This document shows positions 1 to 39,039 of a DNA stretch of 39,039 bases, piece by piece (within the stretch, counting starts at the first letter, position 1; each line of letters begins with the position of its first letter). Both the position numbers and the translations under genes were made by a program. The stretch comes from an uncultured Ruminiclostridium sp. (GTDB lineage: Bacteria; Bacillota; Clostridia; DSM-8532), in NCBI GenBank assembly GCA_964586745.1, contig CAZPIS010000001.1:1-39039 (forward strand), read 5' to 3'. Under the pieces are notes generated by a model that saw only the letters and a list, made by a program, of their open reading frames with translations, ran no database searches and was not told the origin of the DNA.

Positions 1-1706
1 AAGAGCTTGTTGCAAAAGGTATAGAAAAAGAAGTTAAAATAGTAAAAACCGGGTGCTTCGGTCTTTGTGAAAAAGGCCCGATTTTAGTTATTTATCCCGA
101 AGGAGCTACATACTGCCATGTTACACCAAATGATATTGAAGAAATTGTCAGCGAACACTTGGTTAAAGGACGTATTGTAAAGCGCCTTTTATTGGGTGAT
201 AAGGATGCTGAAGATGTAGCAAGATCCTTGGATAATGTAGAATTTTTCTCTCGTCAATTCCGTATAGCACTTCGTAATTGTGGTGTTATAAACCCTGAGG
301 TAATTGATGAATATATTGCAAAAGATGGTTACTCAGCCTTGGCAAAGGCTCTTACTGAAATGACACCTCAACAAGTTATTGAAGAAATAAAAAAGTCAGG
401 TCTTCGCGGACGCGGTGGCGGAGGTTTCTCAACCGGAATGAAATGGCAGTTTGCAGCAAAAGAAGTAAACGATCAAAAGTATGTTTGCTGTAATGCCGAC
501 GAGGGAGACCCGGGAGCATTCATGGATCGTTCAGTACTTGAAGGCGATCCTCACACATTAATTGAAGCAATGGCTATAGCTGGTTATGCAATTGGCTCTA
601 ATCAAGGCTATATTTATGTAAGAGCTGAATACCCCATAGCTGTTCAACGTCTTAATATAGCAATTGGGCAAGCACGTGAATACGGACTTCTCGGTAAGAA
701 TATTTTTGATACTGATTTCTCCTTTGATTTAGAAATTCGCTTGGGTGCCGGAGCATTTGTTTGTGGTGAAGAAACTGCACTGATGACATCCATTGAGGGT
801 CATCGCGGCGAACCAAGAACACGTCCTCCTTTCCCTGCTGTAAAAGGTCTTTGGGAGAGACCGACAATTCTTAATAACGTTGAAACCTATGCAAATATTC
901 CTGTTATTCTCTTAAAGGGAGCGGATTGGTTTAGTGCAATCGGTACAGAAAAGAGTAAGGGAACCAAGGTTTTTGCTGTTGGTGGTAAGATAAATAATAC
1001 AGGTTTGGTTGAAATACCTATGGGAACTACTCTTCGTGAAGTTATTTATGATATAGGCGGAGGTATTCCCAAGGGAAAGAAATTCAAAGCAGCACAGACA
1101 GGCGGTCCTTCCGGTGGGTGTATACCTGCATCACATATTGATGTTCCAATTGACTATGATAACTTAATTGCCTTAGGTTCCATGATGGGTTCCGGTGGTT
1201 TGATTGTTATGGACGAGGACAACTGTATGGTTGATATTGCCAAGTTCTTCTTGGAGTTCACAGTGGATGAATCCTGTGGTAAATGTCCTCCATGTCGTAT
1301 CGGTACTAAACGTATGTATGAAATTCTTGAGCGTATAACAAGCGGCAAGGGTGAAGAGGGAGATATTGAAAAGCTTGAGGTTTTAGCTGAAAGCATTAAG
1401 CAAGGTGCGCTTTGCGGTTTGGGTCAGACAGCTCCAAATCCCGTTCTCAGTACACTCAAGTATTTCCGCGACGAATATGAAGCCCATATCAAGGAAAAGA
1501 GATGTCCTGCCGGTGTCTGTAAGGCGATGCTGAAATATACTATTATTCCTGAAAAGTGTAAGGGTTGTAGCCTATGCTCGAAGAAGTGTCCTGTTAATGC
1601 TATTTCCGGCGAAATTAAGAAACCTTACATTATAGATCAAACCAAATGTATTAAGTGCGGTGTTTGTATGGACACATGTAAATTTGCCGCCATAGAGAAG
1701 AAATAA
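1..1706 (+). CDS. hydB: NuoF/HydB-type NADH- and FMN-binding subunit of a multimeric [FeFe] hydrogenase; the 5' end lies outside the window
   Basis: The reading frame is open from nt 3 (ELVAKGIEKEVKIVKTGCFGLCEKGPIL..., a thioredoxin-like [2Fe-2S] module) and runs into ORF 159..1706, so the TTG at 159 is not the real start. Motifs present: GRGGGGFSTGMKW (FMN), CNADEGDPGAFMDR (NADH), ESCGKCPPCRIGT ([4Fe-4S]) and a C-terminal 2x CxxCxxCxxxCP ferredoxin module. hydA follows directly. Confidence 0.9.
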   Translation, partial: ELVAKGIEKEVKIVKTGCFGLCEKGPILVIYPEGATYCHVTPNDIEEIVSEHLVKGRIVKRLLLGDKDAEDVARSLDNVEFFSRQFRIALRNCGVINPEVIDEYIAKDGYSALAKALTEMTPQQVIEEIKKSGLRGRGGGGFSTGMKWQFAAKEVNDQKYVCCNADEGDPGAFMDRSVLEGDPHTLIEAMAIAGYAIGSNQGYIYVRAEYPIAVQRLNIAIGQAREYGLLGKNIFDTDFSFDLEIRLGAGAFVCGEETALMTSIEGHRGEPRTRPPFPAVKGLWERPTILNNVETYANIPVILLKGADWFSAIGTEKSKGTKVFAVGGKINNTGLVEIPMGTTLREVIYDIGGGIPKGKKFKAAQTGGPSGGCIPASHIDVPIDYDNLIALGSMMGSGGLIVMDEDNCMVDIAKFFLEFTVDESCGKCPPCRIGTKRMYEILERITSGKGEEGDIEKLEVLAESIKQGALCGLGQTAPNPVLSTLKYFRDEYEAHIKEKRCPAGVCKAMLKYTIIPEKCKGCSLCSKKCPVNAISGEIKKPYIIDQTKCIKCGVCMDTCKFAAIEKK

Positions 1707-1724
1707 GAGGGGAGAGTGAATAAT

Positions 1725-3479
1725 ATGTCTGAATTTGTTACCTTGACAATAGACGGTAGAGAAGTTAAGGCACCGGTTGGATCAACCGTGCTGGAGGCTG
1801 CAAAGAGTGCCGGAATCAATATACCCACCCTCTGCTACCTCAAAGATATAAATGAGATAGGCGCATGCCGTATGTGTATAGTTGATGTCGGCGCAAGAAG
1901 TTTTCAGGCTGCCTGTATGTACCCTGTCTCCGAAGGACTAAAGGTTACCACAACAAGTCCGAAAATTCGTGAGACCCGCAGAGTTACTCTTGAGCTTATT
2001 CTTTCATCTCATGAAAAAAAATGTCTTACTTGTGTAAGAAATAGAAACTGCGAACTTAAGAAGCTGGCTGCGGATTTCAACATCAAGGATATTCGTTTTG
2101 AAGGTGCATTACAAAGCTATCCAATAGATGATTTGTCGCCCTCTATAGTTCGTGACCCCAATAAGTGTATACTATGTCGTCGTTGTGTCAGCGTATGTAA
2201 GAATGTACAAACCGTTTCGGCCATTGAAACCATTGATAGAGGTTATAATACAATAGTTGCATCTCCTTTCCATATGCCGTTAAAAGATACTCCGTGTGTA
2301 AACTGCGGTCAATGTATCACCGCTTGTCCGGTTGGTGCTCTTCGCGAAAAGAGTTCTATCGATCAAGTTTGGGAAGCGCTTAGCAACAAAGATCTTCATG
2401 TTGTGGCTCAAACTGCTCCTGCTGTGCGTGCCGGTATAGGAGAAGAATTCGGATATCCGATTGGTACACCAGTTACCGGTAAAATGGCAGCGGCAATAAA
2501 GAGATTAGGGTTTGCAAAAGTTTTTGATACCGATACAGCCGCAGACCTTACAATTATGGAAGAGGGAACCGAGTTAGTAGACAGAATAAAGAACAACGGT
2601 AAGCTTCCGCTTATTACATCTTGTAGTCCCGGATGGATAAAATTTTGCGAACACAATTATCCTGATATGCTTGATAATCTATCTTCATGTAAATCTCCTC
2701 AGAATATGTTCGGTGCGGTTTTAAAGTCATACTATGCTGAGAAGATGGGCATTGATCCTTCAAAGATATTTGTTGTTTCAATTATGCCTTGTACCGCTAA
2801 GAAGTATGAAGCAGAAAGACCCGAACTGGCTTCAACAGGATATCCTGATATCGATGAGGTTCTTACCACCCGTGAAATTGCCGAAATGATTATGGAGGCG
2901 GGTATAGATTTTAGAAACCTCGATGATGAAGAGTTTGATGATCCTATGGGTGAAGCAACAGGCGCAGGTGTTATTTTCGGTGCCACAGGCGGTGTTATGG
3001 AAGCAGCTCTAAGAAGCGTACCCTTCCTGCTCACAGGTAAGGATGATGATAATGTTGATATAAACGTTGTTCGTGGTGTTGAAGGTATTAAAGAGGCAGA
3101 AGTGGAAATTGCCGGCTTGAAAATAAAGGCAGCTGTTGCCCATGGTCTTGGAAATGCAAGAAAGCTAATCGATAAGGTTAGAGCCGGTGAAGCGAATTAT
3201 CACTTTATTGAGATTATGGCATGCCCCGGTGGTTGCGTTTGCGGAGGCGGACAACCTATACAGCCTGCTTCTGTTCGTAACGCAATTGATCTTAAGGCTG
3301 AGCGTGCAAAAGCTCTTTACCAGGAAGATCAAAACCTTACATTGAGAAGATCTCATCAAAATCCCAGAGTTCTTAAGATGTATGAGGATTATTTTGAGAC
3401 ACCCGGTGGACACAAAGCCCATGATCTCCTACACACACATTATGTAGCCCGTGAGAATTATCCTGAGCATGATGATTGA
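1725..3479 (+). CDS. hydA: [FeFe] hydrogenase catalytic subunit (H-cluster protein with N-terminal [2Fe-2S], His-ligated [4Fe-4S] and 2x[4Fe-4S] F-domains)
   Basis: The ATG at 1725 lies 10 nt after the RBS GAGGGGAG (1707-1714); the GTG at 1716 in the ORF track is too close to the RBS. F-domain motifs: CYLKDINEIGACRMC, HEKKCLTCVRNRNC, CILCRRCVSVC and CVNCGQCITACP. H-cluster motifs: TSCSPGW (variant L1), MPCTAKKYE (L2) and EIMACPGGCVCGGGQP (L3). Confidence 0.92.
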   Translation: MSEFVTLTIDGREVKAPVGSTVLEAAKSAGINIPTLCYLKDINEIGACRMCIVDVGARSFQAACMYPVSEGLKVTTTSPKIRETRRVTLELILSSHEKKCLTCVRNRNCELKKLAADFNIKDIRFEGALQSYPIDDLSPSIVRDPNKCILCRRCVSVCKNVQTVSAIETIDRGYNTIVASPFHMPLKDTPCVNCGQCITACPVGALREKSSIDQVWEALSNKDLHVVAQTAPAVRAGIGEEFGYPIGTPVTGKMAAAIKRLGFAKVFDTDTAADLTIMEEGTELVDRIKNNGKLPLITSCSPGWIKFCEHNYPDMLDNLSSCKSPQNMFGAVLKSYYAEKMGIDPSKIFVVSIMPCTAKKYEAERPELASTGYPDIDEVLTTREIAEMIMEAGIDFRNLDDEEFDDPMGEATGAGVIFGATGGVMEAALRSVPFLLTGKDDDNVDINVVRGVEGIKEAEVEIAGLKIKAAVAHGLGNARKLIDKVRAGEANYHFIEIMACPGGCVCGGGQPIQPASVRNAIDLKAERAKALYQEDQNLTLRRSHQNPRVLKMYEDYFETPGGHKAHDLLHTHYVARENYPEHDD

Positions 3480-3523
3480 TGTATAATTCTCTAAAGGATA
3501 AGAAGAATCATTAATAAACAATC

Positions 3524-3554
3524 AGCCACTTGGGAAACCGAGTGGCTTGTTTTT
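3524..3554 (+). terminator. Rho-independent terminator of the hydrogenase operon
   Basis: A 10-bp stem AGCCACTTGG / CCGAGTGGCT (one G-U pair) closes a GAAA tetraloop and is followed by TGTTTTT. Confidence 0.8.
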
Positions 3555-3631
3555 AAATGTGGGATGATATAAACTGTATGGAGATTATTTAGCGGTATGA
3601 CATAGGCTAAGTTTTTTTTGGAGGACATGAC

Positions 3632-4555
3632 ATGAAACTTGACATCGTACTGCAACAAGTGATAGTACTTTTTATTATTCTCGCAATAGGTTATGTTGCC
3701 GGCAAATTTAAAATTCTGGATTCAAACGGAACAAAAAAACTCTCTGAGGTGCTTCTTTTTATTGCGGCACCTATGATGGTTTTGAACTCATTCTTTATTG
3801 AGTTTTCTAAGGAGCGTCTTGTAAATATAATTTGGATATTGGGGTTCGCAATGTTTACGTTTATATTTTCCATTATATTATCTAAGTATATATACGGAAA
3901 ATTTAATGAAAATACAGCACCGGTACTTAAATTTAGTGCTATTTTCTCAAATTGTGGGTACATGGGATTGCCTCTTATGAAAGCGGTTTTTGGTGATGAT
4001 GGTGCTTTTTATGGATCATTCTATATTGTAATGTTTCAAGTATTTCTCTGGAGTTATGGATACATGATGTTTGGATCAAAAAACACAAATGCCGGAATGC
4101 TAAAAAGAGTGTTGCGTAATCCATCAATTATTGCTGTATGTATTGGGACCATAGTGTTCCTTTTCAGTACTCCGATTCCTGCAAGTATCAAAGGTGCAAT
4201 AAAAGCTGTAGGAGATATGACGATGCCTTTATCAATGCTGATAGTAGGGGGAGTAATCAGTACTGCGAGATTATGGTCTCTTTTCAATGATTGGAAGGTG
4301 TACCTTTCTTCCTTTATAAGATTAATTCTTATGCCAGTGTTAGCTTTTCTGATATCAATATTAATAGGAGTACCGTCTTTACCAGCGGCAATTACTGTTA
4401 CGGCACTGACTATGCCGGTCGCAACAAACGCAACAATTTTTTCCGAAATGTTTGGTAAGGATGCTGTTTTTGCATCAAAATGTGTCGCGGTCTCAAGCCT
4501 ATTATCTATTATTACTGCCCCCGTGATAATTAGTTGGGTTGCATTTTATATATAA
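3632..4555 (+). CDS. AEC (auxin efflux carrier / malate-permease-like) family membrane transporter
   Basis: A 307-aa polytopic membrane protein with about 10 hydrophobic segments. Its length and two-halves architecture are typical of the AEC family. A GGAGG RBS lies 7 nt upstream of the ATG. Confidence 0.7.
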   Translation: MKLDIVLQQVIVLFIILAIGYVAGKFKILDSNGTKKLSEVLLFIAAPMMVLNSFFIEFSKERLVNIIWILGFAMFTFIFSIILSKYIYGKFNENTAPVLKFSAIFSNCGYMGLPLMKAVFGDDGAFYGSFYIVMFQVFLWSYGYMMFGSKNTNAGMLKRVLRNPSIIAVCIGTIVFLFSTPIPASIKGAIKAVGDMTMPLSMLIVGGVISTARLWSLFNDWKVYLSSFIRLILMPVLAFLISILIGVPSLPAAITVTALTMPVATNATIFSEMFGKDAVFASKCVAVSSLLSIITAPVIISWVAFYI

Positions 4556-4594
4556 AATTAATAAATGTTTAAGAAATAATGTATATATTCGTAG

Positions 4595-4622
4595 TTGAAT
4601 ATGAGTGTTTAGATGATATAAT
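4595..4622 (+). promoter_or_regulatory. Putative sigma-A promoter of asnS
   Basis: TTGAAT (4595-4600), a 16-nt spacer, then a perfect TATAAT (4617-4622), about 50 nt upstream of the asnS start. Confidence 0.5.
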
Positions 4623-4671
4623 GAATTGATATCAAGGGATTTAGCAATATTATTAATGGAGTTGATTTTAA

Positions 4672-6063
4672 GTGCAAAGAATCGAGATTAGAAAGCTGAA
4701 CCAAACCCATAAAGACTTGTCAGGCAAGGAAGTTTTAGTTTGTGGCTGGATACGTAACATAAGAGATACGAAAACCTTTGGGTTCATTGAAATTAATGAC
4801 GGATCGTTTTTTAAGAATCTTCAGGTGGTTTTTGATGATAGCCTTGATAATTTTGCAGAGATTGCAAAGCTCAATATAGGAAGCGCAATAAAAGTAACCG
4901 GGCATGTTGTAGAAACTCCTCAGGCAAAGCAGCCTTATGAAATAAAAGCTACAGCTGTAGAGATAGAGGGAGCTTCAAATTCCGAATATCCATTACAGAA
5001 AAAAAGACACACCTTCGAATATTTAAGAACTATTGCACATCTTCGTCCAAGAACTAATACTTTTTCGGCAGTGTTCAAGGTACGCTCGGTTTTGGCCTAC
5101 GCTATACATCGCTTTTTCCAGGACAGGGGATTTGTTTATGTTCATACCCCTATTATTACCTCCAGTGATTGTGAAGGCGCGGGGGAGATGTTTCAGGTTA
5201 CTACAATGGATTTAAATAATCCTCCCAGAAACGATGGTGGCCAGATAGATTATAGCCAGGATTTCTTCGGAAAGTATACAGCACTAACAGTAAGCGGCCA
5301 ACTTGCGGTAGAACCTTATGCTATGGCTTTCGGCAAAGTTTATACTTTCGGGCCGACATTTCGCGCCGAGAATAGTAATACAACACGTCATGCTGCCGAG
5401 TTCTGGATGATTGAGCCGGAGATAGCATTTGCCGACCTTAATGATGATATGAAGCTTGCTGAAGATATGATTAAATATATAATTAGCTATGTAATGGAAA
5501 ATGCAAAAGAAGAGATGGATTTCTTTAACGAATTCGTTGATAAAGGTCTCTATAAAAGGCTTAACAGCATTCTGAATTCAGATTTCGGATGTATTACCTA
5601 TACTGAAGCAATAGAATTGATTTTAAAAAGCGATCATGAGTTCCAATACCCGGTAAAATGGGGATCAGATCTTCAGACAGAGCATGAGCGCTATTTAACT
5701 GAACAGATTATGAAAAAGCCTATGTTTGTCATCAACTATCCAAAAGAAATCAAGGCTTTCTACATGAAGGTAAATGATGATAATAAAACAGTTGCAGCTA
5801 TGGATCTTTTAGTGCCCGGTGTCGGTGAAATAATAGGCGGAAGTCAAAGGGAAGAACGACTTGATGTGTTGGAAAAGCGCATGGAAGACATGAATCTGGA
5901 TAAAGAAGAGTATGGGTGGTATTTGGATACCAGACGCTTTGGCGGCACTAAACATGCCGGATTCGGGCTTGGTTTCGAACGCATTCTTATGTACATGACC
6001 GGCATGCAGAATATCAGAGATGTACTATCCTATCCGCGAACAGTGAAAAATGCTGAATTCTAG
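4672..6063 (+). CDS. asnS: Asparagine--tRNA ligase (class IIb aaRS)
   Basis: 463 aa with an N-terminal OB anticodon-binding domain ([23 protein letters not shown]). Class II motifs are present: [21 protein letters not shown] and [12 protein letters not shown]. The start is GTG and no in-frame ATG is available. Confidence 0.93.
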
Positions 6064-6094
6064 ATAAATTTAGTATCATATTTGAAACTATATA

Positions 6095-7555
6095 CTATAA
6101 TATCAAGATTCCAAGGCTAACTGCAGCAGATATCAAAAGAAGCAATATATCATGGAGGCGGAATCTTTTATGCAAAAAATTAATGTCATATATAAGAATA
6201 ATAATTGCCGGTAACGATATTAAGCCCGGAATTCCTTTAGCTTCTGTTATTTTCATGCTTTCATACAGCATTGCTCCCGATGTGGAAAGGAGCATTCCAC
6301 AAATCACCGGAAGTATATACTTTTTTAGATTGGATATAAATTCCAATTGCTTAACACTTTCATAAAGACTCATAACCAGTACTGCGATAGAGCTGCAAGC
6401 ACCTATAGCTATTGCGCTTGATGCAGTTGCAAGTGCCCATCCCGCAGATGCACCGGCAATCTCTTCACCAAAATGATATCCTAAACCTGCGGCTATCTTA
6501 ACTAATATTGGACCCGGCAGAGAGTTAGCAACAGGCACAAGCCTTGTGTAGAAATAATCGGGCTCAACAAAGCCTCCTTGTACGAATATCCCGTCAGCAA
6601 CCGATACATATGCTTCACCACCACCAAAAGAAGTAACAGTGGAGGAGGCTACATTAGCTAAGAAACCAAAAATGCTTTTTTCTGATGACATAAAGAATAA
6701 ATAATTAGCTAAAACACCAAAAACAATCGGTATAACTAAAAAGAGTAAGATAATTGCAATAGTAGACTTACTTATGGCAATATTACTTTTATGCTTAATT
6801 TTTTTCGGTCTCAAGAAAAACAATAAAACAACAGATACTATCATAGCAATCAGAAAAATACTCTTATAGCCTGCAAGCCCCAGTAGCTTACCTGTTTTTC
6901 CCACTGAAAAAGCATATAGAAGGCATACTCCCAAAGCTATATAAAGTTCTTTGCGGGCTTTTAATTTTTCCAAAATAAGAATAATAAAAAAGGCCAATAT
7001 AATAAGATCAATGGTGGATATATCAAAAAGAGGTGTTCCCAGTACGTGAATATCAAGATTAAATAGTTGATTAATAACCTCTCTGATTTCTTTTCCCCCG
7101 GTTAAGGCAAATGCGGCAAAACAAAGAACTAAATTTATTTTTCTGTTACCAGTAGTCCAAATTGTTTTAATAACATATTTTATAAGTAAAAACACTATGA
7201 AGGCAGTAATACCCACCGATGCATAGTTAAAGTAATTAATTACACCTTCGCCGAGAAGTGAGAACATAGCCATGAAAGCCACTGTAAACAGTATCCCCGG
7301 AAGAGCCATTCCATAAGCTCCTGCAAGAGCTCCGCCTATACTATTCAACTGATATCCGCAAGTTGCTCCCAACTTTACAGGCAGTGCCCCGGGGGTTATA
7401 TTTGCTACGACCGTATGTTTAATATAATCAGCATCGGACATTGCTTTTTGATTCTGTACCAGTTCTTTTTCAACTACAGGAATTAAAGCACTTCCTCCGC
7501 CGAATCCAATGGTCCCTAATTTTAAAAATGATAAAAAAGTCTTTAGAATACTCAT
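6095..7555 (-). CDS. chrA: Chromate ion transporter (CHR) family protein, two-domain long form
   Basis: The N-terminus LKLGTIGFGGGSALIPVVEKELV is typical of CHR domains, and a second CHR-like half is present (SFGGGEAYVSVADGIFV). The protein is highly hydrophobic throughout. The ATG at 7555 is preferred over the adjacent GTG at 7558. Confidence 0.82.
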   Translation of the reverse strand: MSILKTFLSFLKLGTIGFGGGSALIPVVEKELVQNQKAMSDADYIKHTVVANITPGALPVKLGATCGYQLNSIGGALAGAYGMALPGILFTVAFMAMFSLLGEGVINYFNYASVGITAFIVFLLIKYVIKTIWTTGNRKINLVLCFAAFALTGGKEIREVINQLFNLDIHVLGTPLFDISTIDLIILAFFIILILEKLKARKELYIALGVCLLYAFSVGKTGKLLGLAGYKSIFLIAMIVSVVLLFFLRPKKIKHKSNIAISKSTIAIILLFLVIPIVFGVLANYLFFMSSEKSIFGFLANVASSTVTSFGGGEAYVSVADGIFVQGGFVEPDYFYTRLVPVANSLPGPILVKIAAGLGYHFGEEIAGASAGWALATASSAIAIGACSSIAVLVMSLYESVKQLEFISNLKKYILPVICGMLLSTSGAMLYESMKITEAKGIPGLISLPAIIILIYDINFLHKRFRLHDILLLLISAAVSLGILIL

Positions 7556-7759
7556 CACAGCATGTTACCCCGCTTTGTAGTAGATTAAATAATAATCCTG
7601 AGAGCCGGCTTTGGTATAATATGTCAGTATACTTACCTTATTAAAGTAAAATCTATTAATACCTTCATTAATTCAGCTAATCCTTTTCAGATTATAAAAT
7701 ATCCTTATCTAAGCTATATTTTAACATAAAGGAAGTGTAGTATTCTAACCAGTTTAAGG

Positions 7760-7769
7760 CAAACGTTTG
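7760..7769. promoter_or_regulatory. Palindromic LacI-type operator candidate (CAAACGTTTG) upstream of the PFK paralog
   Basis: A perfect 10-bp palindrome lies 6 nt upstream of a candidate -35 box. The same core recurs at 18122-18133. Confidence 0.5.
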
Positions 7770-7775
7770 TGTAAT

Positions 7776-7805
7776 TTGCATTAAATAAACATTCAAATAT
7801 ATGAT
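7776..7805 (+). promoter_or_regulatory. Putative sigma-A promoter of the PFK paralog
   Basis: TTGCAT (7776-7781), an 18-nt spacer, then TATGAT (7800-7805). Confidence 0.4.
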
Positions 7806-7904
7806 ACTATTAACTTATAATTAATAAAAATGAGGCTTTTGCATATGAAAATAAAGATTATTATTGACGACATCATCATGAATACTTGGAAGGGATGTTA
7901 ACGT

Positions 7905-9062
7905 ATGGGATCAAATGTTCTGGTAGTACATGGAGGCGCCCCTACAGCTGTTATTAACTCATCGTTGTACGGCGTTGTTGCAGAAGCCAAGAAGTATAGC
8001 AATATCGATAAAGTATACGCTGCTATAGGAGGCTCAAAAGGTATTCTCGACGGGAATTTTATTGATTTAAAAAGTATAGATGAAAATAGGCTGGAGCTTC
8101 TTATGCAAACTCCCGCATCAGCTATTGGAACTTCCAGATACGAATTAAAGCAATCTGACTATGAGCAAATGGCTGAGATTATCAAATGTAAAAATATTAA
8201 GTATGTGTTATTCAACGGTGGAAACGGTTCAATGGATACATGCGGTAAGATATATCACGCCCTGGGTGACAGCGATATAAATGTAGTAGGTATTCCTAAG
8301 ACAATAGACAATGACATTTCGATAACCGATCATGCTCCCGGTTTTGGCAGTGCAGCACGCTATATCGCTGAGACAGTTAATGAGGTTGCACAGGATGTTA
8401 AGGCGCTTCCGATTCATGTTTGTATTATTGAAGCCTTAGGAAGAAATGCGGGCTGGATAACTGCTGCTTCAGCGTTGGCAAGAAAAAAAGAAGGGGATGC
8501 TCCTCACCTTATTTATTTACCTGAGCGCCCCTTTGATGAAGAAGATTTTCTTGCAGATGTAAAAAGGCTATATGACCAGCTTGGCGGAGTTGTAGTCGTT
8601 GTAAGTGAAGGGCTTAAAAATAAAGAGGGAAAGCCCATTGTGCCCCCTATTTTTCAGGTTGGAAGATCCGTTTATTACGGAGATGTAAGCTCTCATCTTT
8701 CAAATCTTGTTATTAAACATCTAGGTATAAAGGCTAGAAGCGAAAAACCCGGGATTTGCGGGCGTGCTTCCATTGCATTCCAATCCCCGGTGGACAGGGA
8801 TGAAGCGGTACTGGCCGGAAGAACAGCTATGAGAGCCGCATATGAAGGCAACACCGGTGTAATGGTAGGCTTTGAGCGTGTTCCGGGAGAAGAATATAGG
8901 ATAAAGACAGTATTGATTCCGATAAGCGAGGTAATGCTTCACGAGAAAATAATGCCGGGAAACTTTATCAGTGAACGTGGAAATGATGTAACACATGAAT
9001 TTTTGGATTGGTGTAAGCCTCTTTTAGGCTTAGATTTAAAAGAATTTGTAAGTTTTTTATAG
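7905..9062 (+). CDS. PfkA-family phosphofructokinase paralog (phosphoryl donor and sugar specificity uncertain)
   Basis: 385 aa. Motifs: VVHGGAPTAVINSSLYG, NGGNGSMDT (a GGDGS-type motif with Asn replacing Asp), GIPKTIDNDI and EALGRNAGW. A GGAAGGGA RBS lies upstream. Confidence 0.88.
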   Translation: MGSNVLVVHGGAPTAVINSSLYGVVAEAKKYSNIDKVYAAIGGSKGILDGNFIDLKSIDENRLELLMQTPASAIGTSRYELKQSDYEQMAEIIKCKNIKYVLFNGGNGSMDTCGKIYHALGDSDINVVGIPKTIDNDISITDHAPGFGSAARYIAETVNEVAQDVKALPIHVCIIEALGRNAGWITAASALARKKEGDAPHLIYLPERPFDEEDFLADVKRLYDQLGGVVVVVSEGLKNKEGKPIVPPIFQVGRSVYYGDVSSHLSNLVIKHLGIKARSEKPGICGRASIAFQSPVDRDEAVLAGRTAMRAAYEGNTGVMVGFERVPGEEYRIKTVLIPISEVMLHEKIMPGNFISERGNDVTHEFLDWCKPLLGLDLKEFVSFL

Positions 9063-9258
9063 CTTAGTGAAGGATGAACCCGCATCTCGTCAGACGGCGA
9101 AAAAACTGTTTTGATATACACAATTTAATATTTGATTATGCAATCGTAACTAAGCGGCACTGTATGCTACAACCGCTGAACTTGTATAATTCAATTACTA
9201 TAGATTGTGTTTCCATAGTCTGTCGCTTTTAAAACTGAGAAAGATTCAGGGTAAATAA

Positions 9259-9978
9259 ATGGATTTAATTTTTGTATTTGTAATAGCAGTATTAGGTAGC
9301 TTTATTCAATCATTGAGCGGATTTGGATATGCTATATTAGCTATGGCATTATGGCCATTGGTGATTCCTTTTCAATCTGCTGTAATGGTTGAAATAACAA
9401 CAGCTTTTGTAATGGTAGCATATATCTCTGTTCAGCTATATAAACATATCAATTTTAAGTTGTTGATTTATCCGCTTATTGCTTCATTTATTACAAGTAC
9501 GCTAGGAATCGTAACTTTGATGTCCAGCACCGAAAATTTATTGCGCCGTATTTTAGGTGGAGTACTCATAATAATGGCAGTATATATAATTTTTTACAGT
9601 GAAAAAATTAATATAAAGCCGACCAAAATCAACGGAATAATTGCAGGGGGATTAGGAGGTTTGCTTTCAGGCTTGTTGGGTATAGGAGGGCCACCCATTG
9701 CAGCATACTTTTTATCTGTTACAGATAATAAAATGGAATATAATGCAACTCTACAATTTTATTTTTTGATATCTGCGTTCTATACCTTTGGAATTCATCT
9801 TATAATAGGAAACATAACAGGTGAAGTAATAAAATTCAGTTTGGTAGGGATCATTGGAGTCGCTATTGGAACAACAACAGGATTAAGTTTGTTCAAAAAG
9901 CTTTCAATTGAAATGATAAAAAAGGCATTATGTATTTTTATTATAATAGTAGGATTATTTATGCTTATAAAAGGCTGA
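9259..9978 (+). CDS. TSUP (TauE/SafE, DUF81) family anion permease
   Basis: 239 aa with about 8 TM segments and a Gly-rich motif GGLGGLLSGLLGIGGPPIAAYF, typical of TauE/SafE-type proteins. Confidence 0.78.
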   Translation: MDLIFVFVIAVLGSFIQSLSGFGYAILAMALWPLVIPFQSAVMVEITTAFVMVAYISVQLYKHINFKLLIYPLIASFITSTLGIVTLMSSTENLLRRILGGVLIIMAVYIIFYSEKINIKPTKINGIIAGGLGGLLSGLLGIGGPPIAAYFLSVTDNKMEYNATLQFYFLISAFYTFGIHLIIGNITGEVIKFSLVGIIGVAIGTTTGLSLFKKLSIEMIKKALCIFIIIVGLFMLIKG

Positions 9979-10055
9979 TTGTTATATTATTCTCCTTGAT
10001 TATTATTTTGTTACGCCATGAAATCATAACAAAAACTATGGCAGAGGAAATATAT

Positions 10056-10080
10056 GGCAGGTGTGGGCTTGACACCTGCC
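10056..10080. terminator. Stem-loop between convergent genes (possible bidirectional terminator)
   Basis: GGCAGGTGT / ACACCTGCC forms a 9-bp stem with a 7-nt loop. The flanking T-tracts are weak on both strands. Confidence 0.45.
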
Positions 10081-10121
10081 TTGACTGAAAATCCTCTTCT
10101 CAACTTACATCGGGGATTTAG

Positions 10122-11147
10122 TTAGATGGTTGTATCTATGATTATTTTTCCGTTTGCCTTTCCGGCAGCTATTTTTTTGATACTTTCTTCGAGTTGAGAA
10201 AACGGCACTACATCATCAATCAGAATCTTAGTATTAATATGGCCGTTTTCCAATAATGCAATGGCTTTGCGAAAGGCTTGCTTATTAAGAGCGAAAGAAG
10301 ACAAAATTGTGGCATCTTTTTTGTATAATTGAAATGGCTTGATCTCAATAGTGGCTTCAGCTGTGCAGATACCAAACAGTAGAATCTGCCCCCCGAACGC
10401 TAAACAATCTACAGTAGACTGCATTGAAGAAGCAGAGCCGGTACAATCGATAATGATATCGAACCCTTCTTGAGAAAGCTTTTTAAGCTTTGTGTTATCC
10501 TCATCATCTTTTGGACAGAGGGCCAAATCAACTCCAAGCTTACGAGCAAGCCGCAATTTTTCCTTATTGAAATCAGTTACGACAAGATGAGAAACATTTG
10601 CCGACTTAATCAATTGAGTAAACATCATGCCGATAGGCCCGACTCCATTAATTAGAACTGTTTTAGTGGGGTCAATCCTAAGCTTATCAAAAGCATAAAT
10701 AACTGTGGAAAGTGGCTCTGCAAAACTCATGGCATTGTAGTCCCTGCTTTGGATTTTGAATGCACTTGTTGCCGGGACATATACGTATTCCGAAAACCCT
10801 CCAAACCCTTTTAAACCTATGGTAGTTTTATGCATACAGTTATTTTCCATACTAAGATAGCATGCACTGCATTCACCACATGTGAAAAAGGGATTAATAA
10901 CTACAATATCACCTTTTTGTAAATTCTTTATCGATGAGCCTACTTCTTCGACTACAGCACAAATTTCATGTCCTATATGAAAAGGAAAGACTTTTCCGAA
11001 GATAGTTTCACCGCTATAACTATGGACATCAGTACCACAGATACCTGTTCGAAGAGTTTTAGCCAGCACACCGTTAGGTTCTATCTTCGGTAAAGGAACC
11101 TCGCGAGATTCGATTTTCAAAGGGGCGGTAAGAAGTGTTTGTCTCAT
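10122..11147 (-). CDS. Zn-dependent medium-chain dehydrogenase/reductase (polyol or sugar-phosphate dehydrogenase type), copy 1
   Basis: Catalytic Zn motifs GICGTDVH and GHE are present, with a structural Zn site CGECSACYLSMENNC and the Rossmann motif GVGPIG. The ATG at 11147 (MRQTLL) is preferred because the RBS GAAAGGA abuts the upstream ATG at 11159. Confidence 0.85.
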   Translation of the reverse strand: MRQTLLTAPLKIESREVPLPKIEPNGVLAKTLRTGICGTDVHSYSGETIFGKVFPFHIGHEICAVVEEVGSSIKNLQKGDIVVINPFFTCGECSACYLSMENNCMHKTTIGLKGFGGFSEYVYVPATSAFKIQSRDYNAMSFAEPLSTVIYAFDKLRIDPTKTVLINGVGPIGMMFTQLIKSANVSHLVVTDFNKEKLRLARKLGVDLALCPKDDEDNTKLKKLSQEGFDIIIDCTGSASSMQSTVDCLAFGGQILLFGICTAEATIEIKPFQLYKKDATILSSFALNKQAFRKAIALLENGHINTKILIDDVVPFSQLEESIKKIAAGKANGKIIIDTTI

Positions 11148-11164
11148 GTACCGTACCATCCTTT

Positions 11165-12325
11165 CTAAATACCTGCCTTGTGATAACGATCAGCCATTTC
11201 TTCCAGCGTCACGGGCTCTACTTTCGGTGCATAACCTGCAGACCCAAACTCAACAATTAAAGTGCCCACTACCTCGTGTACACCACGTTTAATGCAGTCG
11301 ATCAGTTTCAATAAATCAATATCAGTGATTTCTGTGCGGACGATTAAGGACTCCATCACAGGTGGTAAATATACTCGAGGGTCGAATTGGTCTGCTTTTG
11401 AATCCATAAGTTTCCATACGTCGCCTATTGTCTTGCTTTTTTGAAGGGAAGGGTTCTTAATAAAAAGCTCGCGTATATAACGTGTGACTGATAAACGAAT
11501 GTCGGTATCCACATTAATCTTACCTATTCCGCAAGGGATAACCTGTTTTAATTCAGAGATGGGTACTCCGTGTGCATTACTGATTTGTCCGCCTAAAGAG
11601 TTAATTTCTTCTACCATATATTGCGGTACCGTGGATGAGCCGTGTGAAACCAGTACACCAAAGATGCCCTCATGTTTTAAGTTCTCCATAGAAGCAATAG
11701 CTATTTCTTTTCGTAGTTTAACATTTTTTCCTTTGACGGCCCCATGCTTGGTCCCGTATGAAATGGCAAGACAATCTACACCGGTTTTTCGGAAGAATTC
11801 ACAAACCTTCATGGGATTTGTATAGGTAGATTGTTCTGAGAATACGTCGTCCTCTACACCGGCCAAGACGCCTAACTCACCCTCGACTGTAACTCCTCGT
11901 GCATGCGCATATTTAACGATTTCACGAGTAAGCTCGATATTTTCTTCAAAATTCAGACTTGATCCATCTACCATGACAGATGTATATCCACTTTCTATAG
12001 CTGCTTTTATGGATTCAAAATCTTTTCCGTGATCCAGATGCATAACAACAGGAATTGAGGAATTCTCGCTTACCGAATGTACAGCATCTATAATGCGTTT
12101 GGCACCAATCCGTTTGTCTTCAACGGTGCCCTTTAAAAAATCAGCACGTCCACCCATAAAAGCGTTGGCTAAATCCGCACCCTGTAGGATAGCAGCGGAC
12201 CTGAATGTTTCATGGATTTCAATGACGGCATCAGCCTGAGCGACAGTATTTACATTAAATGCTCCATGGGCGAAACCATATTTATAACTGGTTTCCAATA
12301 GTGGTCTAAGTGGTACTAAAGGCAT
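11165..12325 (-). CDS. Class II (metal-dependent) ketose-bisphosphate aldolase, expanded 386-aa paralog of Fba
   Basis: Motifs: MHLDHG, YAHARGVTVEGELGVLAGVEDDV (near-identical to the housekeeping Fba in this window), GTKHGAVKG and SHGSS. A GGAGG RBS lies 9 nt upstream. Confidence 0.88.
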   Translation of the reverse strand: MPLVPLRPLLETSYKYGFAHGAFNVNTVAQADAVIEIHETFRSAAILQGADLANAFMGGRADFLKGTVEDKRIGAKRIIDAVHSVSENSSIPVVMHLDHGKDFESIKAAIESGYTSVMVDGSSLNFEENIELTREIVKYAHARGVTVEGELGVLAGVEDDVFSEQSTYTNPMKVCEFFRKTGVDCLAISYGTKHGAVKGKNVKLRKEIAIASMENLKHEGIFGVLVSHGSSTVPQYMVEEINSLGGQISNAHGVPISELKQVIPCGIGKINVDTDIRLSVTRYIRELFIKNPSLQKSKTIGDVWKLMDSKADQFDPRVYLPPVMESLIVRTEITDIDLLKLIDCIKRGVHEVVGTLIVEFGSAGYAPKVEPVTLEEMADRYHKAGI

Positions 12326-12402
12326 ATTAAGAACCTCCTTACAAGAAATATAATTTGTGCAAATTTTGTTGCAAATTGTCTATGTTTGCGTTAGAATAGT
12401 AT

Positions 12403-12413
12403 GCAACGGTTGC
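12403..12413. promoter_or_regulatory. Operator-like palindrome GCAACgGTTGC in the divergent aldolase/lacI-type promoter region
   Basis: The 5-bp arms GCAAC and GTTGC flank a central G. A tandem TTGTGCAAATT / TTGTTGCAAATT repeat lies nearby at 12355-12377, and a GTTTGCG half-site at about 12384-12390. Confidence 0.35.
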
Positions 12414-12459
12414 TGTTTAGGCTGTTATAACAGCTTAAACATTAGTATAACGATTGCAT

Positions 12460-13548
12460 ATGTCAAACCGAAAATTAAATAGAATAGGAAGATTTAGATT
12501 GACCCTAAAAGAGATTGCAAAAGAGGCGGGCGTTTCTGTTTCTACAGTATCACGTGTTATTAATAAAAAAGGCTCCCATGTAGCCCGCCCTGAGATTCAA
12601 AATCGAATATGGGAGATTGTAAGCCGGGTAGGATTTGTACCGAATGAAAACGCCCAGAATCTAAGGCGAAACAGTAAAACAGAAAAAGCAGAGGGACCTT
12701 ATCCGATAGCTTGCCTTTTTGCACGAACACCGGAGTCTATTAATGACCCTTTCTTTTCCAAGCTGGCATGTAGTGTAGAAGCTGCTGCATTTAAAGAGAA
12801 CTATAATGTTCAATATTCCCTGACTGAAATTGATATGAAGCGTACTAATACTATACATAACATCATTGACATGAATATTCGGGGTGTAGTGGTTTTAGGT
12901 CGCTGTGACAAGGCACTTTTGAAATATCTCAAGCAGTACTTCCGTTTTGTCAGTTATACCGGCCTGAACCCGGCTTCTGCTAAGTATGATCAGATTATCT
13001 GCGACGGCAGAGAGGTGGTAGAGGCTGCGGTAGATTACCTAGTAGGCCTTGGCCATGGAAAAATAGCATACATAGGAGAAACAAATAATGAGAACCGGTT
13101 TGAAGGCTATCAAATGGCTCTACAAAAACATGGTATTGAGTTGGAGCAATCATATGTTGTCAATGTTCCGTTGTCATCAGAAAATGGTTATCGTGGTGCG
13201 ATGACATTGTTAGAGCGTGCACATGGAGTAACGGCTATTCTTGCAGCAAATGACCTAACAGCAATAGGTGCTATGCGGGCTATGCGTGAAATGGGAATCC
13301 GAATACCGCAGGATATGTCCATTATGGGAATCGATGATATCGATATGGCTCAATACATGGCTACCAAACTTACATCAGTGCATATTCCCGTAGAGGAGAT
13401 GGGGCAGTTGGCCACAAAAACTTTGATAGATCGTATCAATGGTGGCCACACATTACCACTAAAGATATCCCTTCCCTTTTATATTGCTGAGCGCGAAAGC
13501 TGCAGTAAACCTCCAAAAAATCCTTGGGTAAGAAATCCAAATAAATAA
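12460..13548 (+). CDS. LacI/GalR-family transcriptional regulator
   Basis: The N-terminal HTH LKEIAKEAGVSVSTVSRVINKK...NENAQNLRR is followed by a periplasmic-binding-protein-like sugar-binding core (LAANDLTAIGAMRAMREMGIRIPQDMSIMGIDD). The start is ATG 12460 or TTG 12454, and no strong RBS is visible. Confidence 0.9.
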   Translation: MSNRKLNRIGRFRLTLKEIAKEAGVSVSTVSRVINKKGSHVARPEIQNRIWEIVSRVGFVPNENAQNLRRNSKTEKAEGPYPIACLFARTPESINDPFFSKLACSVEAAAFKENYNVQYSLTEIDMKRTNTIHNIIDMNIRGVVVLGRCDKALLKYLKQYFRFVSYTGLNPASAKYDQIICDGREVVEAAVDYLVGLGHGKIAYIGETNNENRFEGYQMALQKHGIELEQSYVVNVPLSSENGYRGAMTLLERAHGVTAILAANDLTAIGAMRAMREMGIRIPQDMSIMGIDDIDMAQYMATKLTSVHIPVEEMGQLATKTLIDRINGGHTLPLKISLPFYIAERESCSKPPKNPWVRNPNK

Positions 13549-13568
13549 AGTAAAGATAAATGAAAAAT

Positions 13569-13603
13569 GAGGCATGCTCCAAAAGGCGCATGCCTCTTAT
13601 TAA
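13569..13603 (+). terminator. Rho-independent terminator after the regulator gene
   Basis: GAGGCATGC / GCATGCCTC forms a 9-bp stem with a 10-nt loop, followed by TTATTAAT. Confidence 0.6.
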
Positions 13604-13688
13604 TACGAGTTTAGCGCGATGACAGGTATTTAAAGCGCTTAAGCCATTATTCTGGTTTTTTCGTGGTTTAGTATCTAGTAATCCGGTA

Positions 13689-15134
13689 TTATTCGAATTC
13701 CTTAAATACACGTTCATAAGCTTTTAGAGTATCATCCAAAACGTCGATGGTTTGGAGGTTCAGGAAAGTCTTATTTCCGGCTGCTACAATTACACCTTCA
13801 GAAGCCAGTGCCATTGCAAATTCATTCATGCGTTTTTGAGCTTCAGCTCGTTTTGCAGCAATCTCTTCCTTACTGTAATTTTCAAAGGTTGCAATATGCT
13901 TAAAGCCTGTTACGTCAATTTGCATTATAGATGCTTGATGCGTAATTATTGCGGGAATTTCATATTTATTGGTAAGGTCTGTAAGGTCGCGTGCAAATTT
14001 TTCTGTTGCTACTTCCAGTTTTTCATGGGCATTTGTACGTTCCAATTCGCATATAGCAGTGTATCCGGCTGCGCAGCTAACAGGATTTGCACTGAGTGTA
14101 CCACCTAACATGATGGTTTTGCCTGCGGTGTGCGATACCCCGGATGTAACGAGGTTCATGATTTCATCTCTTGCACCGACACCTCCTGCAGACGGAAAAC
14201 CGCCACCTATAATTTTTCCGAAAACAGTGATATCAGCCTTGACGTCAAAAGTAGTTTGAGCCCCACCCATGCCAAGACGAAAACCGGTAACTACCTCATC
14301 CATGATTAGTAATACACCATACTTATCGCAAAGCTCACGAACTTTTTTATGATAACCCAACTGAACGGGTACACCGCCTGAGTCCTGACCAATTGGCTCA
14401 ATTAAAAACGCAGCAGTGCCACCCTTGGCTTCATTCTCAATGAAACGCTGTTCCAAAGCCTCAAGATCATTAATCATAACAGCAGAAGTATTTTTGAGGG
14501 TATCGTCAGGAACACCCACAGCAAAGGAGGTACCGGTATTTACAGTGCGCACGTCGTAAACAACATGATCACTCCAACCGTTGTAACAGCCCTTAAGTTT
14601 GACAATTTGATCCTTGCCGGTAAATGCACGAGCAAGGCGAATGGCAACCATTACGGCTTCAGTACCGCTGCCTAACATACGGAACTTGTCACAAGAGGGA
14701 TAATAGCTACAGATTTTCTCTGCAAGTTTTCTCTCGTATTCATGGTAGAGTCCTGTCAGATAACCGGTTGTGTTGATAGTTTCAATGACAGCATCACGTA
14801 TTGCGGGGTAGTTGTTGCCGAGAATAGTAACGCCACCACCGTTAAGTAAGTCGATGTAACGATTGCCGTCGATGTCATAAAGGTATGCGCCTTCGGCTTT
14901 AACAATATTTAGCGGAAATGGGTGGTTCAGAGCCAAATTATGCTGTACGCCACCGGGTATATAATTCTTAGCCTCATTAATGGAACTCTTGGATGTGGCA
15001 CACTTTTCGTCAAAGTGCTTTTTATAGCGTGCCAGAGCATCCTGACTTAGACGTTTTCCATTTTCAATAACATTTACGGCACGCTGATGAATGGCAGCAG
15101 CATCGTAACCGTTAAGATATGATTGATTTAACAT
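13689..15134 (-). CDS. Class III PLP-dependent aminotransferase/aminomutase, glutamate-1-semialdehyde-2,1-aminomutase-like
   Basis: 481 aa. Motifs: GSGTEAVMVAIRLARAFTG, LIMDEVVTGFRLG and the Schiff-base lysine motif FGKIIGGGFP. It carries an N-terminal extension of about 45 aa relative to typical GSAM. Its RBS GAAGGGAG lies inside the 3' end of the upstream kinase gene. Confidence 0.85.
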   Translation of the reverse strand: MLNQSYLNGYDAAAIHQRAVNVIENGKRLSQDALARYKKHFDEKCATSKSSINEAKNYIPGGVQHNLALNHPFPLNIVKAEGAYLYDIDGNRYIDLLNGGGVTILGNNYPAIRDAVIETINTTGYLTGLYHEYERKLAEKICSYYPSCDKFRMLGSGTEAVMVAIRLARAFTGKDQIVKLKGCYNGWSDHVVYDVRTVNTGTSFAVGVPDDTLKNTSAVMINDLEALEQRFIENEAKGGTAAFLIEPIGQDSGGVPVQLGYHKKVRELCDKYGVLLIMDEVVTGFRLGMGGAQTTFDVKADITVFGKIIGGGFPSAGGVGARDEIMNLVTSGVSHTAGKTIMLGGTLSANPVSCAAGYTAICELERTNAHEKLEVATEKFARDLTDLTNKYEIPAIITHQASIMQIDVTGFKHIATFENYSKEEIAAKRAEAQKRMNEFAMALASEGVIVAAGNKTFLNLQTIDVLDDTLKAYERVFKEFE

Positions 15135-15137
15135 TTT

Positions 15138-16622
15138 TTATTCTCCCTTCTCATTGTTCAATTTATTATATATTTTGCTTAACGCATGGAATGCGGATTT
15201 ATAAATTGGATATAGCCTGTCATAACGATCTCTAAATTCATCTTGGGGATAGAATGTCCTGTCAAAAGCTGATGAAGTTTTTAAAGTTTCATATCCTTTA
15301 GGATGCTCATTAAGACCTATTTCAATACAAAATGCTAAGCCTGCGAAGCGTGGATCGCGCATAGTTGTAATGGGATCACCTATAATATTAGCAATTGTCT
15401 GCACACTCTCAGGCAACATCATGCCTCCGCCGATACCACGCAATGAATTGATCTCCCAGCCATGCTTGGAGGAATAAAATTCTTTTAGCCACAATAGATT
15501 AAAACCAATTCCATCCAGTACTGCGCGGGCAATCTGACCCCTAGAGGTGGCTGATTCTATGTTAAGGAGCGAGGCGCGGACTCGTACATCATTAATGGGT
15601 GCTGAGGCACCGGTTAAAAACGGCAGAAACAAAACGTTTGCATATGAAGAAACATCGTTGCTTTCCTCTCCGACCAGAGAATATACATCCAAATTTTCAG
15701 ATATTTCTTTTTGGTAGTATGTTCTAATTAAATAATCGATGCAAGCTCCCCCGGAATCGGTTTCGAGGTAATGGTACCACTGACCCGGTATGGGTGAGGG
15801 GCGAATGGTGTCTACATCTTGATATTTGTCGGCCGTAACAGCCAGCCATGCAGAAGTTCCGATATAGATGTGAGCATCGCCGGGTTGCACACAAGCTGCG
15901 CCTAATATTGCCGTTGCATGATCATTACATCCTCCGAACACAGGTGTTCCCTCAGCCACTCCCAAAAGTCGAGCAGCTTTAGAAGTAAGGCGCCCAACCA
16001 TTTCATCTGACCTGACAACCCTTTCGGGAACTAGTCTGCGGGGGAAATCCGATATATCAAACTTGGACTCATCCCAACATCCATTTTGAACATCAAATAA
16101 GCGTGTGGTACGAGCACTTGTAAATTCATACACCATTTGGCCTGTCATGTGATATAAGAGGTATCCCTGTAAATCCAATAGCTTATAGGCAGAAGAAATT
16201 AGGTCAGGTTGTTTCTCAACAAACCAAAGCAGCTTGGCAATGACATTTTTTCCCGAATAAAGTATTTTACCGATTTTTTCGTTTAATCGATTAGCTTGAA
16301 TCACTGCTCTTCCATCCATCCACATAACACATTCGGTAAGTGCATTTCCTTTATTATCTACGAAAATAATGGATGAACCCGTATGGGAAATAGCTATTCC
16401 TTTTATTTGAGAAGGCAGAATTCCGGAAGCGTAAATAATCTCATGTGTAGCTTCTTGCATAGTTGCCCATATGCTTTCAGGATCCTGGACAGCCCAATTC
16501 AATTTCGGGAAATAGGTCATATATGGTTTATTACAAGATGTTAGTATTCGGTGGTTATTATCTATTAGTGCAGACTTAACACTCCCTGATCCGAAATCAA
16601 AAGTGAGTGAAAATTGCTTCAA
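15138..16622 (-). CDS. FGGY-family carbohydrate kinase
   Basis: N-terminal motif FSLTFDFGSGSVKSAL (DxGT/SxxK type), with GTSAWL and GIGGG motifs and a length of about 495 aa. The TTG at 16622 follows the RBS GAGGAGG by 8 nt. The ORF track's alternative TTG start is at 16649. Confidence 0.88.
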   Translation of the reverse strand: MKQFSLTFDFGSGSVKSALIDNNHRILTSCNKPYMTYFPKLNWAVQDPESIWATMQEATHEIIYASGILPSQIKGIAISHTGSSIIFVDNKGNALTECVMWMDGRAVIQANRLNEKIGKILYSGKNVIAKLLWFVEKQPDLISSAYKLLDLQGYLLYHMTGQMVYEFTSARTTRLFDVQNGCWDESKFDISDFPRRLVPERVVRSDEMVGRLTSKAARLLGVAEGTPVFGGCNDHATAILGAACVQPGDAHIYIGTSAWLAVTADKYQDVDTIRPSPIPGQWYHYLETDSGGACIDYLIRTYYQKEISENLDVYSLVGEESNDVSSYANVLFLPFLTGASAPINDVRVRASLLNIESATSRGQIARAVLDGIGFNLLWLKEFYSSKHGWEINSLRGIGGGMMLPESVQTIANIIGDPITTMRDPRFAGLAFCIEIGLNEHPKGYETLKTSSAFDRTFYPQDEFRDRYDRLYPIYKSAFHALSKIYNKLNNEKGE

Positions 16623-16757
16623 AACCCTTACCTCCTCATATTGTTTCAATAAGAGTAGCTTTCAAAAGATGTTGCATGCAAAATCGTATTGAAGGCAATT
16701 TTTTATTAATGATTATACTATATCAATACAACATCTTTGGAAACGAGTCAAGGATAA

Positions 16758-16779
16758 AACATGCAAACGATTACATGTT
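16758..16779. promoter_or_regulatory. Imperfect operator-like palindrome (AACATGCAAACGATTACATGTT) upstream of the kinase-aminotransferase operon
   Basis: The outer arms AACATG and CATGTT are perfect and the core TGCAAACG matches the 18122 palindrome half-site. CATGCAAA (16760-16767) also pairs with TTTGCATG (16780-16787). Candidate minus-strand promoter: TTGACT (16751-16746), 17 nt, TATTGA (16728-16723). Confidence 0.4.
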
Positions 16780-16828
16780 TTTGCATGAAAAACAGAAAGA
16801 TTTACTATCTTTATTATTGACATTTCAT

Positions 16829-17965
16829 TCATCCAAATACTGTTTTACCCGCGATAATAGTTTTTTGGATATTGATATTTTCGTCAATTAAGACAAAATC
16901 TGCATCTGAACCTACCAAAAGGGTTCCTTTACGTCCGTAAATACCCATAAGAATTGCAGGATTACGAGTTATCGGTTTTATAGCATCCCACATAGAAAGA
17001 TTATTATTGCGCTTAAAATTGATCACAGCATCGTTGAGTGAAAGTACACTTCCAGCAAAGAAACCGTTATCTAAATGGGCGCCTTTTTCATTGATTGTTA
17101 CACGCTGACCTGCAAGAGTTGAAACACCATACCCCATACCTGCAAATCGCATTGAATCTGTTACAAGAATCATTTGATTTATACCCTTAAGCTTTAGCAG
17201 GACACGTTGTGTGGCAGGATGAATATGGAGATTATCAACAATCAGTTCGCAGAAAACATTGGGAGATTCGCTTGCGGCAGCAACCACACCGGGTTCGCGG
17301 TGCTGTAACTGATGCATAGCACAGAAAGTATGGGTGATAGAGGATGCACCCAACGCAAATGATGCCATTGCTTGTTCATAATGAGCCAGTGTGTGGCCAA
17401 TTGAAACGCGGATACCTGACTTTACGCACTGCGAAATAAAATCCATATTTCCGGGCTCTTCAGGTGCGATGGTTACAATTTTTATGGTATCCTCAAACCC
17501 GGAAACCAATGAATAATCTGCCGGTACTAAGAATTCCCGAGGTTGGGCACCACCCCAATCAGGGGAAAGAAAGGGACCTTCCATGTGACAACCCAATACC
17601 TGTGTACCTACGTATTGTGTATTCATCAATTCACGAATTGAGTCAATAGCCTTTCGTATAGCGTCAAAGCTCATGGACATAGTGGTAGGGTAAAGTGATG
17701 TTACACCGGTTTCAGGTAAACGGGCCAATAATTTTAAGGCTTCGTTATTGTTAGCGTCCATAAAGTCATAGTTATATGAACCATGTTTATGGATATCAAT
17801 GAAGCCGGGGCTTAAATACATTCCTTTTGCATCGATTACATCTTTTGATTCTAAATTAATCTGTGATACAGGCAATATATTCTGTATTTTTGTGTCAAAA
17901 ATAACAGCGTGGTTTTCAAGAACTTCGTTTTCCAAGATAATTTTTGCATTAATAATTACATTCAT
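16829..17965 (-). CDS. nagA: NagA/AgaA-family N-acetylhexosamine-6-phosphate deacetylase (amidohydrolase superfamily)
   Basis: Motifs: GFIDIHKHG (HxH), CHMEGPF, IGHT, THTFCAMHQLQHREPG, DNLHIHP and VTDSM. A GGAGG RBS lies 8 nt upstream of the ATG. Confidence 0.85.
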   Translation of the reverse strand: MNVIINAKIILENEVLENHAVIFDTKIQNILPVSQINLESKDVIDAKGMYLSPGFIDIHKHGSYNYDFMDANNNEALKLLARLPETGVTSLYPTTMSMSFDAIRKAIDSIRELMNTQYVGTQVLGCHMEGPFLSPDWGGAQPREFLVPADYSLVSGFEDTIKIVTIAPEEPGNMDFISQCVKSGIRVSIGHTLAHYEQAMASFALGASSITHTFCAMHQLQHREPGVVAAASESPNVFCELIVDNLHIHPATQRVLLKLKGINQMILVTDSMRFAGMGYGVSTLAGQRVTINEKGAHLDNGFFAGSVLSLNDAVINFKRNNNLSMWDAIKPITRNPAILMGIYGRKGTLLVGSDADFVLIDENINIQKTIIAGKTVFG

Positions 17966-18121
17966 CGGTTGTTCCTCCTCAATAGTATATATTATTATGT
18001 CCTGGGGTTGTTTTAATGCAATAAATACATACTATCACTAAGGAAAATATAAAGTCAATTTACATTGCATGAAATTTGCGTAATTATATAATAATAGTAC
18101 ATATATATGACAGATAAATTG

Positions 18122-18133
18122 GCAAACGTTTGC
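18122..18133. promoter_or_regulatory. Perfect 12-bp palindrome GCAAACGTTTGC, candidate LacI-type operator of the divergent nagA-like / ABC operon region
   Basis: The palindrome was read directly from the sequence. It lies 11 nt upstream of the -35 box of the ABC operon promoter. Confidence 0.55.
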
Positions 18134-18144
18134 TTGATTTTGTG

Positions 18145-18172
18145 TTGACATAGAGTGAACAAATGCTATACT
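18145..18172 (+). promoter_or_regulatory. Putative sigma-A promoter of the ABC/dehydrogenase/aldolase/TIM/LarA-like operon
   Basis: A consensus TTGACA (18145-18150), a 16-nt spacer, then TATACT (18167-18172). It is followed by a leader of about 135 nt before the RBS AAGGAGG. Confidence 0.55.
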
Positions 18173-18307
18173 GAAAGTGTCAAATTAAGTCAGGGGCGGA
18201 TGAGGTAAAAGGTTGATTATAGCATCATCTTAGGAACTCAGTCTGTGTTTTGATGTAATGCAAAAAGAGGAAAAAAAGCAAACAAGGACAAAATAAGGAG
18301 GAACAAT

Positions 18308-19450
18308 ATGAAAAAATTTATTTCGTTACTATTAGTGTTTGTAATGGCTTTTACATTTGTATCATGTGGAACGCCAAAAACACCCGGTACACCAACAACA
18401 ACCGCTAAACCAACTGGTACAACTGAATCACCCTCTGCACCACAAAAAGAGTATAATCTGAAGGTTGCCGGAATCGATGGTAGTATAACATTGTTCCCGG
18501 TTTATGTTGCACAGGAAAAGGGTTGGTTTAAAGATGCTGGTCTTGACATTGAAAGATTGGGCTTTACCAATGGGCCTGTAACTATGGAAGCTATTGATTC
18601 ATGGGAGTTCAGTGTAACCGGCGTTGGTGGAGTTTTGTCCGGGTTGATATCTTATAATGCAGTTTTAGTAGGCACTGTAGGCCATGATGATGGGACTCAA
18701 TATCTGTTTGCTCGTAAAGATACTCCTGTTGCTGCAGCAGGTAAGGGCAAGAACAGCATTAATCCGGAAATAGTCGGTGATGCTAAATCTTGGAAGGAAA
18801 TGAGTGTCAATAGCACTTACGGTACTGTTTTACACTATTTACTTCTTAAGACTTTAAGCGGCTTTGGCTTGACTATCGAAGATGTTGTAGTTAACTGGAT
18901 GGATATGCCTACTTCTAATGCATCATTCTTAGCCGGTGAAGGCGACGCTACTTGCGTAAGCGGAGAGGTTAGCTTTAAGGAAGATAAGAAAGATTTTGTT
19001 ATTGCTTCCAATGGTAAGTTAGCTGACTTAGGTCTTCAAACAAATTTTGTAGCAAATCCTAAAGCAATAAAGGATGCAGAGACTCGTGAAGCTATGAAGG
19101 TATTCCTGAAAGTATTCTTCGATACAACCAAGTGGATAACTGAAAATGAAGAAGAAGCTATTAAGTACATGATGGATTGGTGCGAATATGCAGGAAATAC
19201 TGTTACTGAGGATGTAGCTCGTCTGTATGTTTCTGTGGACCCGTACTATACCCTTGAAGATAATTACAATGCACTTCATGAAAAAGCTCATGATGGCGGC
19301 AACTACAACCGGATTCAGGAGCAGATTTTAGGTGTTCTTAAATTCTTTATAGACACCGAGAGCTATAAGGTTGGAGACGATAAACTCTTTCTTGAAGAGG
19401 GAAATCTTGACACTTCTTTAATTGACGAACTGTACGAAGAATCAAAATAA
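18308..19450 (+). CDS. ABC transporter substrate-binding lipoprotein, NMT1/SsuA-like (NitT/TauT family)
   Basis: A signal peptide with lipobox FVSC-G is followed by a Thr/Pro-rich linker (TPKTPGTPTTTAKPTGTTESPSAP). The mature domain begins LKVAGIDGSITLFPVYVAQEKGWFKDAGLDIE, as in SsuA/NMT1-type binding proteins. Confidence 0.72.
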   Translation: MKKFISLLLVFVMAFTFVSCGTPKTPGTPTTTAKPTGTTESPSAPQKEYNLKVAGIDGSITLFPVYVAQEKGWFKDAGLDIERLGFTNGPVTMEAIDSWEFSVTGVGGVLSGLISYNAVLVGTVGHDDGTQYLFARKDTPVAAAGKGKNSINPEIVGDAKSWKEMSVNSTYGTVLHYLLLKTLSGFGLTIEDVVVNWMDMPTSNASFLAGEGDATCVSGEVSFKEDKKDFVIASNGKLADLGLQTNFVANPKAIKDAETREAMKVFLKVFFDTTKWITENEEEAIKYMMDWCEYAGNTVTEDVARLYVSVDPYYTLEDNYNALHEKAHDGGNYNRIQEQILGVLKFFIDTESYKVGDDKLFLEEGNLDTSLIDELYEESK

Positions 19451-19490
19451 ATGCTTTTGTGATCATCTGAATGTTTAGCAAATTATCAGC

Positions 19491-19538
19491 AGCGGTTGTA
19501 AAAAGGGCAAAATGCTTTGTATCTTTGAAGCAACCGCT
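19491..19538 (+). other. Intercistronic stem-loop after the binding-protein gene
   Basis: AGCGGTTG (19491-19498) pairs with CAACCGCT (19531-19538), encloses a partly self-paired 32-nt region, and is followed by TGATTCTTTATT. This placement is typical of partial attenuators that raise SBP:permease stoichiometry. Confidence 0.4.
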
Positions 19539-19564
19539 TGATTCTTTATTAAGGAGAAATGACT

Positions 19565-20398
19565 ATGTCATTGAATGAAAAAGATTTAAAGAAAGGATTA
19601 GCAGAATTTAAGAGGAATAGGAGAAAAGATACACTTAAGTATATTTTCTTATCCTTCATTGGTATTGCGATATTTTTGATTGTTTGGAAGTTGATTGTCC
19701 AGTTTCGGCTATTAAATGTCAGGAATTTGCCTGCACCGGACGCAGTACTCTCAACACTAATAACAAAAATTTCGAGCAAAAATCCTGACGGGAATACGTT
19801 AGGAGCTAACATTCTGGCGAGCTTACAGGTATCGATGAGCGGGTTTCTGCTTGCCGTATTAATAGGTATACCCCTTGGGCTTTTTATGGGATGGTTCACT
19901 CCGATAGACAGATTTGTTAGTCCTGTTTTTGAGCTATTGCGTCCTGTACCCCCAATTGCATGGATTCCTGTGGTTGTAGTGTTTGTGGGAATTGATTTAA
20001 AGGCAAAAGCTACGATAATTTTTCTATCGGTTTTTGTACCATGCGTGATTAACTCTTATGCAGGAATTAAATTAACAAAAAGAACTTTGATTAATGTGGC
20101 AAAAACTTTTGGTGCAGGTGATTTTGAAACTTTTATAAAGGTAGGTATCCCTTCTGCTATGCCAATGGTATTCACAGGCGTTCGTAATGCGTTAGGTGGT
20201 GCATGGTCCACACTGGTAGCAGCCGAAATGTTGGCTGCTAAGGCTGGCCTAGGATATATGCTACAAGTTGGCCGTAATGTGGGCAGAGCTGATGTGGTAG
20301 TGGCGGGTATGGTCACAATTGCTGTTTTAGGTGCTCTGATGGCTCTGATTCTCAATCTGATTGAAAAACGGATCCTGAAGTGGAAAATGGAATCTTAA
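19565..20398 (+). CDS. ABC transporter permease 1 (NitT/TauT-type, BPD-transport inner-membrane component)
   Basis: Six TM segments with an EAA-type loop AKTFGAGDFETFIKVGIPSAMP. The ATG at 19565 lies 8 nt after AAGGAG. Confidence 0.85.
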   Translation: MSLNEKDLKKGLAEFKRNRRKDTLKYIFLSFIGIAIFLIVWKLIVQFRLLNVRNLPAPDAVLSTLITKISSKNPDGNTLGANILASLQVSMSGFLLAVLIGIPLGLFMGWFTPIDRFVSPVFELLRPVPPIAWIPVVVVFVGIDLKAKATIIFLSVFVPCVINSYAGIKLTKRTLINVAKTFGAGDFETFIKVGIPSAMPMVFTGVRNALGGAWSTLVAAEMLAAKAGLGYMLQVGRNVGRADVVVAGMVTIAVLGALMALILNLIEKRILKWKMES

Positions 20399-20410
20399 GG
20401 AGGGAGCCGT

Positions 20411-21196
20411 ATGTTTAGTAATGCTACAAAAAGAACAATAACCAAAAAAATTATATATTTTATTCTACCCATACTATCTCTTTTACTGATTGTTATGGCA
20501 TATGCTTTTGTGCAAAGGAAATTGCCTCTGTTATTACCTGATGCAACTGGTCTTTGGAATCGTTTCACCAAAACTTTTACAAACCCAATTAAAAGTGTCA
20601 ATCTTATTGGACATATTCTGGCAAGTCTTCGCCGGGTAATGATTGCTTTGGTTTTTGCATGGTCGCTTGGCATCGGATTTGGTGTCTTAATTGGTTGGAA
20701 CAGGGTTTTCAAGGCGCTCTTTGGCAGCATTTTTGAACTTTTCCGTCCTATTCCGCCCATTGCGTGGATTCCCATTATAATTATGTGGTTTGGAATAGGT
20801 GAGTTTCCGAAGGTTCTCATTGTATTTATTGGCAGCTTTATTCCAGTAGTTATTAATACAGAGGACGGTATACGATTGGTTGAAAAAGAGTATATCGATG
20901 TAGGCCGAGTTTTTGGAGCAAATCGTACACAACTGCTTATGGAGTTTGTGGTTCCCACGGCTCTCCCGGCAATTTTTGCAGGAATACGTACTTCTGTCAG
21001 TAGTGCATGGACTGTTGTTCTTGCAGCCGAGATGCTGGGGGCGGATCATGGTGTAGGAGCGTTGGTAACCCGGGGTTGGAATGCCGGTGATATGGCGCTG
21101 GTGTTCGTGTCAATCATCTGTATAGGCATTATTGGTGCCATTTTGGCTTACGTATTGAACAAATTAGAGAAGGTGGTGAGTCCGTGGAACAACTAA
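20411..21196 (+). CDS. ABC transporter permease 2 (paralog of permease 1)
   Basis: EAA-type loop GRVFGANRTQLLMEFVVPTALP and the shared motif ELFRPIPPIAWIPI. A GGAGGGAG RBS is present. Confidence 0.85.
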   Translation: MFSNATKRTITKKIIYFILPILSLLLIVMAYAFVQRKLPLLLPDATGLWNRFTKTFTNPIKSVNLIGHILASLRRVMIALVFAWSLGIGFGVLIGWNRVFKALFGSIFELFRPIPPIAWIPIIIMWFGIGEFPKVLIVFIGSFIPVVINTEDGIRLVEKEYIDVGRVFGANRTQLLMEFVVPTALPAIFAGIRTSVSSAWTVVLAAEMLGADHGVGALVTRGWNAGDMALVFVSIICIGIIGAILAYVLNKLEKVVSPWNN

Positions 21197-21942
21197 ATGG
21201 ATTAGTAGTAGAAAATCTTAGTAAGACTTTTTATAGTCCCGAAGGCTATTTCACGGCGGTAGAGGATGTCAGTTTTACACTTAATGACGGTGAGTTTTTG
21301 GTTATACTCGGTCCCGGACGTAGTGGTAAGACAGTTCTCCTTAATATGATTGTCGGCGTAGAAGAAAAAACAGGCGGACGTATTATTTACAACGGCGCGG
21401 AGAAGACAGGTATTCATCCTGACTTTGGCATGGTATTTCAAAGCTTATCATTAATGCCTTTTAAAACAGTCATGGAAAATGTGGAACTTCCTCTAAAAAT
21501 ACGCGGCGTGAACAAGAAAGAGCGGAGAAAGGTTGCTCAGCATTACATTGAACTTGTAGGGCTTAACGGTTTTGAAAAGTCTTACCCACATGAGCTTTCA
21601 GGCGGTATGAAACAGCGCGTCGGAATAGCACGCGCCTACACGGCAAATCCAAAGGTTCTTATTATGGATGAGCCTTTTGGCCAGTTAGATGCACAAACGC
21701 GCTATGCGATGCAGAATGAGATACTGCGTATATGGGAGGCTGAGAGACGTACAGTTATTTTTGTTACAAACAATATAGAAGAAGCCTGCTATCTGGGTGA
21801 TCGTATTATTTTACTTAGCGATTGTCCTGCGAAAGTCAAGGAAATATACCCAATTGACCTACCCAGACCGCGTGATATGGTTAATCAGGAATTTCTTCGT
21901 ATTCGTACAACAATTTCTGATAACACCGATCTGGCTATATAA
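21184..21942 (+). CDS. ABC transporter ATP-binding protein 1 (canonical signature motif; H-loop His replaced by Asn)
   Basis: Walker A GPGRSGKT, Q-loop VFQSLSL, signature LSGGMKQR and Walker B VLIMDEP. The H-loop position reads VTNN (Asn codon 21769-21771). The GTG start overlaps the end of permease 2 by 13 nt, with RBS AAGGTGG. Confidence 0.9.
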   Translation: MEQLNGLVVENLSKTFYSPEGYFTAVEDVSFTLNDGEFLVILGPGRSGKTVLLNMIVGVEEKTGGRIIYNGAEKTGIHPDFGMVFQSLSLMPFKTVMENVELPLKIRGVNKKERRKVAQHYIELVGLNGFEKSYPHELSGGMKQRVGIARAYTANPKVLIMDEPFGQLDAQTRYAMQNEILRIWEAERRTVIFVTNNIEEACYLGDRIILLSDCPAKVKEIYPIDLPRPRDMVNQEFLRIRTTISDNTDLAI

Positions 21943-21958
21943 AAGGGAGGGGAATGAT

Positions 21959-22717
21959 TTGGCTGAAAATGTGGACAATAGAGTCGAAAAGGTTTTAGTC
22001 AAGAATTTGACCAAGAAATTTGGTGACTTGCTGGTTCTTGACAATTTGAATTTTACTATAAAAAAGAACGAATTCTTATGTGTTGTCGGGCCTACCGGGT
22101 GTGGCAAGACTACGTTCCTTAATGTACTAACGCGAATTCATGAACCTACCAATGGAGATCTTTATATTGACGGAGAACCGGCAGATCCTCAGAAGCACAG
22201 CATATCCTTTGTGTTTCAGGAACCGTCAGCTTTTCCATGGCTAACGGTTGAGGAGAATATTGCATTCGGCCTGAAAGTGAAGAGACTACCAAAGAAAGAA
22301 ATTACTCATCGTGTAGATAGAATTCTGGAATTAATGGGCCTTCAGTCATATCGAAAGGCCTATCCAAAAGACCTTTCTGTAAGTATTGTACAGCGCGTTA
22401 TCATTGGACGTTCCTTCGCAATGCAGCCGGATTTGCTACTCATGGATGAACCATACGGGCAGATGGATGTAAAGGTGAGATTCTATTTGGAGGATGAGGT
22501 TATTCGTCTTTGGAAGGAATTAGGAAGCACTGTTGTATTCATTACACACAATATCGAAGAAGCCGTTTATTTGGCTGAACGTATTATTATTCTCAGCAAT
22601 AAACCCGCAGGTATTAAGGAAGAGGTTATCATTGATTTGCCTCATCCGAGAAATATTACTGACCCTAAGTTTATTGAGTATCGAAACTATATTACAGATA
22701 AGATTAAGTGGTGGTAA
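21959..22717 (+). CDS. ABC transporter ATP-binding protein 2 (degenerate signature motif; canonical H-loop)
   Basis: Walker A GPTGCGKT, Q-loop VFQEPSAFPW and Walker B LLLMDEP, with an H-loop ITHN. The signature reads LSVSIVQR (22373-22396) instead of LSGGQ. The TTG at 21959 lies 6 nt after GGGAGGGG. The ORF track's 21797 start overlaps ATPase 1 and is rejected. Confidence 0.88.
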   Translation: MAENVDNRVEKVLVKNLTKKFGDLLVLDNLNFTIKKNEFLCVVGPTGCGKTTFLNVLTRIHEPTNGDLYIDGEPADPQKHSISFVFQEPSAFPWLTVEENIAFGLKVKRLPKKEITHRVDRILELMGLQSYRKAYPKDLSVSIVQRVIIGRSFAMQPDLLLMDEPYGQMDVKVRFYLEDEVIRLWKELGSTVVFITHNIEEAVYLAERIIILSNKPAGIKEEVIIDLPHPRNITDPKFIEYRNYITDKIKWW

Positions 22718-22803
22718 AAACCACACTATGTGCTGAGTCAATACTCGCTAAATTATTTTTGTGCTAATTAATGCATGAATGTGTTTATGGAAGGAGCTGG
22801 AGT

Positions 22804-23817
22804 ATGAGAAGTTTAAGGATGTTAAAGTCTTCACATATGGAGTTAAGCGAAGTTGAAGAACCAAAACTCCTTGAGAATTATGCAAAAGTTAAAATGGAAT
22901 ATTGCGGTATATGTGGCTCAGACTTAACCGCATATACAGGCAAGAATCCTACTGTACGATATCCTATTGAAGGGATTGGACATGAGGGTATAGGTATCAT
23001 TACAGAAGTGGGCGAGAACGATCGCAACTTAAAAGTCGGTGACTACGTAGCTTTGGAGCCTTATATACCTTGTTTAAAATGTCACAGCTGCGCCGAAGAG
23101 CGTTACAATAACTGCACGGATATTCGTGTCGCAGGCGTTCACACAGGCGGTATGATGTCTGATTATGTAGTTTTCCCAATTCGTTTGCTATATAAGATTC
23201 CAGATGGTGTTTCACCCCTTGAGGCCGCATTAATAGAGCCGCTGACTATTGGCCTGCATGCAATGACACGTGCCCGTGTAAGCTCAGGAGAATATTGTGT
23301 TATAACCGGTGCAGGTCCAATAGGCTTACTTGCGGCATTGGGAGTTAAAAGCGTAGGAGCTACGCCAATACTGGTTGACGTTGTGGATGATCGTTTGGAA
23401 TTAGCACAGAAGTGCGGTATTGATTATGTTTTTAATAGCACATCCGGTGATTTAGCGGCATATCTTCACAAAGTTACAGGTAATATGCCCCACGCCATGA
23501 TTGAGTGTACCGGATCGCCGGCTATTTTGGAGGTCATGCATGATTATGTCCGACACGGTGGCCGTATTGCTCTAGTGGGATGGCCAAAAGGTCCGGTAAC
23601 AATTAATACAGTACGCTGTATTCAGAAGGAATTAGATATTCTTCCGTCCAGAAATTCCAACAAACAATTCCCCACTGCAGTTTCTTTGATTGCAGAAGGG
23701 AAGATTCCTGTAGACAAAATCATTACAAAGGTAGTGAATATGGAGGATACAGAAGCAGTGATACTCGATATGATTGCTAACAATAAAAATTACATGAAAG
23801 TAGTTGTAAAAATATAA
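22804..23817 (+). CDS. Zn-dependent medium-chain dehydrogenase/reductase, copy 2 (galactitol-1-phosphate / sorbitol dehydrogenase-like)
   Basis: Motifs: GICGSDL, GHEGIG, structural Zn site CLKCHSCAEERYNNC, and GAGPIG. The ATG at 22804 lies 8 nt after GGAAGGAG. Confidence 0.85.
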   Translation: MRSLRMLKSSHMELSEVEEPKLLENYAKVKMEYCGICGSDLTAYTGKNPTVRYPIEGIGHEGIGIITEVGENDRNLKVGDYVALEPYIPCLKCHSCAEERYNNCTDIRVAGVHTGGMMSDYVVFPIRLLYKIPDGVSPLEAALIEPLTIGLHAMTRARVSSGEYCVITGAGPIGLLAALGVKSVGATPILVDVVDDRLELAQKCGIDYVFNSTSGDLAAYLHKVTGNMPHAMIECTGSPAILEVMHDYVRHGGRIALVGWPKGPVTINTVRCIQKELDILPSRNSNKQFPTAVSLIAEGKIPVDKIITKVVNMEDTEAVILDMIANNKNYMKVVVKI

Positions 23818-23841
23818 ATTATATAATGGAGAGAAAATAAT

Positions 23842-24693
23842 ATGTTAGTTTCATCAAAAGAGATGCTTCAAAAAGCCTATGAACAACATTATGCAGTTGC
23901 TGCAATAAATACTCAAGGCGGTACTTATGATATTATTAGGGCTATTTGTATGGCCGCTCAAGAAACGCAAGCTCCGGTGATTTTAGCCCATTACCTTTCA
24001 ACCGGTGCATACTCAGGCCATGATTGGTTTTATGAGACCGCAAAGTGGATGGCCGGAAAGGTTGACGTACCTGTTGCTATTCATTTAGACCATGGTGATA
24101 CTGTGGAACACTGTAAAGAGTGCTTAGATATCGGTTTTACCTCTATCATGTATGACGGCTCCAGTTTAAGTATAGAAGAGAATGCAAAGAATACGTCCCA
24201 GGTTATTAAATTTTGCCACGAAAAAAACGTGCCTGTCGAAGCTGAGGTCGGTGAAATCGGTCGTTTGGATGCTAATGGCATTAATTTGAATCATAATAAT
24301 CAGGCAGACCCTGAGCAGGTAAGAGAGTACCTAAAATTGTGCTGCCCGGATTCCTTGGCTGTTGGTATCGGAAATGCGCATGGATTTTATAAGGCCGAGC
24401 CTGACATCCGTATTGATATTCTCAAAAAAGTCAGGACATTTACAGAGATTCCGTTTGTCCTTCATGGTTGTACCGGCATGAATGAAGACATGATTCGTGA
24501 ATCTATCGGTTACGGTGTAGCAAAGATTAATTTTGGTACCCAAATTCGATACAATTATATTAATTATTTACGTGAAGGGCTTAATATGGACTTTCAAGGT
24601 CATGCCTGGAAGTTGTCACAGTTTGCTGAGGGAAAGTTGCGTGAGGATGTGAAAAGCATTATCCGCCTTGCAGGGTCAGATGGCAAGGCCTAA
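23842..24693 (+). CDS. Class II ketose-bisphosphate aldolase, short GatY/KbaY-like form
   Basis: 283 aa with motifs IHLDHG, EAEVGEIG, GNAHGFYK and LHGCTG. Confidence 0.88.
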   Translation: MLVSSKEMLQKAYEQHYAVAAINTQGGTYDIIRAICMAAQETQAPVILAHYLSTGAYSGHDWFYETAKWMAGKVDVPVAIHLDHGDTVEHCKECLDIGFTSIMYDGSSLSIEENAKNTSQVIKFCHEKNVPVEAEVGEIGRLDANGINLNHNNQADPEQVREYLKLCCPDSLAVGIGNAHGFYKAEPDIRIDILKKVRTFTEIPFVLHGCTGMNEDMIRESIGYGVAKINFGTQIRYNYINYLREGLNMDFQGHAWKLSQFAEGKLREDVKSIIRLAGSDGKA

Positions 24694-24738
24694 TGTAAAC
24701 AGCATACTATCAATGTTTCTATTAGAGGAGGCAGTAAA

Positions 24739-25575
24739 TTGAAATCTATTTTTCTTAATCTAAAACGCTTCGATATTCCTAAAAAAATGGGAGGGGTTAA
24801 CAGTATAGCACCTATTAAAGAATGGGGAAGCTATATTATTAAAAATACACAGGATCAGCTAAAAGAGTACGACAAAGACGAAGTCGAATTTGTTATGTTT
24901 TTTCCTGAAGCCCACTTAATCGGTGCGGTTAACGCATTAAGTAAAGATAGTCCGGTAAGGATTGGCTGCCAAGGTGTATTTCGTGAAGATACGGCTATAG
25001 GCGGCAATTTCGGCGCATTTACAACAAACAGAACTGCAAATGCAGCAAAAGCTATAGGCTGTGTCGGAACAATAATAGGGCATTGTGAGGAGCGTCAAGA
25101 TAAGCTCGGTATTATGGCTGAAGCCGGTGCAGGTAGTACTGATGCGATAAATCGTTTGCTTAATAAGGAAATAAAATGTGCGATAGATGCAGGGCTTAAG
25201 GTCCTTTACTGCATAGGTGAAACAACTGATGAACAGAAGGATTGGCAGAATATTTTAAGAAAGCAGTTGGAAATAGGTCTTGACGGAGTAGACGAAAGCA
25301 GCGTAGTAATAGCATACGAGCCTGTATGGGCAATAGGTCCGGGTAAAACACCGCCTGATAGAGATTATATACAGATGGTAGGACGTTTTGTTAAGGAAGT
25401 TACAAACGGTGCTCCTGTTGTCTATGGCGGCGGATTAAAATCCGATAATGCTCAAATGCTTGCATCGATTCCTGAAATTAACGGTGGACTTATAGCTTTG
25501 ACCAGATTTAACGGTGAAATAGGGTATTATCCAAATGAATATTTGGAAATTATTAGAAAGTATATAAATAAATAA
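24739..25575 (+). CDS. Divergent triose-phosphate isomerase family protein
   Basis: Motifs: NLK (N-terminal Asn/Lys), GHCEER (where canonical TIM has GHSERR), IAYEPVWAIGPGKTP (catalytic Glu region) and YGGG. It is 278 aa, longer than typical TpiA. The TTG start lies 8 nt after GAGGAGG. Confidence 0.75.
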   Translation: MKSIFLNLKRFDIPKKMGGVNSIAPIKEWGSYIIKNTQDQLKEYDKDEVEFVMFFPEAHLIGAVNALSKDSPVRIGCQGVFREDTAIGGNFGAFTTNRTANAAKAIGCVGTIIGHCEERQDKLGIMAEAGAGSTDAINRLLNKEIKCAIDAGLKVLYCIGETTDEQKDWQNILRKQLEIGLDGVDESSVVIAYEPVWAIGPGKTPPDRDYIQMVGRFVKEVTNGAPVVYGGGLKSDNAQMLASIPEINGGLIALTRFNGEIGYYPNEYLEIIRKYINK

Positions 25576-25667
25576 AGCTTCCGTACGCTGTTACAAACTA
25601 AGGTTGCTTTCAGAATCCGGGAAACTTGATACTTCATATTAAGCAATACAGAAAGGAAGTATTTGAT

Positions 25668-27140
25668 GTGAAATTGTCTTTTGAATACGGTCATGGCACC
25701 ATGGATGCTAATTTACCGGATTATACCGATGTATTTATTCCGGGAGAAACAGTACCGGATCCTCCTTATCTAGAGGATGTTTATACGGCTACCAAAGAAT
25801 CTATTTTAAATCCCATTGGTATGGAGCCATTGTCGAAGCTTGCCAAAAAAGGCTCGAAAGTAACCATTATATTTCCCGACAGAGTAAAGGGCGGGGAACA
25901 GCCAACATCTCATCGGAAAACAGCAATTCCCATAATTCTTGACGAACTATATAAAGGTGGTGTTGAGAAAAAAGATATTCTTCTAATCTGTTCAAACGGA
26001 TTACACAGTAAGAATACAAAACAAGAAATTTTAAATATACTTGGTGAAGATATATTCAACCAATTCTGGTACACCAAGCAGATTCTTAACCACGACAGTG
26101 AGGACTATGAGCACCTTATCGATTTGGGTACAACAAAGCGCGGTGACCCTGTGCTCATGAACAAATATGTTTATGATTCGGATGTGGCAATTTTAATTGG
26201 TCATACTCAGGGAAATCCTTACGGAGGTTATTCGGGGGGCTATAAGCACAGCGCTACTGGGATTACTCACTGGAGATCAATAGCATCTCACCATGTGCCG
26301 GAGGTAATGCATCGCGGAGACTTTACTCCTGTAAGCACCAATTCATTGATGCGAACAAAATTTGATGAGATAAGTATGCATATGGAAGAGAAAATGGGGA
26401 AGAAATTCTTCTGTTGTGATGCGGTTTTAGATACAAAATCAAGGCAGATTGCTATATTCAGCGGATATGCAAAAGAAATGCAGCCCTTATCCTGGGAGGT
26501 TGCCGATAAGCGTACCTATGTTCATTGGGCAGAAAAGAAATATGATGTTATGGTATTTGGTATGCCTCAATCCTTTCATTATGCAGACGGTATGGGGACA
26601 AATCCTATCATGATGATGCAGGCCCTATCAGCTCAAGTAATACGCCATAAAAGGATTATGAAGGAAAATTGTGTAATCATATGCTCATCTATCTGCAACG
26701 GCTATTTCCACGATGAGAAGTTCACCGGATATCGAGAGGTATTTAATATGTTCCAGAATGATTACATGAATACTCTTGCCGATATGGACAGGTACGGTGA
26801 AATGTTTGCAACTAATGAAGAATATATCAGAAATTACCGTTTTGGCAATGGATTTCATCCGTTCCACTCCTTCTCCATGATAAGCTGCGGTCATATTGCA
26901 GAGATGAATACCTCGGCCATTTATATTGTTGGTGGCCAGGAGCCGGGCTATGCACGAGCTATGGGATTGAAGACAAGAGCAACTTTTGAAGAAGCTCTTG
27001 AGGACGCAATAAAAAAATATGTTGGGCCTAGTCCTAATATTCTGGCACTGCCAAGAACTTTTAAGATGAGTGCGGTACATCTATGTATGAAGAATGAGGA
27101 AAAGGGTAATTACGGTGTTGATTGCTGCCATGCAAAATAA
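25668..27140 (+). CDS. LarA-like (DUF2088, nickel-pincer-nucleotide dependent) racemase/epimerase family protein
   Basis: Motif order matches LarA: SNGLHSKNTKQE (ATGxHR-type His), ILNHD, and IGHTQGNPYGGYSGGYKHSATGI...SHH (the His, GFSGGxK Lys and downstream His region). The GVG start at 25668 lies 8 nt after GAAAGGAAG. The assignment is from recalled motifs, not a profile search. Confidence 0.68.
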   Translation: MKLSFEYGHGTMDANLPDYTDVFIPGETVPDPPYLEDVYTATKESILNPIGMEPLSKLAKKGSKVTIIFPDRVKGGEQPTSHRKTAIPIILDELYKGGVEKKDILLICSNGLHSKNTKQEILNILGEDIFNQFWYTKQILNHDSEDYEHLIDLGTTKRGDPVLMNKYVYDSDVAILIGHTQGNPYGGYSGGYKHSATGITHWRSIASHHVPEVMHRGDFTPVSTNSLMRTKFDEISMHMEEKMGKKFFCCDAVLDTKSRQIAIFSGYAKEMQPLSWEVADKRTYVHWAEKKYDVMVFGMPQSFHYADGMGTNPIMMMQALSAQVIRHKRIMKENCVIICSSICNGYFHDEKFTGYREVFNMFQNDYMNTLADMDRYGEMFATNEEYIRNYRFGNGFHPFHSFSMISCGHIAEMNTSAIYIVGGQEPGYARAMGLKTRATFEEALEDAIKKYVGPSPNILALPRTFKMSAVHLCMKNEEKGNYGVDCCHAK

Positions 27141-27233
27141 AACATTCACTCTCTTGCATAACCAAAGATTGTAGGCGGGTTCTGCGAACCTTGATACTTG
27201 GCATAGCAGTTAATAGAGATATATTTGGGGGCG

Positions 27234-27267
27234 AGCCGGTCTGTATAATGCGGACCGGCTTGTTAAT
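27234..27267 (+). terminator. Putative terminator of the long plus-strand catabolic operon
   Basis: AGCCGGTC (27234-27241) and GACCGGCT (27253-27260) form an 8-bp GC-rich stem, followed by TGTTAATA, which is a weak T-tract. Confidence 0.45.
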
Positions 27268-27361
27268 ACCTCAATTCTAAGAGAGCATGCCGAATCGAAC
27301 CATGTATCCGTAATTGAAAAGGATATCATGAAGTGCAACGCAATTTTCTTAAAATGCGATG

Positions 27362-28108
27362 CTATTCTGTGAATCTCGCTATAAGTGATTCATGGGCGAC
27401 ATTCTCCAATTCATCATCTAAGGGAGAAAGTCCTTGAAAATCCGGATATTTATTTATAAGCGCCAGCATTATTAAATGATCGGCTAATGCCGGGTTCTTT
27501 GGCAGAAGACTTCCGTGGGAATAGGTGCAGAAGGTATTCTTATATACAGCTCCTTCAAAGCCGTCCTCACCGTTATTACCGAAACCTTTAATTACTTTGC
27601 CCAAGGGCATTACACCCTCACCTAAATAGGTCTTGCCGGCATGATTTTCAAAGCCTACCACATTGTATTTTTCACTCATATTTTTAAGAAAGTCGACTTC
27701 AAAAACTGTATTTCCTATCAAGCGGGTGTCTTCGGCATGAGTCCAAACATTTATTGCCCCTAAACACTCAATTTCTTTTCCATTATTGGGTTTATAGTAT
27801 TTCCCAAGTAACTGAAAACCGCCGCATATCCCTAAAAACACTTTACCGGCTTCCACTGCTTCAACTATTTCCTGACGCTTACCATTCATTAAATCGTCCT
27901 GAATGATGGTTTGCTCATAGTCCTGTCCACCGCCGATAAATATGATATCGTAATTTTCAAATTTAAAGGTATCTCCTATAGAGATTTTATCAACCTTTAC
28001 ATCTATATCACGCCATTCACAGCGGCGTTGTAAGGCTATAATATTTCCCCTGTCACCATATAGGTTTAACAGGTCCGGATACAGATGGCATATGTTCAAT
28101 TCATACAT
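27362..28108 (-). CDS. gatD: Lipid II isoglutaminyl synthase, glutamine amidotransferase subunit (CobQ/GatD type)
   Basis: N-terminus MYELNICHLYPDLLNLYGDRGNI, catalytic Cys motif GICGGFQLLG, and ENHAG. It lies directly downstream of murT, with its RBS GGGAG inside the murT 3' end. Confidence 0.88.
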   Translation of the reverse strand: MYELNICHLYPDLLNLYGDRGNIIALQRRCEWRDIDVKVDKISIGDTFKFENYDIIFIGGGQDYEQTIIQDDLMNGKRQEIVEAVEAGKVFLGICGGFQLLGKYYKPNNGKEIECLGAINVWTHAEDTRLIGNTVFEVDFLKNMSEKYNVVGFENHAGKTYLGEGVMPLGKVIKGFGNNGEDGFEGAVYKNTFCTYSHGSLLPKNPALADHLIMLALINKYPDFQGLSPLDDELENVAHESLIARFTE

Positions 28109-28113
28109 AATTC

Positions 28114-29511
28114 TTACTCCCAAAACTCTTTTAAATTGAAGCGCTTTTTTAGATTCTTTCTGATATCCAGCATAGCGGTATACGTTGGAAGAAGATAGAG
28201 TGTCTCATTCTCTTCTGACGCATCTATCATTGAATCAATAAGTTCTGCGTCTCCATGCTTTATAAAAATATTATCAGAAGGTATTCCCGCATATTTTAAC
28301 CTTACTGCCATATCTTCAGCCCTGATTCCCGAAACAAAGAATCTGCGGATTTTATTCTGCATAAATGACAAAATTTCAAAGTCCACGTCCCACAACCAAG
28401 AAATATCGGTACCGTCAGCCAGCTTGTCATTTATTGCAAAACCGATAACACATTTATCTTTTTGGGTGAGCAGATATTTTAGAACTTGATTAAAACCGGT
28501 CGGATTCTTTACCAATATCATCTTAAGCTCCCGGCCGTTGACCGAAAGGGATTCCATCCTTCCGAAACCGCATTCGAAGCCTTCAAGAACATAGACGAGG
28601 TCATCCTCCTTAAGTTCTAGTAAATGGCCTACAGCTGCGCCTGCGAGGGCGTTATATATATTGTAAAGCCCGGGAAGGGCAAGCTTAACGGCGATTTTTT
28701 CGTCAGGCATTTGAATCTCAATTGTAGAGCTTAAATTGTCATATTCAAGTACCTGGGTGCACTCAACCTGTGCATTAGGCCTTTCATACCCGCAATTTGG
28801 ACATTTGAAATGCCCAAGGTGACCAAAGGAGCTGGACAAATATTCATAACGGGACTTGCAGTTGATACAGAAAGCTGCGTCTGCGTTAGCTTTTAAATAT
28901 TCCTCAGGATAAACCTTATCACCTAAACCAAAATAAATAACAGGATTTGAAGTGTTATGCCCAAGGGAAGCGCAAAGAGAATCATCAGCATTGAGTATCA
29001 GTTTGGAGTCGGGGGAGCCCTTAATTCCTTCTCTTACACTGTTTAATGTTGTATATAGTTCACCAAAACGATCCAGCTGATCCCTGAAAAAATTCGTAAC
29101 GATGACAATTTCAGGCTTTAGCTTTGGAGCTATGGTTTTGAAAGCAGCTTCATCTGTTTCGAGAAGAGCGGTTCTTACAATAGGCTTACCCGTAAGAGAA
29201 AGCGCACTTATTAATGTGGTGGCGATACCACTTGCTAGATTAGCCCCCGATTTATTTGAAATATACTGTAATCCGGATTTTTCCAGCATGCCTGCGATAA
29301 TCCGGGAAGTAGTAGTTTTACCGTTTGTTCCGGTTACCATAATAATTCTGAATTTATCTGACAGCTTGTGAAATAGATCCGGGCAAATTTTGAGGGCAAT
29401 TTTCCCGGGCAGGCTTGTTCCGCCTCTTCCCAATAATCTCAATCCAAATACGGTAAGCTTAGTCATAGCGATAGCGAAGCCTAAACGAAACTTTTCAAAG
29501 AATTTTTTCAT
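28114..29511 (-). CDS. murT: Lipid II isoglutaminyl synthase, Mur-ligase-like subunit
   Basis: ATP-binding loop VTGTNGKTTT, Cys4 zinc ribbon (CINCKSRYEY...HFKCPNCG) and a C-terminal DUF1727-like region. The ATG at 29511 lies 7 nt after GGGAG. Confidence 0.88.
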   Translation of the reverse strand: MKKFFEKFRLGFAIAMTKLTVFGLRLLGRGGTSLPGKIALKICPDLFHKLSDKFRIIMVTGTNGKTTTSRIIAGMLEKSGLQYISNKSGANLASGIATTLISALSLTGKPIVRTALLETDEAAFKTIAPKLKPEIVIVTNFFRDQLDRFGELYTTLNSVREGIKGSPDSKLILNADDSLCASLGHNTSNPVIYFGLGDKVYPEEYLKANADAAFCINCKSRYEYLSSSFGHLGHFKCPNCGYERPNAQVECTQVLEYDNLSSTIEIQMPDEKIAVKLALPGLYNIYNALAGAAVGHLLELKEDDLVYVLEGFECGFGRMESLSVNGRELKMILVKNPTGFNQVLKYLLTQKDKCVIGFAINDKLADGTDISWLWDVDFEILSFMQNKIRRFFVSGIRAEDMAVRLKYAGIPSDNIFIKHGDAELIDSMIDASEENETLYLLPTYTAMLDIRKNLKKRFNLKEFWE

Positions 29512-29650
29512 ATATAACTCCCGAAGGTAAAAATACAATATTTATTATATCCCTTTTTCAATCATTATTGGATTAAAACACTTCATTATTATACAATAAG
29601 AGAATAATCATGTACAAGTTGAATCGAACCCTCAGGAGGAATAAAGAAAA

Positions 29651-32335
29651 ATGAGCAATAAATTAATGATAGTTGACGGAAACAGTATTTTGAATAGAGC
29701 GTTTTTTGCCATAAAGGGACCAAGAATGCTGACGAAATCCGACGGTACACCTACAAACGCAGTTTATGGTTTTTTTAATATTTTAAATAAATACCTTGAA
29801 GAGGAAAACCCCGATCATTTGGCAGTAGCTTTTGATCTTAAGAGTAAAACTTTTCGCCACAATATGTATGAAGGCTACAAGGCAAACCGAAAAGGGATGC
29901 CTGATGAGCTTGCCGCTCAATTGCCAATAGTCAAGCAGGTTTTGGCTGCCATGAATATAGCCGTAACAGAGTATGAGGGTTTAGAAGCCGACGACCTGAT
30001 AGGGATATATTCAAAAACTGCCGAAAAAGAAGGGATGGATGTATCAATACTGACCGGTGACAGAGACGCACTTCAGCTGGCAAGTGATAAAGTAACAATA
30101 ATAATTCCCAGTACTTCAAAAGGGCAGACCACAACAAATAGATATACCCCGGCAGAAATAGCCGATAAATACGGTGTATCACCGGCAGATTTAATTGAGG
30201 TTAAGGCTCTTATGGGAGACTCCTCCGACAATATTCCCGGGGTAAAAGGAGTTGGGGAAAAAACTGCTATTGAGCTTATTAAGGAGTTTGACTCCATAGA
30301 TAAGCTATATGAGAACCTTTCTAAAATAACAAAATCAAAGCTTAAGGAAAATTTGGAGCAGTGCAGGGATTTAGCCTATCTTAGCAGGGATCTGGGTACA
30401 ATTGTCAGAGAAAAAGAGGGCTTTTCGGATGTTTCCGTGTTTAAGCGAAAGGAATTTAACAGGAAAGAGCTTCTTGCACTATTTAAGGATTTAGAGTTCA
30501 ACAATTTTATAAAGAAGATGGGGCTTAATCAAGATAATTTCCTTAAAGAGCAGATTATACAGGATACTGTATGCTATGTACAAGTTGATGGACTTCAGCC
30601 TTTTGAGGAGGTTTTGAATGAATTATCACATGAGCCTGTTCTGGCACTGATGGCGATTTTCAAAAAAACAGAACAAATTGGGGGAATGCTGGGATTAATA
30701 GGCATAGGCGCCCGGGACAAGTATTACTTTGCCTCAACAAAAACAATTGATGAAGGAAGCTTATCCAAAGCCCTTAAAACTATATTTGAGAACAAAGACA
30801 TAACATTGGTAAGCTATAATATAAAGGAGTTATATACATGGTGCTTATATCAAAATATAGAAATACGGTGTCAGCTTTTTGATTTAAAGGTAGCTGAATA
30901 CCTTATAGACGCTTTGGCCGGAAGCTACTCAACCCACGGTTTAGCTAAGAAATACCTTGGCGTTGAGTTGGAAATGCCAAAAGAAAGCAAAGGAAAAGGA
31001 AATCAAATTGAGTTGGAACTGGGTGAAATAAATACTATAGAAGAATTTGGGAAAGCTATTTCAACTTTTGGCATTATTTATGAAAGACAAAATTCAATTA
31101 TTAACGAAAACAAACAGAATGTTTTGTTCTATGATGTAGAAATACCGCTTTCATTTGTTTTGGGAAGCATGGAGTACTATGGATTCAAAGTAGACAGAAA
31201 ATATCTTGAAGAATATGGAGAACGTCTGGATTACCGCATTAAATCACTTGAGCAAACAATTTATATGCTTGCTTGCGAGGAGTTCAATATTAATTCTCCC
31301 AAGCAGTTAGGGGTAATACTATTTGATAAGATGGGCTTAAAGACCGTGAAAAAGACAAAGACAGGCTACTCTACAGATGCAGATTCCTTAAATGAGATTA
31401 TTGAAAGTCATGAAATAATTCCCTATATATTGGAATATCGGCAATTAACAAAACTGAAGTCTACTTATGCGGAGGGACTGGTTAAGGTTATAAGTCCGGA
31501 AACGGGGAGGATACATTCAAGCTTTAATCAGACTGTCACTGCCACGGGAAGAATTTCAAGCACTGAACCTAATCTGCAGAATATCCCAATACGTACCGAA
31601 TTGGGAAGAGAAATCAGGCAGGCGTTTATTCCTGAAGATGGTTATGTTTTTGTAGATGCCGACTATTCTCAGATAGAGCTGAGAGTTCTGGCCCATATTA
31701 CCGGGGATGAGGTGCTTCAAAATGCTTTTAAGGATGGAATAGACATTCATACACTGACTGCATCCCAAGTTTTTAATATACCAATAGATCAGGTTACATC
31801 TGATATGAGGAGAAGCGCTAAGGCGGTTAACTTCGGTATCATATACGGTATTGGGGACTTTTCTCTGGCAAAGGATATTGGCGTCAGCAGAAAGGAAGCA
31901 GCAAGATATATTGATAATTATCTTTCAACCTACCCAAAAATAAGGGATTATATGGAGGATACTGTGAACTTCGGTAAGGAGAAGGGTTATGTTGAGACCA
32001 TGTTTCATAGAGTTAGGCACGTACCTGAGCTGAAATCTCCAAATTATCAGGTTAGAGAATTTGGGAAAAGAGTCGCCATGAATACTCCCATACAAGGCAG
32101 CGCCGCTGACATAATTAAAATCGCTATGGTGAAGGTATGGCGTGAATTAAAGAAGAAAAATCTTAAATCCAGATTAATACTTCAAGTACACGACGAGCTT
32201 ATTGTAGAAACAGCCATTGATGAGCTTGAGCAAGTGAAAGAGATCGTTAAAACTAATATGGAGTCGGCTGCAGAATTGTCAGCTCCTCTTGTGGCAGACG
32301 TATCTACCGGTTCAACCTGGTTTGAAGCAAAATAA
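29651..32335 (+). CDS. polA: DNA polymerase I
   Basis: 894 aa with an N-terminal 5'-3' nuclease (LMGDSSDNIPGVKGVGEKTA). Polymerase motifs are DYSQIELRVLAH (A), RRSAKAVNFGIIYG (B) and QVHDELIVE (C). Confidence 0.97.
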   Translation: MSNKLMIVDGNSILNRAFFAIKGPRMLTKSDGTPTNAVYGFFNILNKYLEEENPDHLAVAFDLKSKTFRHNMYEGYKANRKGMPDELAAQLPIVKQVLAAMNIAVTEYEGLEADDLIGIYSKTAEKEGMDVSILTGDRDALQLASDKVTIIIPSTSKGQTTTNRYTPAEIADKYGVSPADLIEVKALMGDSSDNIPGVKGVGEKTAIELIKEFDSIDKLYENLSKITKSKLKENLEQCRDLAYLSRDLGTIVREKEGFSDVSVFKRKEFNRKELLALFKDLEFNNFIKKMGLNQDNFLKEQIIQDTVCYVQVDGLQPFEEVLNELSHEPVLALMAIFKKTEQIGGMLGLIGIGARDKYYFASTKTIDEGSLSKALKTIFENKDITLVSYNIKELYTWCLYQNIEIRCQLFDLKVAEYLIDALAGSYSTHGLAKKYLGVELEMPKESKGKGNQIELELGEINTIEEFGKAISTFGIIYERQNSIINENKQNVLFYDVEIPLSFVLGSMEYYGFKVDRKYLEEYGERLDYRIKSLEQTIYMLACEEFNINSPKQLGVILFDKMGLKTVKKTKTGYSTDADSLNEIIESHEIIPYILEYRQLTKLKSTYAEGLVKVISPETGRIHSSFNQTVTATGRISSTEPNLQNIPIRTELGREIRQAFIPEDGYVFVDADYSQIELRVLAHITGDEVLQNAFKDGIDIHTLTASQVFNIPIDQVTSDMRRSAKAVNFGIIYGIGDFSLAKDIGVSRKEAARYIDNYLSTYPKIRDYMEDTVNFGKEKGYVETMFHRVRHVPELKSPNYQVREFGKRVAMNTPIQGSAADIIKIAMVKVWRELKKKNLKSRLILQVHDELIVETAIDELEQVKEIVKTNMESAAELSAPLVADVSTGSTWFEAK

Positions 32336-32357
32336 AATTTGAAACGGGGAAGACAAA

Positions 32358-32984
32358 ATGAGGATAATAGGTGTAACAGGCGGAATAGGGGCGGGGAAAT
32401 CTTCCGTTTCAGCAATTTTGGAAGAATTGGGAGCTATCGTTATTGATGCCGATTTAATTTCCAAGCAGGTTGCAGAGCCTGGTATGCCGGCCTGGAGAAA
32501 AATTATAAAGTGTTTTGGTAAGGGCATCCTTAATAGAGATAAAACTATAAATAGAAAAGAATTAGCCCGTATTGTATTTAATTCGGGAGAAAAGAAACGT
32601 CTTCTTGAAAAAATAATTCACGGGGAAGTTATAGCTGTAATAAAACTGAAGCTTCAAACCATGAGGGAATATGGTTATAGCGGAACGGTTGTTCTAGACG
32701 TTCCTATTCCTGTCAAGGAAGGGTTTTTGGATATTGTTGACAGCGTATGGGTTGTAATCGGCAATGATGCTATCAGATTAAATCGCGTGATTGCAAGGGG
32801 AGGGATCTCTCGCGATGATGCTGAAGATCGTATAAAATCTCAGCTTACACAAGAAGAATATATTAAGCTGGCTCATGAGGTAATTGAGAATAACGGTAGC
32901 ATAGAAGAACTTAAAGAAAAAGTGAGGATTTTATATAACAAGCTTTTGACTGAGATTACAAATCAAGGAGATGACATTTTATAA
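32358..32984 (+). CDS. coaE: Dephospho-CoA kinase
   Basis: P-loop IGVTGGIGAGKSSV and a length of about 200 aa, in the conserved position downstream of polA. Confidence 0.92.
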   Translation: MRIIGVTGGIGAGKSSVSAILEELGAIVIDADLISKQVAEPGMPAWRKIIKCFGKGILNRDKTINRKELARIVFNSGEKKRLLEKIIHGEVIAVIKLKLQTMREYGYSGTVVLDVPIPVKEGFLDIVDSVWVVIGNDAIRLNRVIARGGISRDDAEDRIKSQLTQEEYIKLAHEVIENNGSIEELKEKVRILYNKLLTEITNQGDDIL

Positions 32985-33073
32985 AATCTGAAAAATCTTG
33001 TCACATCGTCACGGTTATTGTAAACTATAAAGGAAAGCAATGAAAATTTTACCTAGGTACGAGAGGTGTAATT

Positions 33074-33409
33074 ATGAAAAAAGCGATGTTTGAAAGAGAT
33101 ATTTTATACCCGACACTAAATCCGTTAGAGCCCGGTAGTGCAAACGTAACCGTGTATTCTCCCGAAAATACCGGAGGACTTCCTATTATCGTAAAGGGCA
33201 AGAATAATCATAACCCTGTTGAGTATGTGATTGAAATTGTCGGTATATTGCAGACAGATATATTTGACAGGATAAGAATTGATATTCGGTCTAAGGGTAT
33301 TATTTATTTTGTACCATATGATAAAAATATTTCATCAGTAAGAGTTATATTTACCGAAAGGGACAATTATATTACTGAAGAAGTCTTGGATGCGGATATT
33401 CTGATATAG
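33074..33409 (+). CDS. Hypothetical 111-aa soluble protein with no recognisable family
   Basis: A good RBS GAGAGGTG lies 6 nt upstream of the ATG. A candidate promoter is TTGTCA (32998-33003), 17 nt, TAAACT (33021-33026). I found no motif that I can place. Confidence 0.5.
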   Translation: MKKAMFERDILYPTLNPLEPGSANVTVYSPENTGGLPIIVKGKNNHNPVEYVIEIVGILQTDIFDRIRIDIRSKGIIYFVPYDKNISSVRVIFTERDNYITEEVLDADILI

Positions 33410-33440
33410 AGGTAAAAATATCATACTTTTGAGCTTTTTC

Positions 33441-33468
33441 TTGCTTTATAGCTTGATTCTGTTACAAT
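33441..33468 (+). promoter_or_regulatory. Putative promoter of fba with an extended -10
   Basis: TTGCTT (33441-33446), a 16-nt spacer, then TGtTACAAT (33460-33468). Confidence 0.5.
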
Positions 33469-33527
33469 ATATACTGGTTCGATGTGATTTTTTTTCACAA
33501 AACTTAATACAAAAGGAGTTGAATTTT

Positions 33528-34457
33528 ATGCCACTTGTAAATACTGTTGATATGTTCAAGAAGGCGTATGAAGGCGGATATGCAATCGGAGCCTTCAATG
33601 TAAACAACATGGAAATCGTTCAGGGAATTACTGAAGCAGCTAAGGAAGCTAATGCTCCTCTGATTCTCCAGGTTTCTTCCGGAGCAAGAAAGTATGCTAA
33701 TCATACTTATCTTATGAAATTGATTGAGGCTGCTATTATTGAGACCAACCTCCCAATTGCTGTCCATCTCGATCATGGTGATACCTTTGAGCTTTGTAAG
33801 TCTTGTATAGACGGCGGTTTTACCTCTGTTATGATAGATGGCTCGCACCATTCATTTGAGGAAAATATTGCTCTCACCAAAAAGGTAGTTGAATATGCTC
33901 ATGCACATGGCGTAACCGTTGAAGGTGAGCTTGGACGTCTTGCAGGTGTTGAGGATGATGTTAAAGTATCAGCTGAAGACTCTTCATACACCAGACCTGA
34001 AGAGGTTGAAGAATTTGTAACTCGTACCGGAGTTGATTCTCTTGCTATTGCTATCGGAACCAGCCACGGTGCATTCAAATTCACAGGTGAAGCACACCTA
34101 CGCTTTGATATTCTTGAAGAAGTAGGAAAAAGGCTACCAGGTTTCCCAATTGTTCTTCATGGCGCATCCTCGGTAATTCCGGAGTATGTTGACATGATAA
34201 ATCAATTTGGTGGGAAAATGCCCGGCGCAAAAGGTGTTCCTGAAGAAATGCTGAGAAAGGCTGCGTCTATGGCAGTTTGTAAAATCAACATAGACTCAGA
34301 TCTTCGTCTTGCTATGACAGCTGCAATTCGCAAGATATTTGTTGAAAGTCCCGGTGAATTTGACCCCAGAAAATATTTAGGCCCAGCTCGTTCAGAAATT
34401 AAGAAGCTCGTTACCAATAAGCTTATTAATGTTCTCGGATGCGCAGGTAAGGCATAA
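33528..34457 (+). CDS. fba: Class II fructose-1,6-bisphosphate aldolase (housekeeping)
   Basis: The ATG at 33528 follows the RBS AAAGGAG, so the ORF track's 33429 start is an artefactual extension. Sequence: MPLVNTVDMFKKAYEGGYAIGAFNVNN..., with VHLDHG, GVTVEGELGRLAGVEDDV, GTSHGAFK and LHGASS. Confidence 0.93.
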   Translation: MPLVNTVDMFKKAYEGGYAIGAFNVNNMEIVQGITEAAKEANAPLILQVSSGARKYANHTYLMKLIEAAIIETNLPIAVHLDHGDTFELCKSCIDGGFTSVMIDGSHHSFEENIALTKKVVEYAHAHGVTVEGELGRLAGVEDDVKVSAEDSSYTRPEEVEEFVTRTGVDSLAIAIGTSHGAFKFTGEAHLRFDILEEVGKRLPGFPIVLHGASSVIPEYVDMINQFGGKMPGAKGVPEEMLRKAASMAVCKINIDSDLRLAMTAAIRKIFVESPGEFDPRKYLGPARSEIKKLVTNKLINVLGCAGKA

Positions 34458-34479
34458 TACACAAGTACACTAAGATATC

Positions 34480-34510
34480 AGGAGCTGTCAACGAACAGCT
34501 CCTTTTCTTG
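34480..34510 (+). terminator. Rho-independent terminator of fba
   Basis: AGGAGCTGT / ACAGCTCCT forms a 9-bp stem with a 6-nt loop, followed by TTTCTTG. Confidence 0.7.
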
Positions 34511-34529
34511 TGTAGCTTGCCTTTATGAA

Positions 34530-35747
34530 TTATTCAATAATGGGATGATTAAAAGCTGGTATATTATTAACTAAGCGGATTAGGGTATCCATGCTGTTTA
34601 AGTCCGGATTTTCATATAGACAGAGCCGGATAGTATCAAGCATATCTTTTATTTCTCTTCCGTTAAGCCCCATATTTTTGAGGTCACCGCCGGATATGGC
34701 TGGGATAACAGGTATAATGTCCCTGTTTATATTTTCAGGTAAAACAGATTTATCTCCGTTTATGGATTTGATTAGGTGTAATGCTTTAATTGTGTTAAAA
34801 GTTACATCTGTCCCGAATTCAAAGGCTGCTTTCCTTATATTTCTATGGGATAACGGCCCAATACCGTTAAGACATTTAAGATGATACGATATACCGCGGT
34901 GTGTCTTATTATCATATTTATTGCCGGTCAAATAACTTTCAGCACAAGATAAAGGATCAGATTTGCATGAGAGATAGAATAATAATGATAAGAGGATTAT
35001 TTTCTGATGTTTTGAGCCTATAAATAGCTTAATTATATCACGCCAACTGTTTGGAAGAACTTCTATTTCTGGAAATACTACTTTGCTGAGTCCTGAATCC
35101 CATAGTAAAGAAAGCTTTTGGGGAGCTATGGATTCAAGGATTTTATTTATTTCGGCCTGTATTCTTTCCTTGCTTATATGATTAAGGTCTTTTGATATAT
35201 CATTGATAGCAGCAAAGGTAGTTTTCTCAATATCAAAATTTAATTGTGCTGAAAAGCGGATTGCACGGAGCATTCTTAAGGCATCCTCGGAAAATCGTTC
35301 AAAGGGTTTTCCTACACACCGGATAATTCCGGCGGTTATATCCGAAAGGCCACAGAATGGGTCGAAAATGCCTTCTTTTGGATGATAAGCTATTGCGTTC
35401 ATGGTGAAATCTCTGCGAGCAAGATCCTCCGATAAAGAATTTGCTAAGCAAATGTAGTCAGGACGCCGATGATCACTATAGCCGGTTTCTTTGCGCCAGG
35501 TAGTTACTTCTACGGGTATGCCATCCTGCAAAACTGTAACTGTGCCATGCTTGATTCCGGTATCAATGGTTTTCGAAAACAAGCCTTTTATAACCTCGGG
35601 GCTCGCGTTGGTGGTAATATCCCAATCGGTTGGAACCTTTTTTATGAGGATATCACGAACGCAACCACCTACTACATGAGCGTGAAAACCGCTATTATTG
35701 ATGATTGAAATAATATTGACTATATTTTTGGGTAAACTAAGTTCCAT
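34530..35747 (-). CDS. cca: CCA-adding tRNA nucleotidyltransferase (poly(A) polymerase family)
   Basis: The ATG at 35747 follows the RBS GGAGT. Motifs: HVVGGCVRD, TDWDITT and RRDFTMNA. Confidence 0.87.
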   Translation of the reverse strand: MELSLPKNIVNIISIINNSGFHAHVVGGCVRDILIKKVPTDWDITTNASPEVIKGLFSKTIDTGIKHGTVTVLQDGIPVEVTTWRKETGYSDHRRPDYICLANSLSEDLARRDFTMNAIAYHPKEGIFDPFCGLSDITAGIIRCVGKPFERFSEDALRMLRAIRFSAQLNFDIEKTTFAAINDISKDLNHISKERIQAEINKILESIAPQKLSLLWDSGLSKVVFPEIEVLPNSWRDIIKLFIGSKHQKIILLSLLFYLSCKSDPLSCAESYLTGNKYDNKTHRGISYHLKCLNGIGPLSHRNIRKAAFEFGTDVTFNTIKALHLIKSINGDKSVLPENINRDIIPVIPAISGGDLKNMGLNGREIKDMLDTIRLCLYENPDLNSMDTLIRLVNNIPAFNHPIIE

Positions 35748-36086
35748 AAATATTACTCCAAAATTGCTGCTGGTGAAATAATACAATATATGGTATAAAT
35801 AAATAGGTGTTATGATTATTATACTCGAATCCAGTTAATTATTATAGGTAAAGTTGAATGGTTAGGGCGGATAGCTCTTTTAATTAGATTCTGTTTTTGG
35901 CTTAGGTTAGTCTCCATAAAATATTCGCAAATTCTCTTTAGTTCTTTTGTGAGACGGTTTGGCGGGTTTCACCAAGGATTTGTTTCCGATTTATGTTTGG
36001 AAAAAATGAGCGAAGCAATATTTTAGGACAATTTATTTGAGCGCAGAAATAAAAATAATCGAAAGTATAGACTTCGGAGGTTGAAT

Positions 36087-37766
36087 GTGGCGACAAAGAA
36101 AAAGAATAAACTAAAGGTTATTCCCCTGGGGGGAATGGAAGAAATCGGAAAGAACATGACAGTGTTTGAATACGGAGAAAATATCATCATTGTGGATTGC
36201 GGACTTGCATTTCCTGAAGATGAAATGCTTGGCATAGATCTTGTTATTCCGGATGTTGCTTATTTGGAAAAAAATATTGATAAAGTTCATGCAATTCTGG
36301 TTACTCACGGACATGAGGATCATATAGGGGCAATTCCATATGTATTGAAAAGATTAAATGTTCCGGTATACGGGACTGAGTTGACTATCGGACTAATCGA
36401 AAACAAACTTGCAGAGCATGAATTAAATGAATCTGTGGATCTTCGCAAGGTGAAAGCCGGCCAAACCATACAATTAGGACCTTTTAAAATTGAGTTTATT
36501 CATACCAACCATAGTATTGCTGACTCTGTAGCGATGGCCATTGATACTCCTGTTGGGATGGTATTCCATACAGGTGATTTTAAAATCGATCAAACACCGA
36601 TTGAAGGTGACCCAATTGATTTGCCCCGTATTGCCGAGTTAGGTAAAAAAGGAGTTCTGCTGCTTATTTCAGACAGTACAAATGTGGAAAGACCCGGGTA
36701 CACTATGTCGGAAAAAACAGTGGGAGATACCTTTGATAATATTTTCAGAGGTGCTAAAGGAAGAATTATTGTGGCAAGCTTCGCCTCAAATATCCATCGT
36801 GTTCAGCAGATAATAAATTCGGCGGTTAAGTATGGAAGAAAAGTTGCATTGGTGGGAAGAAGCATGCTGAATGTTGTAAATACAGCTGCAAGACTCGGAT
36901 ACTTATCGATTCCGGCAGATACCATGATTGATATAGACAGAATCAAAAATCTCAATCCGGAGCAGGTTGTTATTATTACTACGGGAAGCCAGGGCGAGCC
37001 GATGTCTGCTTTGGCGCGCATATCTGCGTCTACTCATAAAAAGGTTGTAATAACCGATGGAGACTTAGTTATTATTTCGGCAAATCCTATACCCGGCAAT
37101 GAGAAGTTGGTATATAAGGTTATAGACGATCTCTTTAAGCAAGGTGCGGACGTTATTTATGATACGCTTGCTGAGACTCATGTATCGGGCCACGGCAAAC
37201 AGGAGGAGCTTAAGCTGATGCTGAGCTTAATAAAACCGAAATACTTTATGCCCGGCCATGGAGAATACAGGATGCTTAAGAAGCATGCAAAGCTTGCCAT
37301 GTCACTTGGTATGGATGAGAAAAATATCTTTATCATGGAAAACGGTAAGGTTTTAGAATTGTCGGGAAGAACAGCCAACCTTAATGGCAGTGTTCAATCG
37401 GGCGGAATTCTTGTTGATGGTTTGGGTGTCGGTGATGTGGGCGATGTTGTTTTAAGAGACAGGAAAATTCTTTCTGAAGACGGACTAATGATGGTGATCG
37501 CAACTATGGATAGCAAGGGAAATCTATTAGCAAGTGTTGAGGTTATGTCCAGAGGTTTTGTCTATATGAAAGAATCAGAGGAGCTCATTGATGAAGTAAG
37601 GAATATGGCAAAAGAGGCTATTTTAAAGAGCGTAGTTAAAAAGAACGGAAGCTATTCAGGAATAAAAAATACAATCAAGGATGAATTAAGTAATTTCTTG
37701 TATCGAAGAACAATGAGAAGACCAATGATAATTCCTATTATTGTTGAAATTGAACCCGGAGCCTGA
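36087..37766 (+). CDS. rnj: Ribonuclease J
   Basis: Metallo-beta-lactamase motif THGHEDHIGA, followed by beta-CASP and C-terminal domains, about 555 aa in total. The GTG at 36087 lies 6 nt after GGAGG; the TTG at 36081 abuts the RBS. Confidence 0.94.
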   Translation: MATKKKNKLKVIPLGGMEEIGKNMTVFEYGENIIIVDCGLAFPEDEMLGIDLVIPDVAYLEKNIDKVHAILVTHGHEDHIGAIPYVLKRLNVPVYGTELTIGLIENKLAEHELNESVDLRKVKAGQTIQLGPFKIEFIHTNHSIADSVAMAIDTPVGMVFHTGDFKIDQTPIEGDPIDLPRIAELGKKGVLLLISDSTNVERPGYTMSEKTVGDTFDNIFRGAKGRIIVASFASNIHRVQQIINSAVKYGRKVALVGRSMLNVVNTAARLGYLSIPADTMIDIDRIKNLNPEQVVIITTGSQGEPMSALARISASTHKKVVITDGDLVIISANPIPGNEKLVYKVIDDLFKQGADVIYDTLAETHVSGHGKQEELKLMLSLIKPKYFMPGHGEYRMLKKHAKLAMSLGMDEKNIFIMENGKVLELSGRTANLNGSVQSGGILVDGLGVGDVGDVVLRDRKILSEDGLMMVIATMDSKGNLLASVEVMSRGFVYMKESEELIDEVRNMAKEAILKSVVKKNGSYSGIKNTIKDELSNFLYRRTMRRPMIIPIIVEIEPGA

Positions 37767-37811
37767 ATTTATTTGCTGCTTTAATTTCTACTTATGAAAG
37801 AGGGAATAAAT

Positions 37812-39039
37812 ATGAGTAAATTTTGTAAAAACTGCGGCAGAGAACTCAGCTTGGGAGAAAAGTTTTGCTCGGCTTGTGGGGGAAATGTGCAGGAGCCTCA
37901 AGCTCCGGAAATGAAAGTAGCACACGAAACAATGGACTGCACAACTTCTAAGGTAAATAAAGGCAGACTTCCGCCAAAGAAGCTGGGGATTATTGCTATT
38001 TCTGTAGTTCTTATTTTGGCGCTGGTGATTGCTGTTTTGTCCGGAATCAAAAGAGAATCACGCAATATCGAAGGGGTTTTGGGAGATTTAGAGATCTTTT
38101 CCTTTAGCGAGCGGGATTACCGGTCAAAGCCTAAAAGTATTAAGGTTTCTGAAGAATTACATTCAGCCTCAGCCTATGGAGTGACTATCGATTTTGGTGA
38201 ATATGGTTTAGCTGAGCAGAAGACTCTTGAAGCTAGAAAACTACCTGAAAAAAAAGATAATAAAAATGGTGTAAAGTTAACCGCTTATGATTTTAGTATG
38301 GGAGATAAGGTTGATTTTGAAGATGTTATAACCATTACAATCCCATATGACGGTAAATATGTTGAAGCGGGAGCCGAGGGTGAGTGTGTCGGCGCAAAGT
38401 ATTATAACCAAAGCACAGAGGAGTGGGAAGGGGTTTATTACGAGTTAGACGTTCCCAACGAGCAGGTTATAATATACACCACACACTTATCTACATACGG
38501 AGTTTTCCAAGTTAAAAATGAAAACACTCGCAAAGCATATATTACCGATGTGTATGCATCTGCGAGCCTTTTGAATACCGGAAAATCATTTGAAGTTCTT
38601 AAGGAACTGGCAAATAACGGACGGCCAGGTACAGCAGCATTTGAGGCAGGATTTGAGACCATTAACAGTGTAATAGGCAATACCGGCACAGCAGTAACGG
38701 CTATTACATTGGGAGGACAATATGAAGGAGCACTGGCCGAGACATTGGGAAGCGGAACACAGCATTTGGGGCTTGCCCTTGCAGCTGTGCAGACCTGTTA
38801 TGATTTTACTTATAAGTTTTCTAATGATCAGGAAAAATTAGGCACGCTTAGTAACCTTGTAAAAAACATAGCCAACAACGCCGTCGGGTACTTCGGCTCG
38901 GCAGCCTTGCAGGTAGGTTTTGCCGGTGTAGCTGTGTTTGACTTGATTCTTTCCACCGTACAAAGCGATATGGTGGAACTCAAGCTTGAAAACATCGGGG
39001 ATGTGTATCAATACTACAATGATATTGAGGCGCCTCGTT
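37812..39039 (+). CDS. Zinc-ribbon, single-pass membrane-anchored protein of unknown function; the 3' end lies outside the window
   Basis: This ORF is absent from the supplied track because it has no stop within the window. The ATG at 37812 follows the RBS AGAGGGA. It encodes MSKFCKNCGRELSLGEKFCSACGG (CxxC...CxxC), then a TM helix LGIIAISVVLILALVIAVLSGI, then more than 300 aa of open frame running to the window edge. Confidence 0.6.
   Translation, partial: MSKFCKNCGRELSLGEKFCSACGGNVQEPQAPEMKVAHETMDCTTSKVNKGRLPPKKLGIIAISVVLILALVIAVLSGIKRESRNIEGVLGDLEIFSFSERDYRSKPKSIKVSEELHSASAYGVTIDFGEYGLAEQKTLEARKLPEKKDNKNGVKLTAYDFSMGDKVDFEDVITITIPYDGKYVEAGAEGECVGAKYYNQSTEEWEGVYYELDVPNEQVIIYTTHLSTYGVFQVKNENTRKAYITDVYASASLLNTGKSFEVLKELANNGRPGTAAFEAGFETINSVIGNTGTAVTAITLGGQYEGALAETLGSGTQHLGLALAAVQTCYDFTYKFSNDQEKLGTLSNLVKNIANNAVGYFGSAALQVGFAGVAVFDLILSTVQSDMVELKLENIGDVYQYYNDIEAPR

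Follow-up and report, generated by a model that had tools for sequence, protein, structure and literature searches.

The window (the whole 39,039-nt stretch of DNA analysed) contains about 17 genes that form a conserved, repressor-controlled set for the import and breakdown of an amino-sugar-like nutrient. The island combines, as a mosaic, two widespread and uncharacterised modules, each also existing separately: a PFK-TIM-LarA core, and a cassette of FGGY kinase, class III aminotransferase and aldolase. The gene set is of interest for the unusual nickel-cofactor enzyme at its centre, to which no substrate has so far been assigned. The whole system extends from approximately 7.76 to 27.14 kb and is larger than first described, since it includes a PFK-family kinase, whose proposed participation is supported here, and a TauE-family gene, a further member absent from the inventory of an earlier note on this DNA. 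An ORF check, together with Pfam and NCBIfam profiles run on each gene, placed 15 genes at the positions and in the families that the note had claimed. The features of the system are:

7759..7770, no strand: operator-like palindrome GCAAACGTTTGT upstream of the PFK gene, followed by a promoter-like site at 7792-7821
7905..9062, plus: PFK-family kinase, PRK14072 subfamily (PF00365; NF010675, 415.5 bits, cut-off 273)
9259..9978, plus: TauE/SafE-family anion permease (PF01925, 96.8 bits)
10056..10080, minus: strong hairpin in the convergent TauE/MDR1 gap (9-bp stem, 6 G-C pairs)
10122..11159, minus: MDR1, Zn-dependent medium-chain dehydrogenase, threonine-dehydrogenase-like (ADH_N/ADH_zinc_N)
11165..12325, minus: AldL, 386-aa class II ketose-bisphosphate aldolase with insertions (PF01116, 242 bits; TIGR00167, 218.3 vs 215.6)
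12454..13548, plus: LacI-family repressor (LacI HTH and Peripla_BP_3)
13689..15134, minus: AT3, class III GSA-aminomutase-like PLP enzyme (PF00202, Aminotran_3)
15138..16649, minus: FGGY-family carbohydrate kinase (top matches xylulokinase and gluconokinase, all below cut-offs)
16763..16774, no strand: operator-like site GCAAACGATTAC in the NagA-FGGY gap, with 2 mismatches and weak alone
16829..17965, minus: NagA-family N-acetyl-hexosamine-6-phosphate deacetylase (TIGR00221, 320.8 bits, cut-off 225.65)
18122..18133, no strand: perfect palindrome GCAAACGTTTGC in the divergent NagA/ABC promoter region
18308..19450, plus: lipoprotein SBP, NMT1/SsuA-like (PF09084; TIGR01728, E = 2e-12; lipobox FVSC)
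19559-20398 and 20411-21196, plus: two TauC/SsuC-like ABC permeases (BPD_transp_1; top match TauC)
21184-21942 and ~21960-22717, plus: two ABC ATPases
22771..23817, plus: MDR2, second Zn-dependent dehydrogenase (PRK10083-like)
23842..24693, plus: AldS, 283-aa class II aldolase (PF01116)
24739..25575, plus: TIM paralog (PF00121, 122 bits; below all TIM equivalog cut-offs)
25668..27140, plus: single-histidine LarA homolog (Lar_N; nickel-pincer nucleotide enzyme), in an ORF that reaches back to 25626

The LarA-like gene most likely starts at the GTG at 25668, for a predicted 490 aa, as homologs match the longer ORF over 97% of its length and alignments with the PDB orthologs begin at that residue. 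Both ATPases are 252 aa long in near-identical contigs, so that the second truly starts at ~21.96 kb and not at 21797. The FGGY kinase is probably 497 aa long and LacI 353 aa, its length in near-identical contigs, with a start near 12487. FGGY lies 3 bp upstream of AT3, and gaps of 5 bp and 179 bp separate AldL from MDR1 and NagA from FGGY; the hairpin is likely the terminator of the AldL-MDR1 unit. No close solved structure was found for the SBP (18308-19450).

The earlier note's view of a coherent, single LacI-linked catabolic system is supported by neighbourhood analysis in independent genomes: the co-occurrence of the genes is conserved, their adjacency is not fortuitous, and the search turned up no characterised locus that carries this set. 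The same components (NitT/TauT-type ABC, LarA-like protein, TIM, PFK, NagA, FGGY, class III aminotransferase, LacI, long aldolase and Zn-dehydrogenase) are found again, rearranged, in five other contexts (L081, L089, L169, L170 and L171), at 54-85% protein identity to the window; the rearranged order is [ABC <- LarA <- TIM <- PFK] [NagA -> FGGY -> AT3] <- LacI [AldL -> MDR1], and all five clusters carry MDR1 orthologs (61-66% identity). The exact window order was found again in two independent sequencing runs, and also in L002. The mosaic is visible in the identities: the window's PFK, TIM and LarA are 85-96% identical to those of locus L001 and only 54-73% to those of the rearranged, AT3-type clusters, where the LacI orthologs show 68-71% identity, compared with only 43% for L001.

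The LarA-like epimerase had been regarded as appended to the pathway, which is wrong. Across 80 related loci, PFK-TIM-LarA is the most conserved operon core, with TIM near LarA in 66, PFK in 61, LacI in 49 and a class II aldolase in 43; the ABC importer, NagA, the dehydrogenases and the short aldolase are variable. Of the same loci, 51 have an amino-sugar enzyme (NagA-like, NagB-like or SIS) and 17 a TauE-family gene. The window's LarA is a close ortholog of LarA_Bw and LarA_Sp (77-81% identical over the aligned region; 830 bits to PDB 9q3j and 807 to 9q2u), and it keeps all active-site residues of the structurally defined single-histidine subfamily. This nickel-pincer subfamily has solved structures (PDB 9q3j and 9q2u/9q3k) and no known substrate, its glycolysis-like neighbours were reported in 2025, and no lactate activity was seen with LarA_Sp, whose pocket is unlike those of all known LarAs (PMC12611868). 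Moreover, the PFK catalytic motifs PKTIDND, GR and SEG are invariant in 65 orthologs, and residue analysis of 67 TIM orthologs shows that the catalytic residues are intact and that phosphate-binding loops 7 and 8 have been rebuilt.

In the second module, AT3 is HemL-like, yet it scores below all HemL cut-offs (326.7 bits vs 398); it has the catalytic lysine (motif GK(I)IGGG) and an N-terminal extension of ~45 residues, and it is the only candidate nitrogen-removing enzyme of the set. An FGGY kinase always adjoins AT3, in homologs down to 52% identity. The neighbourhoods of AT3 homologs at 52-61% identity always have FGGY, mostly an aldolase, in all cases a sugar transporter and in none LarA (L083 also has a Zn-MDR), so that kinase, aminotransferase and aldolase make up a self-consistent unit, and such cassettes are found without LarA in many Firmicutes. 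In the window, the FGGY/AT3 cassette stands where other loci hold a NagB-like deaminase. AT3-type clusters have FGGY, AT3 and MDR1 and no NagB-like gene, which LarA-only loci usually carry, and this suggests a functional substitution within one route. Likewise, tblastn of the whole 39 kb found no homologs of NagB, SIS deaminases, PTS, mutarotase, MPI, PGI or sulfatase, in agreement with the earlier statement that NagB, an AgaS-type SIS deaminase and a PTS are missing; that a class III PLP enzyme stands in place of NagB/AgaS and a NitT/TauT-type ABC importer in place of a PTS is also borne out.

A GatY/KbaY-like aldolase had also been proposed, a membership that the profiles do not support, as both AldL and AldS fall below those equivalog cut-offs. 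AldL retains the equivalents of D255, R259 and R280 at the 6-phosphate site of FBP aldolase (residue roles from PMC10665668), as do 35 of 35 long homologs. AldS lacks the Arg280 equivalent; its homologs in L013 and L035 lie beside TauE and an SftI-like isomerase, and MDR2 travels with AldS in L002 and L017. The top profile match of MDR1 is L-threonine 3-dehydrogenase, below its cut-off.

A palindrome approximating GCAAACGTTTGC precedes PFK as well as the ABC operon, beside the best promoter-like sites (the best of the region, at 18145-18172, follows the perfect palindrome), and is best explained as a candidate LacI operator. Across the 80 related loci, 34 of 42 occurrences of the 12-mer (at most 1 mismatch) fall in the approximately 10% of sequence that is intergenic, with 22 beside LacI and 21 beside PFK, mostly between the two, and it is conserved in the LacI/PFK promoter regions of 32 loci. 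L002 has the same palindrome at the place equivalent to 18122, and the weaker site in the NagA-FGGY gap has its counterpart in L171. Inside the window, the palindrome count is not significant (4 hits with at most 2 mismatches vs 1.55 expected; 8 of 100 shuffles reach 4).

Tentatively, and with a confidence that stops a little short of even, we read 7.76-27.14 kb as one LacI-family-repressed regulon for an N-acetylated amino sugar or amino-alditol, with a reverse-azasugar order of steps; our best guess for the substrate is an N-acetylated hexosamine or amino-alditol, possibly with a sulfate or sulfonate. The substrate would enter through the SsuA/TauA-class ABC importer with its lipoprotein binding protein, and NagA would take off the acetyl group. 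MDR1, FGGY and AT3 may then form a three-enzyme substitute for the NagB-like deaminase of other loci, running azasugar (deoxynojirimycin) logic in reverse: the amino aldose would be reduced to an amino-alditol, the open-chain amino-alditol phosphorylated, and its C2 amine transaminated to a C2 ketone, yielding a ketose phosphate. A chemical precedent is the deoxynojirimycin TYB cluster, which comprises the transaminase GabT1, the phosphatase Yktc1 and the oxidoreductase GutB1 acting on 2-amino-2-deoxy-D-mannitol (PMC4338435); AT3 and MDR1 would be the counterparts of GabT1 and GutB1 by enzyme type. The PFK-family kinase would add the second (C1) phosphate, and AldL, with both 6-phosphate-binding arginines, would cleave the bisphosphate to triose-level products. 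TIM and LarA, the invariant heart of all relatives, may process a cleavage product or correct a stereocentre via transient hydride abstraction; MDR2 and AldS would be a second, accessory dehydrogenase/aldolase pair, and TauE would export an anionic by-product. The earlier order of steps agrees with this model in its essentials. Gene families, co-conservation and the conserved palindrome are established directly, and we infer the step order and the reverse-azasugar chemistry from family membership and gene neighbourhood only. A plain fructose 6-phosphate product would make a private PFK, aldolase and TIM superfluous, which leaves the role of TIM and LarA unaccounted for in the model. The NagA family normally needs a pyranose phosphorylated at C6, a requirement hard to square with phosphorylation of an open-chain alditol by FGGY. 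The SsuA-type importer, TauE and the sulfatase gene of the closest relative are possible signs of a substrate that contains sulfur, which the amino-sugar model does not require.

Unlikely, but with a real share of the probability, is a sulfoglycolysis-like route in which a sulfate ester or sulfonate on the distal carbon (GlcNAc-6-sulfate, another 6-sulfated hexosamine or a sulfoquinovose-type sugar) replaces the 6-phosphate, PFK corresponds to SqiK, the sulfofructose kinase of sulfo-EMP2, and a class II aldolase to SqiA, a Zn-dehydrogenase reduces a sulfo-C3 aldehyde, and the sulfur product leaves through TauE; the locus would have its own NagA, PFK, aldolase and TIM paralogs in order to handle sulfo analogues of glycolytic intermediates. 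A PF00365 kinase and a PF01116 aldolase are the defining pair of sulfo-EMP2 (PMC10665668), and both families are present in the window; AldS itself is no nearer to SqiA than to ordinary FBP aldolases (156 vs 167 bits). The AldS-type aldolases lack the Arg280 equivalent, as SqiA does; AldL, however, retains a full phosphate-type pocket, which could also take a sulfate ester. The importer is SsuA/TauC-like (against the SsuA family model, with its cut-off of 163.5, the SBP more common in related loci reaches 143.8 bits), TauE is placed under the PFK operator in the window and follows MDR1 in L081, and at least one of an SsuA-type ABC, TauE, a sulfatase and an SftI-like isomerase is present in 53 of the 80 LarA loci. 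In particular, L001, the closest relative, has a sulfatase with an N-sulfoglucosamine-sulfohydrolase C-terminal domain inside its PFK-TIM-LarA operon, and L013 combines an SftI-like (sulfoquinovose isomerase-like) protein with two TauE, a mutarotase, PFK and an AldS-type aldolase. The rebuilt anion-binding loops of TIM, and loci with ABC, NagA and NagB-like genes that lack a conserved first sugar kinase, also fit. However, these sulfur links are at family level only, as NitT/TauT transporters and DUF81/TauE also carry non-sulfur anions; no sulfatase, sulfoquinovose isomerase or sulfoquinovosidase was found in the window, minimal AT3-FGGY cassettes have no sulfur link, the mannose-family PTS of some LarA loci implies a free primary hydroxyl, and a literature search gave no paper tying LarA/DUF2088 to sulfated sugars.

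The mosaic make-up also bears on a distinctly improbable reading, in which two pathways share a regulator and an address and no intermediates: NagA-FGGY-AT3 with AldL-MDR1 for an amino-polyol or amino sugar, and ABC-MDR2-AldS-TIM-LarA with PFK-TauE for a different sugar. Besides the split identities, with PFK, TIM and LarA nearer L001 and LacI nearer the AT3-type clusters, the window encodes two enzymes each of the aldolase, dehydrogenase and kinase types, and the modules stand alone elsewhere: the 80 LarA loci have no AT3/FGGY within 10 kb, save L002, where these would fall past the 10-kb flank, and AT3-FGGY-aldolase cassettes exist without LarA. However, within the AT3 clade of at least 80% identity, the modules are together in every context recovered (L081/L082, L089/L090, L169, L170, L171, L172/L173 and the window), in two gene orders and with one LacI ortholog. 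The two modules have only one importer between them, units of each have the operator-like palindrome in front of them, and the replacement of NagB-like genes in AT3-type clusters suggests substitution in one route.

Still less probable is an ordinary GalNAc/galactosamine (Aga) or GlcNAc variant, with NagA as AgaA, PFK as tagatose-6-phosphate kinase, the aldolases as tagatose-bisphosphate aldolases, AT3 in place of AgaS/AgaI, and LarA and TIM as accessories. Related loci do join NagA-like and NagB/AgaI-like genes with PFK and a class II aldolase, the NagB-like protein also matching a galactosamine-6-phosphate isomerase model; Enterocloster-type loci have mannose-family PTS IIC/IID, and AldL keeps its bisphosphate pocket. 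However, neither aldolase reaches the tagatose-bisphosphate cut-offs, the importer is neither a PTS nor a sugar-type ABC, FGGY, MDR1 and MDR2 are left over as surplus enzymes, and TIM and LarA, the two most conserved members, are given no role, with LarA_Sp lacking lactate activity and having its distinct pocket (PMC12611868). Lastly, a chance gathering or housekeeping set of glycolytic isozymes, a HemL for tetrapyrrole synthesis and a lactate racemase has next to no probability: PFK, aldolase and TIM do belong to glycolytic families and the top matches of AT3 are HemL, but the set is co-conserved through rearrangement in at least seven contexts, AT3 is sub-cut-off, extended and kinase-coupled, TIM is sub-cut-off with altered loops, the LarA subfamily is without lactate racemase activity, and a class II FBP aldolase of the housekeeping type is encoded separately, 6 kb downstream (33429-34457, 345 bits).

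The gene cluster is real: it is neither a chance adjacency nor a characterised locus. The ORF list, together with Pfam and NCBIfam scans, recovers each of the genes that the earlier note had named, and the positions it had assigned agree with those listed here.

Genes of the island and its flanks.
10122-11159, minus strand, unit 1: MDR1, a Zn-dependent medium-chain dehydrogenase, 5 bp after AldL
11165-12325, minus strand, unit 1: AldL, the long class II aldolase, 386 aa
12454-13548, plus strand: LacI-family regulator, with an HTH and a sugar-binding domain
13689-15134, minus strand, unit 2: AT3, a class III PLP enzyme, 3 bp beyond the FGGY kinase
15138-16649, minus strand, unit 2: FGGY kinase, after a 179-bp gap from NagA
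16829-17965, minus strand, unit 2: NagA (TIGR00221)
18308-19450, plus strand, unit 3: SBP, a lipoprotein binding protein, NMT1/SsuA-like
Rest of unit 3, plus strand, in gene order: two TauC-like permeases, two ATPases, MDR2 (the second Zn-dehydrogenase), AldS (the short class II aldolase, 283 aa), the TIM paralog (24739-25575) and a Lar_N protein (LarA, to 27140)
Left flank: hydrogenase subunits and an aminoacyl-tRNA synthetase
Right flank: GatD/MurT, PolA, CoaE, a housekeeping class II FBP aldolase and RNase J

The most likely start of the LarA-like gene is the GTG at 25668, and the real genes for the second ATPase, the FGGY kinase and the LacI regulator are shorter than their longest ORFs. 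The flanks consist of housekeeping genes; 159-3479 (plus strand), close to the left edge of the window, encodes a NuoF-like flavoprotein and the large subunit of an [FeFe]-hydrogenase, and these genes, taken with MurT/GatD, identify the source as an anaerobic Firmicute. Within the 39-kb window, there are no genes for NagB-like proteins, SIS deaminases, PTS components, mutarotase, MPI, PGI or sulfatase. Downstream of the island, at a distance of 6 kb, is the gene for a third class II FBP aldolase (33429-34457, plus strand; PF01116, 345 bits), and because this high-scoring housekeeping enzyme is encoded separately, AldL and AldS are extra paralogs. Translation of the housekeeping enzyme probably starts at the Met of MPLVNTVDMF, some 33 codons inside the ORF.

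To define the conserved part of the island, 80 LarA loci were fetched with 10-kb flanks, their ORFs were called and clustered, and the recurrent clusters were annotated. Neighbours were counted both as loci and as groups after collapsing LarA at 90% identity into 32 groups; because many contigs are short, all counts are lower bounds.

Genes recurring beside LarA (loci of 80; groups of 32).
TIM paralog: 66 loci, 24 groups
PFK-family kinase: 61 loci, 20 groups
LacI regulator: 49 loci, 19 groups
Class II aldolase: 43 loci, 20 groups
NagA-like: 39 loci, 9 groups
SsuA-type ABC: 35 loci, 15 groups
Mutarotase: 30 loci, 12 groups
Divergent NagB-like protein: 28 loci, 12 groups
TauE-family permease: 17 loci, 9 groups
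PGI: 16 loci, 12 groups
MPI-like: 10 loci, 6 groups
Mannose-family PTS: 7 loci, 1 group
SftI-like (sulfoquinovose-isomerase-like): 6 loci, 2 groups
GlmD-like SIS deaminase: 2 loci, 2 groups
Sulfatase: 2 loci, 2 groups

In the gene maps, the operon order PFK-TIM-LarA is fixed, with LacI divergent upstream. From this order and from the neighbour counts, LarA is not the appendage to the island that it had been taken for; LarA and TIM are instead the invariant heart of the system, and the other members are interchangeable. For example, the site just upstream of gatD/murT, corresponding to 6095-29538 of the window, carries accessory sets that differ among close relatives: PGI, a NagB-like protein, an MPI-like protein, a sulfatase, a long aldolase and a mutarotase in the nearest relative (L001); NagA, an MPI-like protein and a mutarotase in L006; and, in L002, the same ABC-MDR2-AldS arrangement as in the window together with NagA. 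With the PFK-TIM-LarA core constant and the accessory sets varying, the site has the look of a module-exchange hot spot. The nearest loci come from Clostridiaceae and Bacillota MAGs.

A recurring palindrome offers a candidate operator for the system. The perfect copy, GCAAACGTTTGC, occupies 18122-18133 in the promoter region shared by the divergent NagA and ABC units, and the region's best promoter-like site follows it after 12 bp; a copy with one mismatch (7759-7770) precedes both PFK (7905-9062) and a 10-of-12 promoter match, and a copy with two mismatches lies in the NagA-FGGY gap. Counted within the window alone, the palindrome is not significant. Across the 80 LarA loci, the 12-mer with at most one mismatch occurs 42 times, and 34 of these occurrences, spread over 32 loci, fall in intergenic regions that make up ~10% of the sequence, where the neighbouring genes include LacI (22) and PFK (21). 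In the rearranged loci described below, the motif is found between PFK and NagA (L081 and L171) or between LacI and MDR1 (L170). This is good comparative evidence that the palindrome is a candidate LacI operator and that PFK and the adjacent TauE permease gene (9259-9978) belong to the regulon; the system is larger than the 10122-27140 island first reported. The AldL/LacI intergenic region (12340-12420) lacks the 12-mer. It contains repeats of a TTGCAAA(T)T motif and an 11-bp palindrome with a one-base centre, GCAACGGTTGC (~12405-12415), and this arrangement could be a variant of the site or serve autoregulation.

The island contains a second conserved module, centred on AT3. Homologs of AT3 number in the thousands, and within a clade at 80-95% identity (L081/L082, L089/L090, L169, L170 and L171) the same partnership is found on every contig recovered, the shorter contigs holding part of the cluster. 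The order there is ABC <- LarA <- TIM <- PFK, then NagA -> FGGY -> AT3, then <- LacI, then AldL -> MDR1, with a TauE gene after MDR1 in L081. Identities to the window's proteins range from 54% (PFK) to 85% (AT3); the rearranged clusters belong to different organisms and have another gene order and a common parts list. The gene set is thus conserved across reordered loci, which is the outcome of the neighbourhood comparison that the earlier note had itself put forward, and the adjacency is not fortuitous. Moreover, the window's own gene order was seen again in two independent sequencing runs, so that it is not an assembly chimera.

At 52-61% identity, AT3 homologs are found in small cassettes without LarA (L083, L085, L087 and L088). 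All four combine an FGGY kinase and AT3 with a regulator and a sugar transporter of the MFS_2 or ribose-type ABC kind. Three of them (L083, L085 and L087) also encode an aldolase, which belongs to PF01116 or to PF00596 (the fuculose-phosphate-aldolase family); none is seen in L088, and one cassette includes a Zn-MDR. These cassettes occur in gut Firmicutes, and for the protein P0215 of L085/L086 alone the collection has 268 indexed blocks. A metagenome scan seeded with AT3 returned mostly remote HemL-like loci (30-36%), L089 and L090 alone being informative. Overall, the island joins two modules that are found apart elsewhere and are kept together faithfully in one clade.

The claim that this gene combination matches no recognised pathway holds in part. 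Literature searches found no characterised locus with LarA, PFK, TIM and aldolase, nothing relevant on FGGY kinase, class III aminotransferase and aldolase together, and no described function for the AT3-FGGY(-aldolase) cassettes; what was already known is the LarA subfamily with its glycolysis-like context, which has been published, and the enzyme families, all of them familiar. What is new is the definition, from comparative sequence analysis, of a PFK-TIM-LarA core with its candidate operator, the recognition of FGGY kinase, class III aminotransferase and aldolase as a recurrent cassette, and the observation of this cassette in place of NagB-like deaminases in one clade, along with the system's sulfur-related associations.

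The LarA homolog matches two solved structures over its full length: PDB 9q3j (830 bits), which is LarA_Bw of Blautia wexlerae, and 9q2u/9q3k (807 bits), which is LarA_Sp of Streptococcus plurextorum (Gatreddi et al. 2025, PMC12611868). Gatreddi et al. described a single-histidine LarA subfamily in which asparagine invariably stands for the second catalytic histidine, which forms octamers with bound nickel-pincer cofactor, and whose structures were solved without an assigned substrate, LarA_Sp having no lactate racemase activity; they suggested, as speculation, that it acts in carbohydrate metabolism and listed PFK, TIM, aldolase, GlcN-6-P deaminase-like and mutarotase neighbours (PMC12611868). 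In the window's protein, the first catalytic histidine is kept and asparagine replaces the second (His174 of L. plantarum LarA), NGLH(113)S and TQGN(183)PYG aligning with His115 and Asn185 of LarA_Sp. K193 (cofactor thioamide link), H209 (Ni ligand), and D71 and K74 (ribose and phosphate) stand at aligned positions, as do the pocket His/Tyr/His and the dimer Arg, completing the published list of active-site residues (PMC12611868). By its residues, the protein is a member of the single-histidine nickel-pincer subfamily and is predicted to bind the cofactor. A lactate racemase is rejected by the Ni_dep_LarA score (119.7 bits against a cut-off of 460), the lost histidine and the inactivity of LarA_Sp on lactate; all NCBIfam LarA-family models are far below cut-off, which also rejects malate and gluconate racemases or epimerases. 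The larB, larC and larE families are absent from the other ORFs of the 39-kb window. The LarA_Bw and LarA_Sp loci have the same kind of glycolysis-like neighbours as the window; however, they adjoin NagB-like, PGI and mutarotase genes that the window lacks, and the window adds an FGGY kinase, a class III aminotransferase, two Zn-dehydrogenases and a short aldolase.

The TIM paralog retains its catalytic Asn, Lys, His and Glu (N7, K9, H115 and E194), which are invariant in an alignment of 67 orthologs. Its loops 6-8 read IGPGK, YGGGLK and GGL(I/V)ALTRF, likewise invariant across the 67, whereas the phosphate-gripper loops of canonical TIM read IGTGK, YGGS and GGASL. Because the catalytic residues are invariant while the altered loops bring in a new invariant Lys and Arg, the enediol chemistry appears to be kept and the anion-binding site rebuilt. 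Compared with a housekeeping triosephosphate isomerase, the protein has the catalytic residues but neither the loop motifs nor the equivalog scores, which are far below cut-offs (e.g. TIGR00419, 69.4 against 130.6).

The PFK belongs to the PRK14072 (PPi-type) subfamily (415.5 bits against 273), and its catalytic TIDND, GR and SEG motifs are invariant in 65 orthologs. In PFKs, the phosphoryl donor follows positions 104/124 (E. coli numbering), Asp/Lys indicating PPi and Gly/Gly indicating ATP; here, GGN-G-S and P-K-TIDND give Gly104 and Lys124, a mixed donor signature. The motif GGN(G/D)(S/T)MD is invariant in the window's PFK and the 65 orthologs, placing Asn where E. coli PfkA has its Mg-ATP-binding Asp103.

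The two aldolases were aligned to the window's housekeeping FBP aldolase as an internal reference for the arginines that contact the distal phosphate. AldL has the Zn-binding histidine motifs HLDHG, KHG and SHG and the distal-phosphate arginine motifs DTDIR and FDPR; together with all 35 of its long homologs, it keeps the equivalents of D255, R259 and R280 (R259 and R280 in H. pylori numbering), which bind the distal phosphate of FBP (PMC10665668). The AldS-type short aldolases have Gly at the 255 position and Trp at the 280 position; Arg280 is likewise lost in the sulfofructose-phosphate aldolase SqiA (PMC10665668), and by overall score AldS resembles SqiA no more closely than it does FBP aldolases. 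The GatY/KbaY label previously attached to the island's aldolase is not borne out, as AldS scores 226.9 against 383 (GatY), 195.4 against 443.55, and 153.5 against 542 (KbaY), and AldL lower still.

NagA, at 320.8 bits on TIGR00221 against a cut-off of 225.65, is the only enzyme here above a curated equivalog cut-off and by score is a member of the N-acetylglucosamine-6-phosphate deacetylase family. AT3 has an intact PLP lysine motif; it is not HemL, falling short of all three models (326.7 against 398, 310.2 against 527.3 and 245.6 against 637 bits) and being always coupled to an FGGY kinase. The best models of the importer are an NMT1/SsuA-like SBP, TauC/SsuC-like permeases and a TauB-like ATPase, all below equivalog cut-offs; by sequence, it is a NitT/TauT-family ABC importer, a family from which specificity is not readable, and a search of SBP against solved structures for its ligand class gave no usable match (best E = 0.03). 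The best models of MDR1 are L-threonine 3-dehydrogenases, below cut-off, and that of MDR2 is the Zn-dependent oxidoreductase PRK10083 (217.6 bits). The E. coli ydj cluster, whose own substrate is uncertain, encodes the class II aldolase YdjI, the Zn-dehydrogenases YdjJ and YdjL, and the kinase YdjH. It shares the pairing of aldolase and Zn-dehydrogenase with the window, but the scores are all below cut-offs and AldS, at 147 bits against YdjI (PDB 6ofu), is no closer to it than to FBP aldolases.

The favoured model is the catabolism of an N-acetylated amino sugar or amino-alditol. Like the Nag/Aga systems, NagA-NagB and AgaA-AgaS/AgaI-kinase-KbaY, the window has a NagA-family deacetylase, and a kinase and class II aldolase acting after nitrogen removal, and related loci have NagB/AgaI-like or SIS deaminases; unlike them, it has no NagB, AgaS or PTS, it employs a class III PLP enzyme and a NitT/TauT-type importer, and it adds TIM and LarA. 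In AT3-type clusters, the FGGY kinase, AT3 and MDR1 occupy the very place that a NagB-like or SIS deaminase takes at other loci, and it is therefore proposed that they jointly replace it. An N-acetylated amino sugar or amino-alditol would be imported and deacetylated by NagA, and its nitrogen would then be removed: MDR1 would reduce the amino aldose to an amino-alditol, the FGGY kinase would phosphorylate this open-chain compound, as suits its family, and AT3 would transaminate C2 to yield a ketose phosphate. The latter would enter a private upper glycolysis formed by the PFK-family kinase, AldL and TIM, while the nickel-pincer enzyme would abstract a hydride from an intermediate or product, in an epimerisation or internal redox reaction.

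A precedent for this chemistry is the TYB cluster for deoxynojirimycin, which comprises the transaminase GabT1, the phosphatase Yktc1 and the Zn oxidoreductase GutB1, the last acting on 2-amino-2-deoxy-mannitol (PMC4338435). In TYB, a transaminase that works on C2 of a ketose phosphate or amino-alditol phosphate is combined with an amino-alditol dehydrogenase, and the window has the corresponding aminotransferase and dehydrogenase; the TYB cluster is biosynthetic and has a phosphatase, whereas the window would be catabolic and has a kinase in its place. The three-enzyme step is therefore proposed to be the TYB logic in reverse, a likeness confined to chemical logic, and this model would explain the minimal AT3, FGGY and aldolase cassettes without an isomerase.

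The main rival concerns the substrate, which would be sulfated or sulfonated, and is considered unlikely though it draws on several associations. The importer is SsuA/TauC-like, TauE is under the candidate PFK operator, the L001 operon holds a sulfatase with an N-sulfoglucosamine-sulfohydrolase domain within PFK-TIM-LarA, and L013-type loci have SftI-like isomerases and double TauE genes. Further, no first sugar kinase is conserved among 120 non-core LarA neighbours, the anion site of the TIM paralog is rebuilt, and a 6-O-sulfate would mimic a 6-phosphate, so that private paralogs of every step would be needed. The PF00365 and PF01116 pairing that defines sulfo-EMP2, the SqvB-SqvD-SqiK-SqiA pathway of Bacillus urumqiensis (PMC10665668), is also present in the window: the two systems share a PFK-family kinase and a PF01116 aldolase, a C3-aldehyde dehydrogenase, a sulfonate/sulfite-type exporter and occurrence in Firmicutes. 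However, these sulfur links are all at the family level, a PTS is used at some loci, no sulfatase gene occurs in the window, and no paper was found that links sulfated sugars with these families, including DUF2088 with sulfatase; a search on GlcNAc-6S utilisation returned nothing relevant. Membership of sulfo-EMP2 itself is rejected, since the window lacks its PF02952 isomerase and PF16161 mutarotase as well as a sulfoquinovosidase, AldS is not specifically SqiA-like, and SftI-like genes occur in only 6 of the 80 related loci; conversely, the window's amino-sugar enzymes, TIM and LarA are absent from all sulfoglycolytic pathways, and a 2026 sulfoquinovose review makes no mention of a racemase, nickel or triosephosphate isomerase.

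A far less probable extension, in effect a long shot, is that the PFK-TIM-LarA core carries out a 'desulfurising sulfoglycolysis', passing a 6-sulfated or 6-sulfonated hexose or hexosamine through private upper-glycolytic enzymes and eliminating its sulfur. The aldolase would release a sulfo-C3 aldehyde (glyceraldehyde-3-sulfate or sulfolactaldehyde), from whose enediolate the TIM paralog would eliminate sulfate or sulfite to give methylglyoxal; with phosphate, ordinary TIM suppresses the same side reaction. The single-histidine nickel-pincer enzyme would then convert the 2-oxoaldehyde hydrate to a 2-hydroxy acid by a one-way internal hydride shift, a glyoxalase-like reaction for which a single catalytic base would be enough, and TauE would export the sulfite or sulfate. 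If true, the orphan LarA subfamily would have its first function, and a new reaction type would be added to those of the nickel-pincer cofactor.

Under the favoured amino-sugar model, the FGGY, AT3 and aldolase cassette, common among gut Firmicutes, would offer a PLP-dependent way of removing nitrogen from sugars in place of NagB/AgaS; if the sulfur link holds, the system would bear on the use of sulfated host glycans by gut anaerobes. The orphan LarA subfamily, for which no later substrate was found in the literature, including the nickel-pincer work of 2025-2026, gains a conserved context, namely a LacI-linked PFK-TIM-LarA operon with a recognisable candidate operator and interchangeable amino-sugar modules, and this context leaves a short list of purchasable compounds among which to look for the substrate.

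Homologs of this LarA number more than 3000, at 75-96% identity, and occur in Clostridia, Spirochaetes and gut Lachnospiraceae; the top 120 are 74-86% identical, with the exception of one at 62%. LarA-subfamily genes at 76-78% identity are also found on a contig labelled as a Bacteroides thetaiotaomicron MAG (L047), which carries a Firmicute-like set of PFK, TIM, long aldolase and LacI, and in a Desulfovibrionaceae MAG (L030); these could be due to horizontal transfer or binning error. Purified LarA_Sp carries an unexplained covalent adduct of 316.5 Da (PMC12611868). Judged by arithmetic alone, this mass is that of nicotinamide or nicotinic acid mononucleotide (~334-335 Da) minus water, so that the adduct may be related to the cofactor rather than to a sugar substrate.
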